DNA of 64,000 bases from a virus: positions 1 through 64,000 of IMG/VR virus record IMGVR_UViG_3300022468_000627, one strand, 5' to 3'. A program made the translations under genes and the position numbers. Under the pieces are notes generated by a model. The model did not search any database. It had not been told where the DNA came from and saw only the letters and a list, made by a program, of their open reading frames with translations. This document shows positions 1 to 64,000 of the stretch, one piece after another (position 1 is the first letter of the stretch; the number at the start of each line of letters is the position of its first letter).

Positions 1-326
1 GTTTTGTCAGCTGGGTGCCCTGGCAGCAGCGGGCCGCCGGCGGGCAGCACCTTGGTCAGGGGCTCGCCACCGAAGCTGGCGCTGAGCGTGATGATTTCGC
101 CAATCTCAGAGGCCTGTCCTGGCGCGCAGCCCATCGGAATCAAGCTGCTCGGGTCAATGCCATGGCTGCGCAGCGTGGCCTCGATGCGGCCGGCGCAGGC
201 CTCCTCGCTTTCGCCTTCGATCGCCGGGACGGCGAGTTTCAGATGCTCAATCTGTGCGTCTGCCTGGGTTTCCCCAGTGGGCGCGCCAGTGCCGGCGCAG
301 TTCGGGCGCAAGTCGGGCGCGGTCAT
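1..326 (-). CDS. Hypothetical protein, 3'-truncated by window edge
   Basis: Not in the ORF track. Hand translation from ATG 326 gives MTAPDLRPNCAGTGAPTGETQADAQIEHLKLAVPAIEGESEEACAGRIEATLRSHGIDPSSLIPMGC..., open to nt 1. ATGA overlap with the stop of the 323..598 gene. Confidence 0.5.
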   Translation of the reverse strand, partial: MTAPDLRPNCAGTGAPTGETQADAQIEHLKLAVPAIEGESEEACAGRIEATLRSHGIDPSSLIPMGCAPGQASEIGEIITLSASFGGEPLTKVLPAGGPLLPGHPADK

Positions 327-598
327 GGGCGGCCTCCAGTGGGAACGTTGACGGAGCGAGTGCAGTTTTTTCCGCACGACTCGCGCCAGGTCGTCTCGGA
401 CGAGGCGGCACCAGCGCAGCGGGCGAAGTAGCGGCTGTAGCCGGCATCCACGAAGCGGTAGACCGTGCAGCCGTCGTGGGTGAACAGGCGGTCAACCTGA
501 AACCCGACGCCAGCGGGCGCGGTGGCCTCGGCGGGCGTCCTCTCGCAGCCGGCCAGGGCCAGCGCGGCGAGCGCCAGGGCAAGGGCGGCGCGCTTCAT
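323..598 (-). CDS. Putative lipoprotein (91 aa)
   Basis: MKRAALALALAALALAGC is a signal peptide plus lipobox (LAGC). ATGA-coupled to genes on both sides. Confidence 0.65.
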   Translation of the reverse strand: MKRAALALALAALALAGCERTPAEATAPAGVGFQVDRLFTHDGCTVYRFVDAGYSRYFARCAGAASSETTWRESCGKNCTRSVNVPTGGRP

Positions 599-1020
599 GC
601 CTGCTCCTCGGGGGCGCGGTAGTAGCCCACCATATCGGCCAGCTGCTTCACCAGCAGCGGCGCGTTCTCGTAGACCCGATCGCTGGCCGTGGCCTCGGGG
701 CAGCTCACGCCGTTGTCGTCGATGAACTGGCGGACGATGGCGTACAGGCCGGCAGCAGCTTCCCGTGCCAGCCGCTCATGCACCATAGCGTCGCACTCCA
801 GCGAAACGCAGGGGACTTCAAGCTCAATCGTCACCTTGGCTGACTCGCCCGCGCGCTGGGTCAGCGTGTAGCCACGCACAAAGTCCAGTCGTTTACCGGT
901 TTCCGTATCGACGATGCGAGTGCCAAAGCTCGTGCCGTTGCCCTCAATTCGGACGCGGCGAGCCTTTGCCTCGGGCACCTCAGGCAGCTCGGCCTCCAGG
1001 GCTTGATCGGCGGCGCTCAT
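595..1020 (-). CDS. Hypothetical protein (141 aa)
   Basis: Track ORF 595..1497 trimmed to ATG 1020 (MSAADQALEAELPEV...). The upstream part of the long ORF is R/P/G-rich shadow sequence. The start overlaps the stop of a 47-codon ORF (TGATG). Confidence 0.6.
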   Translation of the reverse strand: MSAADQALEAELPEVPEAKARRVRIEGNGTSFGTRIVDTETGKRLDFVRGYTLTQRAGESAKVTIELEVPCVSLECDAMVHERLAREAAAGLYAIVRQFIDDNGVSCPEATASDRVYENAPLLVKQLADMVGYYRAPEEQA

Positions 1021-1163
1021 CACTGACAGGCCTCGCAACTGCCTTCGCCGCTCAGGTCGCAGGCCGGGGCCAGCGGGGTGTCGTCGTCCAGATCCAAGCC
1101 AGGGGATTGTTGGGCATCCTGGGGTTGCTCGACGGCGACTGCGCCTTTGGTTTCGTCGTTCAT
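1020..1163 (-). CDS. Small acidic protein with C-terminal Cys cluster (47 aa)
   Basis: Hand-found, below the track cutoff: MNDETKGAVAVEQPQDAQQSPGLDLDDDTPLAPACDLSGEGSCEACQ. The stop is coupled to the next ATG. No clear SD. Confidence 0.35.
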   Translation of the reverse strand: MNDETKGAVAVEQPQDAQQSPGLDLDDDTPLAPACDLSGEGSCEACQ

Positions 1164-1225
1164 GGTTTTTGGCCGGGTGTCGCCCGGCAGAAGCATCCCG
1201 GCAACCGGCCGGGGCGGTGCCTTGA

Positions 1226-1324
1226 TTATGCGCTTTTTTGGTTATCTTCGGTGTCGTGTTTCCACCACGCCGGCAGGCCCAGCACGGCAGACCACCAGAT
1301 CCAGATGGCGAAGGGTAGCGGCAT
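1226..1324 (-). CDS. Possible 32-aa single-helix membrane micropeptide
   Basis: Hand-found: MPLPFAIWIWWSAVLGLPAWWKHDTEDNQKSA. The ATG lies 3 nt after the metallopeptidase stop. Evidence is weak because the ORF is so short. Confidence 0.25.
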   Translation of the reverse strand: MPLPFAIWIWWSAVLGLPAWWKHDTEDNQKSA

Positions 1325-1327
1325 GGG

Positions 1328-1849
1328 TCAGCTCCGGTTTGCTGCGGCCACGAAGTCGGCCAGGTCGGGGGTCCACTGGCCGTAGCGCACCACCTCGGAC
1401 CGGAAGGCCTCAACGTCGTGGCCAACGCACTTGAACACTGGCAGGCCATCGCGATCGAACTTCGGGCTGCCGAAATGGTCGATGGCCTGCTGCACATGGC
1501 AGAGCTCGTGGAACACCAGGGCCTCGCGCTCCTCGTCGCTGGCCTGCCCCCACCATGGCGCGTTGATGACCACCAGGAACTGCGGCAGCTCGCCCAGCAG
1601 CCCCTGCAGCAGCTGCAGGCCCAGGTCCTTGAACCCGCCTTGGAACATGGTCTTGACGTCGTGCACGCTGCCCAGCTCGATCTTGTTGCCCTTCTCCTTG
1701 GGCGTGGCCCGCATGAGCCACCCGAACGCCACCTCGTTGTCGCGCAGGTGCTGGTGCTCGGGGTAGCCCATGACGCGCGCGGCGATGATGGCCGGGTGCG
1801 CGTCCTCGGGCGGCAGGGTGAAGGGTGGGGGCAGGTCGTCGTCGGTCAT
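1328..1849 (-). CDS. Putative zinc metallopeptidase (HExxH), SprT-like/phage metallopeptidase type
   Basis: Track ORF trimmed to ATG 1849 (MTDDDLPPPF...). It has an FHELCHV (HExxH) motif and a downstream GHDVEAF. Family assignment is from memory only. The ATG lacks an SD and lies 7 nt after a junction-motif copy. Confidence 0.7.
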   Translation of the reverse strand: MTDDDLPPPFTLPPEDAHPAIIAARVMGYPEHQHLRDNEVAFGWLMRATPKEKGNKIELGSVHDVKTMFQGGFKDLGLQLLQGLLGELPQFLVVINAPWWGQASDEEREALVFHELCHVQQAIDHFGSPKFDRDGLPVFKCVGHDVEAFRSEVVRYGQWTPDLADFVAAANRS

Positions 1850-1855
1850 GGGCGG

Positions 1856-1873
1856 GATTGTGGTGTCACGCCG
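1856..1873 (-). promoter_or_regulatory. Junction motif copy (CGGCGTGAC-AC-CACAATC)
   Basis: The hexamer ends 7 nt before ATG 1849, with no SD. The TGA inside the motif is the stop of the upstream gene. Confidence 0.5.
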
Positions 1874-2276
1874 CCCCAAACGGCATCGCCACGTCATCCG
1901 AGCGCTGGGGCTCCAGGCGCTTGATGCGCTTGCGCATCACCACCTCGACGCAACGGTCGGGGTGGCGCTCGCGGTAACGGCGCCCCTTCTGGCGTGGCGT
2001 CTGGGCCCGGGGTCTCGCCTTGTTGACGCCAGGCCCGGCCAGGTAGACCGCGCTCGGCGTGCCCGGGTGATCCCGGCGCCAGTCGTGTACGTGGATCCGC
2101 TGGTCCTCCATGAGGAAGCCCAGGTAAATTTGCGCGGTCTTTGTCGAGCAGTGCAGGAGCTCGGCCAGCTCGTTCCGGGTGCGGGGCTCGGCCAGGGTCG
2201 CCAAGAAGCGGCCAATGCGGATCTGGGCCGCCGTGCTGTCCAGGCGGTAACGCTCGATGCTGCTGGGGCTACGCAT
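1866..2276 (-). CDS. Putative winged-helix/HTH DNA-binding protein (136 aa)
   Basis: The segment RNELAELLHCSTKTAQIYLGFLMEDQRI looks like a wHTH recognition unit. The C-terminal tail is basic. Confidence 0.5.
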   Translation of the reverse strand: MRSPSSIERYRLDSTAAQIRIGRFLATLAEPRTRNELAELLHCSTKTAQIYLGFLMEDQRIHVHDWRRDHPGTPSAVYLAGPGVNKARPRAQTPRQKGRRYRERHPDRCVEVVMRKRIKRLEPQRSDDVAMPFGAA

Positions 2277-2535
2277 GGGCGCCTCCGAACAGGTCGAGCG
2301 TGCGGGAATCGCGGGTGACCACGCCAGCCCGGGCCTCGACCAATCCCGCCGACACGGCGCACGCCGGGCCGACCGGCTGGCCCTGCACCAGGGCGGCAGC
2401 GCGCGCCAGGCGGCGACCGCACATGGCGCAGCGCATGCCGGCCGACTTGATCAATTCGGGTTTCTTCGCGCCCGAGCTGCGCCCGAGGCCTCCACTGTTT
2501 GCGGCAAAACCCTTGCCGCGCTTGGTTTTTTTCAT
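2269..2535 (-). CDS. Small basic Cys-containing protein (88 aa)
   Basis: ATG 2535. K/R-rich N-terminus, then CAMCGRRL...GPAC. The 3' end overlaps the next gene start by 8 nt. Confidence 0.5.
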   Translation of the reverse strand: MKKTKRGKGFAANSGGLGRSSGAKKPELIKSAGMRCAMCGRRLARAAALVQGQPVGPACAVSAGLVEARAGVVTRDSRTLDLFGGAHA

Positions 2536-2555
2536 GTGTGAAAACAGATTGCAGA

Positions 2556-2909
2556 TCAGTTTTTGATTGGAAGCTCGACGGCAGCGGCCACTACCTCGCT
2601 CGGGAATTCAGGGCGCGGGTCCGGGTTGCGTTGGCACCGCACGCCCAGGTCGGCGCCGCTCTTGAGCTTGATGCCGCAGCAGCAGACCGCCGCCTCGGTG
2701 CGACCCTCGCGCTCGATGCCGCAGTTGCTGCAGCGGTAGATGCGCCGATGGTCGAAGGTCTCGCGCGCCAGGATGCGACCGAAGCAGCTGCGGCACACGT
2801 GGTCGGTGATCGCCCAGGCAAAGGTGTCGCCATTCTTTCCCCGGGAAGGGGTCTGCGCGGCCCGTGGAGCGATTTTTTCAAGGGGGTCTGTGGGGTGGGT
2901 GCTTGTCAT
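2556..2909 (-). CDS. Zinc-ribbon-like protein (117 aa)
   Basis: Paired CxxC motifs (CRSC ... CSNC) plus a CCCG cluster. Composition is protein-like. Confidence 0.55.
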   Translation of the reverse strand: MTSTHPTDPLEKIAPRAAQTPSRGKNGDTFAWAITDHVCRSCFGRILARETFDHRRIYRCSNCGIEREGRTEAAVCCCGIKLKSGADLGVRCQRNPDPRPEFPSEVVAAAVELPIKN

Positions 2910-2919
2910 GCCTTCGGCC

Positions 2920-3444
2920 TCACCACAGCCGCGCCTGGCGGACGGCCGCCGGCACCTGCGCCGCGAAGCCGAAGAACACCCGCTGGCGGCTGTCGCGCAG
3001 CGTGGCCACGATCAGCTCGTCCATGTCGGCCGACTGCTCCATGCGCAGCTGCCGCAGGTCGCCGCTGGCGTCGAACCGCAGGCGCCGGCACGCCAGGCCG
3101 CTGGCCTTCACGGGCGCCGTGCCCTTCGCGTTGCGGCCGCGCAACACCTCCCGGGCCCGGTTGTAGCAGCTCACGCAGTGCATGCCGCCGATCAACCGCC
3201 CAGCCGAACGATGGCACCGGGCGCAGGTCAGCGTGCCCTTGAGAGGGCTCATGCTGGCCGCCACCTCGCCGGCATGCACCGCCCCCAACGGGCAGCACTT
3301 GCACGCCGCATGGCTGCCGTCGTTCAGGTCGTTCTCCCGCCGCCACATGCTGGCGCAGCTCGCCGTGCTCAGCGTCGCCCGCATCCGATCGCACCGAAAC
3401 ATCGCCTTGCCCGGCAGCGCCGGATTGCTTGTGTACTCGACCAC
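2920..3444 (-). CDS. Cys-rich protein (174 aa), first gene of leftward operon
   Basis: GTG start with a GGGGG SD-like run 5 nt upstream. Many Cys residues, including CKCC, CARC and CVSC. No family recognised. Confidence 0.55.
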   Translation of the reverse strand: MVEYTSNPALPGKAMFRCDRMRATLSTASCASMWRRENDLNDGSHAACKCCPLGAVHAGEVAASMSPLKGTLTCARCHRSAGRLIGGMHCVSCYNRAREVLRGRNAKGTAPVKASGLACRRLRFDASGDLRQLRMEQSADMDELIVATLRDSRQRVFFGFAAQVPAAVRQARLW

Positions 3445-3472
3445 TCAGACCCCCAACTTAACCAAAATTGAG

Positions 3473-3524
3473 GGAATTCTAAGTGAATTCCGCCCGATTT
3501 GATCAAGTGTTTTTCCATGATCAA
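3473..3524. promoter_or_regulatory. Two inverted repeats (GGAATTC-N5-GAATTCC; TTGATCA-N12-TGATCAA)
   Basis: Read directly at 3473..3491 and 3499..3524, in the divergent intergenic region. Confidence 0.5.
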
Positions 3525-3595
3525 AAACGGCACAACCAGCACTCCCAAGACCTCCACAGCCCTCCCGTGACCTTCCGTGACCGTTGCGCCCCCTC

Positions 3596-3684
3596 GTTAC
3601 TCGCGATACCGCCTCGTAACCCACCCCGGTTACGCGAAAAATCCAGGCCGGACCGTAACCCCCTGTTGTTATGTTACTTGTTAC
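3596..3684. repeat. Cluster of six GTTAC/GTAAC pentamers (iteron-like)
   Basis: Copies at 3596, 3616, 3629, 3655, 3673 and 3680 (plus 3825). CGTAACCC occurs twice. The tandem CCGTGACC x2 lies at 3565 and 3575. Confidence 0.6.
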
Positions 3685-3800
3685 TTTAAATAAATAAGTT
3701 ATAAGAAGGAGAGAGAATATATAATGTAATGTATATTGTACTTATATGATGTAATTATGTGATGTTGTACTTTACTGTGTTCCTTTTTTAATCTATATTG
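3661..3800. other. AT-rich island (about 24% G+C by hand count) in a ~65% G+C genome
   Basis: ttatgttacttgttactttaaataaataagttataagaaggagagagaatatataatgtaatgtatattgtacttatatgatgtaattatgtgatgttgtactttactgtg... contains TATAAT (3720..3725) and repeated ATGTAAT and TTGTACTT. Confidence 0.8.
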
Positions 3801-3858
3801 TCTGACTGTGATGGCCGGTAGCAGGTAACGCCGACCCACAAAACGCCCGGAAACCCGC

Positions 3859-4734
3859 ATGGATGCTGGGTTTCTTCGGATACCAAAAACCCAAACTGAT
3901 ACCACCATGAGCGCTACTGAACTCAACATTCGCCGCCAGATCGTCCGCCTCGCCGTCGGCGAATCGGCCGTGATCAACCCCCACGGGGCCACCCCGGGGG
4001 AGACAATCTATGTGATCTCCAGCTTCGGAAAACTGAGAAGCATCCACTACGAGACCACCGAGCGGGATGGCGTGGTCACAGCAACCAGGCTCGCAGAGCC
4101 CCCATCGGCCAAGGCAAAGGCCGACGTCAACGCCCTGCGGCCCGGCGAATCGGTCGTTATCGGGGGGCCCGGCAGCCTGCACCAGATGGTGCGCATTCAC
4201 TGCTCGAAATTGAACAAGACCGGCGCCGCCCGGTACACCTGCGCCACTGAGGATGGCGGGCTGCGCGTCACCATGCTGGCAGATGGGCAGAACGTTGCCC
4301 GCCAGACGAAATACGGCCTGGAGCGCCTGCACCACGAGCCCGAGCTGGTGCTCGAAGGCTCGCCCCCCGAGCTCCAGCGCATCCGGCTGGCCGCATCCCA
4401 GTACAGCACCCGCCACGCCATGCCTGTGAGCTGCCAGCTGCTGGAGCCCGGCCGCCTGCGCGTGTTCCGGCCCGACCTCGTCGCCCGTGCACCCAGCCCC
4501 GACCGGCGGGCCCAGGCCCTGACCTCAACCCGGCCAAGATCCGACAAGTACGGCCTCGACCGGCTGGCCGACGATCGTGAGCTGCGGTTCACCGTGCCGC
4601 CCAGCGAGCAGAACAACGTTCGCCAAGCCGTGTCCGCCAAGGCCCGCCGCACGGGCTGGCGCATCCGATGCCGGCTGCAGGACGACGGCAGCATGATGGT
4701 GTACCGGGCCGATGCGGCGCAAGCGGCAGAGTGA
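3859..4734 (+). CDS. Hypothetical protein built of four ~50-aa internal repeats
   Basis: 291 aa (alternative ATG at 3907). The four repeat units end ...ERDGVVTATRL, ...EDGGLRVTML, ...EPGRLRVFR and ...DDGSMMVYR. First gene of the rightward early operon. Confidence 0.6.
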   Translation: MDAGFLRIPKTQTDTTMSATELNIRRQIVRLAVGESAVINPHGATPGETIYVISSFGKLRSIHYETTERDGVVTATRLAEPPSAKAKADVNALRPGESVVIGGPGSLHQMVRIHCSKLNKTGAARYTCATEDGGLRVTMLADGQNVARQTKYGLERLHHEPELVLEGSPPELQRIRLAASQYSTRHAMPVSCQLLEPGRLRVFRPDLVARAPSPDRRAQALTSTRPRSDKYGLDRLADDRELRFTVPPSEQNNVRQAVSAKARRTGWRIRCRLQDDGSMMVYRADAAQAAE

Positions 4735-4745
4735 GGGCGCGGGGC

Positions 4746-4851
4746 GCCACGCCACGCTAAGCCACGCCACGCATGCGCGCTATCACCCACTAGCCCACTA
4801 TCACGCTAGTAGTCGATAGCGCGATAGCTGGTCGGATCAGCGCGATAGCTG
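4746..4851. repeat. Dense direct/inverted repeat array upstream of the 4936 gene
   Basis: GCCACGCCACGC x2 (4746, 4761). CTATCAC x2 (4780, 4798). GCGCGATAGCTG x2 (4819, 4840; 21-nt spacing), plus CGATAGC at 4814 and an inverted GCGCGCTATC at 4775. Confidence 0.6.
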
Positions 4852-4875
4852 CTCAAATTTGCGTAAATACAACAC
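4849..4875 (+). promoter_or_regulatory. Conserved 27-mer early control element, copy 1
   Basis: CTGCTCAAATTTGCGTAAATACAACAC matches 8097..8123 (CTGATCAAATTTGCGCAAACACAACAC) at 24 of 27 positions. Confidence 0.55.
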
Positions 4876-4935
4876 ACGACTTAACCAAATTGGATTAAAT
4901 TAAGGGTGTCGAAACAAAGCACTCAGGAGCCCACC

Positions 4936-5076
4936 ATGTACGCAGTCGCTGGATACACCGTCAACACCGCTGAACAGGCCCGCACCCTGCTGCTGGTCGC
5001 CATGCTGAAAGGCGACACGCGCATCGCGCAGCAGGCGCGCAGCGTTCTGGAGAAACTGGAGCTGGCCGGAGCCTGA
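4936..5076 (+). CDS. Small protein (46 aa)
   Basis: Hand-found: MYAVAGYTVNTAEQARTLLLVAMLKGDTRIAQQARSVLEKLELAGA. A CAGGAG SD lies 6 nt upstream. It shares an identical 15-nt initiation context with the next gene. Confidence 0.4.
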   Translation: MYAVAGYTVNTAEQARTLLLVAMLKGDTRIAQQARSVLEKLELAGA

Positions 5077-5134
5077 TTCCACCGCACTGCCTGGCGCGCC
5101 GGGCAGTCCAGTGCAATCAACCCAGGAGCCCACC

Positions 5135-5464
5135 ATGATCCTCACCCAGTCCCAAGCCGAAGCCGTCTACAGCGCCATGTGCGCGCTGAACAATGTGGGT
5201 GGCGCTTTGTGGTGCCGCGCGCAGATGCCATGCAGCACCGAATGGGCGGATGTGCGCCAAGACGACGCTGGGGCTGTGCATATCGGCAAAGGACCGCTGC
5301 ACCGTTTTGACCGCATTGAATCAGTGGTTACCCGTGTTGGCCCGGTCGAATACCACGCCAATCAAGCCGCCTTCGCCGCCGCCTACGGCCTGAACAGCGA
5401 CGAGCCGCAGAGCGCCGTGGCCGCCGCAGCGGGCGGGCTGACGCAAACCGCCATCGAGCGCTGA
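5135..5464 (+). CDS. Hypothetical protein (109 aa)
   Basis: Track ORF 5111..5464 trimmed to ATG 5135 (MILTQSQAEAVYSAM...), which follows a CAGGAG SD. Confidence 0.55.
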   Translation: MILTQSQAEAVYSAMCALNNVGGALWCRAQMPCSTEWADVRQDDAGAVHIGKGPLHRFDRIESVVTRVGPVEYHANQAAFAAAYGLNSDEPQSAVAAAAGGLTQTAIER

Positions 5465-5489
5465 CCCCACCGCACAGCGCCGCGAGCCG

Positions 5490-6230
5490 GTGCTGTCGGG
5501 CAGAGAGCCCCCACGCATGGACCAATCCATGCGCCGGGATTTTCCGGGGCAACCACCACCACACACTATGGGAACCGACATCCACGGCGTCTTCCAACGC
5601 CACGACGCCACCACCAACACCTGGGAAGACATCCCCAGCAACTACGAGCAGAGCCGCCACTACCAGCTGTTCGCCGTCCTGGCCGGCGTGCGCAACGGCC
5701 GTGGATTCGCCGGCGTCAAGACCGGCGAGCCGGTCGAGCCCATCGCGGAGCCGCGCGGCTACCCCGAAGGCTTCCCGGTTGACGAAGACATGCACGTCGT
5801 CGGCAAGCTGGAGGACATCGACCCGCGTCGTCGCGAGTACAGGACTGCTGAGTGTCTGGAAGAAGGCGAAAACCCGCTCGAACTCTGGATGGGCGACCAC
5901 AGCCACAGCTGGCTGACCGGCGCCGAGATGCTGGACTGGTACGCGACCGCGCCGACCGTCATCCAGACCGGCATCTTTGACCGCGCCAACTACGAGAGCT
6001 GGGACAAGAAATCGCCGCCCGATTTCGGCTACTGCGGCGGCATCGGCGGCCATGGCGTCGTGCTGGTCAACGACAACGCGCCCGAGCGCGAAGCCAACAC
6101 GAACTGGACGCACATCCGCTGCGAATGGGAGCAGGGCCTGCGCGGCGAGCTGGCCTACTTCTTCGACGAGGTGGCACGCCTGCAGGCTGAGCACGGTCAG
6201 GTGCGGTTCGTGTTCGGCTTCGATTCCTGA
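5490..6230 (+). CDS. Hypothetical protein (start uncertain)
   Basis: The longest start is GTG 5490. ATG 5517, 5529 and 5568 (MGTDIHGVFQRH...) are alternatives, and none has a strong SD. The body is protein-like (W/Y/E/D-rich). Confidence 0.6.
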   Translation: MLSGREPPRMDQSMRRDFPGQPPPHTMGTDIHGVFQRHDATTNTWEDIPSNYEQSRHYQLFAVLAGVRNGRGFAGVKTGEPVEPIAEPRGYPEGFPVDEDMHVVGKLEDIDPRRREYRTAECLEEGENPLELWMGDHSHSWLTGAEMLDWYATAPTVIQTGIFDRANYESWDKKSPPDFGYCGGIGGHGVVLVNDNAPEREANTNWTHIRCEWEQGLRGELAYFFDEVARLQAEHGQVRFVFGFDS

Positions 6231-6305
6231 CCACCAGACCGCCAGCCCCAGCCGCGCGACAGGCGGCTACCCCTCACCCCCGCCGGGACAGGCCCGGCCA
6301 AGACC

Positions 6306-6776
6306 ATGAGCACCATTAAAACCTCTGACCTCACCGGCGCCGCGCTCGATTGGGCTGTGGCGAAGGCCTGCGGCCTCATCGACGCCGAGGTGCTGATCCG
6401 CCGCGCAAAATCGAAAGCCGTTGTCATCGACGTTGAAAGCAAAACGCTGTTCGACATGCGCTTCGGCCGCGACTGGCGGCCCTCGCACGCGGGGGAGCAA
6501 GGCGGACCCATCATCGAGCGGGAGGGCATCGCTACCCGCAAGCACGGCAGCGGCATTTGGTATGCCATGGCTCAGGCGGACGTGGGTGACGGCCAGCGCT
6601 CTGATTGGCACGAATTCACTTGGCGCAATCCGCACCATTACCCTGACTACCCGCACGAAGCATACAAGCGCCGCCAGCGCTTCTCCGGCCCCACCGCCCT
6701 CATCGCCGCCATGCGCTGCTACGTCGCCAGCAAGCTGGGCCCCGAGGTGGAAGTGCCCCAGGAGCTGCTGGCATGA
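6306..6776 (+). CDS. Hypothetical phage protein, DUF2591/NinX-like (tentative)
   Basis: The N-terminal LTGAALDWAVAKACG recalls DUF2591-type phage proteins (memory only). Confidence 0.55.
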   Translation: MSTIKTSDLTGAALDWAVAKACGLIDAEVLIRRAKSKAVVIDVESKTLFDMRFGRDWRPSHAGEQGGPIIEREGIATRKHGSGIWYAMAQADVGDGQRSDWHEFTWRNPHHYPDYPHEAYKRRQRFSGPTALIAAMRCYVASKLGPEVEVPQELLA

Positions 6777-7186
6777 CCACCACCACCCCCCACCCCTACG
6801 CCCACATCCTGCGCGCCATTGCCGATGGCCAGGCAGTTCAGTGGCAAGACACCGCCGGACAATGGAAATACCAGCCCACCGACGTCACGCTGGATGAGAT
6901 CGCCCGGGCCGGCTACCACCCCACCCGCTACCGCATCAAACCCCGCACCGTCCGCATCGGCGACATCGACGTGCCCGAGCCACTGCGGGAGATGCCGGCC
7001 GATGGCACCACCGTCTGGTGGCCGGATTTTTGCGTTGCTGGCGACAACATGGTCGGCGAAGCAGATGTCGATGGGTTGATTCGCGCAGTGCTACCCACAT
7101 TGCTAAACCGAGGCCTCCTGCACCCCACCCGCGAGGCTGCCGCCGCGCACGCTGCTGCGCTGGTGGCGCTGACTGCGCGGAGTTAA
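6773..7186 (+). CDS. Hypothetical protein (137 aa)
   Basis: ATGA overlap with the upstream stop. Composition is protein-like. Confidence 0.55.
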   Translation: MTTTTPHPYAHILRAIADGQAVQWQDTAGQWKYQPTDVTLDEIARAGYHPTRYRIKPRTVRIGDIDVPEPLREMPADGTTVWWPDFCVAGDNMVGEADVDGLIRAVLPTLLNRGLLHPTREAAAAHAAALVALTARS

Positions 7187-7188
7187 GC

Positions 7189-7557
7189 ATGACCACCACC
7201 CTCGACGCCCTCATCAGGGAGGCCAGCACCGAGCTGGGCAGCACCGCCTGCCAGACTGGCCGGCACCAGTGGTCCACCGAAGGCGAAGGCGGCAGAGGTT
7301 GCCCACACGACCTCACCGACCACTGCGGCCAGGGCGTTTACCGCTGCACCGTCTGCGGCCAGTACGACTACGGCGAACGCGGAGGCCCCGGCGACGCCGA
7401 CTGCGAGCGCTGCTGCCCACACCGAGACGAGCGCGCGCAGGCCATCGCCGCGAGCCGCATCGACCCGCTGCGCCACCTCTGGAACAGCCATCCACGCATC
7501 AATCACTTCCTGCGGCTGCGCGCCCTGCGCCGGCAGCGAAAGCCGAACCTGCCATGA
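7189..7557 (+). CDS. Cys-rich hypothetical protein (122 aa)
   Basis: Trimmed from 7018..7557 to ATG 7189 (MTTTLDALIRE...). Contains CTVCGQ and CERCC motifs. Confidence 0.55.
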   Translation: MTTTLDALIREASTELGSTACQTGRHQWSTEGEGGRGCPHDLTDHCGQGVYRCTVCGQYDYGERGGPGDADCERCCPHRDERAQAIAASRIDPLRHLWNSHPRINHFLRLRALRRQRKPNLP

Positions 7558-7790
7558 CTCGATCTTCATCCCCCGATGTGCGCAACCCGCTGGTGCACCT
7601 GCCATCGGCCCAGGCCATGCAGACGCTACCACCCGAGGCAAAGGCCGCACTGCGCGCCCTGCTCAAGGATCTCAGCGCCGACTGTCGCGCACGCGCCAAC
7701 AAGGCATGGGCCACGCACAAAGCGCCGATGGCCGCGTACTGGAAAGCTCAGGCGGTCTACGCGAACCACGCCCAGCGACTGCTGTCATGA
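7554..7790 (+). CDS. Hypothetical protein (78 aa)
   Basis: ATG 7554 overlaps the upstream stop (ATGA). Sequence MTRSSSPDVRNPLVHLPSAQ... Confidence 0.5.
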   Translation: MTRSSSPDVRNPLVHLPSAQAMQTLPPEAKAALRALLKDLSADCRARANKAWATHKAPMAAYWKAQAVYANHAQRLLS

Positions 7791-8140
7791 ACGCCACCAT
7801 CCACCCCGACGGCAGCCACCGCCCCAGCGCCACAGCCCCCACGCCCGCCGGCTGGGCGGTCGAGACCATCATCGATGGCCGCATGGCCTGGATGATCAAT
7901 CCCGTGCCGCTGCAGCCCTACACCTTCACCTTCAAACTGGCGCTGGCCCACCTGTTCGAGCGCCACAGCCTGGCCTACGACTGCAGGTGCAGCGTGTGGT
8001 GCTGGCACGACCGCCACGGCCAGCACCCGCCGCTGAACGTCGTGTGGGTCGATGATCAGTACCGGGCGCGCATCGCCGCCGAACATCATGCGCAATCTGA
8101 TCAAATTTGCGCAAACACAACACCAAAACTGATCAAATAA
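7787..8140 (+). CDS. Hypothetical protein (117 aa)
   Basis: ATG 7787 overlaps the upstream stop (ATGA). Sequence MNATIHPDGSHRP... Confidence 0.5.
   Translation: MNATIHPDGSHRPSATAPTPAGWAVETIIDGRMAWMINPVPLQPYTFTFKLALAHLFERHSLAYDCRCSVWCWHDRHGQHPPLNVVWVDDQYRARIAAEHHAQSDQICANTTPKLIK
8097..8123 (+). promoter_or_regulatory. Conserved 27-mer early control element, copy 2
   Basis: See 4849..4875. It lies about 60 nt upstream of the 8185 ORF, with a second TCAAAT at 8133. Confidence 0.55.
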
Positions 8141-8184
8141 GAGCACAATACAGGCATTGATTGATTTTATTTGAGGACCCGATC

Positions 8185-8322
8185 ATGAACCCCCACCGCC
8201 AACACGCAGACATCGCCAACCTGGCGCGCAACCGCTTCGGCGAGGCGCTGGCCGGCCTGGTGCTCGCAGCCGGCATCGGCGTATCGCTCGCCTACGTGCT
8301 GGTGCTCAGCTTCACCGCCTGA
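8185..8322 (+). CDS. Possible 45-aa single-TM peptide
   Basis: Hand-found: MNPHRQHADIANLARNRFGEALAGLVLAAGIGVSLAYVLVLSFTA. A GAGGA SD lies upstream. Confidence 0.35.
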   Translation: MNPHRQHADIANLARNRFGEALAGLVLAAGIGVSLAYVLVLSFTA

Positions 8323-8324
8323 CC

Positions 8325-8519
8325 ATGGCCCGCCCATCGGCCGCCCTCCCCGACAGCGTTGCGGGCCCCGCGCGGGCCTACCACGCGCACCACTTCGCCT
8401 GCCCAACGTGCATTGCTGCCGGGCAGGGCCGTGGGCGCCGCTGCGCCACCGGGCTCGACCTGCGCCGCGCCTACGGCCAGGCCTACCGCGACTTCAAGAA
8501 CAGCCCAACCCGGGCCTGA
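8325..8519 (+). CDS. Small hypothetical protein (64 aa)
   Basis: The ATG lies 2 nt after the previous stop. Contains CPTC...C. Confidence 0.4.
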   Translation: MARPSAALPDSVAGPARAYHAHHFACPTCIAAGQGRGRRCATGLDLRRAYGQAYRDFKNSPTRA

Positions 8520-8533
8520 CTGCCCATCACACC

Positions 8534-8749
8534 ATGACCACCTACCGACTCACGCAAGCCTTCGCCGACCTTCCTGCTGGCGCCATCGTCTACCCGTTCG
8601 ACGGCAACACCTACGGCATCCTGGGCGACGACACCCGGTTTTCCGGCGAGCCCCACGCCGCCATCACCCGCACGAACGATCCGGGCGCACCGTTCCTGTC
8701 CGTGCCGGTGCGGATTATGGAGCCGGTGACCGGCACCACCAACGCCTAA
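8534..8749 (+). CDS. Small hypothetical protein (71 aa)
   Basis: Trimmed from 8408..8749 to ATG 8534 (MTTYRLTQAFADLPAG...). Confidence 0.45.
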   Translation: MTTYRLTQAFADLPAGAIVYPFDGNTYGILGDDTRFSGEPHAAITRTNDPGAPFLSVPVRIMEPVTGTTNA

Positions 8750-8760
8750 CCCCAACCACC

Positions 8761-9501
8761 ATGAACATCAAAATCTCAGCCCGCGCGCTCGCCTTCTGCG
8801 CGCACTTCCAGGCCAAGCAGGACATCCGCTACTACCTCAACGGCGTGCACGTGCAGCCCATGCCGGCCGAGGCCGGCGGCGGCGTGCTGGTGGCCGCCAC
8901 CAACGGCCATGCCATGGGCATCTGGCGCGACGCCAATGGCAGCACCGACCGCGAGGTGATCATCCGCACCACACCGGGCCTGCTGTCGGCGGCGGCCAAG
9001 GGCGGCATCGTGAAGGTGGTCGACAACCGGCTAGCGGTCATTCGCCTCGACGGCCCGGAGGAGATTGAAGACTGCGAGGCTTTCGTGCAGGCCAACGGCG
9101 ACCGCGCCTACGCCGGTAGCAGGTCGGCACCACCCTGGGAAGTCGAAGGCAAGTTCCCCGATGTCGCCCGAGCGGTGCCGGACCTGCGGAAGATCCGCGC
9201 CACCCAGGGCCAGCACCTGGGCGTGCTGAGCGCTACCTACCTGGAGCTGATCGCCAAGGCGATCCCCAGCGACGTGCGGTCGAAGGGCTGCGGCGTGGCC
9301 ATCCGGCAGCTCGGGAAGGATCTCGGCGCCCTGGTGACCTACACCCGCATCCCCGAGGCCGCCGCCGTCATCATGCCGATGCGCGACGACGCCGAGCCCG
9401 GGTTGTGGCTGGAGCATTGGCAGCGCCTCAACCAGCCTGCCGAAGCGCCGCCGCAACCCGAGCAGCAGCCCAGCGAAGCCGCCCCGGGAGCGTCGGAATG
9501 A
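8761..9501 (+). CDS. Sliding-clamp (DnaN)-like protein, tentative
   Basis: Trimmed from 8359..9501 to ATG 8761 (MNIKISARALAF...). QDIRYYLNGVHV resembles the RYYLNG motif of beta clamps. Memory-based and unverified. Confidence 0.45.
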   Translation: MNIKISARALAFCAHFQAKQDIRYYLNGVHVQPMPAEAGGGVLVAATNGHAMGIWRDANGSTDREVIIRTTPGLLSAAAKGGIVKVVDNRLAVIRLDGPEEIEDCEAFVQANGDRAYAGSRSAPPWEVEGKFPDVARAVPDLRKIRATQGQHLGVLSATYLELIAKAIPSDVRSKGCGVAIRQLGKDLGALVTYTRIPEAAAVIMPMRDDAEPGLWLEHWQRLNQPAEAPPQPEQQPSEAAPGASE

Positions 9502-10160
9502 CCGCGCGACGTCAGCGCGAGATCGAGGCCATGATCCGCCGCAGCGGCCTCGTTCTGCTTTCCACCAATTCGACGGGCAGCGGTCACATCCAGGTGACGG
9601 TCGAGGCCCCAAACGAGGCGCGGCGGAAGTTCTCCGTCGCCCGATCGCCCAGCGACTACCGCAGCGACAAAAACCAGCTGCATGAGTTCCTGCGGTTCGC
9701 CCGCGAGAACCAGGCTCCGCTTACCGCAGTGGCCCAGGCCTTGGCGCAGGCCGTCTCCAAGCCGACCGCGGCGCCCGAGCCCACCCCGATTCCAGCAACC
9801 CCGCCGGCACCTCCGGCCGTCCCACCCATGACCAAAATCGAACGCAACCACCTCACCCACGCCCAGTTCTACCAGCTGTGCGAGTGGATCAAGACCGCCA
9901 ACCTCGACGGTGTGCACAACCGACCAGAGGCCGCCAAGCGCGCCAGCGCCGGCCTGGGCTTCGAGGTATCGGACAGCAGCGTCGGCAAGGCCATGGAGGC
10001 CACCGGTATCGAGCTGACGCCGGCGCCGGCGTCGAACCTCGCCAGGCGTGACCGCACGCACATCCTCGCCCGCGAGCTGGTTGCGCTGCTGCGCGACCTG
10101 GGCAAGGAGCCGAGCGCCGAGCTGCTGAGCATCACGCAACGGCATGGGGGTGTGGCATGA
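9498..10160 (+). CDS. Hypothetical protein (220 aa)
   Basis: ATG 9498 overlaps the upstream stop (ATGA). Two globular halves are joined by a Pro/Ala-rich linker. Confidence 0.55.
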   Translation: MTARRQREIEAMIRRSGLVLLSTNSTGSGHIQVTVEAPNEARRKFSVARSPSDYRSDKNQLHEFLRFARENQAPLTAVAQALAQAVSKPTAAPEPTPIPATPPAPPAVPPMTKIERNHLTHAQFYQLCEWIKTANLDGVHNRPEAAKRASAGLGFEVSDSSVGKAMEATGIELTPAPASNLARRDRTHILARELVALLRDLGKEPSAELLSITQRHGGVA

Positions 10161-11257
10161 CCAAGACCACCGGACGCATCGCCCGCGAGGGCGAAATTCA
10201 CTTCGGCGACGCCAGCCTGAGCGTCTGGGAGGAAGGCATCCCCCGCGAGTGGGATCCCAAGGTGAAGTGGGAGCAGAAGTTCAAGCGCGAGGTGTTCGCC
10301 CGCATCGTACAGACGCTGAACCGCATCGGCTGGACCTGCACCATGCCACCTATCAACCTCCACAGCGTGAAGCACTACGGCGGCAACGTCGAGCGCTGGT
10401 CTCGGGAGCGCAAGCGCTTCTGCGTGAAGGGCGACCTGAAAGCCGATCTTGAAATCAGCGGCCGCACCATCACGCTGCAGATGTTCCAGTCTGTGAACTG
10501 CCCGACGCGCTCGGATCACGAGGGCCGCTACGAGCGCGACAAAGAGGCGTGCATGCCCTACCCGCTTCGCCTGGAAATGGAGCGCACGCGCCGCCGGATC
10601 CGCGAGTACCTGATGAACGTGTTCACCGGCTACGAATTCGAGCCCGAGCGCTACCCCAAGATGGGCCTCATGGGCCTGACCGCCTACGAGAAGGCGGCTC
10701 ACGACCGCCGCACCACAGGCCACTACAAGCCCGCGCTGGACCGCGCCGAGATCAGCATGAAGAGCAACGCGATCGCGGCCGACGGCGGCACCATCGAACA
10801 CGGCGCGCACGTCTGGGCCCTGGACTACAAGGGCCGCGTCATCACCGGCACGGCCTACTACGACCTCAACAGCGCTTGGCAGATCGTGACGGGCCGCTAC
10901 GGGCTGGTGTACTGCCACACGGGCGAGATCTTCACCCGCCAGCCCGACCACCTGCGCCTGAAACGCAACCAGCGCGAGCGCCGCAAGCGTCTGGAGCAGG
11001 AGCTGCAGAAGGCCGTCGCGCGCATGGACTTCAAGCGCGCCGAGGTGCTGAAAAACGTGCTGTTCCCGGACGGCGGCCAGCTGTTCCACATTTTCAGCAA
11101 CAAGCACGACTGCTATTTCCGGGCCAACTACTGCGGCTACACGAAGGACACGACCTACGCCGGCCGGTACACCGAGGCCGAGCTGAAACCCTACGCCAGC
11201 GAGATCGCCAACGGCACGCTGAAAGCCATCCCCATCACCCAAGGAGAACGCGCATGA
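10157..11257 (+). CDS. Hypothetical protein (366 aa) with UVR-like motif
   Basis: ATGA-coupled. KRLEQELQKAVARMDFKRAEVLKNVL resembles a UvrB/C-type UVR motif. Otherwise unrecognised. Confidence 0.6.
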   Translation: MTKTTGRIAREGEIHFGDASLSVWEEGIPREWDPKVKWEQKFKREVFARIVQTLNRIGWTCTMPPINLHSVKHYGGNVERWSRERKRFCVKGDLKADLEISGRTITLQMFQSVNCPTRSDHEGRYERDKEACMPYPLRLEMERTRRRIREYLMNVFTGYEFEPERYPKMGLMGLTAYEKAAHDRRTTGHYKPALDRAEISMKSNAIAADGGTIEHGAHVWALDYKGRVITGTAYYDLNSAWQIVTGRYGLVYCHTGEIFTRQPDHLRLKRNQRERRKRLEQELQKAVARMDFKRAEVLKNVLFPDGGQLFHIFSNKHDCYFRANYCGYTKDTTYAGRYTEAELKPYASEIANGTLKAIPITQGERA

Positions 11258-11421
11258 CAACCACCCCCAAGATCCCCCTCGCCATCGCCGCCCTGGCGGC
11301 CCTGGCAACCCTCGACTACATGTTCTTCAACGCCCTGAGCAGCCCGCTGTCGGGCGGCGAGAAGGCCCAGCTGCTGTGGCTGGCGGCCATCGCGGCCAAG
11401 CTGCTGATGCCGACCCGCTGA
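11254..11421 (+). CDS. Small hydrophobic protein (55 aa)
   Basis: ATG 11254 overlaps the upstream stop. MTTTPKIPLAIAALAALATLDYMFF... is the last gene before the terminator. Confidence 0.4.
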   Translation: MTTTPKIPLAIAALAALATLDYMFFNALSSPLSGGEKAQLLWLAAIAAKLLMPTR

Positions 11422-11441
11422 TCCACCAAACCCCACGAACC

Positions 11442-11466
11442 AGCCCGCCTCGCGCGGGCTTTTTTG
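11442..11466 (+). terminator. Rho-independent terminator of rightward early operon
   Basis: AGCCCGC-CTCGC-GCGGGCT stem-loop followed by TTTTT. Confidence 0.75.
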
Positions 11467-11608
11467 CGTCCTGGGCCCAGGGTGGGCGAGAGCAATCCAC
11501 TACCGAATTGATAGCGCGCCATCTCCAGCCGGCGCGGCCAGGCCGAAGGCTCATCCACTGCGACTGGCCGGCGACGGCGCGCCGCATGGCCACTCTAGGC
11601 CCAGGCAT

Positions 11609-11637
11609 GAAAAAGCCCCCGTTTTCAGGCGGGGGCT
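11609..11637 (-). terminator. Rho-independent terminator of leftward replication operon
   Basis: On the minus strand: an AGCCCCCG...CGGGGGCT stem followed by TTTTT, about 20 nt after the primase stop. Confidence 0.75.
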
Positions 11638-11658
11638 GTGGCTGGGCAGGCGCCCAGG

Positions 11659-14478
11659 TCAGAACGCCGGCTCAGGCTCGCGCTCGCCCACGGCGGACTC
11701 GACGAGGATGCCAGACAGCGGCAGGCGGATGCACTTGGTCAGGACGCCGTTGAAGCGCGCCGGGTTGTTGCCGTTCTTGTCGGCGCCTTCGACGCGCGCC
11801 AGCACGCCGCGCCAGTCGGCCTCGAACGTGGTGCCCTGCATCAGCGCCGTGATCTCCTTGTGGCCGTTGGCGAGCATGAGGTAGCCGTCCTTCACCCGCA
11901 TGCCGTGGCGCTGAAGGATCGCCTCGGCGGTGACGTCGTTGACGTCCAGGGACGCCACAGGCCGCCCAGACGCCGCGCACACCAGCTCGTAGACGCTGAC
12001 CTCGATCCCGCCCTTGATGCGCACCAGGGAGCCAAGGAGGGCCTGCAGGGCGCTCTGCGACTCGTCGGTGTCGTGGTTGTCGCGCAGGTCGTGCCAGTTG
12101 TGGCTGGCGAACACCTTGCGGGCCTGCTCGGGCGTGGCGACCTTCTGCGACATCAGCGACCAGGCGCCGGCCAGCAGGGCCCCGTACTGGTCGCCGTCGC
12201 GCTGGCTGCCGAAGAAGTCGGCGCCGGCGGCGCTGAACACCTCGATGTTCTTGAGCGTGACGGGCAGCATGTCAATGCAGCGGCGCAGCAGGCGCGCGCG
12301 GATCGTGGCGTCCTTGTCGGTCAGCTGGTACATGGCCTCCTTGATCTGCAGCCACTCGCCGCTGTCGCTCGACTTGCCCGAGCGCAGCGACAGCACGGTC
12401 AGGCGGTCGATGTCGGCCTTGTGCTTGAGCGCGACCTGGATCGACGCCAGGCAGAACATGCTGCGGATGTGGTAGGTCATCCCCGAGCCGTCGGTCGTGC
12501 CCTTGAGGGTTTCGGCGTCGGACTCGGTCGAGGCCTGGCGGATCAGGCCCAGGATGGACTGGATCCGCTTGGCGTCGCCCTCCTCGTTCGATTCGGACTC
12601 GTCCATGACCACGGGCCGGGCGTCGGCACGCAGGCGCTGGCGAATGCCGGCCTCTGAGCTGTTGCCCTGGGCGAACACGTCGGTGCCCTTGAGCATGGCA
12701 TGGCCAAACTTGGCCAGCGTGGACTTGCCCGAGCCGGCGCCGCCGGTCAGCCAGACGTGGGGGCGCCACGGGATGGCGCCACAGATCGGCGCCAGCGCGA
12801 TCCAGCCCGCGAACAGCAGCGCGCTGCCGCTCACGCCCCAGCGGAACATCTTGATGACGTCCACGATGCACTTGCCGTCGTCGTCGCTGAGCATGACCTC
12901 GGCCGGCATCTGCATGCTCTTGGCGAGCTCGTAGACGTAGCTGGATTGGATGCTGGTCACCGCGGTGCGGGCACCGTCCACGGACAGGTGGCTGCCGTGG
13001 TGGTAGACGACGCGGCCGGCGTCGAGCCAGGCGCCGCGCCCCCGGATCCGCTCGGTGTCGAAAATGCCCTTCTTCTCGGCGGTGCGGATCAGAAATTCGG
13101 CGGCCATCTTGGTGTCGAACTTGGCCTTGCCGCCAGGGAATTCGAGCTCCCACCAGTTCAGCGGGGCCAGCTCGATGAGGCCGGTTTCGCTCATGCCGCC
13201 GGCCGAGATTTCGGCGATCTGCTTCTTGAGGTGCTGGAGGACGTAGTAGGTCTTGCGGTCGTAGCCCAGGACGGTGAAGTAGCTGTTGGCCTCGGGGCCG
13301 ATGGGGTCGTCGGCGCCTGCCACGGGCTCGGGCAGCGGGGCCGCCAGGGTCTCGTCGGGTGCGTCGTCGGGGTCGTCTTCCCACGGCGCCACCGGGGCGG
13401 CCGGCTCGGGCTGCGGTGCAGGCGCCGGGCGCGCTGGCGGGTGCAGCACGGCCTCGATGGCAGCGCGCACGGCGTCGAGGCCCTGGGCCGCATGCAGGTC
13501 GTTGAAGTCGGTCGGCTTGCCCGGGGCGTCGTGGGCGAAGTCGGGGAACGCCACCAAGCCATCGGTCAGGCGGGCAGCCTCGCGCGCCTTGGTCAGGCCG
13601 GGGTTCTCGGGCGTGTTGGGGAACTCAGGCGTTGGGCCGGTCCACTGGTCGTTGTCGGAGACGAACACCAGCAGCGCGTCGGGGAAGGACCGGCGAATGG
13701 CGCGCGCCACGGGCACCAGGTTGCCGGCGTCGAACGCCACGATGCAGGCGTGGCCGGTGGCCTCGTGCGCGCTCGCCATGGTGGCGTAGCCCTCGCCGAT
13801 CAGGATGACCTTGCGCTGCTCGCCGCGGTGCTCGACCTCCTGGGGCTTGCCGATCGAGTAGAACAGCCCCTCCTTGGCGCCGCCCGACAAAAAGTCCTTG
13901 TCGCGCCCGCCCATGGCTTTGCCGGCGAAAATCGCCTGCAGGCTGTGCACTCGCTTCTTGGTGTCGCGGATCGGGACCAGCAGGGCCTGCTTCGAGATGA
14001 CGTGCACCTCGCCGGTGTCAGGGTCGGCCTTCTCCCACAAGCCCACACGCAGGCCGTGAGACTTCACGCCCTTGCGGGTCAGGTAGGGGTGCTCGGTGCA
14101 CTCGCTGGCGGCCGCCCAGATGCGCTCAGCCTCGGCGGCCGCCATCTCGCGGCGCTGCAGCTCGGCGGCCTCGCGCTCGGCCTTCTGCTTGGCCATCTTC
14201 TTGGCCCAGGCGCGCCGCTCCTCTGGGCTCAACTCGCGGGTTTCGCCGGCCCAGGTGAACTTGGCGTCGGTGCCGAACCGCTTGTTGCAGCCGAAGGCGC
14301 CGGCCGGGGTCGTGCCGTCGAGATGAAGGACGAACCATCCGTTTTTGGCGCCGCGCTTGTCGCCGTCTACGTGGACACGGTGGAACTTTCCATCGGCTTC
14401 GATGTGACCCGACACGACGATGCCCTGTTCGGCCATTGCGCGTCGGAAGGATTCGATAACCTGTTGCTCATTTTGCAT
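11659..14478 (-). CDS. Bifunctional primase/helicase (TOPRIM primase + P-loop D5/P4-alpha-like helicase)
   Basis: Start trimmed to ATG 14478, which has a GGAGA SD. TOPRIM-like ILIGEGYATMAS ... VSDNDQW. Walker A TGGAGSGKST and Walker B VVMDESE in the C-terminal half. Confidence 0.9.
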   Translation of the reverse strand: MQNEQQVIESFRRAMAEQGIVVSGHIEADGKFHRVHVDGDKRGAKNGWFVLHLDGTTPAGAFGCNKRFGTDAKFTWAGETRELSPEERRAWAKKMAKQKAEREAAELQRREMAAAEAERIWAAASECTEHPYLTRKGVKSHGLRVGLWEKADPDTGEVHVISKQALLVPIRDTKKRVHSLQAIFAGKAMGGRDKDFLSGGAKEGLFYSIGKPQEVEHRGEQRKVILIGEGYATMASAHEATGHACIVAFDAGNLVPVARAIRRSFPDALLVFVSDNDQWTGPTPEFPNTPENPGLTKAREAARLTDGLVAFPDFAHDAPGKPTDFNDLHAAQGLDAVRAAIEAVLHPPARPAPAPQPEPAAPVAPWEDDPDDAPDETLAAPLPEPVAGADDPIGPEANSYFTVLGYDRKTYYVLQHLKKQIAEISAGGMSETGLIELAPLNWWELEFPGGKAKFDTKMAAEFLIRTAEKKGIFDTERIRGRGAWLDAGRVVYHHGSHLSVDGARTAVTSIQSSYVYELAKSMQMPAEVMLSDDDGKCIVDVIKMFRWGVSGSALLFAGWIALAPICGAIPWRPHVWLTGGAGSGKSTLAKFGHAMLKGTDVFAQGNSSEAGIRQRLRADARPVVMDESESNEEGDAKRIQSILGLIRQASTESDAETLKGTTDGSGMTYHIRSMFCLASIQVALKHKADIDRLTVLSLRSGKSSDSGEWLQIKEAMYQLTDKDATIRARLLRRCIDMLPVTLKNIEVFSAAGADFFGSQRDGDQYGALLAGAWSLMSQKVATPEQARKVFASHNWHDLRDNHDTDESQSALQALLGSLVRIKGGIEVSVYELVCAASGRPVASLDVNDVTAEAILQRHGMRVKDGYLMLANGHKEITALMQGTTFEADWRGVLARVEGADKNGNNPARFNGVLTKCIRLPLSGILVESAVGEREPEPAF

Positions 14479-14624
14479 ACAGTCTCCCCACTGCATGCGG
14501 TGTTGTTCTTCTCATCCGGGTGCTGCCATTCCAGAAAGCTGCTGTAAGGGGCGGTGAGCAGGCGCCAGCAGGAGCGCTTTTCGGGAGCTACCCTAGCCCA
14601 CCGCTAACTTGTTGTTGGACCTTC

Positions 14625-14642
14625 GATTATGCGGTCATCTAG
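14625..14642 (-). promoter_or_regulatory. Junction motif variant (CTAGATGAC-CG-CATAATC)
   Basis: Overlaps the VRR-NUC stop and lies 147 nt upstream of the primase ATG. A weaker match. Confidence 0.3.
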
Positions 14643-15099
14643 GCACCGCCGATGCTGCTTCAAACCAATCGCCAGGCTGCGGGCGATAGCCTTCGACTAT
14701 CTTCACCGCCGCCTCGGGCGTGTTGGCGACGCCGGCAATGCCGCCGGCGCGCTGCACCGTCTCCATCCAGTGGCGCTGGTCGGCGCTGGTGCGGCCGCCG
14801 TCGGTGCGTTTGCACTCCACCGACAGGAACACGGCCACCCGGCAGCCGACCATGTCGGGCGTGATTGTGATCGTGCGCCAGCCCAGCAGGTCGCCCTGGC
14901 CGACGACGGGGTTGCCGTTGGCGAGCGCCAGGCCCAGGGCCACCGGGCGAGCGCCGGCCAGCACGACGCTGCCGTCCACCAGGCGGCGCGGCGGGCCGTT
15001 GCCCAGCCAGGCTTTGCCGCTGTTCGCGCGGAACAGCACCACGCCGGCCAGGGCGGCCGCGCGGAGCCAGATGGAGCGCTGGGTGGTGGACTCGCGCAT
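14635..15099 (-). CDS. VRR-NUC domain nuclease
   Basis: GDLLGW ... FLSVECKRTDGGRTSADQRHW matches the D...ExK VRR-NUC pattern (memory). Confidence 0.75.
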   Translation of the reverse strand: MRESTTQRSIWLRAAALAGVVLFRANSGKAWLGNGPPRRLVDGSVVLAGARPVALGLALANGNPVVGQGDLLGWRTITITPDMVGCRVAVFLSVECKRTDGGRTSADQRHWMETVQRAGGIAGVANTPEAAVKIVEGYRPQPGDWFEAASAVPR

Positions 15100-15380
15100 C
15101 AGGCTTCCTTGGCCTTGGCCTCGGCCATCAGCGCGGCGTAGGCAATGTGGTCCTCGGCGCTGTCGGCGTGGAAGCCCGGGCGGGTGAACAGGCGCACCTG
15201 CTTGAGAATGTCCAGCAGCAGCCAGCCCTCGGCCTCGGAGAGGTCGCGGCCGGTCACGGCATTGAAGGCCACCACGGTCTGCGCCATCGAGCGCTCGCCT
15301 TCGGGCTTGTCGTAGGTCGCGGCGCGGTCACGCATGTGACCGGCGGCACGCTCCAGAAGTTCAGGGGCGGTGATTGCCAT
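15099..15380 (-). CDS. Hypothetical phage protein (93 aa), DUF6378-like (tentative)
   Basis: ERSMAQTVVAFNAVTGRDLSEAEGWLLLDILKQVR resembles a common small phage replication-module protein. Confidence 0.55.
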   Translation of the reverse strand: MAITAPELLERAAGHMRDRAATYDKPEGERSMAQTVVAFNAVTGRDLSEAEGWLLLDILKQVRLFTRPGFHADSAEDHIAYAALMAEAKAKEA

Positions 15381-15388
15381 GGCGGTCC

Positions 15389-15829
15389 TCAGAACGGCAC
15401 GTCTTCGTCCATGGACTGCTGGCGGGTCGGCGCCGCAGCAGGCGCCCGGGCCGGTGCCGGCGCGGCCGCGCGCTGGCCGCCCTGGTCGCCATCGGGGCGA
15501 GCACCCAGCAGCTGAAAATCAGCCACACGGATCTCGGTGATCTGCTTCTCGTTGCCGTCTTTGTCCGTGTACTTGCGCACGGAGAACTCGCCATTCACGC
15601 GGATCTGGCTGCCCTTGCGGGCGTACTGCGCCAGCAGCTCAGCGGTCTTGCCGAAGAACGCGCAGGGCACCCAGGTGGTCTGCTCGCGGGTCTCGCCGGA
15701 CTGCTTGTCCTTCCACTTTTTGCCCACGGCGAGCGAGACGTTGCAGTTGGCGTCGCCGCTGGCGAAGTGCTTGAGCTCGGGGTCGCGGCCGAGGCGCCCG
15801 ATGAATACGCAGAGGTTCAAATCAGCCAT
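15389..15829 (-). CDS. ssb: Single-stranded DNA-binding protein
   Basis: OB-fold N-terminus (NLCVFIGRLGRDPELK...), a Gly/Pro/Ala-rich linker and an acidic tip MDEDVPF. Confidence 0.9.
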   Translation of the reverse strand: MADLNLCVFIGRLGRDPELKHFASGDANCNVSLAVGKKWKDKQSGETREQTTWVPCAFFGKTAELLAQYARKGSQIRVNGEFSVRKYTDKDGNEKQITEIRVADFQLLGARPDGDQGGQRAAAPAPARAPAAAPTRQQSMDEDVPF

Positions 15830-15838
15830 TGTCTACTT

Positions 15839-17581
15839 TCAAAATGCGGGCTCTTGGCCCGAGGGTTGGGAATTCGCTACAGCGGCGCGCGCGAAGTCGC
15901 CGAATGATTGATCGTCACCCGGGCGGTCCACGATGACGCCCTGCCGGCGCCGGTACTCGGCGCAGTGTTCGTCGAAGCGCTCGCGCAGCTCCTTGAGGGC
16001 CTTGGGCTTGTAGGCCTTGAGGTCGGACAGGTAGATGCCGAACGTGTCCCAGGGGGTCTGCCCGGTCTGCTGCTGCCAGGTGCGGAGGTCGTTGATCAGC
16101 GAGACCCGGATGGCGGCCTTCTCCTCGCGGTGCTTGACGACCGCCTCGGCGCGGCCGCGCGAGTAGCCGAGCTGGGCGATCATGTCCTCGACGGTCTTGG
16201 CAGCGGCCTGGGCGGTGCGCTGGCGGGCCATCTCCTGCTGGCGCATCTTCTCCTGCATCTCGGCGCTGATTTTCTGCAGCTCGCCGTCGACCTGCTGCAG
16301 ACTGCGCGCAGCCTTGACCTCGTAGACGTGGCCGCAGCCGGGGCACTTCGGGGCGGCCGCGTGCGCGGTGAAGCACTTCGGGCATTGGTTGATCTCGACC
16401 TTTTCCTCGGGCAGTTCGTCCTCGTCGGCCTTCTTCTTTTTCCGCTTCTTGCGTCCGTCCAGCGTCCAGTCGCGCTCCTCGTTGGGAAGGCCGTGCTTGC
16501 GCTTGAACTCGCCGTTGTGGAGCGCGCCGACGTTGGCGACGTGGTCGAGCAGCCAGCACTCGTTCTTGCCCGGGCTCGGGCGCATGACGCGGCCGACCTG
16601 CTGGAGGAACAGTGCCTCGCTGGCTGTGGGGCGCAGCATGATGCAGACCTCCAGGTCGGGCAGGTCGTAACCTTCGCTTACAAGATCGACAGTGCAGGCG
16701 CCGTGGATCTCGCCGCGGCGCAGGCGCTGGTTGACCGCCGTGCGCTCGCTGTCGCTCATGTGCGGCGCGCCGACCAGCAGGTCGAAGCGGTAGCCGGCGG
16801 CGTTGAACTCGGCCGCTACGTGCTTGGCGTGCTCGATGCTGGTGCAGAACACGATCGCGCGCCGGCCAGGGCAGATCGTGCTGTAGTGCTCGACCGCGCT
16901 GCCGGTGATCTTGGGCTTGTCGACCAGGGCGGCCAAGGCCTGCAGGTTGTCGGATCCGTCGCGGTTGGTCTTGGCCGCGTCCAGCCCCTCGGGCACGAAT
17001 GGGCTGGCGTAGACGTGGGGATTGATCAGCATGCCGCGGCTGATCAGCTCGACCACGCTGGGGCCGAGCACCATGGCCTCAAACAGGCCGCCGGCATGCA
17101 GGCCCAGGCCCTTGCCGTCCGTGCGGACCGGGGTGGCCGTCACGCCGAGCATGATCGGCTTGCCCAGCTGCTCGTAGACGCGCCCCCACTTGTTGCCCTC
17201 GATGACGTGGTGGGCCTCGTCGAAGATCAGCAGGCCGAACTTGTAGGCCTGCTTCTTGAGCCGCTGCAGCAGCGTGTCCACGCTGGCCACCTGCACCATG
17301 GCGTGCTTCTTGGGCGTGAAGTCGGGGCTGATCAGGCCATGGTCGATGCCAAGGTTGGTCAGGCTCGCCGATGCCTGCAGCAGCAACTCCTTGCGGTGCA
17401 CGATGATGCACGTCGGCCGACCTTTGTCGGCGGCGCTGCTGGCGATGTAGCTGAACGTGTAGGTCTTTCCGCCACCTGTTGGCAGCACGAAAAGGACGGC
17501 CTTGCGGCCTTGGCGGTACTCGACGCGGATGCCGGTGACGGCCTCCTCCTGGTAGTCGCGCAGGCTGATCTTGGAGCTCAT
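15839..17581 (-). CDS. SF2 DEAH-box helicase with C-terminal zinc ribbon
   Basis: Trimmed to ATG 17581 (MSSKISLRDYQEEAV...). Motifs LPTGGGKT, FDEAHHV and GVTATP, plus CPKC...CPGC. Confidence 0.85.
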   Translation of the reverse strand: MSSKISLRDYQEEAVTGIRVEYRQGRKAVLFVLPTGGGKTYTFSYIASSAADKGRPTCIIVHRKELLLQASASLTNLGIDHGLISPDFTPKKHAMVQVASVDTLLQRLKKQAYKFGLLIFDEAHHVIEGNKWGRVYEQLGKPIMLGVTATPVRTDGKGLGLHAGGLFEAMVLGPSVVELISRGMLINPHVYASPFVPEGLDAAKTNRDGSDNLQALAALVDKPKITGSAVEHYSTICPGRRAIVFCTSIEHAKHVAAEFNAAGYRFDLLVGAPHMSDSERTAVNQRLRRGEIHGACTVDLVSEGYDLPDLEVCIMLRPTASEALFLQQVGRVMRPSPGKNECWLLDHVANVGALHNGEFKRKHGLPNEERDWTLDGRKKRKKKKADEDELPEEKVEINQCPKCFTAHAAAPKCPGCGHVYEVKAARSLQQVDGELQKISAEMQEKMRQQEMARQRTAQAAAKTVEDMIAQLGYSRGRAEAVVKHREEKAAIRVSLINDLRTWQQQTGQTPWDTFGIYLSDLKAYKPKALKELRERFDEHCAEYRRRQGVIVDRPGDDQSFGDFARAAVANSQPSGQEPAF

Positions 17582-19374
17582 GCCAGCTGCTCCAAGTGAG
17601 CGGCCAGCCGCACGCCGATCCAACGCATGTTGAACACGCACATGCTGTTGCCAAGCGCCTTGTAGCGGGGGCCGTCCGGGCAATCCTGTGTGGTGGGCTG
17701 GCGCAGCCCACGGCCGGTGAGGCGGATCAAAAATTCCTCAAATGACACACCGCTTGCGCTGGTGCCCTTGCGCTTTGCCCATGCCTGATGCGCCTTCCAC
17801 GGGATCAGCGTGTAATCGTCAGGAAATCCCTGTAATCTCTCGCATTCGCGGGGAGTGAGGCGGCGCACTTGCATGGCGACAGCGATGTGTGGGTCTTGGT
17901 CGCTTTGGCCTCGCCCGTGGCTTGCGGCAAGCGTAGGGAACACCTCGGTGTTTGGAGCGCTACCACAGCCACGTTTCAGATTCCCTGGTTGGAACGCCAC
18001 CGCAGTTGGATTTAGCGCCCCCAGCGCCGGGCTCAGGTTCTCCGTGCTGGCGTGCTGGGTGGCCGACAGGTTGGCTGGGAAGGCAATAACGTCGCCCGAT
18101 GTGCCCTTGGCCTGCGATGCGCCTATGGTGCCCACAGTGTGCAGGAATGCCGCCTGCACGTCTGAACCGTTCTGCGCGATCACACCCACCGGCGCCAGCA
18201 CATTCAGGTTCCCGCTGGCCGTGGTGCTGGCCGTCAGCGCCGGGTTGACGCCAGCCGGGTCGGTGATGCGGTCGTTCGCATAGTCGTGGCTGTAGTAGGC
18301 GTAGCGCACGCCGTCCTGCGCCACCGGCACAATCGGCGTCCCTCGCCCCGTCCCATCCTCGCTAGCGTCGAAACCTTCGGCCTTGAGCGTATGGGCTATA
18401 TCGCCAGTCACGCATGGCACCACGTACTCGTCTTTCGAGTCGCCGGAGCGTGCGCCATGACCAGCGCCACCGTTTGGCGCACCTGCCCGCAGTGTTGGCA
18501 TGATTTCGACATGAGCCACCGGCTTTGGGATCGCCGCAATCGGTGCCTCATGGTTGCAAGTCAGGCACGGGCCACGGTCAAAACCAATTTCTGCCCCGCC
18601 TTGGCCGTGAGCCATTGTGATTACCCCACCGTCTAAGTCGAAGTCGGTGCCAAGGCCACCGCCTGCAGTGCTGCGTGAAGGGATGGTGGGAGCGACTTTC
18701 CCCGCTTGTCGGCTCGGCGCAGAATCCCGGCGCAGGCCGTTCCACTCAAAAAGAACCGCTGCGGGATCGAACCCGTTTCGAGCACTTGCGACAACGAACA
18801 CACGACGGCGTCGTTGGGCCACTCCGAAATATTGGGCATCGAGGACTCGCCACGCGACTGCTCTTTGGGGGCCAAACACACAACCAGCGTTTGACCATTT
18901 TCCCCCTGGCGGTTGAAGTTCGCTGCTTTCGCCGGCAAGCCCTGCCAGAAAGCATCCGAATGCGTTGTCCTTACTGCTGAGCACGCCTGGGACGTTTTCC
19001 CAGACGACGGAACAAGGTTGTTCTCCACGAACAGATCGAGCTGAATCAATTTCATTGGCGAGGTTCACGTAGGCGAGCGTCAGAGCGCCCCGAGGGTCGG
19101 AAAGCCCGCCACGCAGGCCGGCGACGGAAAAGGCCTGGCAAGGCGTGCCGCCCACCAGGATATCGGGCGCGGGGACCGCACCGCTGCGCACAAGCGCCGC
19201 GATCTTGGTCATGTCGCCCAGGTTCGGAACATCGGGGTAGTGGTGCGCCAGCACCGCCGCAGGAAACGGCTCAATTTCAGCGAGCCAAGCAGCTCGCCAG
19301 CCCAGCGGATGCCAGGCCACGCTCGCGGCCTCAATGCCAGAGCAAACGCTGCCGAAGGTAACGGGTTGGTTCAT
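17578..19374 (-). CDS. DNA (cytosine-5) methyltransferase with long variable (TRD) region
   Basis: Motifs FGSVCSGIEAAS (I), GGTPCQAFS (IV), VWENVPG (VI), QRRRRVFVVA (VIII) and RYKALGNSM (X). ATG 19374 is preferred over TTG 19410. G+C is visibly lower than in neighbouring genes. Confidence 0.9.
   Translation of the reverse strand: MNQPVTFGSVCSGIEAASVAWHPLGWRAAWLAEIEPFPAAVLAHHYPDVPNLGDMTKIAALVRSGAVPAPDILVGGTPCQAFSVAGLRGGLSDPRGALTLAYVNLANEIDSARSVRGEQPCSVVWENVPGVLSSKDNAFGCFLAGLAGESSELQPPGGKWSNAGCVFGPQRAVAWRVLDAQYFGVAQRRRRVFVVASARNGFDPAAVLFEWNGLRRDSAPSRQAGKVAPTIPSRSTAGGGLGTDFDLDGGVITMAHGQGGAEIGFDRGPCLTCNHEAPIAAIPKPVAHVEIMPTLRAGAPNGGAGHGARSGDSKDEYVVPCVTGDIAHTLKAEGFDASEDGTGRGTPIVPVAQDGVRYAYYSHDYANDRITDPAGVNPALTASTTASGNLNVLAPVGVIAQNGSDVQAAFLHTVGTIGASQAKGTSGDVIAFPANLSATQHASTENLSPALGALNPTAVAFQPGNLKRGCGSAPNTEVFPTLAASHGRGQSDQDPHIAVAMQVRRLTPRECERLQGFPDDYTLIPWKAHQAWAKRKGTSASGVSFEEFLIRLTGRGLRQPTTQDCPDGPRYKALGNSMCVFNMRWIGVRLAAHLEQLA
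18633..19055 (-). CDS. Embedded +1-frame ORF inside the methyltransferase gene (140 codons); status uncertain
   Basis: MKLIQLDLFVENNLVPSSGKTSQ...CSLSQVLETGSIPQRFFLSGTACAGILRRADKRGKSLPP. Its composition is protein-like, unlike the R/A/G/P-rich shadow ORFs elsewhere. No SD. See findings. Confidence 0.25.
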   Translation of the reverse strand: MKLIQLDLFVENNLVPSSGKTSQACSAVRTTHSDAFWQGLPAKAANFNRQGENGQTLVVCLAPKEQSRGESSMPNISEWPNDAVVCSLSQVLETGSIPQRFFLSGTACAGILRRADKRGKSLPPSLHAALQAVALAPTST

Positions 19375-19422
19375 ACAAAACGCGGCATCAACAAGCCGTC
19401 CGCGCCTCAAAAAAGGTTGTGA

Positions 19423-19629
19423 TTACTGAGCCGGGTGCTCAGCGACGATGCGCTCCACTTCGGTGATGACGGAGATCGTCTTGGGCGGGCGCCGCTTCCA
19501 GCGGTCGGGCGTGCTGCGGCTCATGCCGGCCTTCTGGCAGATAGTCGTCCAGTTGAGGCCCTTCGCCTTGGCGTCGGCCTCGATTTTCGCGATGCGCTCG
19601 CGAAACACGTCGGTGAATGTCTGGGTCAT
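19423..19629 (-). CDS. Small HTH DNA-binding regulator (68 aa)
   Basis: Trimmed to ATG 19629 (MTQTFTDVFRERIAK...). LNWTTICQKAGMSRSTPDRWKR is HTH-like. First gene of the leftward operon, divergent from the 19847 operon. Confidence 0.6.
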   Translation of the reverse strand: MTQTFTDVFRERIAKIEADAKAKGLNWTTICQKAGMSRSTPDRWKRRPPKTISVITEVERIVAEHPAQ

Positions 19630-19790
19630 GCTCGTTGATCGGAAAGTGCGATTTGGCGAAGTGTACCGTATTAGGTCAAACCGACCAAAGTTTTCGCATG
19701 ATCTTTTATGATCAACAGTGAAAACGCGAGCACCCGCAATGAACAACGTGGCGAAAGCGAGACAAGCAAGGTGAGGAATACTTGCCGCTT

Positions 19791-19804
19791 AATCAAATTT
19801 GATT
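19791..19804. promoter_or_regulatory. Perfect 14-nt palindrome AATCAAATTTGATT (operator-like)
   Basis: Lies in the divergent region between the HTH gene (19629) and the exonuclease operon (19847). A second TCAAAT box lies at 19818. Confidence 0.55.
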
Positions 19805-19846
19805 GAGAATTGCAGCATCAAATCTTTTTCGATCAGCCGGAGCACC

Positions 19847-20707
19847 ATGACGACACCCCAATTTCTGACGCCAGACGCCGACGGCGTCTTGACACCCCAC
19901 CCACTGGGCCTCGTCGAGCAAAGCAACGAGGCCTACCACTCGGGCCCCGGCATCTCGAAGTCGCACCTCGACAAGATCGCCAGCGCCAGCCCACGGCACT
20001 ACTGGCATCACTACTTGAACCCCGACCGCGAGCCCGAGGAGCCGACGCCCGCGAAAGTGCTGGGCAGCGCCGTGCACAGCATCATCCTGGAGCCGGACCT
20101 GTTCACCACCCAGTTCGTGGCGAACCCCGGCATCGAGCGCCGCAGCAACGCCGGCAAGGCCGAGTATGCGGCGTTCGTGGCCGAGCACGCCGGCAAGACC
20201 ATTCTCACCGACGACCAGATGCAGGCGTGCCTGGCGGTGCGCGACGCCGTGCACCTGCACCCCGTGGCAGCCGGCCTGCTGCAAGGCGGCAAGGCCGAGC
20301 AGTCGTTCTACGCGATCGACAAAGAGACCGGCGAGCTCATCAAGTGCCGCACCGACTACCTGGCGGGCGACATCATCGTCGACGTCAAGACGACCGACGA
20401 CGCCAGCCCGGCGGGCTTCGGCAAGTCGGCGGCGAACTACCGCTACCCGCTGCAGGTGGCGTGGTACCACGACGTGCTCGACGCGGCTTTCGTGGAGCAC
20501 CCAGCGCACTGGGTGTTCCTGGCCGTCGAGAAGGAGCCGCCTTACGCCATCGGCCTCTACTTCGCCCAGCCCGAGGACATCGTCCGGGCCCGGCCGGCGG
20601 GCCGCCGCGACTTCCTGCGCATCGTCGAGCACAAGCGCTCTGGCGAGTGGCCGGACTACGGCGTCGAGGCCCTGCCCCTGCAGCTGCCGAGCTGGTGGAA
20701 GCCGTGA
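19847..20707 (+). CDS. PD-(D/E)XK exonuclease (RecE/Cas4-like recombination nuclease)
   Basis: Trimmed to ATG 19847 (MTTPQFLTPD...). IIVDVKTT (D/ExK) and YRYPLQVAWY (QxxxY) motifs. Confidence 0.75.
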   Translation: MTTPQFLTPDADGVLTPHPLGLVEQSNEAYHSGPGISKSHLDKIASASPRHYWHHYLNPDREPEEPTPAKVLGSAVHSIILEPDLFTTQFVANPGIERRSNAGKAEYAAFVAEHAGKTILTDDQMQACLAVRDAVHLHPVAAGLLQGGKAEQSFYAIDKETGELIKCRTDYLAGDIIVDVKTTDDASPAGFGKSAANYRYPLQVAWYHDVLDAAFVEHPAHWVFLAVEKEPPYAIGLYFAQPEDIVRARPAGRRDFLRIVEHKRSGEWPDYGVEALPLQLPSWWKP

Positions 20708-20826
20708 CCATCCCGCCGCCGCCGCATCCGTTCGTGTTCGCCCTGCTGGTGTCCCTGCTCATGTGGGGCCTGCTGATCCGAGGCGTCCAATTCCTTGTCC
20801 ACACCATCGAAACCTCACCCCTATGA
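20704..20826 (+). CDS. Possible 40-aa TM micropeptide
   Basis: The GTG start overlaps the exonuclease stop (GTGA), and its own stop overlaps the next ATG (ATGA). Sequence VTIPPPPHPFVFALLVSLLMWGLLIRGVQFLVHTIETSPL. Confidence 0.35.
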   Translation: MTIPPPPHPFVFALLVSLLMWGLLIRGVQFLVHTIETSPL

Positions 20827-22145
20827 AAATCAACCACATCACCATCCGCAACATCCTGGGCATCTCGGAGCTCGACCTGAGCCCCCAGGGCTTCACCCAG
20901 ATCAGCGGCCCCAACGGCACCGGCAAGACCTCGGTGCTCGAAGCCATCAAAGCCGTGCTCAACAGCGGACATGACGCCACGCTGCTGCGCCAGGGCACCG
21001 ACAAGGGCGAGATCGTCCTCGTGCTTGACGACGGCACCGAGCTGTCGAAGACCGTCACCCAGGCCACCAGCACGACCGCCGTGCGCCGCGACGGCAAGAA
21101 GCAGCCGCGCCCGGCCGAGGCCATCAAGGCGCTGACCGACGCGCTGTCGGTGAACCCCGTCGAATTCCTGCTGGCCAAGCCCAAGGACCGCGCCCGCGTG
21201 CTGCTGGAGGCCATGCCGCTCGAAGCCGACACCGAGCACCTGGCGCAGATCGCCGGCATCGAGGTGAAGGCCGCCCCGGGCTTGCATGCCCTGCACGTCA
21301 TCAACCAGGTGCACCAGCAGGTTTTCGACGCCCGCACCGGCACCAACCGGGCGGTCAAGGAAAAGGCCGCCACCATCAACCAGCTGGAGGCCGCCGTGCC
21401 GCCAGCGCCGGCCGGCGTGGACGGCGACGAGGAGGATCTGGCGCAGCGCGTGGCCGAGGCCGACGGCGTGCGCGCCAGCACGCTAGGCCGCATCACCGCC
21501 AAGCTCGACGGCCTGCGCACCAAGGCCCAGGCAGACATCGACGCCGTGCGCGCCGAGGTGCAGCGCAAAATCGACGAGGCCAAGACCGAAGGCCAGAAGC
21601 AGGTCGACGCCATCAACGCCGAGCTGGCGGACCAGGAGCGCCGCGCCGCCGGAGCGCGCGAGAAGGCCAACGCCACCCACGCCGAGGCCGTGCAGCCCCT
21701 GCAAACCCAGCTGCAGGTCATCCGCAACGACCGCGAAGCCGCCGGCCGCCGCAAGCAGACGCTGGAGACCATCGAGGTGATGCGCACCGAGCTGGGCGCC
21801 CTACAGACCGAAGCCGAGACGCAAACCGCCGCGCTGCAGGCCATCGACGACTACAAGCTGCAGTTGCTGTCCGGCCTGCCCATCCCCGGCCTGGAGGTGC
21901 GCGAAGGCGAGATTTTCCGCGACGGCGTGCCGTTCGACCGCCTGAACACCGCCGCCCAGGTGGAGATCGCCGTCGAGGTCGCCAAGCTGCGCGCGGCCGA
22001 CCTGGGGGTTGTGTGCGTGGATCGGATCGAGTGCCTGGATAGCACCACGCTGGAGGCCTTCAAGCAGAGCGCGCTGGAGTCTGGCCTGCAGCTTTTCATC
22101 ACCCGCGTCAGCGATGAAGAATTCGCCATCGACACCACCGATTGA
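20823..22145 (+). CDS. Rad50/SbcC/SMC-like recombination ATPase (440 aa)
   Basis: Trimmed to ATG 20823 (MKINHITIRNILGI...). Walker A GPNGTGKTS, a long coiled-coil middle and a C-terminal VVCVDRIECLD (Walker B/D-loop-like). Confidence 0.75.
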   Translation: MKINHITIRNILGISELDLSPQGFTQISGPNGTGKTSVLEAIKAVLNSGHDATLLRQGTDKGEIVLVLDDGTELSKTVTQATSTTAVRRDGKKQPRPAEAIKALTDALSVNPVEFLLAKPKDRARVLLEAMPLEADTEHLAQIAGIEVKAAPGLHALHVINQVHQQVFDARTGTNRAVKEKAATINQLEAAVPPAPAGVDGDEEDLAQRVAEADGVRASTLGRITAKLDGLRTKAQADIDAVRAEVQRKIDEAKTEGQKQVDAINAELADQERRAAGAREKANATHAEAVQPLQTQLQVIRNDREAAGRRKQTLETIEVMRTELGALQTEAETQTAALQAIDDYKLQLLSGLPIPGLEVREGEIFRDGVPFDRLNTAAQVEIAVEVAKLRAADLGVVCVDRIECLDSTTLEAFKQSALESGLQLFITRVSDEEFAIDTTD

Positions 22146-22161
22146 ACTTCGGCACCGATAG

Positions 22162-22203
22162 TCAAATTCAATCAGGCCGCCTGAATTTACTCAAATACAA
22201 TCA
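22162..22203 (+). promoter_or_regulatory. Direct repeat TCAAAT(T/A)CAATCA x2
   Basis: 22162..22174 and 22191..22203 match at 12 of 13 positions. They lie upstream of the 22223 gene, and the second copy contains TACAAT. Confidence 0.45.
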
Positions 22204-22222
22204 AGTTTTCTACGAGGAACCC

Positions 22223-22765
22223 ATGAAACCCTTCATTCAAATCGCCCTGAGCTCGGGCCACGTTTTCGAGGTGCCCACCCAGGCCATCGCAGAGAACCGC
22301 GCCAAGGACATGCTCGACCTTCACAAGGACGAATTCGCCGACCTGGCCGCCGCACTGGCAGACACGACCGAGCTGTTCGAGGACAGCAGCGAGATCCGCG
22401 ACTGGGCGCTCAACAACATGAACCCCAGCGACTACCTGCCTGGCAGCCGACTGATCCTCTTCACGCCGCCCGAACAGGACTTCAACACCGCCGAGTGGAG
22501 CTACCACGACGCGCCGGCCATCGTTGGCGAGCTCGACGGCGAGACCATCATGCAGACCCCGTTGGAGTACGTGGCGTCCGTGATGGCGGCCAGCCGCCAG
22601 CTGTGCGGCATCACGATGTGCCGCAGCCAGGCGGCAGACGAGCAGGTCGGCGTGGCCGTGTTCCTCGGCCCGGTCAGCGTGACCAACACCTACGCCCAGG
22701 CCCTGGAGGTGGTGACTCGCAACGTCGCCGCGCAGATCAACGCCGTCCCGGCCAACACCCACTGA
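22223..22765 (+). CDS. Hypothetical protein (180 aa)
   Basis: Trimmed to ATG 22223, which has a GAGGAA SD (MKPFIQIALSSGHVFEV...). Confidence 0.55.
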   Translation: MKPFIQIALSSGHVFEVPTQAIAENRAKDMLDLHKDEFADLAAALADTTELFEDSSEIRDWALNNMNPSDYLPGSRLILFTPPEQDFNTAEWSYHDAPAIVGELDGETIMQTPLEYVASVMAASRQLCGITMCRSQAADEQVGVAVFLGPVSVTNTYAQALEVVTRNVAAQINAVPANTH

Positions 22766-22786
22766 TCAACCACCACCGAGAACGAC

Positions 22787-23845
22787 ATGAGCAATCCCGA
22801 AAACCTTCCCGTGACAGCCCAAGACAACCCCCAGCCGTTCCAGCGCATGCTGGCGTCCCAGGGTGGCATCAACGCCGGCGCCGTCGCCATTGAGCAGGAG
22901 CGCGCCATTGCCGAGGCGCAGGGCCAGCTGACCTTGGCGAAGCGCTTCCCGCGCAGCATGACCGCCGCCGTGACCGACTTCCTGGAGGCCTGCAACAGCC
23001 CCGAATTCGCGGCTACGGCCTTCTACAGCGTGCCCAACCGTGGCAGCGGCCCCAGCATCCGCCTGGCCGAGGAGGCCGCGCGTTGCTACGGCAATTTCGT
23101 GTACGGCCACCGCGAGCTGTCCCGCAGCGAAGGCAAGAGCGAGATCGAGGTCTATGCCTGGGACATGGAGAAGAACAACCGCAGCAGCCGTCAGATCACG
23201 GTCATGCACGTGCTCGACACCAAGAACGGCCCGAAGAAGCTGATCGACCAGGCCGACATCGACAACAAAATCGCCAACGTGGCCAGCAAGCAGATGCGAG
23301 GCCGCATCCTGGCGCTGATGCCCAAGCACATGATCGCGGCCGGTGTGGCCGCCTGCAAGCGCACCCTGGCCGGCGGCGGCGAGAAGCCGCTGAGCGAGCG
23401 CATCGTCGCCATGGTGCAGGCCTTCGCCCGCTTCGGCGTCACCAAGGCCCACCTGGAGGCCCACCTCGGCCACGGCGTGGACAACACCACGGTGGACGAG
23501 CTGGCCGACCTGATGGGCGCTTTCAACGCCATCAAGGAAGGCGCGAAGGCGAGCGAGTATTTCCCGCTCGACCAGCAGCAGGCCGCCCAGCAGGCTGAGA
23601 GCACCGGCGCCGCCATCACGCAGCGCGCCCGCGCCGCCGCGCCGAAGCCCGCCAAGGCACCCGCGCCGGCGCCCAAGCCTGCCGAGGAAAACAGCAACAG
23701 TGCTGAAACGAGCGGCAACGCGATGAAAGAACAGGCGTCCGAATCCGCACAAAAACACGCCCCGAGCGCACCCGCTGCGCAAGAAAAAACCGAGCAATCG
23801 CCCCCTCCCGCTGACGCGGCTGGGCCTGTCGACGACGTGTTCTAA
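22787..23845 (+). CDS. Candidate ssDNA-annealing/recombination protein (family unresolved)
   Basis: Position after the exonuclease and ATPase. GPSIRLAEEAARCYGN recalls phage recombinase-type proteins from memory. The C-terminal tail is Ala/Pro-rich. Confidence 0.45.
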   Translation: MSNPENLPVTAQDNPQPFQRMLASQGGINAGAVAIEQERAIAEAQGQLTLAKRFPRSMTAAVTDFLEACNSPEFAATAFYSVPNRGSGPSIRLAEEAARCYGNFVYGHRELSRSEGKSEIEVYAWDMEKNNRSSRQITVMHVLDTKNGPKKLIDQADIDNKIANVASKQMRGRILALMPKHMIAAGVAACKRTLAGGGEKPLSERIVAMVQAFARFGVTKAHLEAHLGHGVDNTTVDELADLMGAFNAIKEGAKASEYFPLDQQQAAQQAESTGAAITQRARAAAPKPAKAPAPAPKPAEENSNSAETSGNAMKEQASESAQKHAPSAPAAQEKTEQSPPPADAAGPVDDVF

Positions 23846-23860
23846 CCAGAGGAGGGTCAG

Positions 23861-24064
23861 CTGACCCGCACTTATCTCACCCCCGCCGAGGTGTCTGGCC
23901 GGTACAGCGGCCGCGTGTCGGTCAGGACGCTTGCGAATTGGAGATGGGCAGGAACCGGCCCGAAATTCACCAGGGTGGGGGGGCGAATCCTTTACAGGCT
24001 CGACGAGCTCCTATCGTGGGAAGAACGAAGGACTGTTGAGCACACTGGACAGTATCAAAGATGA
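23861..24064 (+). CDS. MerR/AlpA/excisionase-type HTH protein, non-ATG start
   Basis: Not in the track. LTRTYLTPAEVSGRYSGRVSVRTLANWRWAGTGPKFTRVGGRILYRLDELLSWEE... A perfect GGAGG lies 5 nt before CTG 23861 (alternative GTG at 23891). The stop overlaps the HNH ATG (ATGA). Confidence 0.55.
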   Translation: MTRTYLTPAEVSGRYSGRVSVRTLANWRWAGTGPKFTRVGGRILYRLDELLSWEERRTVEHTGQYQR

Positions 24065-24606
24065 AAATCTGCTCACGTTGCAAGCTGACTAAGAACCCAA
24101 ATGATTTTCATTTGGACAAGACGAAGGTCAGCGGCCTCGCGTCCAAGTGCAAGGAGTGCGCAATTCGAGCATCGCGCGCTTGGTACGAGGCCAACAAGGG
24201 CCGTGTTCTCGCCGACTCGCGAGCCGCTTACGCCATCGACCCAACGGTGAAAAACCAGCAGGCAAAAAGGTGGCGAGAGAAAAATGCAGACCGAAAACGG
24301 CAAATCGACAAGGCGTGGCGCGAAGCAAACCACGAGACCGTTCGGGCGGCGAAGATGCGAAGGAAGGTCACCAAAATCCAGAGGCGACGACCCTACGACA
24401 AGGAGTTTTTTCAGCTGGTTGAGGTTGAGGCGCACCACCTTGCCGCGATCAGGCAGGACTGCACTGGAGTGCAGTGGCACGTCGACCATATCGTGCCGCT
24501 GCGCAGCAAGATCGTCAGCGGTTTCCACAATGAGTTCAATCTGGCCGTGATTACAGCCCGCCAGAACATGATCAAGGGAAACCGAATTTGGCCTGACAAG
24601 CCGTAA
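24061..24606 (+). CDS. HNH endonuclease
   Basis: N-terminal CSRC...CKEC zinc motif and a C-terminal WHVDHIVPL...HNEFNL...N HNH core. Codon usage is lower in GC (AAA, AGA, AGG). Confidence 0.8.
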   Translation: MKICSRCKLTKNPNDFHLDKTKVSGLASKCKECAIRASRAWYEANKGRVLADSRAAYAIDPTVKNQQAKRWREKNADRKRQIDKAWREANHETVRAAKMRRKVTKIQRRRPYDKEFFQLVEVEAHHLAAIRQDCTGVQWHVDHIVPLRSKIVSGFHNEFNLAVITARQNMIKGNRIWPDKP

Positions 24607-24648
24607 CTACTGCGGCGGGCGCTACCTGCCCGCCGCCAAGGAGCAATC

Positions 24649-24894
24649 TTGGAACAATCGAAACTTGGATCGCTCGTCGAGGCCGCCATCGGGACCGCCA
24701 TTGGTTTCGTCATGTCGATGGCCCTGAGCATGATCATCTACCCGCTGCACGGCCACAGCTTCACCCTGGCCCAGAACGCCAGCATCACGGCCATCTTCAC
24801 CGTCGCCAGCATCGTGCGCGGGTACGTCGTGCGCCGCTGGTTCAATGCCCGGATCCGCGCCGCCGCCGCGCGTGTAGCCGGCGCTGTGTCGTGA
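24649..24894 (+). CDS. Small membrane protein (81 aa)
   Basis: TTG start 5 nt after an AAGGAG SD. Two hydrophobic helices (AIGTAIGFVMSMALSMIIY, ASITAIFTVASIV). Confidence 0.5.
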   Translation: MEQSKLGSLVEAAIGTAIGFVMSMALSMIIYPLHGHSFTLAQNASITAIFTVASIVRGYVVRRWFNARIRAAAARVAGAVS

Positions 24895-24912
24895 CCCCAT
24901 CGAAAGGCATGT

Positions 24913-26037
24913 ATGGCATGGTCACCACAGCAGAACGCAGCCATGAGCGCAGTCAGCGACTGGCTTAAAGACAAGCGGGCCCCGCAGGTGTTCCGCCTGT
25001 TCGGTTACGCCGGTTCGGGCAAGACAACCCTGGCGAAGCACCTGGCCGACGATGTGCGAGGCCGCGTGAGCTACGCCTGCTTCACCGGGAAAGCCGCTCT
25101 GGTCCTCAAAAAGAAGGGCTGCACGGGCGCCAGCACGATCCACAGCCTGATCTACAAACCAGAGCAGGACGACGAGACAGGCGAGGCCGAGTTCGTGCTC
25201 AACCCGGACAGCGCCGCCGCCGACTCCCAGCTGATCGTCATCGACGAGGTATCGATGGTGGGCGAGGAGCTGGCGCGCGACCTGCTGAGCTTCGGCCGCA
25301 AGGTGCTGGTGCTGGGCGACCCGGCCCAGCTGCCGCCGGTGAAGGGCGAGGGCTACTTCATCAACGCCACGCCCGACGTCATGCTCACCGAGGTGCACCG
25401 CCAGGCGGCCGAAAACCCGATCATCCGCATGAGCATGGACGTGCGCGAGGGGCGCGGCCTGGCACCGGGCCAGTACGGCGACAGCCTGGTGGTGCGCCGC
25501 GTCGACATCGGCAAGGACGAGCTGCGCGACTACGTGCTGGGCGCTGACCAGCTGCTGTGCGGGCTCAATAAGACCCGGCAGACGTTCAACACACGCATCC
25601 GCCAGCTCAAGGGCCTGCGGGGCGAGGCGGCATCGTTCCTGCCGACGACTGGCGACCGCCTGGTGTGCCTGCGCAACAACCGCCAGAAGGGGCTGCTGAA
25701 CGGCGGGCTCTGGAACGTCGAGAAGGCCGCGCTTGGCACCCTGGGCAAGAACGCCGAGATGCGTCTGCGGTCGCTTGACGAGGACGAGGCCGCGCCGATC
25801 GACAGCATCGTGCCCGTCGAGTTCTTCCAGGGTACCGAGAAGGACCTGCACTGGAGCCAGCGCCGCAACTACGACGAGTTCACGTTCGGCTGGGCGCTGA
25901 CCTGCCACAAGGCGCAGGGCAGCCAGTTCGACAACGTCGTGGTGTTCGACGAGGGGCGCGTGTTCCGCGAGGACGCCGCCAAGTGGACGTACACAGCCAT
26001 CACCAGGGCGGCTGAGAAAGTGGTGGTGGTGCAATGA
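24913..26037 (+). CDS. SF1B Dda/RecD/Pif1-like DNA helicase
   Basis: Motifs GYAGSGKTT, VIDEVSM, VLGDPAQLPPV, TEVHRQ and TCHKAQGSQFD. Confidence 0.85.
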   Translation: MAWSPQQNAAMSAVSDWLKDKRAPQVFRLFGYAGSGKTTLAKHLADDVRGRVSYACFTGKAALVLKKKGCTGASTIHSLIYKPEQDDETGEAEFVLNPDSAAADSQLIVIDEVSMVGEELARDLLSFGRKVLVLGDPAQLPPVKGEGYFINATPDVMLTEVHRQAAENPIIRMSMDVREGRGLAPGQYGDSLVVRRVDIGKDELRDYVLGADQLLCGLNKTRQTFNTRIRQLKGLRGEAASFLPTTGDRLVCLRNNRQKGLLNGGLWNVEKAALGTLGKNAEMRLRSLDEDEAAPIDSIVPVEFFQGTEKDLHWSQRRNYDEFTFGWALTCHKAQGSQFDNVVVFDEGRVFREDAAKWTYTAITRAAEKVVVVQ

Positions 26038-26648
26038 GCCGCAAACCCCTGAAAGCCTACGTGGTCCGCGAGGACGGTGAGGGCGGCTGCGCCATCGTGT
26101 TCGCCGACAAAGGCGCCACGGCTCGCCGCGACGGCGGCAACGAGCTGAACCTGTCATTCGAGGAAGTCGATTCCTGCCGCCGCGAGCCGGCGTTCGACCA
26201 GTACACCCCGGGCCCGGTGCCGCTGCACGCCACCCTGGCGGCGGGCTGGTGGCACAACTGCCAGCATTGCGAAGTGAGGTTCACAGAGGAAGGCCGCGAC
26301 GACTGGGAGGAGGTTGAGCGCGAGTACGCCTTTGAGCCCGTGCAGGATGCGAACCACAACAACTACTGTTGCCCGGCCTGCATGATGGAGCAGTGGGCCG
26401 AGCGGCGCGAGCGGCAGGCTCGTGAGAATGCAGCCATCGAGGCCGCCTTCATCCGGTGGCCCGAGGCCCTGGAGGCGAGCGCAGGACGATACCGCAAGAC
26501 CTGGCCGGAGCAGGGCGACGAGATGCGGGCAAGCGTCACCCTGCCGGGCGTGAAGTACCCGGTGCATTGGGTGCCTGGCGCCGCGACGGTGAGCGTGTCG
26601 CAGTGCGACGTGGAGGATTTCAAGCGGCTCTATGGGGCGCCTTCCTGA
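26034..26648 (+). CDS. Hypothetical Cys-containing protein (204 aa)
   Basis: ATGA-coupled. Contains CQHC ... CCPAC motifs. No family recognised. Confidence 0.55.
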   Translation: MSRKPLKAYVVREDGEGGCAIVFADKGATARRDGGNELNLSFEEVDSCRREPAFDQYTPGPVPLHATLAAGWWHNCQHCEVRFTEEGRDDWEEVEREYAFEPVQDANHNNYCCPACMMEQWAERRERQARENAAIEAAFIRWPEALEASAGRYRKTWPEQGDEMRASVTLPGVKYPVHWVPGAATVSVSQCDVEDFKRLYGAPS

Positions 26649-26962
26649 TGCCCACCGCCTTCGACCCCATCACCGGCCAGGATGTGGACACCGCCAGCGA
26701 AGCCTGGCGCCACAGCTGCGAATGCCGCTGGCTCCTGGCCGCCAAGCCCACCCGCACCGAGAAGCACCTCTACCTCTACGGCGTCACCGACCGCTCCCAG
26801 CTGTTCAAGCCAAGCCCGGCCGGCCGCCCGCCCGTGCTGCGCGACGACCTGCGCCAGCTCTGGACCGGGCGGCCGCTGATGGCGTTCCGCAGCCTGGAGG
26901 CCGCCGACCGTATCCTGGCCGACGCCAGGAAGATCCACGAAGCCCAACAAAGGACCGCATGA
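26648..26962 (+). CDS. Hypothetical protein (104 aa)
   Basis: ATG 26648 overlaps the upstream TGA. Sequence MPTAFDPITGQDVDTASEAWRHSCECRW... Confidence 0.5.
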   Translation: MPTAFDPITGQDVDTASEAWRHSCECRWLLAAKPTRTEKHLYLYGVTDRSQLFKPSPAGRPPVLRDDLRQLWTGRPLMAFRSLEAADRILADARKIHEAQQRTA

Positions 26963-27228
26963 GCCAAACCCAAAAATACGTCGCAGCCCCGCCGGGCGAA
27001 CTCTACTGGCGCCACGAAGCCTGCCCGCACCCCGGATCCAAGGTGCTGCTGCTCACCATCGGCAACGTGTGCATCACCGGCCAGTGGTTCGGCAAGAAAG
27101 GCCAGTATTTCAACGCCTGGTGCCCCCTGCCCAAGGACGGCGCACCGCCGCCGGACATCCGCAAGGCCGGGCTCTGGGCTCGCCTGGTGTTCGCCTGGCG
27201 CCTGATTTTTCAACCCTATCGCGCGTGA
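26959..27228 (+). CDS. Hypothetical protein (89 aa)
   Basis: ATGA-coupled. Sequence MSQTQKYVAAPPGELYWRHEACPHPGSK... Confidence 0.5.
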   Translation: MSQTQKYVAAPPGELYWRHEACPHPGSKVLLLTIGNVCITGQWFGKKGQYFNAWCPLPKDGAPPPDIRKAGLWARLVFAWRLIFQPYRA

Positions 27229-27248
27229 GCGCAGAACCAAGGAGAACT

Positions 27249-27665
27249 ATGAACCACTTTGACCAAACCATCGCCGACGCCGGCAATATCCTCGTGGCCA
27301 AGTGCCACGGCGCCAGCGCCGCCGCCGGCTGGTGGACCGACATCGCCACGGGCAATGACCTGATCGCCGAAATCCGCAGCGGCTCCCTGCTCGGAAAAGC
27401 CCTCGTCGGCCAGAAGCTGTGCCTGGTGCACAGCGAGGTGAGCGAGGGCATGGAAGGCCATCGCAAGGGCCTGCTGGACGACAAGCTGCCTCACCGCCCC
27501 ATGATCGAGGTCGAGCTGGCCGACGCCGTGATCCGCATCGCGGACCTGGCCGGCGCCCTTGGCCTCGATCTGGGCGGCGCGATTGCCGAGAAGATTGCCT
27601 TCAATGCGAAGCGACCGGACCACAAGATCGAAAACCGCCAGGCCGAAGGCGGGAAGGCGTATTGA
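27249..27665 (+). CDS. MazG-like nucleotide pyrophosphohydrolase
   Basis: Trimmed to ATG 27249, which has a GGAGA SD. EVSEGMEGHRK ... EVELADAVIRIADLAGALGLDL fits the all-alpha NTP-PPase pattern. Confidence 0.65.
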   Translation: MNHFDQTIADAGNILVAKCHGASAAAGWWTDIATGNDLIAEIRSGSLLGKALVGQKLCLVHSEVSEGMEGHRKGLLDDKLPHRPMIEVELADAVIRIADLAGALGLDLGGAIAEKIAFNAKRPDHKIENRQAEGGKAY

Positions 27666-27666
27666 A

Positions 27667-28083
27667 ATGGGCCTGTTCGCTCGCCTTTTCCGCCGCAAGG
27701 CCAAACCCGCCGCGCAGCCGGCCACCAGCCCCCACCAGGCCGACCTGGGCCCAGGAACGGTATCTGGCCACACCGTGAGCGTGGGCAGCTGGGCGCGCAC
27801 CGCCAGCATCAGCCAGGGCACGGGTTATGCGCAGGCCGCCCAGCCCGTGGCGCGCGTCCGCGCAGGCACCAGCGCCACCCCGCGCCCCAGCTCATCGGAC
27901 GACACGCTCAACCCGCTCAACCCCATGAGCCCGATCAGCCCCATGAACCCGGCGCGGTTCATCTACGACTCTCCCCCTTGCCGGGCGGCCGCGCCCGAGT
28001 GGTCCTGCAGCCGCTCCGACGACAGCTGGTCGTCGTCAAGCGACAGTGGCAGCAGCGACAGCAGCAGCTCCTGCGGAGATTGA
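27667..28083 (+). CDS. Low-complexity Ser/Pro-rich hypothetical protein (138 aa)
   Basis: ATG 27667 (MGLFARLFRRKAK...). The C-terminus is SSSSDSGSSDSSSSCGD. Last gene before the bidirectional terminator. Confidence 0.45.
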   Translation: MGLFARLFRRKAKPAAQPATSPHQADLGPGTVSGHTVSVGSWARTASISQGTGYAQAAQPVARVRAGTSATPRPSSSDDTLNPLNPMSPISPMNPARFIYDSPPCRAAAPEWSCSRSDDSWSSSSDSGSSDSSSSCGD

Positions 28084-28110
28084 AAAAGGGCGGCCACTGG
28101 CCGCCCTTTT
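28083..28110. terminator. Bidirectional rho-independent terminator
   Basis: AAAAA-GGGCGGCC-ACT-GGCCGCCC-TTTT, lying between convergent genes (27667..28083 and int). Confidence 0.8.
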
Positions 28111-28113
28111 CGT

Positions 28114-29385
28114 TCAGCCCACCAGGGCCAGCGCCGGCTTGTCGTAGAGCACACCGCTCAGCCATGCGTTCCAGCTGTCCATGGCGGCGCGCATCTGCTG
28201 GAAATAGTCGGCGCGGTCGTAGTTTTTCGACCCCGTGTCGTTCTTGGCGTGCTGCTGAATCAAATCCCGCGTGAACCGGTCCACGCCGGCATCGTGGGCG
28301 CGAGACTTCCACGTGCGCCTCAGGTCGCGCGGCTGCCACGGCTCCATCTCGTTGCCTTCCTGGGCCAGCCAGCGGCGCACGGCCTGGGACACGCTGGACA
28401 GCGAGATCAGCTCGCCACCAGACCCGGCCCGGGCCGCAAACAGCGGGCCGTCCCCAAACTGGTCTTTGAGGCTCAGCAGGGTCGGCACAATGACACGCGG
28501 CAGCGGGATCTTGTGCGCACGCTTGCGCCCCTTGGTCTTGTGCGCCGGCATGTTCCACACCAGCGCCTCCAGGTCGATCTCGCTGCCCTCAATCCGCAGC
28601 GTTTCGTGCACGCGCTGGCCGCAGGCGATGATCAGCTTGATGCACGCCTCGACCTGCTCGCCAGCGCCCGATCCGCCGCCCGAGAAGGCCTCCCACACCA
28701 GCCGCAGCTCGGGCCCGGTCAGGTTGCGGTCGCGCACCGTGGTCGCCTCGGCGTCCTTCGCCACGTCCGCCACCGGGTTGTGCGCGATCCCCCACTCCTG
28801 GCGCTCGGCCACCGTGTAGTCGTTTGCCGACTTGAGTGCCCAGGCGAATGCCGCCGACAGGTAGCCGCGCGCCTTGTCGGCGGCGCCACGGTGCCCGTCC
28901 TTGAAGTAGACCGACAGGAACCGGACGATGTCGTCCGGCGTGACGTCAGCCGGCGCCTTGGCGCGGCCGATGAAGTCGGCGGCGTTGTGCTTCGCCAGCA
29001 GCAGCACGCGTTCGACCTCGCCGGCATTGGTGCGCTCCTTGGCCCGCATGGCGGCCACACGCGCCTTGAACATGGCCTCCAGCGTCGGTCGCACCGCCGT
29101 GCTGGGCTTGCGCTCTGCCGCCGGGTCATTGCCGGCCGCCACCGACAAGAACACGTCACGCGCCAGCTGGCGGGCCCGGTCGGGCGGCGCGTCACTGCAG
29201 CGGCACAGCGTCATCTTGCGCTGGGTGCGCGCGGCGTCGCGGGTGCGGTAGCGCAGCACGTAGGTGCGCCGGCCCGAGGGCTGGATGCGCACGCCGAAGC
29301 CCTCCAGCTCGGAGTCCCAAAGCCAGGTGTCGCCACTGGCGGGGGCGGGTGTGTTTTCTACAAGGGTCTTGTTCAGCTTGGGCAT
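28114..29385 (-). CDS. int: Tyrosine recombinase / phage integrase (P4-like N-terminus)
   Basis: 423 aa. N-terminal LWDSELEGFGVRIQPSGRRTYVLRYR (DUF4102-type). C-terminal RDLRRTWKS and HAKNDTGSKNYDRADY fit the R-H-R-Y set. Lies adjacent to the tRNA fragment. Confidence 0.9.
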   Translation of the reverse strand: MPKLNKTLVENTPAPASGDTWLWDSELEGFGVRIQPSGRRTYVLRYRTRDAARTQRKMTLCRCSDAPPDRARQLARDVFLSVAAGNDPAAERKPSTAVRPTLEAMFKARVAAMRAKERTNAGEVERVLLLAKHNAADFIGRAKAPADVTPDDIVRFLSVYFKDGHRGAADKARGYLSAAFAWALKSANDYTVAERQEWGIAHNPVADVAKDAEATTVRDRNLTGPELRLVWEAFSGGGSGAGEQVEACIKLIIACGQRVHETLRIEGSEIDLEALVWNMPAHKTKGRKRAHKIPLPRVIVPTLLSLKDQFGDGPLFAARAGSGGELISLSSVSQAVRRWLAQEGNEMEPWQPRDLRRTWKSRAHDAGVDRFTRDLIQQHAKNDTGSKNYDRADYFQQMRAAMDSWNAWLSGVLYDKPALALVG

Positions 29386-29557
29386 TTTGGGTCTCTTGGA
29401 TGGGTGCCTGCCGTTGGCGGCCCGGGCCCATTTCGGGCGCGAACCAGGGTGAGAGGCAGTGAAATTTAAGGGGTGAACGGGATGGACGAAATCAGGCTAA
29501 GCGGTTGTTATTATGCTCAAAAATGAGCAAGTGTGAACCGCCGTGAAGCCCCCGGAT

Positions 29558-29607
29558 TCAGCTTCCCAAGCTGTATGTCGAGGGTTCGATTCCCTTCGCC
29601 CGCTCCA
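29558..29607 (+). other. attP core candidate: 3' half of tRNA-Gly(CCC), not a complete tRNA
   Basis: CAGCTTCCCAAGCTGTATGTCGAGGGTTCGATTCCCTTCGCCCGCTCCA carries the anticodon loop TTCCCAA, the T-arm GAGGGTTCGATTCCCTT and the acceptor 3' strand plus CCA. It is near-identical to E. coli tRNA-Gly(CCC) as remembered. The upstream 25 nt cannot form an acceptor 5' strand or a D-arm. Confidence 0.7.
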
Positions 29608-29824
29608 ACCCACTCCCTAAAAAACGCTGCCGAACCAATGACTTGCACGGCGAAGCCCGGCACGTCAAGCCCAGGGCGCGCCCGGCAGGCGCCGCCCGGG
29701 CGCAGGTCGGACTTGGGCCCGGATCCAGCCCGGGCGCATGTCGCGCCCACGCAACGCTGCGCGGAGCATGATCTTTTTTGGTTATGATGTGGGTTCGGGG
29801 GCCGTCCCCGGATCAGGAGACCAC

Positions 29825-30097
29825 ATGCCAATTCAGATCGGCATCAAGTTCACCGGCAAGTACGCCGGCCACATGGACACGACTACGGGCACCTACTGGG
29901 AGGTGCTGCCCAAGATCGAGGGCGACGCGCTCTACCTGCAGAGCCGCCTGCTGCAGCCTCGGGCGCAGGTCGGCCAGCGCACCACCGTTGGCGGGCTGTT
30001 GCGCCGCCTGCTGCCGGCCCCGATCGGCCTCGTGAACCTCACCGCTCAACCCATCCCCATCTCCGGTCCCTGGCAGGCGTCGGGACACCAGAATTGA
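29825..30097 (+). CDS. Hypothetical protein (90 aa)
   Basis: Trimmed to ATG 29825, which has an AGGAGA SD (MPIQIGIKFTGKYAGH...). Confidence 0.45.
   Translation: MPIQIGIKFTGKYAGHMDTTTGTYWEVLPKIEGDALYLQSRLLQPRAQVGQRTTVGGLLRRLLPAPIGLVNLTAQPIPISGPWQASGHQN
30078..30094 (+). promoter_or_regulatory. Junction motif copy (CGTCGGGAC-AC-CAGAAT)
   Basis: The hexamer ends 6 nt before the TraR ATG 30101, with no SD. Confidence 0.5.
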
Positions 30098-30100
30098 ACC

Positions 30101-30316
30101 ATGTCGATAGAAGATATTGCCCAAGAACAAGAGGCCCGGATGTGGGAGATCAACAACATGCACCGCAAGCCGCTGCCGCCCCTGGCGAAGCCCGGTGATG
30201 CCCGCTACGGGCCCGAGGAGTGCGACGAGTGCGGGGCCGAAATGCACCAGGTGCGCCGCAGCTACGGGTTCAGGCTGTGCACAGCCTGCCAGTCCGAGCG
30301 CGAGCAAAAGCGCTGA
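30101..30316 (+). CDS. TraR/DksA-family C4 zinc-finger protein
   Basis: 71 aa with CDECG ... CTACQ spacing typical of phage TraR/DksA-like proteins. The ATG lacks an SD and lies 6 nt after a junction-motif copy. Confidence 0.8.
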   Translation: MSIEDIAQEQEARMWEINNMHRKPLPPLAKPGDARYGPEECDECGAEMHQVRRSYGFRLCTACQSEREQKR

Positions 30317-30595
30317 TCAGCGCGGCAGCGCGTCCACGAGCTTCTGCTGCCGGTCACGGCACTCGCGGTACATGCGCGCCGCGTTCACCCCCCAGCGCAG
30401 CACGGTGCCCGCCTCGCCGTCGCGCAGCTCAGCGAGCGGCGGGCACGGCTGGCGCAGGTTCGCCGGGATCAGGGGCGACTCCACGGATGGCGTCGTTGAG
30501 TGCCCGCAGGCCGTCATTATCAAGGCACACACTGCGATACACAGGCTTCTCGACAATGCGGTCCACGGTCTCGGTGATGGTCTGGTACACGACAC
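30317..30595 (-). CDS. o-spanin (Rz1-like lipoprotein), overlapped with i-spanin
   Basis: Alternative frame within and beyond the i-spanin gene. Signal/lipobox ...SLCIAVCALIMTAC and a Pro-rich mature part. Start is GTG 30595 or TTG 30556. Confidence 0.6.
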   Translation of the reverse strand: MSCTRPSPRPWTALSRSLCIAVCALIMTACGHSTTPSVESPLIPANLRQPCPPLAELRDGEAGTVLRWGVNAARMYRECRDRQQKLVDALPR

Positions 30596-30788
30596 GCTCG
30601 CGCTCCTTGAACTGTTCGTGGCCGACGGCGGCCGTGTCCGCCACCTTGGCGTCGTTGCGGCGCTTCTCGGCCTCGGCCTCGATCCGCTCCTTGTCGCGAG
30701 CGGCGTAGCGCCAGTCCTGGGTCTTCCAGGCGCCTCCAGCCGCCAGGGCGGCGGCGAGCAACGCGGCGGCGACGTGCGTCCAGATCAT
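30429..30788 (-). CDS. i-spanin (Rz-like)
   Basis: N-terminal TM (MIWTHVAAALLAAALAAGGAW), then a charged coiled-coil. ATGA-coupled to the endolysin. Confidence 0.65.
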   Translation of the reverse strand: MIWTHVAAALLAAALAAGGAWKTQDWRYAARDKERIEAEAEKRRNDAKVADTAAVGHEQFKERERVVYQTITETVDRIVEKPVYRSVCLDNDGLRALNDAIRGVAPDPGEPAPAVPAAR

Positions 30789-31408
30789 GCCGCGATCGCC
30801 TTGGCGGCCCGGGAGGACAGCTTGGCTCGGTCATCGAGGCCGGCCGTGCCGCCGTTCACCAGCTTGGTGACACGAACCACGTCACCCATGGCCGAGTCGG
30901 GGATGCGGCGCTCCCACCAAGCCACGCTGGCTCGCAGCGCCACAGCGGGCCGCAGCAGCTGGTCGGGGTCGCGCACCAGATCCATGCCCAGGGCCTGCCC
31001 CACGGCGGCGTAGTTGTCGCGGCCCGTGACCTGCACGAGGCCACGGCCACGGAATTTCCAGCCATCGCCGGCATCGACGTTGCCCATGCGCCCGGCGTAC
31101 ACCCGGTTGGCCAACCCTTCGGGGTTGCGCACGTAGGGCGCCGCATCAGCCACGGTCGGGAAGCGCTTCGGCCAGACATCGCAGAGGCGCTGGGCCGTCG
31201 AATAGCTCAGCCCCTCCTCCAAGCGCTCCAGCATGCCGCTTTCGTGCAGCACCTGGCCCAAAAAGTCGTCCAGCTCGCTGTCCCCAGCCGAGAACGTGCC
31301 GGGCCCGACCTCGACGGCGAACACACCAGCCCAGCGCACCGCCGTGGCCGGCTTCACGCCGCAGGCAATCAGAATTTCAGCCCACTTCGGGGCTGTGCGG
31401 GTGATCAT
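30785..31408 (-). CDS. Endolysin, glycoside hydrolase family 19 (chitinase-like)
   Basis: LGQVLHESG ... FRGRGLVQVTGRDNY ... are typical GH19 phage endolysin motifs. Confidence 0.85.
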   Translation of the reverse strand: MITRTAPKWAEILIACGVKPATAVRWAGVFAVEVGPGTFSAGDSELDDFLGQVLHESGMLERLEEGLSYSTAQRLCDVWPKRFPTVADAAPYVRNPEGLANRVYAGRMGNVDAGDGWKFRGRGLVQVTGRDNYAAVGQALGMDLVRDPDQLLRPAVALRASVAWWERRIPDSAMGDVVRVTKLVNGGTAGLDDRAKLSSRAAKAIAA

Positions 31409-31682
31409 TTTGGAAGCTCCCTGGCACGCCCGACCGCCAATACCGGCTGGTCGCGGCTTGAACCGCTGTCACTGCGGCGAGTAGCCCGATGGTGTCCCAG
31501 GAGGGTTGCCAGCCGGGCAGAACGAGAGGTGCGAACAGGCAGAAAATCGAGGCGACGGTCAGCGCGTAGAACGCCATGATCACCGTCTTGCGGGTGTTGT
31601 GATCGGTCTTCACCGACCGGCAGAACTGGCTGTAGAGCAGGGCCAGCGACAGGATCAGGTGAAGGGCGGTGAGGCTGCTCAT
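31377..31682 (-). CDS. Second holin/antiholin-like membrane protein (101 aa)
   Basis: Trimmed to ATG 31682 (MSSLTALHLILSLALLY...). Three hydrophobic segments. ATGA-coupled to the holin and overlaps the endolysin start. Confidence 0.5.
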   Translation of the reverse strand: MSSLTALHLILSLALLYSQFCRSVKTDHNTRKTVIMAFYALTVASIFCLFAPLVLPGWQPSWDTIGLLAAVTAVQAATSRYWRSGVPGSFQNDHPHSPEVG

Positions 31683-32068
31683 TGCGGCTCCTTGGGGGCG
31701 CCAGCACTGATGCCCCGGGCCATCGCCGCCAGCCCCTGGCGCAAAGCAGACAGCACCGGAGCCCAGCCATTGCCGAGCGCGCCGATGAAAAACGCGACCA
31801 CGGCCATGCCTTGGACTGCGGGGAACCCGTACTCTTTCTCCAGGTACCAGGCGGCCGAAGTCGTCAGAACGACAGCCGTGGACACGATGCGAGCGAGGAA
31901 GAAGGCCCCGGAGGCTCGGGTGGTGGTCGGCATCACCGACAGGGGCCACATCGCCCCGATCAGTGCGCACATGACGATAACCGCGTAGGGCCCGAAGAAG
32001 GGTCCAAGCAACGTGGTCAAGAAAATGGTGAGCGTGATCCCACCAGCGGTCGACGTTGGTTCAGCCAT
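31679..32068 (-). CDS. Holin candidate (129 aa, 3-4 TM)
   Basis: Multi-TM small protein immediately upstream of the endolysin. The ATG lacks an SD and lies 6 nt after a junction-motif copy. Confidence 0.6.
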   Translation of the reverse strand: MAEPTSTAGGITLTIFLTTLLGPFFGPYAVIVMCALIGAMWPLSVMPTTTRASGAFFLARIVSTAVVLTTSAAWYLEKEYGFPAVQGMAVVAFFIGALGNGWAPVLSALRQGLAAMARGISAGAPKEPQ

Positions 32069-32073
32069 GGTGG

Positions 32074-32091
32074 GATTCTGCGGTCACGACG
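32074..32091 (-). promoter_or_regulatory. Junction motif copy (CGTCGTGAC-CG-CAGAATC)
   Basis: The hexamer ends 6 nt before the holin ATG 32068, with no SD. Confidence 0.55.
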
Positions 32092-32100
32092 CCGACGAAG

Positions 32101-32655
32101 TCAGGTCTTGATCAGGTAGTTCAACACCAGCGTGGGCTGGGTGTTGTTGTGCGCGCCGCCGCCGCCCTGGCTGGCCGTGGTGGGCGTCGCGCCGGCCGCC
32201 GAGCCCGAGCTGCGCAAGTCGTTGGAGCCCGACCCGGCCGAGGCCGTGGCGCCGCTGATGGCGTGGCTGTGCGCGGGCGTCTGGGCTAGGGTCAGCGTGT
32301 GGGTTTCCGCACCGCCGTTGGCGCCCAGCGTGGCCCCATCCACGCCGCTGCCCGCCGTGGTCAGCCGCGACGCAGCCGAGCCGCCCATGTTGTCCTTGCC
32401 GCCAGGCACGCGGCCGCGCAGGTCGGGCAGGTTGAAGGTGGTCGAGCCGTCGCCGGTGCCATAGGCCGTGCTGATGGCCGCGAACAGCGCCGCGTAGGTC
32501 GTGCGGCTCACCGCTTGGCCATAGCACAGCAGCCAGCCGGTGGGTGCAGTGGAGCCCGCATAGGGCAGAACGACGCCGGCCGGGGCGCCACCGAAAGACG
32601 GGTTGATGGTGCCGGCGGCGCCGAACAGCGCCCCCAGCTTACTTGCCAGGCTCAT
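32101..32655 (-). CDS. Phage tail-collar domain protein
   Basis: Trimmed to ATG 32655 (MSLASKLGALFG...). PTGWLLCYGQAVSRTTYAALFAAISTAYGTGDGSTTFNLPDLRGR is the classic tail-collar motif. Confidence 0.75.
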   Translation of the reverse strand: MSLASKLGALFGAAGTINPSFGGAPAGVVLPYAGSTAPTGWLLCYGQAVSRTTYAALFAAISTAYGTGDGSTTFNLPDLRGRVPGGKDNMGGSAASRLTTAGSGVDGATLGANGGAETHTLTLAQTPAHSHAISGATASAGSGSNDLRSSGSAAGATPTTASQGGGGAHNNTQPTLVLNYLIKT

Positions 32656-33254
32656 ACACCTCCCTTGAAAGAGCGAAACGGATTGATGTGGGTCGAAATG
32701 CCGACGCGGGAGCCCATCACCTCGGCGTTGCCGAGCTTCCAGCCCAGGTACAGGCGGACGTAGCGCGTGCTGGTGAAAAACAGCTGCGCCCGCAGCATGA
32801 AGGCCGAGCCGCCGCCCTTGGCGGTGTCGATGCGCAGCTGCCAGTTGGTCGCGCCGCTGTCCCACGAGCCCGAGCCCCAGGACCGGGTCGAGAACCCGAA
32901 CCCGCGCTCAAAGCCCAGGAGGTAGTAGCTCAGGCCATAGGCCGGGTTGCGGATGAGCCACCAGAAGCGCAGGCGGTACTGGGCCCAGCGCGAACCCGAT
33001 CGGGCTTTGTCGGCCAGGCCTGCTGGCGTCTTGGCGTCGTACTGCCCCGTGAACCAGCCGGCATCGACGCCATCGTCCCAGGTGCTGAACAGCTGCAGCC
33101 AGCCCCAGAGGTACTGGCGCGGGCCCGGCGCCACGCACCACCGGCTGCTGTCGCGCGTGACCGCGCACAGCGCCAGCAACGGGCTCAGCAGCCAGGTGAT
33201 GACGTTGAAAGCGAGCTGCAGGACGAACAGCAGCGGGTAGATCAGGAATCGCAC
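32652..33254 (-). CDS. Membrane protein of unknown function (200 aa)
   Basis: GTG start. N-terminal TM helices (FLIYPLLFVLQLAFNVITWLLSPLLALCAV) and a Trp-rich body. ATGA-coupled downstream. Confidence 0.5.
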   Translation of the reverse strand: MRFLIYPLLFVLQLAFNVITWLLSPLLALCAVTRDSSRWCVAPGPRQYLWGWLQLFSTWDDGVDAGWFTGQYDAKTPAGLADKARSGSRWAQYRLRFWWLIRNPAYGLSYYLLGFERGFGFSTRSWGSGSWDSGATNWQLRIDTAKGGGSAFMLRAQLFFTSTRYVRLYLGWKLGNAEVMGSRVGISTHINPFRSFKGGV

Positions 33255-33258
33255 ATCG

Positions 33259-33699
33259 TCAGGCGGCCTGTTGCCAGGGCGCCCCCAGGATGAATTGAAC
33301 AGTGTCCGCCAGCGTGCGGGGGCTGTAGGTCGTGGGGTTGGGCAGGCCCAGGGCCGCCGCGCACCATTCCGAGCAAAAGGCCGCGCCGGGCTCGTCGTCG
33401 GCGGTGTTGAGCACCTGAGACCGCAGCAGGTCGAACCAGCCGTAAGCCTGTCCCTGCGTCAGGGCGAAGTGCTGCAGGACGCGCAGCACCAGGTGGTCCG
33501 GCAGGACGATGAAGTCCCAGTGCTCAGGGTCCAACTCGACCAGCTTGCGGCGCACGCCGCCGTCACGCAGAGACGACGAATGGCACCAGCCGTCCACCAC
33601 CAGCTCGCAGTGGCTGTACTGCGAGCGCGTCCACCAACGGATGACGGCGTTGCCGACCAGACCCGGGGCCTTGTAGAGCGCGAGCTGTACGCGAGCCAT
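33259..33699 (-). CDS. Permuted papain-like (YiiX/C92 or NlpC/P60-like) hydrolase candidate
   Basis: YSHCELV ... AAFCSEWC places the His before the Cys, as in permuted papain-fold amidases (memory). Confidence 0.45.
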   Translation of the reverse strand: MARVQLALYKAPGLVGNAVIRWWTRSQYSHCELVVDGWCHSSSLRDGGVRRKLVELDPEHWDFIVLPDHLVLRVLQHFALTQGQAYGWFDLLRSQVLNTADDEPGAAFCSEWCAAALGLPNPTTYSPRTLADTVQFILGAPWQQAA

Positions 33700-33705
33700 A
33701 CACCA

Positions 33706-34182
33706 TCAGCTGAAATACAGCCGGCGCAGCGCCAGGTTCTCGGTCTCGGCCACGGGAGTGGTCAGGATCGCAGCCTGTAGCTCGGCGGTGACCGCCGACA
33801 CCTTGGTGCCGACGTAGGCAACTGACTGCGCCACCTCGGGCAGTTGCAGGTCGATCCACTTGCGGATCTGAGCGTCCTTGATGATCGCCTGCACGCCAGC
33901 GTCGGCGCTCGTGAGCACGGCCATCTTCGCGGTGCCGAAGCGATCGAAAAACGGGCCGATGTCGATGTACCAAGCCCAGGCGGGTGCCGGTGCGGGCGCG
34001 GCGGGCTCAGGCTCGGGCACGGCCGGTGCCACGAACTGCGTGCCATCCCAGCCCCAGCCGATACCCACGCCAGGCGCGGCCGGCTCGACGCGGTCCCACT
34101 GCCCGGCGATGGCGGCCGCAAAAGCCGCGTCGGCCACGATGACGTTCTCGACCTTGCCGGCCTTGATCAGTGCGATGTCCAT
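33706..34182 (-). CDS. Hypothetical protein (158 aa)
   Basis: MDIALIKAGKVENVIVAD... with a Pro/Ala linker. Lies in the fibre cluster. Confidence 0.5.
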   Translation of the reverse strand: MDIALIKAGKVENVIVADAAFAAAIAGQWDRVEPAAPGVGIGWGWDGTQFVAPAVPEPEPAAPAPAPAWAWYIDIGPFFDRFGTAKMAVLTSADAGVQAIIKDAQIRKWIDLQLPEVAQSVAYVGTKVSAVTAELQAAILTTPVAETENLALRRLYFS

Positions 34183-34191
34183 GATGCTCCC

Positions 34192-35031
34192 TTACTCGTA
34201 CCACCAGACGAGGCAGTAACCAGATCCGCCAGCGCCGCCGGCAGACGTGCCATTGGTGGTGCTCGACGCGCCTCCACCGCCGCCGCCGCCTTTGTTGGCG
34301 GCGCCTGCCATGCCGGCGGTGCTGCTGAAGCCGCTTGCGCCACCGCCAGCTGATGCGGGGACGCTGTACGTCGAGCCCTGTCCAGTTCCGCCTGCGCCGC
34401 CGCCGCAAAATCCGTCGATGCCAATGCCGGGGATGGACATTCGCGCCGTTTGATTGAATGCGTTGCCACCAGCGCCGCCACCGCCGCCGCCTACATAGGG
34501 ATTGGCGATAGTATTGGTAGCGTCGGTGTAGAAGTTCGGAATTGCACCGGCGCCTCCGAGGGAGCCCGCCCCGCCGAGCTGGTTGAAGCCGGAAAATCCG
34601 CTCCCGCCTCCGCAAGCACCATTTCCACCCGTGGTCGCCATACCTCCGCCACCGTAGCCACCGCCAGGGGATGTCAGGAGCGAACCGAAAGTCGATGCGC
34701 CACCGGCAGTTCCGTTTGCACCGGCCGTAGTGCTATTGAATGCGCCTCCGCTTCCACCTGCGCCAATGGTCACTGCCACCGGCCCGGTCACAGTGACTGG
34801 CTGCACCACAGGGAAACTGCCGCCCCCACCGCCGCCAGGACCGCCGTAGGTGCCAGTGCTTCCACCGCCACCACCACCGCAGCCGCCGCCGACCAGCCGG
34901 ACCCACACCTGCCCACCAGCCTTCAACAGCCCATCGCTCGGCACGAACGTGCCCGAGGCCAGGAACTCCTGGTAGCGCAGCTTGCCGCCGCCGCTACCGC
35001 CCACGTTGGGCACAAAAGGATTGTTGGCCAT
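34192..35031 (-). CDS. Glycine-rich tail-fibre-associated protein
   Basis: Long poly-Gly blocks (GGGCGGGGGGSTGTYGGPGGGGGG...) ending in GYCLVWWYE, typical of phage glycine-rich domain proteins. Confidence 0.65.
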   Translation of the reverse strand: MANNPFVPNVGGSGGGKLRYQEFLASGTFVPSDGLLKAGGQVWVRLVGGGCGGGGGGSTGTYGGPGGGGGGSFPVVQPVTVTGPVAVTIGAGGSGGAFNSTTAGANGTAGGASTFGSLLTSPGGGYGGGGMATTGGNGACGGGSGFSGFNQLGGAGSLGGAGAIPNFYTDATNTIANPYVGGGGGGAGGNAFNQTARMSIPGIGIDGFCGGGAGGTGQGSTYSVPASAGGGASGFSSTAGMAGAANKGGGGGGGASSTTNGTSAGGAGGSGYCLVWWYE

Positions 35032-35522
35032 TACGCGAAGTCCCCCCCACCCAGCATGTTGACGGCCAGCGCGCAGTTGGTGCCGCCGACGGCCGTCGCC
35101 AGGCCGGCATAGATGCGGTAGCCAGCGGGCACCGACAGCAGGCCGAAATCGAAGTCAGCGGGCTGCGTCAGCGCGGCCACGGCAGACATAGTGGCGGAAG
35201 GCACACTCACCTCGCCCAGCAGGATGTTGTTGGCCGCCGTGGTGTTGACGCTGCCGTTGTTGGCCCAGATGCGGATCACGGTGGCGTTGGTCGCGCCGGA
35301 TGGTGCCGCGCCGTTGGTGCCGGCGTAGCGCACGCGCAACTTGGGCAGCTGCGAGCCGGCAGCGCCGGCCGTGAAGATCAGCGCCATGGACGTGCCAACC
35401 GCCTCGGTGCCGTCGTAGGCCTTGGTGCTGGTCATGGCCGTGGAAAGCAGCGCGTTGAGCGCTGCGCCCGCGTTCAGCTGCGTGGGCGCCGGGCCCTGGT
35501 TGAAAACGGTGATTGCTGCCAT
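35031..35522 (-). CDS. Hypothetical virion protein (163 aa)
   Basis: Coupled (TAATG) to the downstream gene. A/T/G/N-rich beta-type composition. Confidence 0.55.
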   Translation of the reverse strand: MAAITVFNQGPAPTQLNAGAALNALLSTAMTSTKAYDGTEAVGTSMALIFTAGAAGSQLPKLRVRYAGTNGAAPSGATNATVIRIWANNGSVNTTAANNILLGEVSVPSATMSAVAALTQPADFDFGLLSVPAGYRIYAGLATAVGGTNCALAVNMLGGGDFA

Positions 35523-35531
35523 CGTGGCTCC

Positions 35532-36623
35532 TTATGCGTTCAGCGAATTGATGCCGCCCCAGGCCGAGGCGAAGGCCCGGCCGTCGGCCCAGGCGGTGAT
35601 GGTGGGCGGGCTGGCGGCGACCAGCGCCTGGCCGCTCGCCCGCATGTAGCTGGTGCACCGCCAGTTGCCCGAGCCCAGGCTCTCGAACACCGCCACGTCA
35701 CCCGCCTGGGTGACGATGTTGGCGCCCGTGGGCAGGATCAGCGACGTGGCGTTGTGGGTCAGCGTCAGCGAGCCCGCGAACGTGACCGTGCGCGATCCGC
35801 CATCGGGCACCGTGGAGCCGAACGACGTGATCGTGGTCGTGCCGGTGACGGTGATCAGGTTGGAACTGGCCGACCCGAGGCTTACCGTGGCAGCGCTGGC
35901 GATCGATCCACGGGGCGACCAGTTGAGCGCGCCGGTCATGGTGTCGCCGGTCTTGTTCACAGCCTGCGCGGCCGGGATGTAGAACCACTTGCGCACCACG
36001 AACGTGTCGCTGGTGATCGCGTCGGTGGCGGTCAGCGTGAACGACGTGCCGTTGGTGGCCGTGTAGTCGTCCCCGTTGCCGATCAGCATGACGCCGTTGC
36101 GCAGCACGTCGATCTGGCCGGGGTTGTAGCCGCCCGACACCGTGAACACGGTCTGGCCGTTGGAGGCCGGCGTGATCAGCACGTCGGCCCAGGCCGGCAG
36201 GCCGGACCCGCCGCCCGAGGACGCCACCGACAGCATGCCGTCCACGTCCACCACCAGGCCCGAGCCTACCTTGATGCCGCCCAGGCGGATCGCCGTGGCG
36301 GGCAGGTTGGACAGCTTGCCGGCCAGTGCGGTGGTCACGGTGGCTGCAAAGCTGGCGTCGTCGTTGATGGCGTCGGCCAGCTCCTTGAGCGTGTCCAGCG
36401 CGCCCGGGGCGCCGCCCACCAAGGAGGTGATGGCGGCGTTGACGGCGGCCGTCACGGCGGTGCTGTCAGCCTTGTTCGCCAGCGTGCCCTGCACGGTGTA
36501 GATCAGCGTGTCGATCAGCGCGAAGGCATCCCGGAACCGGCTGACGTCGGCGGTCTGGATGTTCGCTGCATTGGGCAGCGGGATGGAAAGATGCGACGTG
36601 CGGTCGTCAATAACAGCGGTCAT
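35532..36623 (-). CDS. Tail fibre protein
   Basis: N-terminal HLSIPLPNAANIQTADVSRFRDAFALID and GAPGALDTLKELADAIN motifs, common in phage fibres. Confidence 0.7.
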   Translation of the reverse strand: MTAVIDDRTSHLSIPLPNAANIQTADVSRFRDAFALIDTLIYTVQGTLANKADSTAVTAAVNAAITSLVGGAPGALDTLKELADAINDDASFAATVTTALAGKLSNLPATAIRLGGIKVGSGLVVDVDGMLSVASSGGGSGLPAWADVLITPASNGQTVFTVSGGYNPGQIDVLRNGVMLIGNGDDYTATNGTSFTLTATDAITSDTFVVRKWFYIPAAQAVNKTGDTMTGALNWSPRGSIASAATVSLGSASSNLITVTGTTTITSFGSTVPDGGSRTVTFAGSLTLTHNATSLILPTGANIVTQAGDVAVFESLGSGNWRCTSYMRASGQALVAASPPTITAWADGRAFASAWGGINSLNA

Positions 36624-36631
36624 TCAATGCC

Positions 36632-37861
36632 TCACAGAGTAAGCAGTCGCAGATCCCGGACACGCGGGCGCACGGCCACGCCGCCCGTGGTCAGGTGCAG
36701 CTTGCAGCGCACGCGGGCCTCGGTGACGGCGGTCTTCTGGAACTGGTACTCGTAGAGGCCCAGATCGCCGTCGATGAGCTTGGGCGTGCCGATCTGGGTC
36801 ATGGTCAGGTCGCTGTCGCCAACATCCACGCCAGACACCGTGGGCACTACATTGGCGCCGCTCGGGATGATGGCCGAGAAAATCACCTTGGCCGTGCAGC
36901 CGGTCGCGTCGGCGTCGATGGCGGCCGAAATGTAGTCGTCGCTGGCGTGCACGACGCCCTGCACGATTTGGGTGCCAGGGTGCAGCGTGGCCGAGTTGTT
37001 GGCGTTGGAGCGCAGCCGGGCCTTGACGCCGACCGTGCCGGTGGTGGCGGCGCTGAACGCGATGCGCTGGTTGTCGCCGGCCTTCACCACGGTGCCGTCA
37101 GGCAGCGTGATCTCCAGCTCGCCGGTGGCGGCGCTGTGCGGCGACTCGATCATGGCGAGGGTCAGCAGCTCGGTCGCGCCGGTGATGCTGACGGTGCCAA
37201 GGTCGATCAGGCGCTCGGACTCGGTGTACTGGCGGGCCACGAGGCGGAACGCCAGGTCGCGGTCCTGGTACGCGGTCCAGGTGCTGGCGTTGGACGAGGA
37301 CAGCAGCACGCCCACGGTGTAGGGCTGGCTGGTGATCCACTGCTGGGCAGCGGCGTCGAACTTGCCCAGCTCGGCCACGGCCAGCTCGCTCACGGCGTCG
37401 TTGCAGAGCACCACAATGGCGTATTCGGTGCCGGCCTCCAGGCGGGCTGGCGACGAGAACGCGAAGTTGGTCCACTGGTCGGCGGTGATGCTGCTGGCGG
37501 CCCGGCGGCTGTCGGCCACGATGGTCTGGGTCGGGTAGCCCACCTGGGTCTCGCGGATCTGCACCGACACGGCCGTGGAGCCCACGGCGGTGAACCACAG
37601 ATCGACGCCCTCCAGCTGGATGGCCTCGGTGAGCGTGAAGGTCTGCGCGATAGGGTCCACGCTCTGCTGCCAGCGCGTGGTGGTGATCTGTTGCACCAGG
37701 GTGCGGATGTCTTCAATCAGCGTGCCCTGGCCAATGAAACTGGCCGTGGCCTGGCTGCCGCCCTGGCCGGTGAACGACACCTGCTTGGTGCCGGCCGGCA
37801 CGTTGGCCGGGATCGTAAATTTCCCGAGAACGACACCGTTCGAGTCAGCGGTAACGGTCAT
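36632..37861 (-). CDS. Hypothetical tail/baseplate structural protein (409 aa)
   Basis: Position in the late operon and beta-rich composition. Confidence 0.6.
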   Translation of the reverse strand: MTVTADSNGVVLGKFTIPANVPAGTKQVSFTGQGGSQATASFIGQGTLIEDIRTLVQQITTTRWQQSVDPIAQTFTLTEAIQLEGVDLWFTAVGSTAVSVQIRETQVGYPTQTIVADSRRAASSITADQWTNFAFSSPARLEAGTEYAIVVLCNDAVSELAVAELGKFDAAAQQWITSQPYTVGVLLSSSNASTWTAYQDRDLAFRLVARQYTESERLIDLGTVSITGATELLTLAMIESPHSAATGELEITLPDGTVVKAGDNQRIAFSAATTGTVGVKARLRSNANNSATLHPGTQIVQGVVHASDDYISAAIDADATGCTAKVIFSAIIPSGANVVPTVSGVDVGDSDLTMTQIGTPKLIDGDLGLYEYQFQKTAVTEARVRCKLHLTTGGVAVRPRVRDLRLLTL

Positions 37862-37875
37862 TGGTGCTCCAAAAA

Positions 37876-39804
37876 TCAGGGCGCGGTCGGCGTCACGGCC
37901 AGGCCGTCAAACGTCACCGAAGTCAGGTTTTCGCCAGGGCCGAAGCCTTCGAGGCGGAAATGCACCTCGATCTGGCGCAGGTACTCCAGCGTCTTGGTGA
38001 GCTGCACCGACTGGATGGACTGGGTCGTGTTCTCGACCGACATGTTCCCCCAGCCCTCGGTGAAGCGCAGCACGATGGGGCTGGTCCAGATGACGTTGGT
38101 GTCGGTCCAGCGGTCGATGGCGGGCGTCAGCGTGGCCTTGGCGGGCAGCGGCGAAAACGCCAGGTAGGCGTTGATCTTCATGCTGCCCGTGCGGCGCTCC
38201 TGAGCCAGCGCCACGCGCGACGTGAAAGCGCAGGTCTCCGGGCTGGTTACGTCGGCGGTCGGCGTCTTGACCGTGGCGTCGATGCCCATGGTCAGCTCGC
38301 CGTGCGAGATGGCGGCGTACTGGGTCAGGCCCTGGTCGCGTAGGCCATCGGACAGGAACGGGTCGACAAACAGCCCCTTCTTGGCGGCGGCGTCGCGCTG
38401 GGATGCGTCGGCTTTCAGCTTCTGCTCGCTCACCATCAGGATGACGGTGTTCAGGCGGTTGTTGATCGCCTCGATGTCCTGCATGGGCACGACGCGCACG
38501 CCGTCGTTGATGACGTAGCTGGAGGCCGTCCAGGTCTGCACCACCTGGGCCAGCGGCAGCAGGTTGTTGGGCACGCTGGGTCGCACCGGGTTGTAGTCGG
38601 TGCTGGTGCCCTCGACCCACACGAATTCGCCGTCCTCGTTCAGGCACAGGCGGTCGATGCGCGGCAGCTTGGTGTAGTAGCTGGTCTGGATCAGGGTGCC
38701 CACCACGGCGCCGGTCACGATGAACCCGTTGTCGTCAACCGCAGTCGGAGTGACCGACATGATGTGATCGTAGGTGACGTCGTAGGACTGGCCGGGCGCC
38801 GGCTCGGCGCCGGTCAGCGACCAGTCCACCTTGCCGGCGGTCAGCTGGTAGTCGGTGCCCTGAACGTAGGTGGTCGCGCCCTGCACCACGGACACGATTG
38901 CGACCACGGACGTGTCAGGCAGCGGATCCTGGGCGCCCGTGGTGGTGCCGTGGTTTAGCGTGGCCGTGGTGCGCTTGGTGATGCGCACCTGAGTGATGTT
39001 GGCGATCGGCGGCCGCGCCACATCCACACGGAAAGCGCCGGCAGAGCCCGAGTTTTTGGGCTCGCTGTCGATGAACCGGGTCACCGGCACGGCGTTGCGC
39101 GCCAGCCGGCGGCTGGTGGTCACGTCGATGCCGAACCCGTTCACGCGGGCACGGCCGTTGCCGACCGAGAACACCTGGTAGCCGTCCACGCGGTCAGCCA
39201 GGCGGGTGACGCCCAGGCCGCTCACAACGTAGCTGCCGCCGGCGCTGTCGCGGTCATAGCGCGCCAGGGCTTGGGTCACGCCGTCCAACTGGGGCGGGGC
39301 CTCCTTGGCGTTCACGATGCCGTCGGTGACGGTGTAGACCGGGAAGAACTCGCCGACCTGGTCGTCGCCACTCCAGGCCCACACGGGCACGACTTTGTAG
39401 CGCTCGGCGCCCTGGCGGTTGTAGGCGCGCGACTCGACGGCAGGGTCGAGCAGCGTCGGGTCTTCCACCGAGGTGACGATGGTCGTCTGCAGGCGCAGGC
39501 CGACCGCGATGGTGCCGACGATCGGCACGGTGATGGTGGCCGGGGCCACGCCGCGCACGTTGCCGTTCAGGTAGACGGCGCCGGCCTCGCAGGTGGTCAC
39601 GCCGGTGTCGGGGTCCACCACAATGCCGGCATCGCGGATGACACCGCCGTCCTTGAGCATGGCGTCGGCCACACCCTTGAGGGCGTAGGCGGCGCGCGAT
39701 TGCATCTCGTCGAGCTCAGCAGACTGCAGCGGCCGGTTCGGAATGAACCGGTGCGACTCATAGTTCTTGGCCGGGTCGAACCGGTTGTAGGAATTGGTGG
39801 TCAT
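37876..39804 (-). CDS. DUF4815-like baseplate/tail structural protein (642 aa)
   Basis: N-terminal NRFDPAKNYESHRFIPNRPLQSAELDEMQS recalls DUF4815 proteins (memory). Confidence 0.6.
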   Translation of the reverse strand: MTTNSYNRFDPAKNYESHRFIPNRPLQSAELDEMQSRAAYALKGVADAMLKDGGVIRDAGIVVDPDTGVTTCEAGAVYLNGNVRGVAPATITVPIVGTIAVGLRLQTTIVTSVEDPTLLDPAVESRAYNRQGAERYKVVPVWAWSGDDQVGEFFPVYTVTDGIVNAKEAPPQLDGVTQALARYDRDSAGGSYVVSGLGVTRLADRVDGYQVFSVGNGRARVNGFGIDVTTSRRLARNAVPVTRFIDSEPKNSGSAGAFRVDVARPPIANITQVRITKRTTATLNHGTTTGAQDPLPDTSVVAIVSVVQGATTYVQGTDYQLTAGKVDWSLTGAEPAPGQSYDVTYDHIMSVTPTAVDDNGFIVTGAVVGTLIQTSYYTKLPRIDRLCLNEDGEFVWVEGTSTDYNPVRPSVPNNLLPLAQVVQTWTASSYVINDGVRVVPMQDIEAINNRLNTVILMVSEQKLKADASQRDAAAKKGLFVDPFLSDGLRDQGLTQYAAISHGELTMGIDATVKTPTADVTSPETCAFTSRVALAQERRTGSMKINAYLAFSPLPAKATLTPAIDRWTDTNVIWTSPIVLRFTEGWGNMSVENTTQSIQSVQLTKTLEYLRQIEVHFRLEGFGPGENLTSVTFDGLAVTPTAP

Positions 39805-39811
39805 GGTCGCC

Positions 39812-40297
39812 TTAGAAGCTGATGACGGCCTCGAAATTTTCTTGGATGGCCGGGCTGCGGAAGATCGGCGTGATGTGCTCGACGTAGAGCATGATGCCGG
39901 GGTCCGTGACCTGGCCTGGCGTGAAATACTGCGTCCCAGGCGGCAGGCCGGTCTGCACCACGGTGTCCGAGAACACGGCGATCTCGCGGATGACCGAGCT
40001 GGAGGCTTCGCCGAAGTCGAAATTGCCCTGCACCCAGATGTGCCGGGTCTTGGCGTTGCCCGGCGACAGGCTGAACTTGCCGGTCGCTACGTCGATGTCG
40101 CCGGCGTCGTCAGGAACCACGTAGGCCCATTGCGTGGCCGTGCGGCGGCCCAGCTCGTTCATGAGCGCGCTGGCTTCCGGGTCCTCGGCAGTCGGCGTGG
40201 TCCAGGCGCCGTCCCCGGTGCCCCACGCGAAATGCAGCGGCCGTTTCGTGATCGCGTTGGCGATCGCCTTGCGGCCAGAACTGGGAAGGATTGCCAT
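39812..40297 (-). CDS. Hypothetical virion protein (161 aa)
   Basis: AGAGG SD. Preceded by a junction-motif copy 18 nt upstream. Confidence 0.6.
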   Translation of the reverse strand: MAILPSSGRKAIANAITKRPLHFAWGTGDGAWTTPTAEDPEASALMNELGRRTATQWAYVVPDDAGDIDVATGKFSLSPGNAKTRHIWVQGNFDFGEASSSVIREIAVFSDTVVQTGLPPGTQYFTPGQVTDPGIMLYVEHITPIFRSPAIQENFEAVISF

Positions 40298-40314
40298 GTT
40301 GTACCTCTGAAATT

Positions 40315-40332
40315 GATTGTGCCGTCACGACG
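40315..40332 (-). promoter_or_regulatory. Junction motif copy (CGTCGTGAC-GG-CACAATC)
   Basis: Lies 18 nt (including the AGAGG SD) before ATG 40297. The TGA within the motif is the upstream stop. Confidence 0.55.
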
Positions 40333-41518
40333 ACGTGCGGGAATGGCGGGTGCCGATGAGCGTGCTGGTGGTCCAGGCCACGCCCTGCCACGGCGTCTCA
40401 GACCACGGCTGGCCGGCGTACTCGACGCCCATCTTGAAAACGCGGTAGCTGCGCCAGTATTTGGTCGTCACCAGGTAGGTGAGCTGGCTCCAGGGCAGGC
40501 TCTGCCACGGGTGGGAAGGCCACGTGATCGTGCCCATGGCGGCGCCGCCGCGGTGTAGGACGCGCCGACGGTGCCGCATGGGGTAGTTGGGCACCGAGAC
40601 TTCCTCGATGAGCGCGTTGTCGAGCAGCGCCAAGTCCTCGTTGCGGACGTTGGCCACGTGCCGCCGCTTGATCGCCATGCCGACCGTCGAGTCGTTGGGC
40701 ACGACCAGGCCGCCGCTGTACTTGACCTGGGGCGGCAGCATGAGCACGCCGGCCGGCTTGTTGCGCAGCACGATCGGCAGCACGTCCGACCAGTCGATAG
40801 GGGTGCGCGAGAAGGGCTGGATGTAGAACGGCCCGACAAAGTCCTCGTCCTGCAGCTTGTCGGGCCCGTCGAGGTCGGATTGGTCCAGCGTGAACACATC
40901 CTGCCAAGGCTCCAGGATCTGCACGTCCTTGCCGGTGATGTCCTTGATCGCGGCCTCGATGGCGCGCGGGTTCACGCGGATGCGGAAGGCTTCTTTCGGG
41001 ATGCGCAGGCGGTACGCGGGGTCCAGCTCGCCATCCAGGCGCGGCACCGAGTAGAGCGCACCCCACAGGTCCAGCCACTCACCCTCGGCGGTGGTGATGA
41101 CCATCTGCAGCAGCGCCTGGCGCACCTCGTAGCTGGCGTGGTCGACCTCGCGGGTGAACGCTGAAATGAGCACCCACAGCAGGCTCGTGAAGGCCTTCAC
41201 GTGGTCGCCGTTGCTGGTGTTCTGGTCGCCAGCGCCCTCCACCAGCACCAGAGCCGACTTGTGGTCGAACTGAGCCGACACATGCTGCACGTCGAAGCCG
41301 TCGGCGCGCAGCGCCCCGATCAACGCGGCCACCGTGTAGGCGGTCAGGTCGTAGGTGTGCTCGGCCGCGCCAGCCGTGGCGGTGAGCGCGCCCGACGCAA
41401 TGGCCCAGGTGGCGCCATCGGCGTGCCGCAGGCGAAACACCAGCTCGGCCGCCGGGTCCTTGTCGAACACCGCGGCATGCGGGTACTTGAGCAGGCGCTG
41501 CAGGGTGGTCGCGGTCAT
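40325..41518 (-). CDS. Baseplate protein (P2 gpI-like position), 397 aa
   Basis: Trimmed to ATG 41518 (MTATTLQRLLKYPH...). ATGA-coupled to the J-like gene. Confidence 0.55.
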   Translation of the reverse strand: MTATTLQRLLKYPHAAVFDKDPAAELVFRLRHADGATWAIASGALTATAGAAEHTYDLTAYTVAALIGALRADGFDVQHVSAQFDHKSALVLVEGAGDQNTSNGDHVKAFTSLLWVLISAFTREVDHASYEVRQALLQMVITTAEGEWLDLWGALYSVPRLDGELDPAYRLRIPKEAFRIRVNPRAIEAAIKDITGKDVQILEPWQDVFTLDQSDLDGPDKLQDEDFVGPFYIQPFSRTPIDWSDVLPIVLRNKPAGVLMLPPQVKYSGGLVVPNDSTVGMAIKRRHVANVRNEDLALLDNALIEEVSVPNYPMRHRRRVLHRGGAAMGTITWPSHPWQSLPWSQLTYLVTTKYWRSYRVFKMGVEYAGQPWSETPWQGVAWTTSTLIGTRHSRTSS

Positions 41519-42603
41519 AGGGCGGTGATGGTCAGCGCGCCAGGCACCAGGGCCTCGGACACGTCGCAGGCGATGTTCTCGTTGCTGTTGGGCACGATGA
41601 CGCGCACGCCATCGACGGCGAGCATTTCCTCGACCAGCTCCTTGAGGTAGAGCGTGGTGCCGGGCTGCACCGCCCGGATGGCCGTGGCGAAGCGGTCGGC
41701 GATGCTCTGCTGCACCGCCGTGGTTAGCTCGTAGTCGGGGAACATGCCGACCTGCACAGCCAGCGGGATCGCGCGCTCGACCATGCCCAGCGCCTCGACA
41801 CGCACGCCTGCCGGGCGGAAGCCTGGCACGATGGTGCCGCCGGCGTCGGTGTAGCCGTCCAGCGCCTGCTGGGCCCGGGCCACCAAGGCATCCGTCGCGA
41901 GGCCCTTGCTGGAGTAGAGCCAGAACCGCACGTAGCCGCGCTCCTCCAGCACGCCCACGCGGGTGACGTACTCGTCGATGTTGCCGTCGGCGTCCGGCAG
42001 GCTGGTCCACTTCACCGCGTAGCGGCAGGCCTCCAGCGTTCCGCGCGACAGCGAGCGGACGAACTCAGCGAACCGGGCCTCGCGCTCGGCATCGCTCTCC
42101 AGGTCGCGCCCGGAGGTGATCGCAGAGTTGCTGACCACGTAGCCGGCGCCCGGCAGCGCGGTGGTGTTGATTCCGCCAGCCGCCACGTTGCCGGCGGCGC
42201 CAACATCGGCGGCCTGCACCGGGATGCGGACCACGGGCACGCCGATGGCCCAGATCAGCGCCTCGGTGGAGTTGTAGACCCGCCCGTCAGACGTGGCGAA
42301 GGCCGTGCCCAGCGGGATGGTGATCGCCTCGGTTGGCGCCGGCGTGAGGGAGATGCTGACGAAGCCATGGGCCCGGGCGGGCTGCAGGCGGTCGAAGCCG
42401 AAGGACTTGAAGGTGGCCACCGGGATCGCGTCGCGCAGCCCCAGCATCATCTGCAGGTACAGCTCCTCGATTTCGATGGCAGGCGCCTCCATGAGCGTCC
42501 GCGCCACGCTGCCCGGCTGGTAGTCGGTGATCTTGTCAGTGACGCCCCGGGCGTGGTTGAGCAGCCCGGCGGTGATCGACACGAAGTCTTTGATCTGAAA
42601 CAT
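41515..42603 (-). CDS. Baseplate J-like protein
   Basis: Trimmed to ATG 42603, which has an AAGGA SD. MFQIKDFVSITAGLLNHARGVTDKITDYQPGSVARTLMEAPAIEIEELY is typical of the gpJ/gp47 family. Confidence 0.75.
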   Translation of the reverse strand: MFQIKDFVSITAGLLNHARGVTDKITDYQPGSVARTLMEAPAIEIEELYLQMMLGLRDAIPVATFKSFGFDRLQPARAHGFVSISLTPAPTEAITIPLGTAFATSDGRVYNSTEALIWAIGVPVVRIPVQAADVGAAGNVAAGGINTTALPGAGYVVSNSAITSGRDLESDAEREARFAEFVRSLSRGTLEACRYAVKWTSLPDADGNIDEYVTRVGVLEERGYVRFWLYSSKGLATDALVARAQQALDGYTDAGGTIVPGFRPAGVRVEALGMVERAIPLAVQVGMFPDYELTTAVQQSIADRFATAIRAVQPGTTLYLKELVEEMLAVDGVRVIVPNSNENIACDVSEALVPGALTITAL

Positions 42604-42611
42604 GAGGGTCC

Positions 42612-43226
42612 TTATCCGGTGACGACGTCCACGACGCCGCCGGCGGCCGCCTGGGCCCGGGCGGTCACCTTGATCTTGTCGTTCTCGACGGTGGCGGCCA
42701 CGGCATCGACGCTGCGCACCCGGTAGTCGGACAGGATGGTCGCCTTGGCGTACTCGGCCGCCAGCAGGCTCGCGGCTGGGCCGTTGATCTTGCCAATCAG
42801 GCGGTAGAACAGCGAACCGTAGTCGGGGTGGCGCATGGCCTGGCCGCGCGGCGTCACAACGCGGTGCTGCAGCTGCTGGCACAAGTTGGCCGATCCGCTG
42901 ACCACCTCGAAGTCTCCGCTCTCGCTAGCGCGCAGCTGGCGGTCGGTCATCAGGCAGTCGCGCTCGAACACGCGGCCGGTGTCGGCCGAGCCCTCAAACA
43001 CGCCGACAGGCGCCGGGATCTTGATGAAGTCGCCGGACTGCAGGACGCCATCGGCCACGCGCGCCGGGTCGTCGGTGATGAACGGCCACGACAGGTTGTT
43101 GACCCACACCAGCTCAGGCCAGCGGTTGGCGTCACCCAGCTCGCGCGCCGCGATGCGCGGCATGTCGTCGCCGTACTCGGTGGCCGCCAGGCGAACCGGC
43201 GGCATCTCGCGGCTGAACACGGTCAT
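42612..43226 (-). CDS. LysM-like + gp25/gpW-like baseplate wedge protein
   Basis: N-terminal YGDDMPRIAARELGDANRWPELVWVNN is LysM-like. The C-terminal LCQQLQHRVVTPRGQAMRHPDYGS ... DYRVRSV is gp25/W-like. Confidence 0.6.
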   Translation of the reverse strand: MTVFSREMPPVRLAATEYGDDMPRIAARELGDANRWPELVWVNNLSWPFITDDPARVADGVLQSGDFIKIPAPVGVFEGSADTGRVFERDCLMTDRQLRASESGDFEVVSGSANLCQQLQHRVVTPRGQAMRHPDYGSLFYRLIGKINGPAASLLAAEYAKATILSDYRVRSVDAVAATVENDKIKVTARAQAAAGGVVDVVTG

Positions 43227-44392
43227 GCGGAGACCCCCGAGACGATGGCGGACACGTTGCGCTCGACCTCGGCCAGCGGAAGCGGCGCCAGAACGGGGTC
43301 GGCGTTTTTCACGGCCTTGACCGAGAACAGCGCCGAGCTGGTGATGCTCACCGAATTCTGGGTCGGCAGCATGAGCTGAAAGACGTTCAGGCCAGCGTAG
43401 GGGCTTGGCGGCCGGCCGCCCGTGGTGCTGGAGCAGTTGGACGCGCCGTAGAGGTCGTCGTACTGCTCGTAAGGCGTGCGCGGCCGCAGCGCGTTCTGGA
43501 AGATGCAGACGACCTGGTTGTAGGCGGCTGCGATGCGGGCCGCCCGGACCTTGATGTCGAGCGGCAGGTTCAGCACCGACTGCACGGTGCGGAACAGGTT
43601 CAAGCCGACCTGAGCCATGTCGCGGGCGAGCTCGATGGCCTGATTGGCGATACCGGTCGCGAAGTTGGTGATGCCATTCACTACGGTCTGCACCGCCGTG
43701 AACACGCGCGTGGACATGGCCAGGAAGTCTTTGACCAGCGAGCCGATGTTCGTGCTCACGCCCGGGGGCAGGACGGAGGCCGGAAGCCCGAAGCCGTCGC
43801 CCTGGTTGGCGATCTCGTCGGTGGCCGTGCCCAGCGCGGTCATGCCAGCGCCGGAATTGCCGTACTCAGGCACGGTGATGACAGGCACGTCGACCGTGGT
43901 CGCCAGGGCCTGCAGGGTGATGTTGTACTGGAACAACAGGGGGCGCGACTTGGAGCGCCGCAGCTGGAACTGCATGGGCACGACGGACCATGCGAAGTTG
44001 TCCAGGGCGTCCACGAACAGCAGGCGCACGCCGGCCGGGTCGGCGCCCTGGTCGATCGCGAACTGCTTGGCGGCGTGGTAGTCCTTCTGCACCAGCTGGT
44101 TCAGCGCCTCGAACGAGCCGAAGCCGTCCATGCCCAGGCCCTGAGCGTAGCGCCAGCCGGTGGTTCCCGCGATCACGCAGGACGGCAGCGCCTCGCCGAA
44201 GTTGTCCACCCAGCCGGTGATGTCGCGCCCCATGGTCTGGTGCACGGTCGCACGCGAGCTTTCCGTCCGAGTCAGGTCCTCGGGCCGGATCGGCAGGGTC
44301 ACGGGCTGGCGGATCTGGCCCCGGTCATCGAGGATGAAGGTGATGGGTCGGACGCCAGCGCGCTGGTCCGTGGGCGCGGGTGCAGCGATCAT
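43223..44392 (-). CDS. Hypothetical baseplate protein (389 aa)
   Basis: The ATG lacks an SD and lies 6 nt after a junction-motif copy. Lies in the baseplate cluster. Confidence 0.55.
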   Translation of the reverse strand: MIAAPAPTDQRAGVRPITFILDDRGQIRQPVTLPIRPEDLTRTESSRATVHQTMGRDITGWVDNFGEALPSCVIAGTTGWRYAQGLGMDGFGSFEALNQLVQKDYHAAKQFAIDQGADPAGVRLLFVDALDNFAWSVVPMQFQLRRSKSRPLLFQYNITLQALATTVDVPVITVPEYGNSGAGMTALGTATDEIANQGDGFGLPASVLPPGVSTNIGSLVKDFLAMSTRVFTAVQTVVNGITNFATGIANQAIELARDMAQVGLNLFRTVQSVLNLPLDIKVRAARIAAAYNQVVCIFQNALRPRTPYEQYDDLYGASNCSSTTGGRPPSPYAGLNVFQLMLPTQNSVSITSSALFSVKAVKNADPVLAPLPLAEVERNVSAIVSGVSA

Positions 44393-44397
44393 GCGCC

Positions 44398-44415
44398 CAT
44401 TCTGGCGTCACGACA
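44398..44415 (-). promoter_or_regulatory. Junction motif copy (TGTCGTGAC-GC-CAGAATG)
   Basis: Starts directly after the spike-gene stop. The hexamer ends 6 nt before ATG 44392, with no SD. Confidence 0.55.
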
Positions 44416-45462
44416 TCAGCCCTTGTTCTCGTTGCCCGGCAGCGGGTCGCCCGTGGGCACGGTCTGGGCAATCGTGGTGTCGGGGCTCTGCTGCAGCTGG
44501 CCGTTGGCGTCGATGTAGAGGCTGTTGTTGCCAGGCAGCACCACGGACGACAGCACGTTGCCGCTGGCGTCGGTGTAGAGCTTGTCGCCGTCGGGCACCA
44601 CGGTGGTGACGGGGCCGTTCGGCGTGTCCACGGTGACCACGCGCTGGTTCTGCACGTAGTAGTTGCCGTTGCCGTCCCACTGCACCAGGTTGCCGTAGGC
44701 GTCGCGCTGGGGCACGAAGGTGTCGCCGCCGCCCGAGCCGCCCCCGGTCCCGCCGCCGTCGCCGCCACCATCGCCAGAGCTGGGCGCGTTCTTGAGCGAG
44801 CCAGCCACCGGCGGGCCGGACGTGTCGCCGCCCTTCTTGACGCCCGAGTGGGTATGGGTGGTCAGGCTCACGCCGCCGGCCACGACGTCGCCGCTGACCA
44901 CGACCTTGCCCGTGATCGTGACCACGCCGCCCTTGATCTCGAACACCACGCCGCCCAGCGACATGCGCATGGCGACCTTCTTGTCCTTGTTGCGGTCGAG
45001 CTGCAGGGACTCGTCGAAATTCTTCTTCTCCAGGTCCTCGTGGGCCAGCTTGTCCTCCTCGGCGATGCGCACGAAGGCGCCGCTGGGGTGGTACAGCTCG
45101 ACGTTCCCGTTGCCGTCGATGGTGGTGTAGACGTCGGACTGGTGGCGGCTGAAACGCCGCTGCTTGTCCTTGAACGTCATCTGGCTGATCTGGGGGTAGA
45201 GGAACCCGACCACGATCGGGTTGCCACGCCCCATGAAGCCCACCAGCACCTCCATGTCCTGGCCGTCGCGCTGGGTGATGTCCCACTTGTCGCCGGTCTT
45301 CTTGACCTCGGGCAGGTCCACGCTGCCGCTGCGGGCGCTGGCGCTCTGCGCCATGATGGGCACGCCAGTGAGGCGCGAGCCGTCATCGCACATCACCAGG
45401 TCGCAGCTGTGATCCTCGGGGTGGGTGGCGACCACGATCGCCTTGCGCAGCCCGGCCATCAT
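44416..45462 (-). CDS. Baseplate central spike (P2 gpV / Mu gp45-like)
   Basis: OB-like N-terminus, GGVSLTTHTHSGVKKGGDTSGPPV motif and a Gly-rich C-terminal extension. Confidence 0.75.
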   Translation of the reverse strand: MMAGLRKAIVVATHPEDHSCDLVMCDDGSRLTGVPIMAQSASARSGSVDLPEVKKTGDKWDITQRDGQDMEVLVGFMGRGNPIVVGFLYPQISQMTFKDKQRRFSRHQSDVYTTIDGNGNVELYHPSGAFVRIAEEDKLAHEDLEKKNFDESLQLDRNKDKKVAMRMSLGGVVFEIKGGVVTITGKVVVSGDVVAGGVSLTTHTHSGVKKGGDTSGPPVAGSLKNAPSSGDGGGDGGGTGGGSGGGDTFVPQRDAYGNLVQWDGNGNYYVQNQRVVTVDTPNGPVTTVVPDGDKLYTDASGNVLSSVVLPGNNSLYIDANGQLQQSPDTTIAQTVPTGDPLPGNENKG

Positions 45463-46982
45463 CAGAGCAGCCCCAGGTTGTCATCGGCCCGGCGCGACTG
45501 CTCGATCAGGTAGGGCGAGCCCTCCATCGAGGCGCGCGTGGCGAAGCCTTCGCCGCGGTCAAATTGCAGCGTGGTGGTGTAGGACTGGAGCGGCATGAAT
45601 TCGTGGTCGATCTGGTGCACGTAGGCCATGTAGCGGATGTTGCCCTCGATGAAGACGCCATAGTCGCCGGCCTTCATGAGGTCGTTGACGCCGTCCACGC
45701 GCTCGGGCCCGCCCTTCACCACGGCGGCGCCCTGCTCGTAAATGACGTTGTCCTTGTTCATTTCGGACATGATGCGGCGGCGCTTCTCGATCCAGCTTTG
45801 CTGGAGCGCGCTGCGTGCCTCATGCTCAGTTTTCGGTAGGCTCGGGCCCATGTTGGTGATGGTGTCCTCGCCCTGTTGGCTCTCGGCATTCATGGGCCGA
45901 GCGCCGTAGTATTTTTTCGCGGCGTTCGGGTAGTCCTTGATCGAGACCGACCCCTCCTGCAGACCGAACAGGCGCCGCACTATGTCGTCAATCAGGTCAA
46001 ACTTGCTGTTGTTCACCCAAAAGTAGTTGGCCACGTTGGCGTCGGAGCGCGTGGCGTTCATCGACTTGATCATGTGGTCCTTGATCAGCGAAACGCCCGG
46101 AATGGGGGCGTCGTCCTGGATCTTGGCTGAGGCCCGGGTGGCGGGCGTGGACAGCAGGAACGCCGGGATGGGGCGGTACACCAGATGCACGCCATCCTCG
46201 CGGTCCTCGGTGTAGAGCTCGTTCCAGACGCCCACGTCGCCGTGAAAGCGCATGATGTCGTAGATCGAGCCCTGGCTGTTCTGGTAGCTGTTGTTGACCA
46301 CGCCATGTGCCACGGTGACACCATCCCCTACGGTGATCTGCCGGGGCACAAGCGACCAATCGGGCATGAAGCCAGCCAGGTGAGGATTGATGATCCTGTC
46401 GATCATGCGCCGCATGAATTCGTTCGCAGGCAAGGTATTGACGGCCTGCACCCCCAGGTCCTGCCACAGGCTGTAGTTGGTCAGCAGCGGGACCCCATCG
46501 ACGTAGTTCGTCATGTAGAGCACCTGGTAGGTCTGCCAGATTTTCCCGAAGTCCTGCCCGACCACCGCCACGGTGCGCTGCGGCCGCCCGTCGTCGCCCT
46601 GGATGCGCTGGCGCGTCACGTTCGACACGAAGCCCCGCATCACGATCGGCAATTGTGCAGGGCGCGGCCCCAGGCCGCCCCACATGCGGATCTCAATCAC
46701 GTCCATAGGCTCGATCAGGCCGTACACCGTCTCCAGCGTGCCATCGCTCCACGATGAGCTGGCAGCATCGGCGAACGAGATCGAGAACGCGCCGGCCGGC
46801 TGCCGCACCGACTTGGAGGTGCGCACCGATGAACCAAGGCTCAGGAATGGCGTCAGGTCGATGAACGGGTCTTTGCCCTGGTACCGGCCTGACACGGCCC
46901 AGTTGCCGTCCAGGGACTCGCGGCTGATGGTTTTGAACAGCCGGACGGACAGGTCGGGCTTGGCTTCTTGTGCGTATGGCAT
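45462..46982 (-). CDS. Hypothetical tail hub / distal tail protein (506 aa)
   Basis: Lies immediately downstream of the tape measure and is ATGA-coupled to the spike gene. Confidence 0.55.
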   Translation of the reverse strand: MPYAQEAKPDLSVRLFKTISRESLDGNWAVSGRYQGKDPFIDLTPFLSLGSSVRTSKSVRQPAGAFSISFADAASSSWSDGTLETVYGLIEPMDVIEIRMWGGLGPRPAQLPIVMRGFVSNVTRQRIQGDDGRPQRTVAVVGQDFGKIWQTYQVLYMTNYVDGVPLLTNYSLWQDLGVQAVNTLPANEFMRRMIDRIINPHLAGFMPDWSLVPRQITVGDGVTVAHGVVNNSYQNSQGSIYDIMRFHGDVGVWNELYTEDREDGVHLVYRPIPAFLLSTPATRASAKIQDDAPIPGVSLIKDHMIKSMNATRSDANVANYFWVNNSKFDLIDDIVRRLFGLQEGSVSIKDYPNAAKKYYGARPMNAESQQGEDTITNMGPSLPKTEHEARSALQQSWIEKRRRIMSEMNKDNVIYEQGAAVVKGGPERVDGVNDLMKAGDYGVFIEGNIRYMAYVHQIDHEFMPLQSYTTTLQFDRGEGFATRASMEGSPYLIEQSRRADDNLGLL

Positions 46983-46985
46983 GGC

Positions 46986-49841
46986 TTATCGGCGGTCGGA
47001 AACGTCGGGCTGGGGGGCGGTGACGCGGGTCTGCAGTTCCTGGCGCGGAGCCACCTCGCGCCCAGAGCTGTCCTTGTGGACGATGTCCACGCGCAAAGGG
47101 TCAAACGACACGGCCGAGCCACGGCCCCAATTTTGGCCATTCGGGACTTCGGGCAAAGGGGTGCCCGTGTAGTTTTTCTTCGCGGTCTCGACCATCTTGC
47201 GGAAGGCATCCCAAGAGTGTTTCCCTTGGTTCGGGCTGCTGCCGGTCGGCAGAGATTGCCACTCGTTACCCATACCCGGCTTTCGCGCGGCCCCCTCAAA
47301 GTCACCGTTGAGCACCATGTCCAGGACGCCACGCTGACGAAGCGTCTCAATGAACGCCTTATCCTGAGACTCAGGCGAGAAATCCGTGAGCCCTAGCTTC
47401 GCGGCCAGGCCGCGCCATGTGCGGTTGACGAATTGGTACCGGCCGGCGGCCGTGCTCGGCCCATCGGCGGTGACGAGCCCCACTTTGTTCGGGTGCTGCC
47501 CCAGGTCGGTGATGGCCTTGTTGAATTTTCCCTGGCCCACGAGGGTGTTGTAGTTCGCCCCTTCGGACATGGCGACCACGTCCGAAAAGATTTTCAGGTT
47601 CTTGCGTTTCTCGGGGTCAGCGATGTCGGACATGCTGGACGCCATAGGAACGGAGCTCCCAGCGCCATTCGGCGTCCCCGCCGCGGCCGCTGTCGTAGCT
47701 GACTGGCGCGCCGCGTTGATCCGCCCAGGCAGCGCCTGTTCCTCGGTCTTGATCCTGCTGTCGCGATCCGTCTTGGCGGCGTCCATCTCGCCGTCGATAC
47801 CCTTGAGGCGTTCTTGGATCTCGCCCCGGCGCTTGTTGTATTCCTCCTCGCTGATCTGCCCCATGGCCCGCTTGCCACGCAGGCCGCGCTCCTCGTCGAG
47901 CAGGCCGGTGCGCTCGTCGCGCAGCTTCTTGCGGGTGCTCTCGTAGCCCGAGTGGATGCCGCTGATAGCGTCCTTGCTCTCAGCGCGGGCAATGTCCTCC
48001 ATGACCTGGGCGGGCGTCTTGTCGCCCTTGCCGGCCAGGTGCAGGATGCCCTTGCGAATGTCGAGCAGCGCCGGCACGGCGTAGTCGGCCATCTTGGTTT
48101 TGATGTTGTCGAGGGCCGCCCGGCTGTCGCGGATCTCCTGGCCCTGCGTGCGCTCCTGCTCGTACTGGGCCGACAGCTTGGCAAGGACGCTTTTCTGGTC
48201 CTCGGCGCTGCCCTTCATCGCCTTTTCGAGCTCTTCCTTGTCCTTCTGGCTGACGTCGGAGCGGCCCCGGAACTGGTCGGCCAAGGCCTTGCGGTCGTCG
48301 TCGGTGCCGGTCACGGCCTTCGACAGGTTGAGCAGGCCCGACGCATTCATGCCCTTCATGTCCCCGGCGTACTTCTGCAGCTCGCCCATCTCGTTCGGCT
48401 TGAGCGACAGGGCCGCCATGGCCTGGTTCATGTTCAGGCCGGTGTGGTTCGCGAAGGCGTTGGCGCGCAGCAGCTTCTGGCTTTCGGAGTTGCCGGCGTA
48501 CTTCTCCTCGATCAGCTTGCGGGTCTCGTCGTAGAAGGTGCTGGAGCCCGTCGGGCCGGTCTGGCCCATGTACGCCATGTAGGGGCTGGCCTTGCCGTTG
48601 CGGTCAAAGCCAAACATCTGGTCCTTGGTGGCGAACATGCCGCCCTCGCGCAGGACCTGCATCTGCAGGGGGTCGAGACCCATGCGGTTGGCCACCATGG
48701 AGGTGAAGAACTGCGAGGCCTCGCCCTTGGCGCCGCCGGCCGACAGCGCCGCGTTCATGCGGCCCAGCATGGAGGCTGCGCCCGTGGGGTCCATGCCGGC
48801 GCGGCCGCTGCCGACCATGGCCGAGAACATGCCGCCGTAGCCCTCGACGTTGGCCGCCGTCAGGCTCTGCCGGGTCTGGGCCGTGGCGAAGTTGCCGATA
48901 GCCTCCATCACCTCGTCGGCCTTGGCGAAGGCGTCGCTCTTGGCGATGGTCTCGCCGATCAGCAGCGCCATGCGGCGGCTGTCCTGGGTGTCGCGGGTGA
49001 CGCCGACGCCGCGCATCTGCCCCAGGAACCCAACTCCCTGCGAAGGGTCCAGGCCGAAGGCTCGCGACATGCCCACGCCCAGGCCAAGCTCCTCGGGCAG
49101 CGACTTGTAGCCCTGGCCGCTCAGGTTGCCGGACTTGGCGAACTGCTGCGCAAGGCCAGCCGTCTCGTCGTAGGTGAGGCTCAGGCCTTCGCCGGTCTTC
49201 ATGACCGCCGTCTTAAGGCCGATGAACGACGCCTGCACATCGCCCAGCGTCCGCTTGAGGCGGTCGTAGGCGATATTGTTGTTCTCGGCCTTCTCGATGT
49301 TGTCGGCGATGGCGCCCACCAGCTTGCCAGCGCCCAGGGCCAGCATGCCCCCCATGAGCCCGGCCATGCCCGCGCCGAAGCCGGACGACATGCCGGTACC
49401 GATGGCATTGGCCGCCACGTTGCCGACCGGGCCAGCGGCCCGCAGCCCGGCCTGGGCGGTGGTGGCCGCCAGGCCCTTCGGGGTGTGGCGCCAGTTGCCC
49501 CCCTCCTCGGGCTCTGCCGACTGCCCACCGGTCTGCATGTACCGGTCGATCTGGGCCATCTTGCGCTTGTAGGCCCCGGGGTTCGGGTACATGCGCTGGA
49601 AGTCGGTTTCCTCAAAGGACCGACCTTCCTGCTTGGTGTCCCGCTGCCGGCGGGCCATCTCGCGATCCAGTTTCAGCAGGGTCTGGAACAGCTCGTTGAC
49701 GCGGCTCACCGACTCCTTGCCGACAGGGTCGATCTTGCGCTTCCCGACCCGTTCGAGCGTCTTCTCCAGCTGCTGGGCGGTCTGCTGCGCGCCCTGAGCA
49801 TTCAGCTTGGCCTCGACGCCAATTTCCATCTTGTTCGACAT
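46986..49841 (-). CDS. Tape measure protein with C-terminal lambda-lysozyme-like (GH104-type) domain
   Basis: 951 aa with a helical, Gly/Ala/Met-rich middle. The C-terminal SEGANYNTLVG...STAAGRYQF...FSPESQD...WQSLP resembles the lambda R transglycosylase fold motifs. Confidence 0.85.
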   Translation of the reverse strand: MSNKMEIGVEAKLNAQGAQQTAQQLEKTLERVGKRKIDPVGKESVSRVNELFQTLLKLDREMARRQRDTKQEGRSFEETDFQRMYPNPGAYKRKMAQIDRYMQTGGQSAEPEEGGNWRHTPKGLAATTAQAGLRAAGPVGNVAANAIGTGMSSGFGAGMAGLMGGMLALGAGKLVGAIADNIEKAENNNIAYDRLKRTLGDVQASFIGLKTAVMKTGEGLSLTYDETAGLAQQFAKSGNLSGQGYKSLPEELGLGVGMSRAFGLDPSQGVGFLGQMRGVGVTRDTQDSRRMALLIGETIAKSDAFAKADEVMEAIGNFATAQTRQSLTAANVEGYGGMFSAMVGSGRAGMDPTGAASMLGRMNAALSAGGAKGEASQFFTSMVANRMGLDPLQMQVLREGGMFATKDQMFGFDRNGKASPYMAYMGQTGPTGSSTFYDETRKLIEEKYAGNSESQKLLRANAFANHTGLNMNQAMAALSLKPNEMGELQKYAGDMKGMNASGLLNLSKAVTGTDDDRKALADQFRGRSDVSQKDKEELEKAMKGSAEDQKSVLAKLSAQYEQERTQGQEIRDSRAALDNIKTKMADYAVPALLDIRKGILHLAGKGDKTPAQVMEDIARAESKDAISGIHSGYESTRKKLRDERTGLLDEERGLRGKRAMGQISEEEYNKRRGEIQERLKGIDGEMDAAKTDRDSRIKTEEQALPGRINAARQSATTAAAAGTPNGAGSSVPMASSMSDIADPEKRKNLKIFSDVVAMSEGANYNTLVGQGKFNKAITDLGQHPNKVGLVTADGPSTAAGRYQFVNRTWRGLAAKLGLTDFSPESQDKAFIETLRQRGVLDMVLNGDFEGAARKPGMGNEWQSLPTGSSPNQGKHSWDAFRKMVETAKKNYTGTPLPEVPNGQNWGRGSAVSFDPLRVDIVHKDSSGREVAPRQELQTRVTAPQPDVSDRR

Positions 49842-49849
49842 GGCAGTGG

Positions 49850-50438
49850 TCAGGTCAAAGGTTCAAAATCGTCCGGCATCGGCTGCCCGGGGCGGAAGCC
49901 AGCCAGCTCGGCGGCCACGTTGTTCTCGTCAAAGTCGGGGTCCTCAAACTCCTCCTTGGCCTTCGGATCGTCGTAGAACGTGTGCATCCAGAAGTCCTCA
50001 AGCATGTCCTCGATGGTGGCATCCAGGAATCGCGGGTCGGTTCGGGTGAGGTTGTACTTGCGGCGGAACCAGAATTCGACTGTCTCGGAACCGTTACGCG
50101 CCGCTTGCTTGCACCGCCAGTCCCTTTGCTTGACGAAAAGAGCGCTCCTTTGCTGTCAGCGCGTCGTAGACGGCGTTCAGCTTGGCGTAGGTCTCGGGGT
50201 CGAGCGGGTCCAGCTTGTCCAGGTCCCAGCCGTCCGGCGCCTCGACGGTGAGCACGCGCAGGGCCGACAGCCAGCCGCCCATGGTCATGAGCCACACAGT
50301 CGGCTCGACGCCCTGCAGGATCTTGGCGTACTCGCGCTGGATCGCGATCTCGTCGCCCATGGTGCGCTTGCCGAACACGAAGCAGCCGATGTTCTCGACC
50401 GGGATTTCAAAGTCAGAGGAGGCAGGGGTGCGGGACAT
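49850..50438 (-). CDS. Tail assembly chaperone recoded (frameshift) product, G-T analogue
   Basis: The +1 frame downstream of the chaperone stop encodes ETVEFWFRRKYNLTRTDPRFLDATIEDMLEDFWMHTFYDDPKAKEEFEDPDFDENNVAAELAGFRPGQPMPDDFEPLT. Third positions are G/C-rich. There is no in-frame ATG/GTG/TTG before residue M of EDMLED. It ends 8 nt before the TMP ATG. Confidence 0.5.
50094..50438 (-). CDS. Tail assembly chaperone (114 aa)
   Basis: Lies between the tube and the tape measure. Acidic small protein with an AAGGAA SD. Confidence 0.7.
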   Translation of the reverse strand: MSRTPASSDFEIPVENIGCFVFGKRTMGDEIAIQREYAKILQGVEPTVWLMTMGGWLSALRVLTVEAPDGWDLDKLDPLDPETYAKLNAVYDALTAKERSFRQAKGLAVQASGA

Positions 50439-50459
50439 AGGGTGTTCCTTGGATGATGG

Positions 50460-50493
50460 AAAAAGGCCGCGCGACCCGAAGATCAGCGCGGCC
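50460..50493 (-). terminator. Intra-operon terminator/attenuator between tube and chaperone genes
   Basis: Minus strand: a GGCCGCGC...GCGCGGCC stem followed by TTTTT. Confidence 0.55.
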
Positions 50494-50495
50494 TA

Positions 50496-50514
50496 CATGA
50501 TCGCCTCACGACTG
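50496..50514 (-). promoter_or_regulatory. Degenerate junction motif (CAGTCGTGAG-GC-GATCATG)
   Basis: Lies between the tube stop and the attenuator hairpin. A weak match. Confidence 0.25.
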
Positions 50515-50518
50515 CGCG

Positions 50519-50941
50519 TTAGGCGCCGGTGCCGGTCACATCAAGGGCCATGAACTGGGCCGAGCTCACCACGATCTGGTGGGCCTGGATGTCGATGTCG
50601 CCAGAGGCGAACGAGCAGCCCTTGTACTTGCGCAGGAGCTTGCCGTCGGTCTTGGCGTACACCTCAAAGTCGAACACCAGACCCTGCAGCACGGCGTCGC
50701 CGTTCTCGGGGGTGATGCCGACCGCCTGCATGTTGTCCTTGATCAGGACCATGTTCTGCACGCTCAGCGAGTGGCGCGCCATGGTGGGCACGTACTCCTG
50801 CACGTGGATGTCGCCGATCCCCGAGGCGGGATCCGGGCTGTAGTCGTCGCTGGCGCGCACCGAGCGGATCATGCCCACCTGGCGGCCATCCAGCAGCACG
50901 ATCGTGGTGTTGCCACTGCGAACCTTCTGGTTTTGCTGCAT
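50519..50941 (-). CDS. Tail tube protein
   Basis: 140 aa, immediately after the sheath gene. Beta-rich. Confidence 0.75.
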   Translation of the reverse strand: MQQNQKVRSGNTTIVLLDGRQVGMIRSVRASDDYSPDPASGIGDIHVQEYVPTMARHSLSVQNMVLIKDNMQAVGITPENGDAVLQGLVFDFEVYAKTDGKLLRKYKGCSFASGDIDIQAHQIVVSSAQFMALDVTGTGA

Positions 50942-50953
50942 TTAATGCCCCTT

Positions 50954-52669
50954 TTAGGAAGATGCGGTGCCGCTGTAGGGGACCGCGTAGATGGTCGCGA
51001 GGATGTAGTTCACCGGGATGGCCGGCGAGCACTCGAACTGCACGCGCAGCACGTCACCCTCCAGGGCGGCCGTGATGTTGCGATAGGCCGGGCTCTGCGC
51101 GTCACCCACCAGCACGCCGGGGCCCTGGGGCTCGGCCTTCGCCAGCTCGCTCAAGGCGGACTCGGTGATGCTGATCGCGCGCTGCAGGCTGATCGGGCCA
51201 CCCTTGGCGCCGCGCAGCACGTCCAAGGCCTCGCGCACGCGGCGGGCGGTGTAGTCCAGCGCCCAGCCGGTGGATTGCTCGACCTTCGCGTAGTTGCGGT
51301 CGGACAGCCAGGTGGTGATGGACTTCACGACCTTGTAGCCGGTGTCCACCTTCTCGACGCAGAACACGCCGCCGTTGATCAGCACGTCGGTGTCGGTCGG
51401 GTTGCGCAGCTCGCGCTCCAGGCCGCGCACCTTGATCGCCTTGTTGGTCAGCGGGGTGCCGGGGTTCACGCCAGAGAACGCGCCAGCCACCAGGGCGGCG
51501 GTGATGTAGGGCGGGAACAGGGTCTGCTTGCCGGCCAGGTTGTAGTTGTAGTGGCCGATGTGGACCAGTGAGGTCCGCTTGCTGTTGAGCGACTTGGCGG
51601 CGTCGATCGCCTGCAGGTCGGTCGTGTTGGCCACGGTGCCGCAGATGACGCGGCGCTCCTTAAGGGCAACATCGCTCATGTAGGTGGCGTGCGTGTCAGC
51701 CAGGGCGTGAATGGCGGCGTCACCGCTCACCGGCGAGACCCACTGCACGTCGGCGGTCTGCAGCACCTCGAAGGCGGCAGCCCAGTCGTTGAAAGTGGTC
51801 GTGCCGTCGCTGCCACCGGTCATGAACGTCCAGTCGGCCACAGCCGGGGGCTTGCCGGCGTTGTTCGCGCGGGTGGCGCGGACGAAGTCCTGGGTCGGGC
51901 CGTTCAGCCAGTCGATGACGGCCTGCAGGTCGCCCTTGACGGTGTAGGCGGCAGTCTTGACGTCCTGAGCGGTCACGAAGTCCAGGCCCTGCAGCGCAGG
52001 CGAGTTGTAGCTGGTGTCCAGCACGTTCGCCTCGAAGCCGGCCACCACGTTGATGCGGTCCACCAGGTCGATGATGACGGGGTACTGGGTCAGGTCCAGG
52101 GTCTCGACCACGGTGCCGGCGGGGGCGGACAAGATCACCTGAGTGCCGTTCACCGTGATGGTGGCCGAGGCCTGGCCGCCGGTGTAGTGCACCGAGAACG
52201 CGCGACGCTCGATGTTGTCCTTGGTGTAGTAGTCATTGCCGCGCTTGGTGGTCACGCGCAGGCCCGAGATGCTGCCGGCCTCGACCTTGTACTGCAGCTG
52301 GTTCTCGCGAACGCCGTAGTTGTTCGAGGTCAGGTTCACGACCGTGTTGTTGCTGGCGTCCTTGAGCACGCCCGTGGACTGCACGGCGTTGTCGACGCGG
52401 ATGACGACGACGGTTTCAGGGCCGCCGGTCTCGGGCGACGGGTCGAAGGCGGCGCGCACGGCCTCCAGCAGCTCACCGGAGACCAGCTCGCGCTGCGCCT
52501 CCTGGGGGCTGCCGTAGCGAAGCACGGTCTTCGGCTTGCCGCCGGCGGCGCGGCCCACCAGGGCCACGATGTTGCCGACGGACGAGTTCTTGGGGTCCAG
52601 CGCGCTGTCGTTGATGACCGACGCCGTCGCCGGCGAAACAATCAGCCGGCCGTTGAAAAAAACACTCAT
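50954..52669 (-). CDS. Contractile tail sheath protein
   Basis: 571 aa. N-terminal ...SVGNIVALVGRAAGG... and overall sheath-like organisation. Followed by the tube, chaperone and TMP genes. Confidence 0.85.
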   Translation of the reverse strand: MSVFFNGRLIVSPATASVINDSALDPKNSSVGNIVALVGRAAGGKPKTVLRYGSPQEAQRELVSGELLEAVRAAFDPSPETGGPETVVVIRVDNAVQSTGVLKDASNNTVVNLTSNNYGVRENQLQYKVEAGSISGLRVTTKRGNDYYTKDNIERRAFSVHYTGGQASATITVNGTQVILSAPAGTVVETLDLTQYPVIIDLVDRINVVAGFEANVLDTSYNSPALQGLDFVTAQDVKTAAYTVKGDLQAVIDWLNGPTQDFVRATRANNAGKPPAVADWTFMTGGSDGTTTFNDWAAAFEVLQTADVQWVSPVSGDAAIHALADTHATYMSDVALKERRVICGTVANTTDLQAIDAAKSLNSKRTSLVHIGHYNYNLAGKQTLFPPYITAALVAGAFSGVNPGTPLTNKAIKVRGLERELRNPTDTDVLINGGVFCVEKVDTGYKVVKSITTWLSDRNYAKVEQSTGWALDYTARRVREALDVLRGAKGGPISLQRAISITESALSELAKAEPQGPGVLVGDAQSPAYRNITAALEGDVLRVQFECSPAIPVNYILATIYAVPYSGTASS

Positions 52670-52681
52670 GGAAAACCTCGC

Positions 52682-52891
52682 TTAAACGGGAGTGTTGACG
52701 AAGGCGTCGAACCGCTGGCGGAAAGCCGCAGCGGTGTCCTTGAGGCGGCCGGCCCGCTTTTCGACGTGCTCGAAGCCGCCGATCAGCTCAGGGCGGGTGA
52801 TGGTTTCGGACAGCCGAGTGCAGAACTCGACCAGGGTGATCTTGGCCTCGGCCTGAACCTCGTCGGCCACGGCGGTATCGTTTTTAGGCAT
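52682..52891 (-). CDS. Small hypothetical protein (69 aa)
   Basis: Trimmed to ATG 52891 (MPKNDTAVADEVQ...). Overlaps the upstream stop by 8 nt. Confidence 0.45.
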   Translation of the reverse strand: MPKNDTAVADEVQAEAKITLVEFCTRLSETITRPELIGGFEHVEKRAGRLKDTAAAFRQRFDAFVNTPV

Positions 52892-53720
52892 TCGCGCTCC
52901 TTGAAATGACTTGGGAAATGGCAGCCACCGGGCCGCCAACACGGACAGGCGCGACGCACGAAAAAGTGCCCACCGCCTGGTACAGCTGAGCCGGGTACTC
53001 GCCGTTGATGGCGTCGATGTCCTGCAGGGACAGGCTGACCTCGGCCCAGCCGAAGCCGTCGAACACGTCCAGATTGCCGATGATCAGACGACGGATCGCC
53101 TTGCGCAGCTCGATGCGCTGGTCGCTGTTGAGACTCCAGCCCACGACGGTGACGCGCACGCGCGCCCACCAGCCCTGGGACTCGTTCCACTCGAAGCCTG
53201 GGGAATCGAAGGTGTCGCCCGAGATGCACTCACCAATGCCGCGCTCCTCGGGGTCTTCGCCCTCCAGGTGCAGCGTCACCAGCGGAAACCGCAGCTGCTG
53301 CTCCAGGGATGGCGGCGCCGTGTAGACCTCGATGTAGCCAGCGTCGGTCTGGAAGTTGCCTCGGTCGCATTCGACCTTGAGCCCGACCTCCAGCCGCTCG
53401 CGCAGGTGCGACATGACGTCGGTCGTGTGCTCCTCGTAGTCGGCCACGGCCGTGCCGCTCATCACCGGGCCCGGCGTCCACGTGACGCGGTCAGAGGTGA
53501 AAAACGGGCAGTAGAACTGCGGCACCTCGTTGGGCACGCTGTTCGAGTCGATGATGACGTCCTCGGTGCCCTGGTAGACCAGCAGCGCATCCGGGTCGTC
53601 GTGCCCGGTGAACGTGCCAGTCCCCTTGCGCAACACCTTCCACTCGCTGGCGCCCGCCGGCGGCGCGAAGAACAGCCGCAGCGCATTGCCAACGTGGAGA
53701 GGTTGGATCGTGGTGATCAT
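52884..53720 (-). CDS. Hypothetical neck/tail-completion protein (278 aa)
   Basis: The ATG lacks an SD and lies 9 nt after a junction-motif copy. First gene of the sheath-proximal transcription unit. Confidence 0.6.
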   Translation of the reverse strand: MITTIQPLHVGNALRLFFAPPAGASEWKVLRKGTGTFTGHDDPDALLVYQGTEDVIIDSNSVPNEVPQFYCPFFTSDRVTWTPGPVMSGTAVADYEEHTTDVMSHLRERLEVGLKVECDRGNFQTDAGYIEVYTAPPSLEQQLRFPLVTLHLEGEDPEERGIGECISGDTFDSPGFEWNESQGWWARVRVTVVGWSLNSDQRIELRKAIRRLIIGNLDVFDGFGWAEVSLSLQDIDAINGEYPAQLYQAVGTFSCVAPVRVGGPVAAISQVISRSANA

Positions 53721-53728
53721 GACGGGCT

Positions 53729-53746
53729 CATTCTCTTGTCACGACG
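53729..53746 (-). promoter_or_regulatory. Junction motif copy (CGTCGTGAC-AA-GAGAATG)
   Basis: The hexamer ends 9 nt before ATG 53720, with no SD. It is the inverted partner of 53751..53767. Confidence 0.55.
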
Positions 53747-53750
53747 CCAT

Positions 53751-53767
53751 GGCGTGACGGCAGAATG
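53751..53767 (+). promoter_or_regulatory. Junction motif copy (GGCGTGAC-GG-CAGAATG)
   Basis: The hexamer ends 6 nt before ATG 53773, with no SD. It is arranged back-to-back with 53729..53746. Confidence 0.55.
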
Positions 53768-53772
53768 GCCGC

Positions 53773-54543
53773 ATGCGCTACTCCATCAGCTTTGAACTGA
53801 CCTCGCAGCTCGACCTGGCATCTGGCTTCAATGCCCGGGTCTTTCCGCTGATCAACCAGGCGGTGAACGCCGTCGCCCAGGCCACGGCGGCGAACTGGCG
53901 CGAGGCGGTGATGCGCGCCCGGTTGTGGAGCGGCGAAAAGGACGCCTACGCCGGCTCCATCGCCTACCGCATGACCGGCGATTTCAGCGCCGTGGTGTTC
54001 TCGGACTACAAGAACGCCCAGGAAATTGAGACCGGCCGGCCGCCGCGCGACCTCAAGAAGATGCTGCAGACCAGCATGAAGGTGCGCGTGAGCAAGAAGG
54101 GCCTGCGCTACCTGATCATCCCGTTCCGCCACGGCGCGCCGGGGTCGAACAGCAACCCCATGCCGGCCGACGTCTACCAGCAGGCCAAGATGCTGACGGC
54201 CAGCAACATTGTCGGCCACGGCCGGCGCCTGTCTGGCACCGGGGCGTGGAGCCTCAAGACGCAGCAGCCGGCCACGGTGCGTCAGCGCAAGTACAAGTGG
54301 GGCGAACGGATGGATGGCCCGGACGTGCCGCGCCACCAACAAGGCATGGTGCGCATGGACACCAGCACCAAGAACCAGAAGCGCAGCACGTACCTGACGT
54401 TCCGGGTGATGTCGGAGAAGTCGCGCGGCTGGATCGTGCCCGCCCAGCCCGGTCAGAACATCGTCCAGGGCGTCACCGACAACATGCGCCCGATCGCCGA
54501 TCGCATCTTCAAGGAAGCCGGCAATCTCTCGATGAAAGGTTAG
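53773..54543 (+). CDS. Hypothetical morphogenesis-like protein on the opposite strand of the late cluster (256 aa)
   Basis: K-containing, protein-like sequence (…ETGRPPRDLKKMLQTSMKVRVSKKGLRYLIIPFRHG…). The overlapping minus ORF 53728..54561 is R/A/G/H-rich shadow sequence. The ATG lacks an SD and lies 6 nt after a motif copy. Confidence 0.65.
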   Translation: MRYSISFELTSQLDLASGFNARVFPLINQAVNAVAQATAANWREAVMRARLWSGEKDAYAGSIAYRMTGDFSAVVFSDYKNAQEIETGRPPRDLKKMLQTSMKVRVSKKGLRYLIIPFRHGAPGSNSNPMPADVYQQAKMLTASNIVGHGRRLSGTGAWSLKTQQPATVRQRKYKWGERMDGPDVPRHQQGMVRMDTSTKNQKRSTYLTFRVMSEKSRGWIVPAQPGQNIVQGVTDNMRPIADRIFKEAGNLSMKG

Positions 54544-55187
54544 CGCCCGAACAGGTCCCACTTGCGCGCGGTCACGCGCTTGGGAAGGCGCATCCCGCTG
54601 TGCTCATTGCGGTCGCTGGGGAGCTCAAGGAAGATGAAATATTCGTCAAATTTGGTGCCCGTCAGCGAGTACGTGACGCCGGCCGGCGGCTCCAGCGCGC
54701 CGGGCGCCCAGGACAGGTTGCCGTTGGCGTCCACCGTCGGCAGATCGCCCTCGACGATGACCTCGCGGTTCTGCGGGTGCAGCCAGAAGCAGCGGGCGAT
54801 CTTCTCGGGCTTGAACAGCAGCCGTTCCTTGAACGAGCCGCGCTTGAGCGGCATGCTGAACACGTCAGTGCTGTTGAGCATGAGGATGCGGTCGTACTGG
54901 CCGCCCAGCTCCCACACAGGGCTCGACTGCGGGATGGTGAGCACCATGTCGCCAGCCTCATACGAGCCCGAGTTTTGCCACTGCAGCTGCACGGACTGGC
55001 TGGCAACGCCGACCACGGTGCTGACCGCCGGATCCCACAGCCGCCCCTTGCCCTGGCAGAGCGCATGCTTGGGGTCTGGCGCGCCCGAGTCCGGGCTGAC
55101 GCACGCGCAGCCGTAGGAGTGCCGCCAGGTGACGGCCTGGCCGATGTTCTCCAGGAAGCGGTCGAAGGCCGCAGCGTTGAAGCGCAT
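54540..55187 (-). CDS. Hypothetical head-tail joining protein (215 aa)
   Basis: ATG 55187 is coupled (TGATG) to the upstream stop; GTG 55190 is an alternative start. Its stop converges on the plus-strand gene (TTAG). Confidence 0.6.
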   Translation of the reverse strand: MRFNAAAFDRFLENIGQAVTWRHSYGCACVSPDSGAPDPKHALCQGKGRLWDPAVSTVVGVASQSVQLQWQNSGSYEAGDMVLTIPQSSPVWELGGQYDRILMLNSTDVFSMPLKRGSFKERLLFKPEKIARCFWLHPQNREVIVEGDLPTVDANGNLSWAPGALEPPAGVTYSLTGTKFDEYFIFLELPSDRNEHSGMRLPKRVTARKWDLFGR

Positions 55188-56293
55188 CACATCACCCCGA
55201 TGCGAATGCCATGGATGGCCGACATCAGCCCGCCGTTCGAGCCTTTGCCGCCGTGCAGGATGCGGTCAATCGTGTCGGAGTGCTTCTCCATGTCGTTGCT
55301 GATCGACTGGCTCAGGCCGTCCGCGCTGATCGAGCCGGACGCCGGCAGGAAAGCGTCCTCGATGATCTTGAGCGCGGCCTTCTTGTAGACCACGTCCAGC
55401 AGCTCGGGGTAGTTCGCCGGCACGTCCTTGAGGCCCGCCACGTAGGTGATTTGGATCGCCAACGGGATGGTGCGCCCCTGGCCGATGGCCTGCATGACGA
55501 AGGCGTTGAGCGGCGCCGCGAACGAGGTTGCGGACGGCACAAACTGGATCTGGCCGTACTTGCGGTCGGCGCGAATCCAGTCCAGCGGCAGGTCATAGTG
55601 CGCCGTGGGGCCGCCCGGGTAGGCGAAGCGCACGCGGCTGACCGACTGCAGCGGCTTGTTGCGGAGCTTGATCATGCCCCACTTGTCGTTGAACTGAAAA
55701 TCGCTGGGCTGGTAGTCGTAGCCCGGGTCCACGCCCCAAGGCTGGCCGTTGAGCGCGTCGATTTCGGCCTGGCTGGGCTCATCGGGGAAGAACGCCGTGG
55801 GCGCCAGCGGCACGCGCAGCTCGTGCGCTATCTCGGCCTCGGCGGCGCGCAGCTTGTCCCAAAGGAAGTCGTCGCCCACGTCCACGGTCGGCATGGCGCC
55901 GGCGGCCGCCAGCATGAGGCGGTCGCGGCGCAGCTTGGCCACGGCCAGCATGCGGTTCGGGAACAGCGCCGAGCCGGCTGCATTGCTGTCGTCGACCAGG
56001 TAGAGGCGGATGGTGCGCTCGTCGCGCCGGCCCTGGGTGGAGACGACGGTGTTCGTCAGCACGTACCAGGTCCAGGCCTGGGCGTTTTGCGCCTGCACCC
56101 ACACCGACGCGCTGGCGCCGCTCACGCCGGGGGTGTTCAGGGTGAGCGCGGCGTCAGCCGACCAGGTGCTGGTGTTGATCGTGTCGCCGGGGGCGAGCGC
56201 CAACCAATCGGACCAGTCGATGCGGTAGTCGAGGTAGGCGTCCTTGTCCTGCTGCGCCCACAGCCCCGTGCTGTCCTGGTTGAGTGTTGCCAT
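55187..56293 (-). CDS. Hypothetical head-tail adaptor-like protein (368 aa)
   Basis: ATG 56293 is preferred over the track TTG 56299. Position follows the repeat protein. Confidence 0.6.
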   Translation of the reverse strand: MATLNQDSTGLWAQQDKDAYLDYRIDWSDWLALAPGDTINTSTWSADAALTLNTPGVSGASASVWVQAQNAQAWTWYVLTNTVVSTQGRRDERTIRLYLVDDSNAAGSALFPNRMLAVAKLRRDRLMLAAAGAMPTVDVGDDFLWDKLRAAEAEIAHELRVPLAPTAFFPDEPSQAEIDALNGQPWGVDPGYDYQPSDFQFNDKWGMIKLRNKPLQSVSRVRFAYPGGPTAHYDLPLDWIRADRKYGQIQFVPSATSFAAPLNAFVMQAIGQGRTIPLAIQITYVAGLKDVPANYPELLDVVYKKAALKIIEDAFLPASGSISADGLSQSISNDMEKHSDTIDRILHGGKGSNGGLMSAIHGIRIGVM

Positions 56294-56295
56294 GG

Positions 56296-58530
56296 TCAAG
56301 CCTTGAATGAACGTCCAGCGACGATGGTAAATTCACGACCGCCAGCGCCCGCCCGGGCCCGGCGGGCCGGCGCGACGGTGGTGCGCGACACCCGTGCGGC
56401 CGCCGTGACTCCAGCCGATCGGGCGGCTTCCATGGTGAGCGTCCGGTCGGCCGGGGTGGCGTTCGCGACGAAGTAGACAGCGCCCCCGCCTGAGCCCTGC
56501 CGCTGCAAAGCCAGCGTGCCGGTGATCTTGTGCACTTGGAACACGCGCGCGCTGGCGCTCAACGGCTCAGCCACACCGCCATCCCCGGCCAGCTCGTGCG
56601 CCTGCTCAATCCCCCCAGCCGCTGCAGCCGCGGCCTGGGCCATGGCAGCGGCCAGCAGCTTGTGCACTTGGGCCAGCGCAGCATCGAGGCTTGCCGCCGT
56701 CTGCAGGCAGTCTGCCGCAGCGACTTCCTGGTTGCGGGTGACCCGCCCGGCGGCCGCCGCAGCATCCTGGGATGTGGCCGAGGAAGCCAGCTGGTGCACA
56801 CCCAGCACCACACCCGGCGCACAGGAAGCCGACTGGGCCGACCCGGCGCCGCGCAGGTTGTGGGCCAGCGCGATGACGCCGGCGCCAGAGGTCTGCGATT
56901 GGGTGGACGCCTGGCCGGCCATGCCCAGCGCCTGCGCCAGCGCGCCGGTCGACGAGATCGCCGCCGCCGACGAAGGAGCCCCGGCCAGGGGGTGCACCTG
57001 CCGGGCGACCCCGGCCCCGCTCGCGGCAGACTGCGCCGCAGGCGCGCCGGCCAGCACGTGAGCGACCACCACGGCTCCGGCAGCGGATGCGTGGGCTTCG
57101 GTCGCGGTGGCGCCAGCCAGGATGTTGACGGCGACCAGCGCGCCGGTGCCGGCTTGGTTTGCCTGGGAGACTCCGGCCCCGGCCAGCGCCTGCGCCTGGG
57201 TGATGGTGCCTGCACCAGCCGCGCCGGCCTGGGACGATGCGCCGCCGGCGAGCTGGTGCACCTGGGCCACCTGCCCGGGGCTGCACACCGGCTGCTGGGT
57301 GACGCTTGCGCCAGCGGTGGCCGTGGCGAGAACGACGACGCCGACCGACGAGGCAGCCGCCTGCTGGGCGCCCTGCCCGGCCAGGGCGTGCAGCTGCACG
57401 GCGGCGCTTGCCGATGACGCGCCGGCTTGGGAAGCCGACGCGGCGGCAAGCACCTGGGCCTGCCAAATGGCGCCGGCTGCAGCCGCGCCCGTCTGGGAGC
57501 AGGCCGCCGCCGCCAGCACGTGCGCCTGGGTTTCAGCACCGGTGCTGCTGGCGCTTGCCTGCTGGCACGCCGCGCCGGCCAGCAGCTGAACCTGCACCAC
57601 GGCCGCCGCGCCGCTGGAGGCGCCCTGCGAGGACGTGGCCCCAGCCAGCACAGCGGTCTGGCCGGCCGCGCCAGCCGTGGCCGACGCGGATTGCAGCGCC
57701 CCGGCGGCGGCGAGGATGTGCACCAGGGAGGCCGCGCCCGCGCCGCTGGCGGCCAACTGCTGGGCAGACGCTGCCGCCAAAGCCTGAATCTGGGTCACGG
57801 CGCCCGCCGCCGAGCCGGCCGCTTGAGTGGATCCGGCGCCGGCGATCGCGTGCACCTGGGCCGCGCCGCCCGTGCCTGCCGTGCTGGCCTGCGAAGACGC
57901 AGCGCCGAGCAGGGCCAGGGCCTGCACCACGGTGCCGGTTCCCGATGCGTTGGCCTGGGTCGATCCGGCGCCAACCAGCGCCACGGCCAAGGCCACGGCG
58001 CCAGCGCTGGAGGCGTTCCCCTGAGAGCTTGCCGAGCCTGCGGTGGCGTGCACCTGGCCGGCAACGCCGGTCGCAGAGGATGCCGTCTGGCTGGCGCCCG
58101 CTGCGGCCAGAACCTGCACGCCGGTAACGGCGCCGGTTGCCGACGACTGCGCCTGGCTGGAGGCCGCCGCCTGCAGGGCCTGGGTGAGCACGACGACGCC
58201 AGTGCTGGCCGTCTGAGCCTGAGAGGTGGCCGACACGGCCAGGGCGTGGACCTGGGTCTCGACGCCGGTGCCGGCAGCGTTGGCCTGGGTGCTGCCAGCC
58301 CCGGCCAGCAGCGCCACCTGGGAGGCCGTGCCGGTGCTGGTCGTGGCAGCCTGGGTGACGGACGTCCCGGTGAGGGAGATGGTCGACGGCGAGGCCGCCG
58401 CGTTCAGGAAGAAGGCCGCAGCCAGGTTCTTGACGAGCGGGCTTTTCGCCACCAGCCGGCTGGCGAGCCGGGAGGCGCCGCCGCGCCCGGTTCGGCCAGC
58501 CCCGGGGAAGCCTCGGCGCAGCCGGGCCAT
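56296..58530 (-). CDS. Virion-module protein made of 28 tandem 22-residue A/G/S/T/Q/V-rich repeats (744 aa)
   Basis: The frame was chosen by coupling to neighbours: the ATG lies 3 nt after the upstream TAA, and its own stop lies 2 nt before the next ATG. Residues 53-668 parse into 28 units of exactly 22 aa (e.g. LAGAGSTQANAAGTGVETQVHA). Confidence 0.7.
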   Translation of the reverse strand: MARLRRGFPGAGRTGRGGASRLASRLVAKSPLVKNLAAAFFLNAAASPSTISLTGTSVTQAATTSTGTASQVALLAGAGSTQANAAGTGVETQVHALAVSATSQAQTASTGVVVLTQALQAAASSQAQSSATGAVTGVQVLAAAGASQTASSATGVAGQVHATAGSASSQGNASSAGAVALAVALVGAGSTQANASGTGTVVQALALLGAASSQASTAGTGGAAQVHAIAGAGSTQAAGSAAGAVTQIQALAAASAQQLAASGAGAASLVHILAAAGALQSASATAGAAGQTAVLAGATSSQGASSGAAAVVQVQLLAGAACQQASASSTGAETQAHVLAAAACSQTGAAAAGAIWQAQVLAAASASQAGASSASAAVQLHALAGQGAQQAAASSVGVVVLATATAGASVTQQPVCSPGQVAQVHQLAGGASSQAGAAGAGTITQAQALAGAGVSQANQAGTGALVAVNILAGATATEAHASAAGAVVVAHVLAGAPAAQSAASGAGVARQVHPLAGAPSSAAAISSTGALAQALGMAGQASTQSQTSGAGVIALAHNLRGAGSAQSASCAPGVVLGVHQLASSATSQDAAAAAGRVTRNQEVAAADCLQTAASLDAALAQVHKLLAAAMAQAAAAAAGGIEQAHELAGDGGVAEPLSASARVFQVHKITGTLALQRQGSGGGAVYFVANATPADRTLTMEAARSAGVTAAARVSRTTVAPARRARAGAGGREFTIVAGRSFKA
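56527..58374 (-). repeat. Coding tandem repeat, 66-nt period x 28, diverged copies
   Basis: Hand parsing of the protein found no indels between units. All six frames are open here because of the composition. Confidence 0.8.
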
Positions 58531-58533
58531 GGC

Positions 58534-59346
58534 TTACCCGTTGACGACCAGCATGCGGCAGGTCGGCACGCCGGTGCTGGTGCTGTCGGCCTGCGCAACC
58601 AGCCACAGGCAGGACTCGGCCCACACCTGCGGCGCGCCGATCATGTCCCAGGCCTGGGCGTCTACGGCGTTCGCCACCCGCACGTCGAACTCGGCCAAGC
58701 GCCGGGCCAGGATGACGTTGAACGCGCCGGCCGTGGCAACCGTGCCGCCGACCGTCACGCTCTCGATCTTCTGCACGCCCTTGTCGCCAGCCTGCAGCGG
58801 CATGGCGATGACGCGCGGCGTGGTGAAGCCCGACAGGGACGCCGTGGCGCCGGTGGTGCGCCCGGTGGCGCCGGTCTCGTTGGTGTAGTTCACCGACACG
58901 GTGGTGGCCGTGGCCGAGAACGTGGTGGTCAGCTCCAGCAGGATCTCGCAGTCAGCGAAGTCCGTGCCGCCCGGCACGCGGCCGGTGATCGACGGCTGGC
59001 TGGCGAACGTGGTCGTGGCGAGGGCCGTGGCCGACACGGCGCCAGCGCCCCAGAGCCGGTCGTACAGGATGGCGCCGCCGGTCACGCTGTTGCGGAAGTT
59101 CGCCGCCGCCAGGTAGCCCGTGGCACTGGCGCCCAGTGCGTTGAGCAGAGGCGCGCCGGCCGTGGCGTCGGTGAACAGCACGCCGGCCGCTGTGTTGCCG
59201 ACCGCCATCGTGCCGGCGCCAGGGTTGCCGGCCGTGCCCCACAGCGAGAACTGCTGCGCCGCCACCGAGGTGACGGCGGCGGTCTTGCGGATGGAAGCCC
59301 ATTGCCGGGCGGCCGCAAACCAGCCGTCGGCGGTAGTGATCGCCAT
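58534..59346 (-). CDS. Hypothetical virion protein (270 aa)
   Basis: A/T/G-rich beta-type sequence. Tightly packed with its neighbours. Confidence 0.6.
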   Translation of the reverse strand: MAITTADGWFAAARQWASIRKTAAVTSVAAQQFSLWGTAGNPGAGTMAVGNTAAGVLFTDATAGAPLLNALGASATGYLAAANFRNSVTGGAILYDRLWGAGAVSATALATTTFASQPSITGRVPGGTDFADCEILLELTTTFSATATTVSVNYTNETGATGRTTGATASLSGFTTPRVIAMPLQAGDKGVQKIESVTVGGTVATAGAFNVILARRLAEFDVRVANAVDAQAWDMIGAPQVWAESCLWLVAQADSTSTGVPTCRMLVVNG

Positions 59347-59352
59347 GGCCTA

Positions 59353-59736
59353 TCAGGTGGGCTGGTTGGACGTGTAGGTCAGCTGCGGGAAGTTGACCGT
59401 GTTGCCGGACGTGATGACCTGGTCGGTGGTTTCGTCCGTCACCCACAGCACCTTGGCCGAGCCGTCGGTGAACGCGATGTGCAGGTTCGGCGAGGCGCCA
59501 GACCCGGCCGAGGCCGTCGCACTCTTGCCGGCGGCCGTGGTCAGCACGCGATTGTTGCCGGACGAGGTGATCGTGTAGTCACCGGCCACCATGGTGACAT
59601 CGGCCAGCAGGTTGCTGACCACGGTCGCGTAGCTGTCGCCGGCCGTATAGGCCTTGATCAGCAGCATGTGCGTGGCCGCGTTCTTGATGGCGTTCAGGCC
59701 ACCATCCAGCACATCGGAATGAACGAACTTCGCCAT
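59353..59736 (-). CDS. Hypothetical virion protein (127 aa)
   Basis: TAGGAG SD. First gene after the terminator plus junction motif. Confidence 0.6.
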   Translation of the reverse strand: MAKFVHSDVLDGGLNAIKNAATHMLLIKAYTAGDSYATVVSNLLADVTMVAGDYTITSSGNNRVLTTAAGKSATASAGSGASPNLHIAFTDGSAKVLWVTDETTDQVITSGNTVNFPQLTYTSNQPT

Positions 59737-59771
59737 TTCGGCTCCTAAATGAAACTTTTGGTAACAGTGAT

Positions 59772-59789
59772 GATTCTGGCGTCACGACG
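59772..59789 (-). promoter_or_regulatory. Junction motif copy (CGTCGTGAC-GC-CAGAATC)
   Basis: Lies immediately downstream of the terminator 59790..59815 and 36 nt (including the TAGGAG SD) before ATG 59736. Confidence 0.6.
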
Positions 59790-59815
59790 AAAAAAGGGCT
59801 GCCGTGAGGCAGCCC
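59790..59815 (-). terminator. Rho-independent terminator inside late region
   Basis: Minus strand: GGGCTGCC-TCAC-GGCAGCCC followed by TTTTTT, directly abutting the junction-motif copy. Confidence 0.8.
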
Positions 59816-59840
59816 TTCGGGTCATCGCGCCGACCGTTCG

Positions 59841-60071
59841 TCAGAGCTTGCTGGGCAGCGTCAGCGCCAGCGAGGCGACGTTGGTCGTGCCGGCCGCCGT
59901 GGCGATGGCAGCCGACGAGGCGCCAGCCGCACCGATGGCGTCCAGCTTCGCCAGGATGGCGTTCTGGTTGGAGATGACGTTCTCCAGCATGTCACCCAGC
60001 TTGGCGTTGCCAGCGGCCGGGTTCATGCGGTTCAGGTCGTTCTTGAGATTGCCGGAGCCTTTGGTGCTCAT
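59841..60071 (-). CDS. Small hypothetical protein (76 aa)
   Basis: MSTKGSGNLKNDLNRMNPAAGNAKLGDMLENVISNQNAILAKLD... is protein-like. Confidence 0.5.
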   Translation of the reverse strand: MSTKGSGNLKNDLNRMNPAAGNAKLGDMLENVISNQNAILAKLDAIGAAGASSAAIATAAGTTNVASLALTLPSKL

Positions 60072-60105
60072 GATGGTCTTTCAAGTGTGGGCTCGCGCCC
60101 GGTTG

Positions 60106-60414
60106 TTACTGCTGCTCGCCAGCCTTGGCCTTCTCGGCGGCTTCGACTTCGGTGCGCAGGCGGTCAATGCCCCAGTTGCTCTTGACCTTGAGCTCGACGG
60201 CCTCGGCGCGGGCCAGCAGGGCGTCTTTCTCGGCGGTCGCGGCGGGGTCTTCGGCGGGCTTGGCGCCCACCAGCTCATAGCCGGGGATCTCGGCGAACGC
60301 GGCAGCCTGGTCGTCGGGGATGTCCTCGGAAAGCATGCCCTTGTCGTGGGCGTCGAACTTGACGCCGTTGATCAGCTCGCTGGCGTTGGGAAGGGTGCAC
60401 AGAACTTTTGCCAT
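60106..60414 (-). CDS. Hypothetical head-associated protein (102 aa)
   Basis: AGGAGA SD. Acidic, with a coiled C-terminus. Follows the capsid gene. Confidence 0.55.
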   Translation of the reverse strand: MAKVLCTLPNASELINGVKFDAHDKGMLSEDIPDDQAAAFAEIPGYELVGAKPAEDPAATAEKDALLARAEAVELKVKSNWGIDRLRTEVEAAEKAKAGEQQ

Positions 60415-60437
60415 GGGTTTCTCCTGGGTTGGGGAAA

Positions 60438-60457
60438 GGGCGCCCCGGAGGGCGCCC
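60438..60457 (-). terminator. GC hairpin / weak attenuator after major capsid gene
   Basis: GGGCGCCC-CGGA-GGGCGCCC stem-loop followed (minus strand) by TTTCCCC. The T tract is weak. Confidence 0.4.
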
Positions 60458-60473
60458 CTTACTGGTCAGCCGA

Positions 60474-61928
60474 TCAGTTGAAGGGCTTCCACTTCGCGCC
60501 GCTGGGCAGGATGTTCTTGATCACGGCGTGGTGGCGACGCTTGGTGATGCGCAGGTAGCCGAACATCAGCTGGGCCCAGGGGATGACCGCGGCGTTGGTC
60601 GGGTACAGCGGGAACTTCATCATGGGCAGGAGCTGGCGCCAGTTGATGGCATGGTCGCCGGGGCTCATGTTCAGGATGTAGGACTTGGTGGTGCCCGGGA
60701 TGTCGCGGTTCAGGTCCACGTAGGTGGTGGTCGCGCCGGCGCAGGCCACGCGAACCATCTGGCGGAAGTCGCTCGGCGTGTTGGTGCCGCTCAGGCGGCT
60801 GCGATAGATCGCGTAGCCGGTTTCCTGGGCGCCAGCGGAGCGGGTGATGGTCAGGGTCACCTTCTTGCCAGCGGCCACGGCCACCTGGGCGCTGATCACG
60901 CCGGTGGACTGGCCCTTGGAGTTGAGGCCGGTCACCAGGTAGTAGTAGTTGCCGGCGCGGCCAGCGGTGAAGTTGCTCGACGCATCGCTCACGGTGGCGT
61001 CGGTGGCCAGCGTGGGCTTGAGGCCGTCGTTGGCTGCGGCCAGGGTCGGGTAGGTCACCTGGAAGGGCACGGTCTGGTCGCCGTCGTTGATGAACACGTC
61101 GTTCATCGTCTTGACGTCACCCCAGGAGGTGCGGATGCCCACCACGGGGGAGCCCAGCGAGATACCGCCGTTCGGCACGTTGTTCAGGCTCACGCGGAAA
61201 GCGGGGTCCAGACCGGTGTCGAAATCGGCCTGCACCAGCTGCGACATGAACAGGTGGGTCGGCGTGCCGAAGTTGTCGCGCTTGGAGACCTGGGCGGCAG
61301 CGGCGTTCACCAGGTTGATCGAGGCCAGGGAATTGGCGTCGGCGTCCAGGATGTTGCCGGTATCGACCTGGCCGGCGTTCACGCCAGCGAGGATCTGGGC
61401 GTAGATGCCGTCGAATTCGGTCGGCACCACAGCGCTGTCACCCTCGAAGCTCAGGTACTCGGCATCGGTCAGCAGCTGCTTGGCGCCGGCCTGCTGTTCG
61501 ATGGCTTCCGAGTTGGCGATGTTGTTGCCCAGGGTGGACACCAGCGAGACCTGACGCTTGGTCATCAGGTACTTCACCAGGCCCACGCGGCGAGCGTAGG
61601 AACCGGTGCTCTCGTCGATGACGCCGGTTTCGGTGTTGGTCGAGCCGCCCAGGAAGCCGCCGACGCCGGACTGTTCAGTCCATTCGTCCACGGTCGCGCC
61701 AGCGCCAGTCTTGGCCAGTTCGTTGAACAGCTTGAAGTGCTTGTTCTCCTGGATGGTGGCCTGCATCGTGCGATCCAGGGACTGGATGCGGAACGAGCTG
61801 CCACCGACCAGGGTGGAGGTGTCGGTGCCGTAACCAGCCGTCAGAGCCTTTTGCAGCTCGGCGATCGCGGTACCTTCCATGGAGCCAGTGGTGGATGCAC
61901 CGGCCGCGAGTTCAGGCAAATTGAACAT
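60474..61928 (-). CDS. Major capsid protein (484 aa)
   Basis: Follows the protease and scaffold genes. Its size and composition fit an HK97-fold MCP of the large (DUF5309/SU10-like) type (memory). Confidence 0.8.
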   Translation of the reverse strand: MFNLPELAAGASTTGSMEGTAIAELQKALTAGYGTDTSTLVGGSSFRIQSLDRTMQATIQENKHFKLFNELAKTGAGATVDEWTEQSGVGGFLGGSTNTETGVIDESTGSYARRVGLVKYLMTKRQVSLVSTLGNNIANSEAIEQQAGAKQLLTDAEYLSFEGDSAVVPTEFDGIYAQILAGVNAGQVDTGNILDADANSLASINLVNAAAAQVSKRDNFGTPTHLFMSQLVQADFDTGLDPAFRVSLNNVPNGGISLGSPVVGIRTSWGDVKTMNDVFINDGDQTVPFQVTYPTLAAANDGLKPTLATDATVSDASSNFTAGRAGNYYYLVTGLNSKGQSTGVISAQVAVAAGKKVTLTITRSAGAQETGYAIYRSRLSGTNTPSDFRQMVRVACAGATTTYVDLNRDIPGTTKSYILNMSPGDHAINWRQLLPMMKFPLYPTNAAVIPWAQLMFGYLRITKRRHHAVIKNILPSGAKWKPFN

Positions 61929-61954
61929 TGAATTTCCTCTCTGAAAGGACGTGG

Positions 61955-62599
61955 TTACTGCATCACGCGAGCGACGATGCTGGGGGGGATGGCCTGGCCC
62001 TTGTTCAGGCAGGTCTCAGCCATGGCGATGTCGATGCCCGAGATGCGGCCTTCTTTCTGAGCGTTCAGCGCCTTGGCGAAGAACACTTCGGGGGTCACGC
62101 CATCGGCGGCGCCAATGGACTTGGCCATGGTGTCGGTGTTGGCGGTGGCGGCGGGCTTCTCGACCACGGACAGCACGGCTTTGCGGCCACGGCCTTCGCC
62201 GGACAGCTTGGCGACGCGCTCGGTCAGAGACTTGATCAGCTCGCCCTGGCCCTTGATCAGCTCCACGGTCTGGCCGAGGGCCTTCGCCAGGTTGCTGTCG
62301 AGGCCTTCGACGCGCTCGCTCAGGGACTTGAGCATTTCGCTGCCGTCGAAAGCCTGCACCTTGGTGCCGTCGTCGAGGGTCAGCTCGAAGGACTTGGCCA
62401 TGGGGTCGCCATCGCCATCGGCGCCGTCGGCAGGCTTCTCGCCCTTGCCGTCGCCGCCTTCACCCGCCCCGCCTTCCTCGGCGGCAGCTTGGATTTTCTT
62501 TTCATCCTCGCCGTTGTCCGCCGGGAGGGCTTTGGCGAGCTCGGTTTGCTCAGTGGTGAGCGTTTGCAGCTCACCCATCAGCTTCTCGAAATCACTCAT
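61955..62599 (-). CDS. Scaffolding protein candidate (214 aa)
   Basis: Acidic, Gly/Asp/Glu-rich and coiled-coil-like. Lies between the protease and the MCP. ATGA-coupled. Confidence 0.65.
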   Translation of the reverse strand: MSDFEKLMGELQTLTTEQTELAKALPADNGEDEKKIQAAAEEGGAGEGGDGKGEKPADGADGDGDPMAKSFELTLDDGTKVQAFDGSEMLKSLSERVEGLDSNLAKALGQTVELIKGQGELIKSLTERVAKLSGEGRGRKAVLSVVEKPAATANTDTMAKSIGAADGVTPEVFFAKALNAQKEGRISGIDIAMAETCLNKGQAIPPSIVARVMQ

Positions 62600-63507
62600 T
62601 GCTTACTCCGTTTGTTGAGACCGATTTTCAAATCGCGCATGAAGCGCTCCACCCATTCAGCGGCCTGGTCCGGCGGGATGCTGAATTGATCGGCGGCGAA
62701 CTTGACGAGCTCGCGAGCGCCAGGGTTCTGGCCGGCAGAGCCGGCTCGCATGCCTCCCGCGAGCTTGTCGCGGAAGTCGAAATAGGAATGGATCTTGTGA
62801 TCCAGGGACTGGCGGCGCATCGCGGCCCCACCAGACAGCACGGCCGAGTCGGTGCCGTAGCCGGCCTCCAGGGCCTTGGCGAAGTCCAGGCCGGCCGACG
62901 TCCACGACTTTGCGAACGCGCCCAGCGGGATCGTCGCGCAGGTGCCAACGTGCTGGTTCACCGGGGTCTTGCTCACGCCGATGTTGGTCCAACGAACCTT
63001 GGACACGATGGCCTTGCGCAGCTTGGTCTTGGGGTCGATCTCGATCCCCTTCGCCAGCACGGCGCCGCCGACCGACGGATACCAGCGCTGCGGCGGGTTC
63101 AGGTCGGTGATGCTCGACCAAAAGTCGTTGGCACGCTCAGCCGCCGGGCCGCTGCCGGTGTAAATCTCAGCCTTCACGAACGTGGTCTTGCCGGTCTGGC
63201 GCACGTCGATGGGACGGCCAATCTCATAGAGCTCGCAGCCAGGAATCCCGGGGCGGCCCTTGGCCGGGTCCGGCTTGCCGATCAGCGTGTAATGGTCGAT
63301 GTCGATGTTGCCGTAGCGCTTGAAGTAGTCGGCCGACTCGGCGAGCGCCTTGGCGGCGATGACCTCGTCCTGCTGGTCGACGCCCTCATTGCTGGCCTCA
63401 AAGTAGACGACGCGCTGCCCGCCATCGGTGTGAGGCGTGGCCTTGAGCATGTTACCGATGCTCAAATAGTCGGGGATGCCCGCAAGCAGCTGGTCGTCGC
63501 TGAACAT
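62596..63507 (-). CDS. Prohead protease candidate (303 aa)
   Basis: Position upstream of the scaffold and MCP. GNIDIDHYT and YPSVGGAV are possible His/Ser catalytic sites. The C-terminal part shares a block with the MCP N-terminus. Confidence 0.65.
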   Translation of the reverse strand: MFSDDQLLAGIPDYLSIGNMLKATPHTDGGQRVVYFEASNEGVDQQDEVIAAKALAESADYFKRYGNIDIDHYTLIGKPDPAKGRPGIPGCELYEIGRPIDVRQTGKTTFVKAEIYTGSGPAAERANDFWSSITDLNPPQRWYPSVGGAVLAKGIEIDPKTKLRKAIVSKVRWTNIGVSKTPVNQHVGTCATIPLGAFAKSWTSAGLDFAKALEAGYGTDSAVLSGGAAMRRQSLDHKIHSYFDFRDKLAGGMRAGSAGQNPGARELVKFAADQFSIPPDQAAEWVERFMRDLKIGLNKRSKQ

Positions 63508-63513
63508 GCGGGT

Positions 63514-63531
63514 GATTTTGTTGTCACGACG
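63514..63531 (-). promoter_or_regulatory. Junction motif copy (CGTCGTGAC-AA-CAAAATC)
   Basis: Lies downstream of the terminator 63554..63577. The hexamer ends 7 nt before the protease ATG 63507, with no SD. Confidence 0.6.
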
Positions 63532-63553
63532 CGACGCGCATTTTCCGCGCGCA

Positions 63554-63577
63554 CAAAAAAAGCCCGCCGAAGCGGGC
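63554..63577 (-). terminator. Rho-independent terminator upstream of the protease gene
   Basis: Minus strand: GCCCGC-TTCG-GCGGGC followed by TTTTTTT. Confidence 0.75.
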
Positions 63578-63605
63578 TAACTCTCTGTCTCTGTCGCGCT
63601 GCCGA

Positions 63606-63848
63606 TTATGCCAGTGCAGCCCGGGCTTGTGCGATGACCTGCTGCAGCCGACCGCGCTCCTCGACCATCTCCATGTAGGCATCGGGCTCGCTGGTGGACT
63701 TGGCCTGCGCGGCGGGCAGCTTGCCCTCGATGTCATCGAGCAGGTGCTGTGCGCGCTCCAAAATCTGGCGCTCCATCGCCTCGGTCTGCTGCGCCATGGC
63801 GCCCAGCTCGCCAAGCTGGCGGCGGGTGTTCTCGATGTGCTGCGTCAC
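63606..63848 (-). CDS. Small coiled-coil protein (80 aa), GTG start
   Basis: GTG 63848 overlaps the upstream stop (GTGA). Sequence VTQHIENTRRQLGELGAMAQQTEAMERQILERAQHLLDDIEGKL... Confidence 0.45.
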   Translation of the reverse strand: MTQHIENTRRQLGELGAMAQQTEAMERQILERAQHLLDDIEGKLPAAQAKSTSEPDAYMEMVEERGRLQQVIAQARAALA

Positions 63849-64000
63849 TTGCTGACCTCGGACAGGCACCAAGCCCGCATGTCGGGCTGGCGGATGTTGT
63901 AGCACTGCGAGCGCTCACGGTGCACGCGCGCCAGGCAGTAGCTGCGGGCGTCGCCGTCCGCGATGTTGTAGCAGGCGCCCGAGTGGGGCTGCTGGGCGTT
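63845..64000 (-). CDS. Hypothetical protein, 5'-truncated by window edge, with CYNI-type Cys repeats
   Basis: Not in the track. Hand translation gives NAQQPHSGACYNIADGDARSYCLARVHRERSQCYNIRQPDMRAWCLSEVSK*. Confidence 0.45.
   Translation of the reverse strand, partial: NAQQPHSGACYNIADGDARSYCLARVHRERSQCYNIRQPDMRAWCLSEVSK

Follow-up and report, generated by a model that had tools for sequence, protein, structure and literature searches.

A motif of 17 bases stands before structural and lysis genes of the phage analysed here, which raises the question of whether this motif is a promoter and, if so, which polymerase reads it. The window (the whole 64-kb stretch of DNA that was analysed) comes from a member of the PHB04 family (Bordetella phage PHB04, Pseudomonas phage Dolphis and Escherichia phage ECML-606-1), a family of temperate myoviruses of roughly 90–95 kb. 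An earlier, sequence-only reading of the window had proposed a compact promoter producing leaderless mRNAs. Our sequence-level tests and comparative data support this proposal, and the motif is probably a middle/late promoter of PHB04-like phages, used by the host polymerase with the help of a phage factor and giving rise to many leaderless mRNAs.

Motif copies and terminators in the window

A search for CGTCGTGAC-NN-CAnAAT with up to two mismatches yielded nine matches in the window, whereas 100 dinucleotide-preserving shuffles of the window averaged 0.38 and never gave more than 2; the frequency of the motif is therefore above chance. The matches are the nine good copies reported in the sequence-only reading, with the same positions and strands, and the placement of all copies at gene junctions was also borne out: 9/9 are in gene sense, each shortly upstream of a start codon. 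CGTGAC alone is found about 57 times in the window (67% GC), and the hexamer follows it at the listed copies only. The copies, which occur every 2–10 kb along the late strand, and the neighbouring terminators are as follows (distances run from the hexamer to the ATG; SD, Shine-Dalgarno):

63515..63531, minus strand: motif copy CGTCGTGACAACAAAAT, 7 nt to ATG 63507, prohead protease gene
59773..59789, minus strand: motif copy CGTCGTGACGCCAGAAT, 36-nt leader with a TAGGAG SD, ATG 59736
53730..53746, minus strand: motif copy CGTCGTGACAAGAGAAT, 9 nt to ATG 53720, neck gene; left member of a pair
53750..53766, plus strand: motif copy TGGCGTGACGGCAGAAT, 6 nt to ATG 53773; right member of the pair
44399..44415, minus strand: motif copy TGTCGTGACGCCAGAAT, 6 nt to ATG 44392, baseplate module
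40316..40332, minus strand: motif copy CGTCGTGACGGCACAAT, 18-nt leader with an AGAGG SD, ATG 40297, tail-fibre module
32075..32091, minus strand: motif copy CGTCGTGACCGCAGAAT, 6 nt to ATG 32068, holin-like membrane protein
30078..30094, plus strand: variant motif copy CGTCGGGAC, 6 nt to ATG 30101
1857..1873, minus strand: variant motif copy CGGCGTGAC, 7 nt to ATG 1849
50497..50512, minus strand: probable weak copy GTCGTGAGgcGATCAT, after the tail-tube gene
56324..56339, minus strand: possible weak copy GTCGTGAAttTACCAT, in the end of an Ala-rich ORF, upstream of the adaptor gene
63561..63578, minus strand: intrinsic terminator (terminator scan), upstream of the putative protease promoter
59790..59815, minus strand: intrinsic terminator GGGCTGCC-tcac-GGCAGCCC-TTTTTT, after the capsid operon (read from the sequence)

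The earlier spacings to the ATG (6, 7, 9, 18 and 36 nt) proved correct, as did the statement that an SD is lacking at spacings of 6–9 nt and present at the two long ones. Two copies had been described as following rho-independent terminators, and both terminators were recovered: the hairpin at 63578-63561 lies 29 nt upstream of the protease copy, and the terminator after the capsid operon abuts the motif copy at 59789. The back-to-back pair was likewise found, in the 52-nt gap between two divergent genes whose starts are 53720(-) and 53773(+); the former gene heads the sheath/tube operon. The copy in the baseplate module is directly 3' of the preceding gene's stop codon, and that at 1857..1873 overlaps the stop codon of a wHTH-like gene. 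The protease gene is homologous to PHB04 19624-20517 and Dolphis gp8, the holin-like gene heads a lysis cassette with an endolysin (Glyco_hydro_19 domain, 30785-31408), gene 30101-30316 encodes a TraR/DksA-like zinc-finger protein (phrog_54), and the gene starting at ATG 1849 encodes a phage metallopeptidase (PF18894). The motif copies and terminators would divide the late strand into separate units for the head, neck, sheath/tube, baseplate, fibres and lysis.

The two weak copies suggested earlier fared differently. The one at 50497..50512, which is followed by a terminator-like hairpin (~50462-50494) and then by an SD-led ATG at 50438, is probably real, as the tube/chaperone gap of PHB04 holds a full motif copy (10698-10713). 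The other (14625-14642) departs from the upstream block at four positions and lacks a counterpart in PHB04, Dolphis and ECML-606-1 alike, and was therefore not confirmed.

Conservation in the PHB04 family

The pattern GTCGTGAY-NN-nAnAAT recurs at syntenic late-gene junctions of PHB04, Dolphis, ECML-606-1 and dozens of metagenomic relatives, which range from 48 to 69% GC and have capsid proteins only ~50% identical. An exact-pattern scan of IMG/VR recovered 100 stretches, 36 of which were protein-level relatives of the phage, and several of these relatives carry the motif at syntenic junctions with 65–75% nucleotide identity. The complete genomes contain 19 (PHB04, Bordetella), 12 (Dolphis, P. 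putida) and 12 (ECML-606-1, E. coli) loose copies, nearly all in gene sense and the majority in structural or lysis regions. The divergent pair at the neck genes is kept in 4/4 genomes (window, PHB04, Dolphis and ECML-606-1), and an ortholog of the tail-fibre copy with the same leader was found in three relatives (L021, L041 and L075). Single-base variants are locus-specific across genomes: the putative right-hand neck promoter keeps GGCGTGAY (PHB04 and Dolphis, GGCGTGAC; ECML-606-1, GGCGTGAT) and the putative TraR promoter has GTCGGGAC, the G variant of the copy at 30078..30094 being also present in PHB04 (88125). At the metallopeptidase junction, a GGCGTGAC variant recurs in many metagenomic relatives.

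Promoter-like architecture and distance to the start codon

With the 7-mer TCGTGAY as the sole anchor, A-11 and T-7 were both found in 108 of 236 unique family sites, against a chance rate of ~4% (a rough estimate from base composition). The hexamer thus appears to behave as a sigma70-type -10 element, with A-11 and T-7 coupled to the upstream block. A logo of the 44 sites with an ATG 6 nt after the hexamer showed that G-22, T-21, C-12, A-9 and A/C-8 are also conserved, unforced by the search; no -35 and no TGn were detected, and nothing was conserved upstream of -22, in agreement with the earlier view that a conserved -35 is lacking. The spacing between the hexamer and the following ATG is sharply peaked: of 262 unique loose sites, 44 have the ATG at 6 nt and 19 at 7 nt, other distances accounting for ~3 sites each. 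In the 44 sites with the ATG at 6 nt, the base at -1 is C in 75% of cases, and, together with the A of the ATG, this gives C/A at -1/+1, as expected from the pyrimidine-purine start-site rule. Exact sites with an ATG at 6 nt were observed in 10/28 cases at family loci and 4/56 at non-family loci. In the deposited annotation of PHB04, eight genes start at an ATG 6–7 nt after a hexamer, and none of these (0/8) has an SD-like tetramer, versus 82/116 of the other genes; all eight start with ATG, as does every ATG-adjacent gene, whereas GTG or TTG is used in 17% of the genes elsewhere in PHB04.

From these patterns we infer promoter activity and a start site. The hexamer c-A-n-A-A-T (-12 to -7) would be read as a -10-like element by the host sigma70-type holoenzyme, and the abutting 8-bp block G-T-C-G-T-G-A-C/T (-22 to -15) would stand in for the absent -35 box, most likely through recognition by a phage specificity factor itself expressed from ordinary early promoters. 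Transcription would start 6–7 nt after the hexamer. For roughly half of the copies the predicted start coincides with the A of the ATG, and transcripts of the portal, protease, neck, baseplate, holin, TraR-like and metallopeptidase genes may consequently be leaderless or nearly so; the remaining copies would give leaders of 16–40 nt with a normal SD.

The copies match the borders of the modules (head, neck, tail, baseplate, fibres and lysis) and the upstream block is quasi-palindromic (GTC-GT-GAC), as might be expected of a linker for recombination between gene modules, or of a repressor operator, devoid of promoter activity of its own. However, neither would need strict gene-sense orientation, a -10-like hexamer at a fixed spacing, the 6–7 nt ATG phase, C/A at -1/+1 or the anticorrelation with the SD, and the locus-specific variants kept across genomes point to tuning of a signal rather than to shared homology tracts. 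We therefore consider this explanation highly improbable.

Some ATG-adjacent genes start shortly after the preceding stop codon (within 20–30 nt), and translational coupling on read-through transcripts is therefore possible for them. Since several copies lie 20–30 nt after an upstream stop codon, the motif would be present in such transcripts, and its constant position just 5' of start codons could suggest an RNA-level element, such as a processing site, a translational enhancer or a coupling signal on polycistronic late transcripts. However, copies also occur directly after intrinsic terminators and in the 52-nt divergent gap, where there is no upstream transcript. The motif contains no SD-like tetramer and matches no Rfam family, it lies between 6 and 36 nt from the ATG, depending on the copy, and its sole self-complementarity (GTC/GAC with a 2-nt centre, read from the sequence) is too short for a hairpin; the conservation pattern is that of a -10 box and not of base pairs. 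An RNA-level role as the main explanation thus seems most improbable. Mosaic linkers and RNA elements had both been put forward as alternatives in the sequence-only reading; they may persist as side effects, but they fit the data much less well than a promoter.

The promoter reading leaves the question of whether the host enzyme needs assistance. A control region near the left end of the window provides a comparison:

3445..3858, no strand assigned: early control region between divergent operons, with an AT-rich core at 3660-3800

The motif is absent from this region, in which each strand has ordinary sigma70-type -35/-10 pairs, and a scan of the window identified no sigma70 -35/-10 match in the late region (49–64 kb; 0.9 expected). 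The divergent neck pair leaves just 52 nt for two promoters. The host sigma70 holoenzyme might read the whole element unaided, as a strong, compact and factor-independent promoter, with sigma region 3 or the beta' zipper contacting the -22 to -15 block; the hexamer is -10-like, the element is present in phages of very different hosts, all with a conserved primary sigma, and homology revealed no dedicated factor. However, the motif has neither a -35 nor a TGn extended -10, and promoters without these elements are weak with sigma70 alone; the block in the spacer is not known as a sigma70 element. Furthermore, ordinary -35/-10 promoters in the early region, as against a motif found mainly at late genes, point to a temporal switch, and the lysogen of a temperate phage must keep its late genes silent. 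Unaided recognition is thus unlikely. The earlier suggestion that the motif might depend on an activator, on an alternative sigma or on a polymerase of the phage was right in spirit, given the lack of a -35 and TGn.

Candidate trans-acting factors

Neither RNA polymerase nor sigma domains were detected in the ORFs of the window or in ten PHB04 ORFs outside it (including all the large ones, which encode SNF2 helicase/methylase "polyvalent" proteins), and no such gene is annotated in the complete genomes of PHB04, Dolphis and ECML-606-1. This search was based on Pfam and PHROGs for a subset of ORFs and on deposited annotations, and remote sigma-like proteins could escape it. As no polymerase or sigma gene was found, we infer that a phage-encoded specificity factor acting on the host RNA polymerase, which would thereby be redirected, is the most likely mechanism. 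The non-structural, non-replication proteins common to the window, PHB04, ECML-606-1 and Dolphis are one small HTH protein and two adjacent Cys-rich proteins specific to the family:

2920..3444, minus strand: candidate factor 1, 174 aa, of which 8 Cys and 2 His are invariant
2556..2909, minus strand: candidate factor 2, zinc-ribbon-type, with a core of ~90 aa

The 174-aa protein, with ~10 metal-ligand positions, is encoded by the first gene to the left of the early control region and is confined to the phage family (ten records among 50,697 phage records, corresponding to nine distinct phages, with PHB04 present twice). The core of the second protein has the pattern H-x-C-x2-C ... C-x2-C ... 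C-x-C ... C, and its gene adjoins that of the first in every family genome checked. Among the 29 IMG/VR loci fetched solely for encoding the 174-aa protein, 27 carry motif copies, with the ATG at 5–7 nt in 27/59 copies; this co-occurrence of motif and candidate factor is confounded by common ancestry. Neither protein has a recognisable DNA-binding or polymerase-binding domain or a structural match, and the predicted fold of the 174-aa protein matched none of the known structures. We tentatively propose these two early proteins as the candidate factor, an assignment with somewhat less than even chances.

The motif could also serve an unrecognised phage polymerase or a phage sigma of high divergence, as a promoter read in one continuous 17-bp unit in the way that single-subunit polymerases read -17 to +1; transcription would begin at the hexamer or directly behind it and leave leaders of 6–8 nt. 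It is a single compact block with nothing conserved upstream, and many family ORFs have no assigned function. Like SP6 and T7 promoters, it is a contiguous element of about 17–18 bp, with a superficial likeness to the SP6 core GGTGACACTATAG (GGTGAC-AC-TATA-G). However, besides the absence of polymerase and sigma domains from the window, the large PHB04 ORFs and the three annotated genomes, the family core lacks a polymerase-size candidate other than replication and structural proteins. Unlike in SP6 and T7, there is no single-subunit polymerase gene and no conserved initiating G; the variable internal NN, the -10-type A-11/T-7 pattern and C/A at -1/+1, 7 nt after T-7, favour sigma-type melting. 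The predicted fold of the 174-aa protein also seems to differ from the all-helical sigma fold. A dedicated polymerase or sigma is, on this evidence, very unlikely.

Comparison with known systems

By analogy, the closest counterparts of the putative PHB04-family promoters appear to be found in P1, whose late promoters depend on Lpa, and in the Thermus phages Lalka27a and phiYS40, with their leaderless late transcripts. P1 is a temperate myovirus of ~93 kb, with 11 late promoters scattered through its morphogenetic and lysis genes, each consisting of a -10 hexamer and a conserved 9-bp inverted repeat (the "-22 region") that replaces the -35 box and is bound by Lpa (gp10), an early phage activator under repressor control. 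Both systems have a short, partly palindromic block at about -20 beside a -10, in many dispersed copies at late genes. However, the P1 block is AAGTTACTT and that of the PHB04 family GTCGTGAC, its spacing from the hexamer is variable in P1 (4–9 nt in two promoters compared) and fixed at 2 nt in the PHB04 family, and the same two P1 promoters have long leaders and are not ATG-adjacent. No Lpa homologue was detected in the window or the fetched relatives (tblastn, best E 0.4).

The Lalka phages are distant relatives of the window phage (capsid 37% identical), with which they share their capsid lineage, an integrase and large polyvalent virion proteins. Their 16 experimentally supported late promoters lack a -35 and combine a special -10 (TAGGGT) with a single conserved base further upstream (C-25); the start lies 6 nt after the hexamer, most transcripts are leaderless and divergent late pairs occur. 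The authors who described them also infer a phage factor, because no phage polymerase or sigma is present. However, Lalka has no GTCGTGAC block and the window phage no TAGGGT, and a search of the 50,697 phage records did not find the 174-aa protein in those of Lalka. The most divergent relative in our set (L145) has the hexamers CAAGCT, CACGCT and TACGGT.

T4-type late promoters (gp55/gp33) have an extended -10 and no -35, and are read by the host core polymerase with phage specificity proteins; they resemble the PHB04-family motif in being reduced to the -10 region. T4 itself has TATAAATA and SD-led late mRNAs, and its divergent sigma, gp55, is coupled to the sliding clamp; no gp55-like or gp33-like protein was detected in our phage.

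A -10 adjoining the ORF drives leaderless genes in Deinococcus. The lambda cI mRNA from PRM is also leaderless, with an ORF-adjacent -10. The Deinococcus-Thermus and lambda cI cases have in common with the PHB04 family a -10 fixed a few bases before the ATG, a start at the A of the AUG (predicted in the PHB04 family) and no SD, but they follow ordinary host promoter grammar, whereas in the PHB04 family the -10 is fused to a phage-specific block and the putatively leaderless genes are abundant structural genes of Proteobacteria phages. The hosts also differ, the phylum of the Lalka host making routine use of leaderless mRNAs and the PHB04-family hosts being Proteobacteria. In the E. coli phage ECML-606-1 a smaller share of the copies is ATG-adjacent (2/12), and the Morganella phage Mecenats66, the late genes of which are SD-led, has almost none of this form; leaderlessness is therefore no inherent property of the motif. 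The rarity of the ATG-adjacent form in the E. coli and Morganella phages agrees with the generally low efficiency of leaderless mRNAs in enterobacteria.

The phage and its relatives

Nucleotide and protein searches placed the window nearest to Bordetella phage vB_BbrM_PHB04. Further relatives were Pseudomonas phages Dolphis, Jeremy and Touem01, Morganella phage Mecenats66, Aeromonas phage ST4, Escherichia phage ECML-606-1, Enterobacter phage phiT5282EW and Yersinia phage fHe-Yen8-01. PHB04 and these relatives are 86–96 kb in size, with capsid proteins 44–50% identical to that of the window; more distant capsid relatives were found in the Thermus Lalka phages (37%) and the SPO1-like phages (about 30%). 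The window, which derives from JGI metagenome 3300022305, represents about two thirds of a PHB04-like genome, the portal, terminase and polyvalent-protein segment lying outside it. It encodes structural proteins (tail collar, baseplate, sheath, tube, capsid and protease), a lysis cassette whose endolysin is of the class I chitinase type, an integrase, a DksA/TraR-like zinc finger and a set of replication proteins (Toprim primase-helicase, VRR-NUC, SSB, DEAD-type helicase, PDDEXK exonuclease, SMC-like ATPase and PIF1-type helicase).

A 17-base motif at gene junctions

The motif, an 8-bp block (GTCGTGAY) followed by two bases and a −10-like hexamer (cAnAAT), is real and highly non-random. A pattern search with CGTCGTGACNNCANAAT, allowing up to two mismatches, returned exactly the nine good copies of the sequence-only reading, with the same coordinates and strands, versus a mean of 0.38 and a maximum of 2 in dinucleotide-preserving shuffled controls. 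CGTGAC by itself occurs about 57 times in the window (67% GC), and the hexamer follows it only at the copies listed.

Copies of the motif in the window (position; distance from hexamer to ATG; Shine-Dalgarno sequence)
1857; 7 nt; none
30078; 6 nt; none
32075; 6 nt; none
40316; 18 nt; AGAGG
44399; 6 nt; none
53730; 9 nt; none
53750; 6 nt; none
59773; 36 nt; TAGGAG
63515; 7 nt; none

The spacers had been described as G/C-rich and devoid of a Shine-Dalgarno (SD) sequence where short, and as containing one where long, and both descriptions were borne out; read in gene sense, the short spacers are cccacc, gggcgc, ggccgc and similar. An intrinsic terminator does precede two of the copies, one called by the scan at 63578–63561 and the other, abutting 59789 and visible in the sequence, reading GGGCTGCC-tcac-GGCAGCCC-T6. 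The back-to-back pair was also recovered, as two copies within a 52-nt gap between divergent genes. A signal acting at the RNA level does not fit copies that lie behind terminators and in a divergent gap, or a motif without structure; a search of the whole window against Rfam returned no family.

The two weak copies that had been proposed fared differently. The one at 50497–50512 is probably real, since it follows the tail-tube gene, and the corresponding position in PHB04 is occupied by a full copy (10698–10713). The one at 14625–14642 has no counterpart in the relatives and was rejected on the grounds of this lack of conservation.

At 1866–1873, the TGA within the GTGAC block is the stop codon of an upstream wHTH-like gene (1866–2276), so the end of this gene overlaps the next putative promoter. 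At 44416, the stop codon of the upstream gene directly adjoins the block.

Conservation of the motif in the phage family

An exact-pattern scan covering 2.9 million IMG/VR contigs identified 100 stretches, 36 of which were protein-level relatives of the window phage; about 25 stretches aligned to the window at 64–75% nucleotide identity and carried the motif at syntenic junctions. Loose copies (GTCGTGAY-NN-nAnAAT) were found in the complete genomes of PHB04 (19), Dolphis (12) and ECML-606-1 (12), almost all in gene sense. Most of them precede portal, protease, neck, baseplate, fibre and lysis genes, and a few are located elsewhere, for example before the metallopeptidase and TraR-like genes. 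All four genomes (window, PHB04, Dolphis and ECML-606-1) preserve the back-to-back pair lying between the divergent neck genes, and orthologous promoters retain private single-base variants across genomes.

Variants of the motif retained at orthologous genes
GGCGTGAC, right-hand neck gene (GGCGTGAT in ECML-606-1)
GGCGTGAC, metallopeptidase gene
GTCGGGAC, TraR-like gene

The hexamers of relatives with 48–57% GC are CATAAT, TATAAT or CATACT, so the hexamer is not a by-product of base composition. A search of genome contigs with the sheath protein yielded only five distant MAG relatives (40–58% identity); the exact motif was absent from all five, and loose copies were present in two of them (L001 and L002). 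Our literature search found no paper describing the motif or the promoters of PHB04-like phages.

The locus L145 (IMGVR_UViG_2884881887_000001, 1940–12871), which carries the most divergent relative of a 174-aa cysteine-rich protein considered below (35% identity), keeps GTCGTGAC with the hexamers CAAGCT, CACGCT and TACGGT. These are nearer to the TAGGGT of the Thermus Lalka phages, which may mean that the block evolves independently of the hexamer.

In PHB04, a perfect motif at 59525–59549 (L107 9525–9549) has an ATG 6 nt downstream, and the nearest annotated start is at 59449; the start of this ORF was probably missed or misplaced in the deposited annotation. The start annotated at 13967 in the same genome lies 9 nt downstream of a motif-phased ATG at 13976.

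Anatomy of the putative promoter

A logo was built from the sites whose ATG lies 6 nt past the hexamer, with the A of the ATG as +1; some of its positions are imposed by the search pattern. The consensus is G−22 T−21 C G T G A C/T−15, two weakly constrained bases (g, c), and C−12 A−11 n A−9 A/C−8 T−7, followed by four unconstrained bases, S at −2, C at −1 (75% of 44 sites) and the ATG. No position upstream of −22 was conserved or had information content in this logo; there is thus no −35 box. The TGn of an extended −10 is also absent, positions −15 and −14 being C/T and mostly G rather than TG.

Given the imposed positions, the analysis was repeated with only the 7-mer TCGTGAY as anchor. A−11 occurred together with T−7 at 108 of the 236 unique family sites, against a chance level of roughly 4%, a rough estimate from base composition, and the block and the hexamer are therefore truly coupled at a fixed spacing. 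The conserved A−11 and T−7 are the positions mattering most for −10 recognition by sigma70-family factors, and A−9 and A/C−8 were also enriched.

The distance from the hexamer to the next ATG peaks sharply among 262 unique loose sites, in loci selected by the motif and not by the ATG: 44 sites have the ATG at 6 nt and 19 at 7 nt (63/262 together), with about three sites at each of the other distances. An ATG at 6 nt followed 10 of 28 exact sites in family loci, versus 4 of 56 in non-family loci. This geometry is compatible with a transcription start at a purine 6–8 nt past the hexamer, with a pyrimidine at −1.

A sigma54 promoter was rejected, as GTCGTGAC-NN-CAnAAT is without GG-N10-GC (GG at −24, GC at −12). 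Readings as a sigma28 or ECF promoter were rejected on inspection, because neither the spacing nor the key bases fit.

Translation signals and probable leaderless starts

Leaderless mRNAs need a 5′ AUG. All seven short-spacer copies of the window are followed by an ATG start, as are the eight genes that begin, in the deposited PHB04 annotation, 6–7 nt after a hexamer; among the other PHB04 genes, 83% start with ATG and 17% with GTG or TTG. An SD-like tetramer between −18 and −4 was found in none of these eight genes, versus 82 of the 116 others, and an SD is present at the long-spacer copies of the window and the family genomes. This is the pattern expected for transcripts starting at the A of the ATG, and the short-spacer copies probably give rise to leaderless or near-leaderless mRNAs. 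As a recombination linker or an operator the motif is poorly explained, because its orientation, its hexamer, its phase with the ATG and the anticorrelation with SD sequences would all be left unaccounted for.

The ATG-adjacent share varies from phage to phage: about 11/20 in PHB04, 7/11 in the window, 6/12 in Dolphis and 2/12 in ECML-606-1. It is close to zero in Mecenats66, in which late genes have GGGGG/GAGG leaders and remnants of the block are retained (TCGTGATgg...TAAT). Promoter function thus appears to be separable from leaderlessness, and the leaderless form seems to be optional, being adopted in hosts that tolerate it. The host-to-host differences in this share would amount to a natural experiment in how far a host tolerates leaderless translation.

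Probable transcription units

A 414-nt gap between divergent operons in the window (3445–3858) contains an AT-rich core with ordinary −35/−10 pairs on both strands, and no motif.

AT-rich island in the gap between divergent operons
3660–3800, + strand, TTTACT-17-TATATT
3660–3800, − strand, ATCACA-17-TACAAT

This island is probably an early or immunity control region. The 15-kb late segment (49–64 kb) contains no −35/−10 match, with 0.9 expected, and its only promoter-like sequences are the motif copies. On the late strand, there is one copy per 2–10 kb, and the copies and terminators delimit units for protease-scaffold-capsid, head completion and neck, neck-sheath-tube, tape measure and hub, baseplate, fibres, and lysis.

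A terminator-like hairpin lies immediately 3′ of several copies in the window and its relatives.

Motif copies with an adjoining hairpin
Window, 50462–50512, − strand
ECML-606-1, about 7515–7559
PHB04, about 90350–90389
Dolphis, about 28081–28125

At these sites, a transcript initiated 6–7 nt past the hexamer would begin within the 5′ arm of the hairpin, so that upstream transcripts would terminate, while those initiated at the motif, without the stem, would read on. By inference from the sequence, the arrangement may be an overlapping terminator/promoter design.

The proposal that the motif is a compact promoter producing leaderless mRNAs is thus supported as far as sequence reaches. The motif is very probably a promoter, and appears to be best described as a phage late promoter without a −35 element, in which the hexamer abuts a specificity block. 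It would be unusual in being phased to start codons, giving leaderless mRNAs, in phages of Proteobacteria.

The transcribing polymerase and known late promoters

Searches with Pfam and PHROGs detected no RNA polymerase or sigma domain in the window ORFs or in ten PHB04 ORFs outside the window, and no such protein is annotated in the complete genomes of PHB04, Dolphis and ECML-606-1. The domains found instead were helicase, methylase, primase, SSB, integrase, endolysin, DksA-like finger, AraC and RelA_SpoT; the large PHB04 ORFs encode SNF2 helicase/methylase polyvalent proteins, and PHB04 also has one RelA_SpoT-domain protein. The compactness of the element and its likeness to the SP6 promoter core GGTGACACTATAG point to a promoter for a cryptic phage polymerase. 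However, no polymerase gene was found and the pattern is of the −10 type; the cognate single-subunit RNA polymerase gene of the T7/SP6-like class was absent from the window, the large PHB04 ORFs and the three annotated genomes. The host polymerase is therefore the likely enzyme, and the combined model, a late promoter read by the host enzyme, seems likely on present evidence.

Without a TGn, a −10 alone makes a weak promoter. A factor-independent sigma70 promoter, which would be recognized by the host holoenzyme without help, fits poorly, because both the −35 and the TGn are missing and the early and late regions are divided. Given this weakness, and as the late genes must stay off in a lysogen, a phage factor reading positions −22 to −15 is the most economical model: a phage-made specificity factor would read the block and the host polymerase would transcribe.

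The closest system in architecture and logic is phage P1, whose eleven dispersed late promoters combine a −10 with a 9-bp inverted repeat near −22 that is the binding site of the early activator Lpa. In the window, the arms GTC and GAC of the 8-bp block (−22 to −15) flank a non-palindromic GT. The sequence, the spacing rule and the protein all differ from those of P1, and tblastn with P1 Lpa against the window and loci L001–L115 found no homologue (best E 0.4).

The Thermus phages Lalka27a and phiYS40 are closest in lineage and leaderless output. Lalka27a late promoters have the −10 TAGGGT, a conserved C−25 and no −35, and start 6 nt downstream; most transcripts are leaderless, a factor was inferred by the authors, who likewise concluded that the Lalka phages have no polymerase or sigma factor of their own, and leaderless mRNAs are routine in the host phylum. 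Here, by contrast, the hexamer is cAnAAT rather than TAGGGT, position −25 is not conserved, and the 174-aa cysteine-rich protein is missing from the Lalka records among the 50,697 phage records searched. The likeness to T4 late promoters is limited to the idea of an extended −10 only.

Candidate specificity factors

The block is identical in phages of Bordetella, Pseudomonas and Escherichia, so the factor should belong to the family core. PHB04 ORFs were compared with those of ECML-606-1, Dolphis and the window; the non-structural, non-replication core consists of two adjacent cysteine-rich proteins and a small HTH protein.

Core proteins neither structural nor involved in replication
2920–3444, − strand, cysteine-rich protein of 174 aa
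2556–2909, − strand, cysteine-rich protein of about 95 aa
about 19429–19668, small HTH protein

The two cysteine-rich genes are the first leftward of the early control region, and their products would therefore be made early. For the 174-aa protein, which has no Pfam domain and in which eight cysteines and two histidines are invariant, there are more than 200 homologues (57–72% identity), nearly all of 174 aa and on contigs of up to 92–96 kb. Among the 50,697 phage records, it was present only in the PHB04 family (ten records, corresponding to nine distinct phages). The protein of about 95 aa has the pattern H-x-C-x2-C ... C-x2-C ... C-x-C ... C, and NCBI annotates one prophage copy as ‘RPC12/RpoP’, a zinc-ribbon call. 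AlphaFold models of the two proteins were confident (pLDDT 83.5 and 81.5). They had no significant match by Foldseek against the PDB and BFVD or by profile searches against PDB sequences; the best non-significant likenesses were to the zinc ribbons of Rpb9/C11, eL43 and TFIIE, and one BFVD match was to an unnamed 90-aa viral protein (39% identical over 85 residues).

Of 29 IMG/VR loci retrieved solely for encoding the 174-aa protein, 27 contained the motif, with 59 copies in all, versus 0.1–1.0 per locus in shuffles, and an ATG at 5–7 nt in 27 of the 59. This co-occurrence is as the model would predict, although it is confounded by common descent. We put forward the two cysteine-rich proteins as tentative candidates for the specificity factor, the balance of probability being somewhat against them.

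The TraR/DksA-like gene is driven by a variant of the motif in the window, PHB04 and Dolphis, so its product is more likely to be a co-regulated modulator than the switch. It is under this variant in three of the four genomes (30101–30316 in the window). A protein with a RelA_SpoT domain is encoded in the virion-protein block of PHB04 (L106, 35166–37431), as is one annotated as a (p)ppGpp synthetase/hydrolase. These genes suggest that the phage may manipulate ppGpp/DksA control of the host RNA polymerase, and the TraR/DksA-like protein, with the RelA/SpoT-like proteins of PHB04, might adjust host translation or the polymerase to favour leaderless transcripts.

Leaderless mRNAs are thought to be marginal in Proteobacteria. 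In its boldest form, which we consider rather unlikely as a whole, the model would have a widespread family of temperate phages of Proteobacteria, including an E. coli phage, express their main structural and lysis genes truly leaderless, from a new class of −35-less promoters switched on by a novel zinc-binding activator (the 174-aa and approximately 95-aa proteins, for which neither a homologue of known function nor a known fold was found) docking at −22 to −15. If the main reading of the motif as a late promoter holds, a 17-bp promoter and probably one or two small phage proteins would form a simple, portable late-gene switch, a new specificity factor for bacterial RNA polymerase would read the promoter spacer, and abundant virion proteins would be made from leaderless mRNAs in Proteobacteria, raising the question of whether the phage alters host translation initiation. 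With the motif, transcription could also be mapped at once and start codons corrected in phages annotated almost entirely as ‘hypothetical’.

Other features of the window

An ORF of 744 aa (56296–58530, − strand), extremely rich in Ala, Gly, Ser and Gln and with degenerate protein-level repeats, lies between neck genes in the stretch of highest GC content in the window (74%); PHB04 has no counterpart of equal size, and Tandem Repeats Finder detected no DNA-level tandem repeat in the ORF. The segment 17578–20000, of lower GC content (0.61), carries a C-5 cytosine DNA methylase (PF00145) between helicase and exonuclease genes. It is probably a mobile insert, as PHB04 has only two small ORFs there. 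Upstream of the primase-helicase gene (11659–14496), a noncoding element of about 40 nt, GGGCTAGGGTAGCTCCCGAAAAGCGCTCCTGCTGGCGCC, is located at 14520–14600 on the − strand. It is kept in place in PHB04 and Dolphis and partly in ECML-606-1, and might serve as an operator, an origin element or a structured RNA leader.

Follow-up and report, generated by a model that had tools for sequence, protein, structure and literature searches.

We analysed a stretch of 64,000 nt, hereafter the window, which comprises positions 1 to 64,000 of the IMG/VR virus record IMGVR_UViG_3300022468_000627. The minus strand of the window carries a late structural operon, and within it lies a 744-aa ORF that consists largely of tandem repeats (Table 1). 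We refer to this protein as the rope, and to the product of a nearby 127-aa gene as the bead, after the roles that we propose for them below. The initial annotation had noted 28 gapless 22-residue units in the 744-aa ORF, and had placed the gene between head genes and neck/adaptor genes. Both observations hold: the array is far above chance, and the downstream gene encodes a head-to-tail adaptor. The 744-aa gene is tightly packed, its ATG lying 4 nt past the upstream stop and its TGA overlapping the downstream TTG. An in-frame GTG at 58452 is a possible alternative start (V27-A-K-S-P-L-V, compared with M-x-T-P-L-F-D in orthologues), and a clear Shine-Dalgarno sequence is absent at both candidate starts.

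Table 1. Features of the rope-bead locus and its surroundings in the window
Feature	Coordinates	Strand	Remarks
Head-to-tail adaptor with N-terminal Gp77 Ig-like collar domain	55187..56299	(-)	370 aa; proposed anchor of the rope
Gp77 (PF23148) collar domain	55991..56254	(-)	adaptor residues ~16-103
Rope candidate, whole ORF	56296..58530	(-)	744 aa; proposed string of a bead-on-string neck fibre
C-terminal tail of rope candidate	56296..56526	(-)	76 residues ending ...RSFKA, plus stop codon; proposed Gp77-interlocking anchor
Repeat array	56527..58374	(-)	28 tandem 22-residue units, residues 53-668; collinear with units 3-30 of L034
N-terminal segment of rope candidate	58375..58530	(-)	52 non-repeat residues, Arg/Gly-rich through residue 26
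ORF between bead and rope genes	58534..59346	(-)	270 aa
Proposed bead, whisker / Fiber-I / garland-like dimer	59353..59736	(-)	127 aa; based on linkage and AF2 fold
Major head protein	60474..61928	(-)	phrog_752, E 8e-88; marks where the late structural operon with the cassette begins

The 744-aa frame is coding and under purifying selection. When the array was compared with the orthologous array of locus L034, differences at the first, second and third codon positions amounted to 0.38/0.30/0.59, with 161 synonymous codon changes. GC3 in the ORF is 0.84, and long spurious ORFs are found on the opposite strand. The earlier statement that all six frames are open proved to be wrong, as only frame -0 reads through from end to end and each of the other five frames contains 3-15 stops. 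These observations establish the frame in which the repeat is read.

The periodicity of the array is strict. Its self-identity is 0.379 at a lag of 22 residues and 0.37-0.41 at lags of 44-110, against 0.217 at the best lag that is not a multiple of 22; in 500 shuffled controls, the maximum over all lags averaged 0.196 (sd 0.006, highest 0.216). Across the 28 units, the conserved columns are L1 (23/28), A2 (22/28), G3 (18/28), Q8 (25/28), G15 (24/28), Q19 (18/28) and H21 (14/28). The recurring pattern described initially is therefore present, with the glycine conserved at position 15 instead of 14, and the corrected motif reads L-A-G-x-x-S-x-Q-x(6)-G-x(3)-Q-x-H-x. Each unit contains an internal half-repeat of 11 residues, marked by Q8 and Q19. 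Two beta-strands are predicted per unit, and the conserved residues occupy alternate positions, that is, one face of each strand.

At the DNA level the copies have diverged, as had been noted, with a mean pairwise identity of 51% and a maximum of 70%, and adjacent units are no closer to each other than remote ones. TRF did not find a 66-bp array; the array shows neither recent tandem duplication (VNTR) nor simple low complexity, and unit by unit it is orthologous to the array of L034. The array had been called old, length-constrained and not a recent VNTR. It is indeed old and constrained in register, but its length is not fixed: related phages carry arrays of 20, 28 and 30 units, which differ in every case by whole units, so it is the 22-residue register, and not the copy number, that is constrained. 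The non-repeat C-terminal tail is also kept, in L034 (...RSFGA), in L007 (...RYFKA) and in the 5-unit rope of L018 (...TFKFNA).

The repeat defines a family of at least 250 clusters, whose members have ~5 to 32 units with a median of 9. The initial annotation had not recognised the family, and no library names it: neither the 744-aa protein nor the repeat family had a Pfam or PHROG match. Searches of the PDB by sequence with the 744-aa protein, P0013, the repeat profile (A1) and the bead profile (A3) returned nothing meaningful, a tblastn search of 50,697 cultured phage records with the 744-aa protein gave no match, and locus searches of IMG/VR with P0013 and with the 744-aa protein gave no loci. 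In some relatives the N-terminal end bears a sugar-binding-type domain (LamG, or F5/8-C-like), which the 744-aa protein does not have, and some family members are located in tail-fibre regions of podovirus-like contigs.

The genomic contexts of family members point to a consistent partner. The repeat gene is nearly always found just downstream of the 127-aa gene, and 51 of the 59 loci in three locus sets encode both. All five contigs reached via the repeat protein encode the 127-aa protein; conversely, a repeat ORF is present in 23/27 viral loci and in 23/27 bacterial-genome loci reached via the 127-aa gene, nearly always on the same strand and no more than ~6 kb downstream. Eight loci have no repeat ORF: four of them (L008, L010, L028 and L061) end 1.0-1.4 kb past the 127-aa gene, and the other four (L033, L062, L063 and L067) are the most divergent bead matches, at 33-54% identity. 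The phages that encode both proteins span unrelated capsid families (phrog_752, PF05065 and PF13252). The initial annotation had missed this partner gene.

The bead family is larger than 1,000 clusters, and the 127-aa protein, too, had no tblastn match in the 50,697 cultured phage records. An AF2 model of the protein (pLDDT 87.6, pTM 0.81) gave as its three best PDB matches in Foldseek the 7-7-1 garland protein (9rkv_A), the Bas63 whisker (9mt4_K) and the Sf14 whisker (9c39_K), with probabilities of 1.00, 0.97 and 0.97, TM scores of 0.47-0.58 and marginal E-values of 0.03-0.08. We therefore propose that the 127-aa protein belongs to this fold class of beads, with modest TM scores and no sequence similarity to the solved ones. 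The GP4 Fiber-I protein (8JOU) is absent among the top 50 fold matches of the model. Likewise, PF23140 (Gp80) had no match in 54 bead-family members at E<=10, where RicinB and CBM_X2 appeared only as weak noise, and hhalign of the 127-aa family profile against GP4 gp80 gave a probability of 4%, with no similarity.

Between phages that share just 48-58% identity in their head and adaptor proteins, the bead sequences are 92-93% identical. Because third codon positions of the 127-aa gene differ at 39%, the high protein identity reflects selection and not recent transfer. By this codon-level comparison, the 127-aa gene is under very strong purifying selection, with a constraint far above that on the capsid.

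A third component is the collar. The N-terminal domain of the downstream adaptor matches Gp77 (PF23148) with 64.5 bits against a cutoff of 27, and adaptor residues 100-370 match the adaptors of PHB04, ST4, Jeremy and SPO1 gp6.3. Besides the window, L007, L013, L017-19, L021, L030 and L034 have a Gp77 ORF that adjoins the repeat ORF. In L018, the 5-unit rope is followed by a stand-alone 106-aa collar, and in L005 (P0008) the repeats and Gp77 are fused in one protein, with the repeats N-terminal to Gp77. Bead, rope and collar are thus linked genetically; we infer that the rope is also physically attached to the Gp77 collar, and that its C-terminal tail serves as the anchor. In PHB04, which is the closest relative with an annotation, all three elements are missing: there is no bead gene and no rope gene, and the orthologous adaptor has no Gp77 match. 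As Gp77 was detected in 1/27 prophage loci, this anchor is not universal.

The bead and rope genes are separated in the window by the 270-aa ORF, which has no Pfam or PHROG match. Its place is taken in L007 and L034 by unrelated genes of 212, 313 and 128 aa, to which it has no BLAST similarity. We considered whether this ORF might be a split-off N-terminal (LamG-like) domain of the repeat family, and rejected this since no similarity was found.

Bead-type proteins have been described in several phages. In Bas63 and A511 they are dimers strung on an extended chain, and in Milano and 7-7-1 the garland dimers form chains whose string was not identified (PMC12609058; PMC10811340). The neck of Bas63, Sf14 and Felix O1 has a collar with an N-terminal rope and the whisker gp5 (PDB 9MT4, 9C39; PMC12609058, PMC11821841). 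The Bas63/Felix O1 collar is globular by Cys52, and the N-terminal rope comprises ~45 residues (at most ~45-50). Because the Bas63 rope carries 2 whisker dimers, or 4 monomers (PMC12609058), these ~45 residues correspond to ~11 rope residues per monomer and ~22 per dimer. The 22-residue unit and its 11-residue half-repeat agree numerically with these values, as putative footprints of one dimer and one monomer. The window resembles Bas63 and Sf14 in other ways as well. The whisker, in which a helix at the N-terminus is combined with an incomplete beta-sandwich, is a small protein that the 127-aa model matches structurally; the Bas63 collar is Ig-like, homologous to GP4 gp77, and sits at the adaptor level of a myovirus neck; and the rope is N-terminal to the collar, as in the P0008 fusion and, as an adjacent gene, in the window. 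The differences are that the Bas63 rope is a ~45-residue collar extension for 2 dimers whereas that of the window is a separate 744-aa protein of 28 units, that the collar domain is fused to the adaptor in the window, and that neither bead nor rope has sequence similarity to its Bas63 counterpart.

A second parallel is the Fiber-I of the Ralstonia podophage GP4, which consists of gp80 (fiber I, PF23140), gp77 (fiber-tail adaptor, PF23148) and a separate "rope" protein (PDB 8JOU), and which shows 5 Fiber-I dimers, deposited as 10 gp80 chains. PF23148 (Gp77), the "fiber-tail adaptor" of GP4, is a homologue of the Bas63 collar (PMC12609058). The order of bead, rope and collar in the window matches that of gp80, the intervening genes gp79/78 and gp77, and Gp77 is a true Pfam match in the window. 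By contrast, GP4 is a podovirus with its fibres at the tail, and PF23140 has no match in the 127-aa family. GP4 gp79 is periodic at 10/20 residues, compared with 22 in the window, which is suggestive only; hhalign of the repeat profile against gp79 found no similarity, and gp78 and gp79 are absent from sequence-assigned PDB chains. The bead fold class is also common to the "BW3TFN" connectors T4 gp8 and A511 gp105 and to the Milano and 7-7-1 garlands, 7-7-1 gp014 being the top fold match of the 127-aa model. Those proteins differ in being located at the baseplate, in chains of ~three dimers, with the A511 string being part of a wedge protein, and no tandem-repeat string like that of the window has been described for them. 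We also examined 7-7-1 gp013 as an independent string for the 22-residue metric, and found no periodicity, which is uninformative.

On balance, we lean towards the interpretation that the 744-aa protein is a giant rope that templates ~28 bead dimers in a neck-anchored fibre. The threading, stoichiometry, position and role of such a fibre are modelled on Bas63, Sf14, GP4 and A511. The tail of the rope (residues 669-744) would dock on the Ig-like Gp77 domain, here fused to the N-terminus of the adaptor, and the 28 repeats would extend outward as a stretched chain. Each unit would provide two 11-residue beta-strand segments, S6-x-Q8-x-N10-x-S12 and G15-x-I/V17-x-Q19-x-H21-x-L1, and each segment, by analogy, may fill the groove of one 127-aa subunit and so complete its incomplete beta-sandwich. 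Two segments per unit, with one subunit each, would mean one dimer per unit, and hence ~28 dimers (56 subunits) per rope. The repeat number would then set the length of the fibre, so that the rope would act as a ruler, and the fibre would most likely be far longer than the examples of 2-5 dimers so far resolved by cryo-EM. As the adaptor is dodecameric by analogy, up to 12 fibres per virion would be possible. By comparison with the known systems, a likely role is reversible attachment to the host surface or to a filament, or bracing of head and tail; because the 744-aa protein has no sugar-binding-type domain, any binding would come from the beads. The initial suggestion of a virion-module fibre-type protein is thus supported, and that of a whisker or ruler-like element fits a string that is attached at the neck and dictates the bead-dimer count. 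The suggested head fibre fares less well: since it is the head-to-tail adaptor that bears the anchoring Gp77 domain, a neck fibre is likelier.

Several observations weigh against the rope model. The load would be heavy, at 56 beads on each rope and as many as ~670 on a virion; additional genes lie between the bead and rope genes; and the repeat has no sequence or profile similarity to any solved rope. The main rival, which we regard as unlikely but worth serious consideration, is that the repeats fold by themselves into a curli-like beta-solenoid rod that forms a fibre shaft without needing a partner. Each unit would be a two-strand 22-residue coil with a rise of ~4.8 A, for a total of ~13 nm; internal Gln/Asn/His ladders would stabilise the rod, and the 127-aa protein would be an accessory (chaperone, cap, tip or lateral decoration). 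A solenoid had been among the initial suggestions, and the AF2 monomer model of 8 units does suggest one, as it consists of beta-structure throughout, each unit contributing exactly two strands (pLDDT 69, pTM 0.62), a feature that is also compatible with a rope and not diagnostic. Among viral folds, the model is best matched by phage proteins with the annotation "Curlin associated" (TM 0.53-0.58, probability 0.8-0.9), and its weak PDB matches are all beta-helices (CsgA, SufD and ice-binding proteins). Like the window repeat, CsgA has ~22-residue repeats of two strands each with Gln/Asn at fixed spacing, and Q8 and Q19, 11 residues apart, recall its Q/N ladders. However, the model is of moderate confidence, its PDB matches all fall short of E<=1e-3, and Pfam gives no Curlin_rpt match; moreover, AlphaFold tends to stack any beta-prone repeat that is given no partner. 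The 744-aa protein also differs from CsgA in that it is not a secreted amyloid subunit and is genetically linked to bead and collar genes. A self-sufficient rod would leave unexplained the near-obligate linkage to a whisker fold, the abutting or fused Gp77, and a constraint on the 127-aa protein that greatly exceeds that on the capsid. The genomic evidence thus favours a string completed by its partner.

It is considerably less probable that the 744-aa protein is a homotrimeric fibre shaft (a triple beta-helix or beta-spiral), with the 127-aa protein as an assembly or attachment factor and receptor-binding domains at the N-termini of its relatives. The LamG or F5/8-C-like domains of some family members and the tail-fibre location of others would fit this idea, and short, strictly phased repeats are typical of such shafts, but the 744-aa protein matched no tail-fibre or tailspike shaft family in Pfam, PHROGs or the PDB, and it has no trimerisation or chaperone domain. 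That the array merely reflects the compositional bias of a high-GC genome or a wrong frame, with no specific structure, might be suggested by its 32% Ala, a local GC of 74% and the long ORFs in other frames, but has a negligible chance of being right and is effectively refuted already by position-specific conservation over at least 250 clusters, by the excess of synonymous-site changes in the collinear orthologous array and by the 744-aa frame being the sole open one.

Returning to the neck-anchored rope, a broader reading may be put forward, which we hold with slightly more doubt than belief: the 22-residue repeat may be a sequence-encoded address for one bead dimer, and the gene pair may represent a class of templated heteropolymer fibres that is widespread but unannotated, with the repeat protein as a ruler for ~5 to ~30 dimers and with the fibre of the window reaching up to ~150-200 nm. 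On this view, each partner would be a new sequence family without kinship to the whisker and Fiber-I proteins of known structure. Environmental phages would carry the two in abundance, as would prophages of Betaproteobacteria, including nitrifiers, whereas all the cultured phage genomes searched lack them. Cryo-EM first revealed bead-on-string whiskers and fibres in 2023-2025 (GP4, Sf14, Bas63 and the Milano/7-7-1 garlands), with 2-5 dimers resolved. If the reading is right, a string can be a protein in its own right, with the sites for bead binding written in its tandem repeats, and the rule that 22 residues equal one dimer could be used to find ropes in genomes and to predict fibre length. 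It would also give two large "hypothetical protein" families a function, account for a strict register alongside a drifting copy number, and offer studies of fibre assembly and phage adsorption a modular scaffold in which repeat number equals length. Prophages in cultured strains of Nitrosospira, Nitrosovibrio and Massilia are possible experimental systems.

We also considered where the window phage belongs. Kinship with the head-fibre phage 7-7-1 was rejected, as the major head protein groups with those of PHB04, Dolphis and Touem01. With its counterparts in PHB04, L007 and L034 it shares 48-50% identity, and it places the window phage among the ~90-kb myoviruses to which PHB04, Dolphis and Touem01 belong.

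The window belongs to a myovirus genome of ~92 kb in the PHB04 / Dolphis / Touem01 group. Read along the minus strand, the major head protein is followed by 76-aa, 127-aa and 270-aa ORFs, the repeat gene, a 370-aa protein, and neck and tail genes extending to the sheath. In Bordetella PHB04, the nearest annotated phage, the head protein and two small ORFs lead directly to the homolog of the 370-aa protein, and no counterparts of the 127-, 270- and 744-aa genes are present. The 270-aa ORF also lacks a counterpart in the closest relatives; in its place L007 and L034, related phages with orthologs of the repeat protein, carry three unrelated genes (212, 312/313 and 128 aa), among which phrog_13925 and phrog_6034 were matched, neither with an assigned function. 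Neither tRNA nor tmRNA genes were detected anywhere in the window (1-64000), in contrast to Felix O1-type myoviruses of similar size.

Features of the repeat gene, its neighbors and an ortholog
Feature	Position	Strand	Remarks
Major head protein	60474-61928	minus	
127-aa ORF	59353-59736	minus	
270-aa ORF between 127-aa and repeat genes	58534-59346	minus	no family match
Repeat ORF	56296-58530	minus	744 aa
Possible alternative start, in-frame GTG, codon 27	58452	minus	M-A-K-S-P-L-V matches orthologs' M-x-T-P-L-F-D
370-aa protein	55187-56299	minus	
Gp77 (PF23148) Ig-like collar domain, residues ~16-103 of 370-aa protein	55991-56254	minus	Pfam 64.5 bits, cutoff 27
Head-to-tail adaptor, residues ~100-370 of 370-aa protein	within 55187-56299	minus	matches PHB04 gp017, ST4/Jeremy 'head-to-tail adaptor', SPO1 gp6.3
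Globular insert, residues 64-212 of 721-aa repeat-protein ortholog	within L007:12378-14543	plus	weak F5/8-type-C likeness

We confirmed both the 744-aa ORF and the parsing of its residues 53-668 into 28 consecutive 22-aa units with neither insertion nor deletion. At lag 22 the protein has a self-identity of 0.38, and at multiples of 22 one of 0.37-0.41, against 0.217 at the best off-period lag; the largest value over all lags in each of 500 shuffles averaged 0.196 (sd 0.006) and never exceeded 0.216. The strongest columns of the unit are L1, A2, G3, Q8, G15, Q19 and H21. The motif proposed in the initial annotation puts the conserved glycine one residue ahead of its actual place. The units share a mean DNA identity of 51%, with neighbors no closer than far-apart copies, and Tandem Repeats Finder reported no 66-bp array in this DNA; the array is therefore old and its copies diverged at the DNA level, as had been proposed. 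The statement that all six frames are open was wrong, as only the frame of the 744-aa ORF is open throughout and each of the other five contains 3-15 stops. Relative to the orthologous array of L034, differences amount to 0.38, 0.30 and 0.59 at codon positions 1, 2 and 3, with 161 synonymous codon changes, and this comparison confirms that the frame is coding. Long spurious ORFs lie over the array in other frames (56500-59750, both strands), for example at 57427-59748 (plus, 773 aa) and 57533-58624 (minus, 363 aa); they arise from the 74% GC and the repeat, and automated gene calling might be misled by them. Translation could begin at either of two codons, an ATG 4 nt beyond the upstream stop or the in-frame GTG; the array is unaffected either way, and the first 26 codons, which are Arg/Gly-rich, may be untranslated.

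When 1.84 billion representative proteins were searched exhaustively, the repeat matched at least 250 clusters at E<=1e-3 and 111 at E<=1e-10; no entry in Pfam, PHROG or PDB matched it. Across this family the unit consensus is L-[ATV]-G-A-x-S-x-Q-A-N-T-S-S-T-G-A-I-T-Q-T-H-V, and of 1318 adjacent unit pairs, 1158 are spaced by exactly 22 residues, the main variant being +2. Family proteins have a median of 9 units, and the longest uninterrupted run among those examined is that of the target. The commonest architecture is a ~245-aa N-terminal LamG-type domain with repeats (Laminin_G_3 was confirmed in the homolog P0021), and repeats are also found within very large multi-domain proteins. P0021 is a giant LamG-repeat-InPase-DarA_N polyvalent protein, and P0027 has repeats fused to a tail-terminator domain (PF23840). 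The 22-residue module is highly mobile among virion proteins. The repeats of P0042 are N-terminal to a domain that by eye resembles the distal-tail or baseplate type; together with P0021, P0051 and P0027, it exemplifies repeats set in other virion proteins. Right behind the last unit, L-x-G-D-W/Y-V-x-x-G-Y/W-V-x-x-G-Y/W is conserved in L007, L034 and the homologs P0016 and P0050; the target lacks this motif and has I-T-G-T-L-A-L-Q at that place.

Every contig recovered via the repeat protein encodes a clear homolog (36-77% identity) of the 127-aa protein. The contigs include siphovirus-like and podovirus-like ones, and their capsid proteins belong to unrelated families. In the reverse test, a search of IMG/VR with the 127-aa protein gave 27 loci, of which 23 have a repeat ORF downstream on the same strand. 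Three of the four exceptions end 1.0-1.4 kb past the 127-aa gene, and in the fourth, L033, the match is weak, at 33%. Bacterial genomes likewise yielded a repeat ORF in 23 of 27 loci, the exceptions being L061, which ends ~1.2 kb past the 127-aa gene, and three divergent loci (37-54% identity). The 127-aa family comprises 1041 clusters at 90% identity, in metagenomes and all unnamed; none of the 1041 has a Pfam domain, there was no PHROG match, and no homolog occurs among 50,697 cultured-phage records. Cultured Betaproteobacteria (Nitrosospira briensis Nsp8, Nitrosospira spp. NpAV/Nsp11/Nl5, Nitrosovibrio tenuis Nv1 and Massilia agrisoli) carry members of the family in prophage-like regions. 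Compared with its counterparts in L007 and L034, the 127-aa protein of the target phage shows 92-93% identity, against 48-58% for head and adaptor proteins. It is under unusually strong constraint, that is, purifying selection. Third codon positions of its gene differ at 39% in the same comparison, which rules out recent transfer. Small genes between the 127-aa gene and the repeat gene are common to otherwise unrelated contigs (L002:7948-8250 and L006:7080-7382, 78% identity; L002:8247-8684 and L004:4648-5127, 43% identity), and their conservation suggests that the mobile cassette may hold more than two genes.

The AlphaFold model of the 127-aa protein, a confident one (54-sequence alignment; pLDDT 87.6, pTM 0.81), has N-terminal helices followed by a beta-sandwich. 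Its three best solved-structure matches are 7-7-1 'tail fibers' chain A, Bas63 connector chain K and Sf14 neck chain K (Foldseek probabilities 1.00, 0.97 and 0.97; TM 0.47-0.58; E-values 0.03-0.08). Via Felix O1 orthologs, both chains K were confirmed to be the whisker protein, and the 166-aa gene adjoining the whisker gene to be the deposited 'Collar protein'. From its length and the paper's description, 7-7-1 chain A appears to be garland gp014, a chain-forming homodimer. Members of this fold class (T4 gp8, A511 gp105, GP4 Fiber I, Sf14/Bas63 whiskers) form end-to-end dimers 'like beads on a string', in which the string polypeptide threads a groove in each monomer and completes an incomplete sandwich; garland dimers of Milano gp125/127 and 7-7-1 gp014 have the same fold and form similar chains, with the string not identified (PMC12609058; PMC10811340). 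The Bas63 string consists of the N-terminal 'rope' of an Ig-like collar and carries two dimers; that of GP4, a rope protein in its own right, interlocks with collar gp77 and carries five (PMC12609058). The 127-aa family has no detectable sequence homology to GP4 gp80 or to whisker proteins, nor has the 22-residue repeat to any known rope, and GP4 Fiber I is absent from the top fold hits of the 127-aa model.

The adaptors of L007 and L034, like that of the window, contain a Gp77 domain above threshold. Gp77 was not detected in the PHB04 adaptor, whose ~100 N-terminal residues are not detectably related. Thus, within the PHB04-type phage group, the proposed bead (the 127-aa protein), the proposed rope (the repeat protein) and the collar domain are present or absent together. 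A Gp77 ORF starts within a few bases of the repeat ORF end in the window, L007, L013, L017-19, L021, L030 and L034. In P0008, encoded by L005, repeats and Gp77 domains are combined in one fused protein with the repeats N-terminal, as in the Bas63 arrangement of rope and collar, and L018 encodes a 158-aa rope of five units and then a stand-alone 106-aa Gp77 protein, a minimal version of the separate rope and collar of GP4. Because Gp77 is seldom detected in prophage loci of bacterial genomes (1 of 27), we infer that bead and rope form the conserved core and that the anchor varies.

In Bas63/Felix O1, the collar is globular by Cys52, which forms an inter-collar disulfide, so the rope, on which four whisker monomers sit, is at most ~45-50 residues long. 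The derived length of rope per whisker is about 11 residues per monomer, or 22 per dimer. Each unit of the target has 22 residues and contains an 11-residue half-repeat (Q8/Q19, N10/H21). Conserved residues alternate (S6, Q8, N10 and S12 in the first half; G15, I17, Q19, H21 and L1 in the second), so that each of two beta-strands would have its conserved residues on a single face, and for eight units AlphaFold independently predicted exactly two strands per unit. On balance, we lean towards the target being a giant rope whose units would each template roughly one dimer of the 127-aa protein in a neck-anchored fiber; at ~5-7 nm per extended 22-residue unit, this fiber would have an estimated length of ~150-200 nm. 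The bead-on-string whisker / Fiber-I architecture is already known, having been recently described; what would be new is that the string is a dedicated protein, encoded as repeats and much longer, and that both partners come from unannotated sequence families. The main rival, in which the repeat folds by itself as a curli-like solenoid, seems to us rather unlikely. Its monomer model finds 'Curlin associated' phage proteins as best viral matches (TM 0.53-0.58) and weak PDB matches that are all beta-helices, but none of the PDB matches is significant, model confidence is moderate (pLDDT 69), and a solenoid leaves the linkage to bead and collar unexplained. The 'solenoid' of the initial annotation needs revision, whereas its guess of a whisker or ruler-like element came close to the mark. 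A conventional trimeric shaft is improbable, and non-coding or low-complexity sequence is effectively excluded.

The proposed rope differs in length between related phages, with 28 units in the target, 30 in L034 and 20 in L007, so the array can no longer be called length-constrained; the arrays differ in length only by multiples of 22 residues. Target units 1-28 are collinear, unit for unit, with L034 units 3-30, aligned units sharing ~10.7 of 22 residues versus 7.9 when units are paired at random. The C-terminal tails are homologous (...RSFKA, ...RSFGA, ...RYFKA; ...TFKFNA in L018) and the best-conserved units are C-proximal; considered along with the collar gene next to the repeat gene, this suggests anchoring of the rope through its C-terminus, with the N-terminus free. 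Against the target, the L007 array shows whole-unit gaps and a ~150-residue insert behind its first unit. The likeness of this insert to F5/8-type-C domains (galactose-binding-like, sugar-binding; E 4e-4, below the Pfam cutoff) suggests a ligand-binding module close to the fiber's free end. In Ralstonia phage GP4, a candidate 'rope' is gp79 (AXG67774; L036:10048-11025, minus), a Gly-rich protein of 325 aa with 10/20/40-residue periodicity that sits between Fiber-I gp80 and collar gp77 and is not among the sequence-assigned PDB chains.
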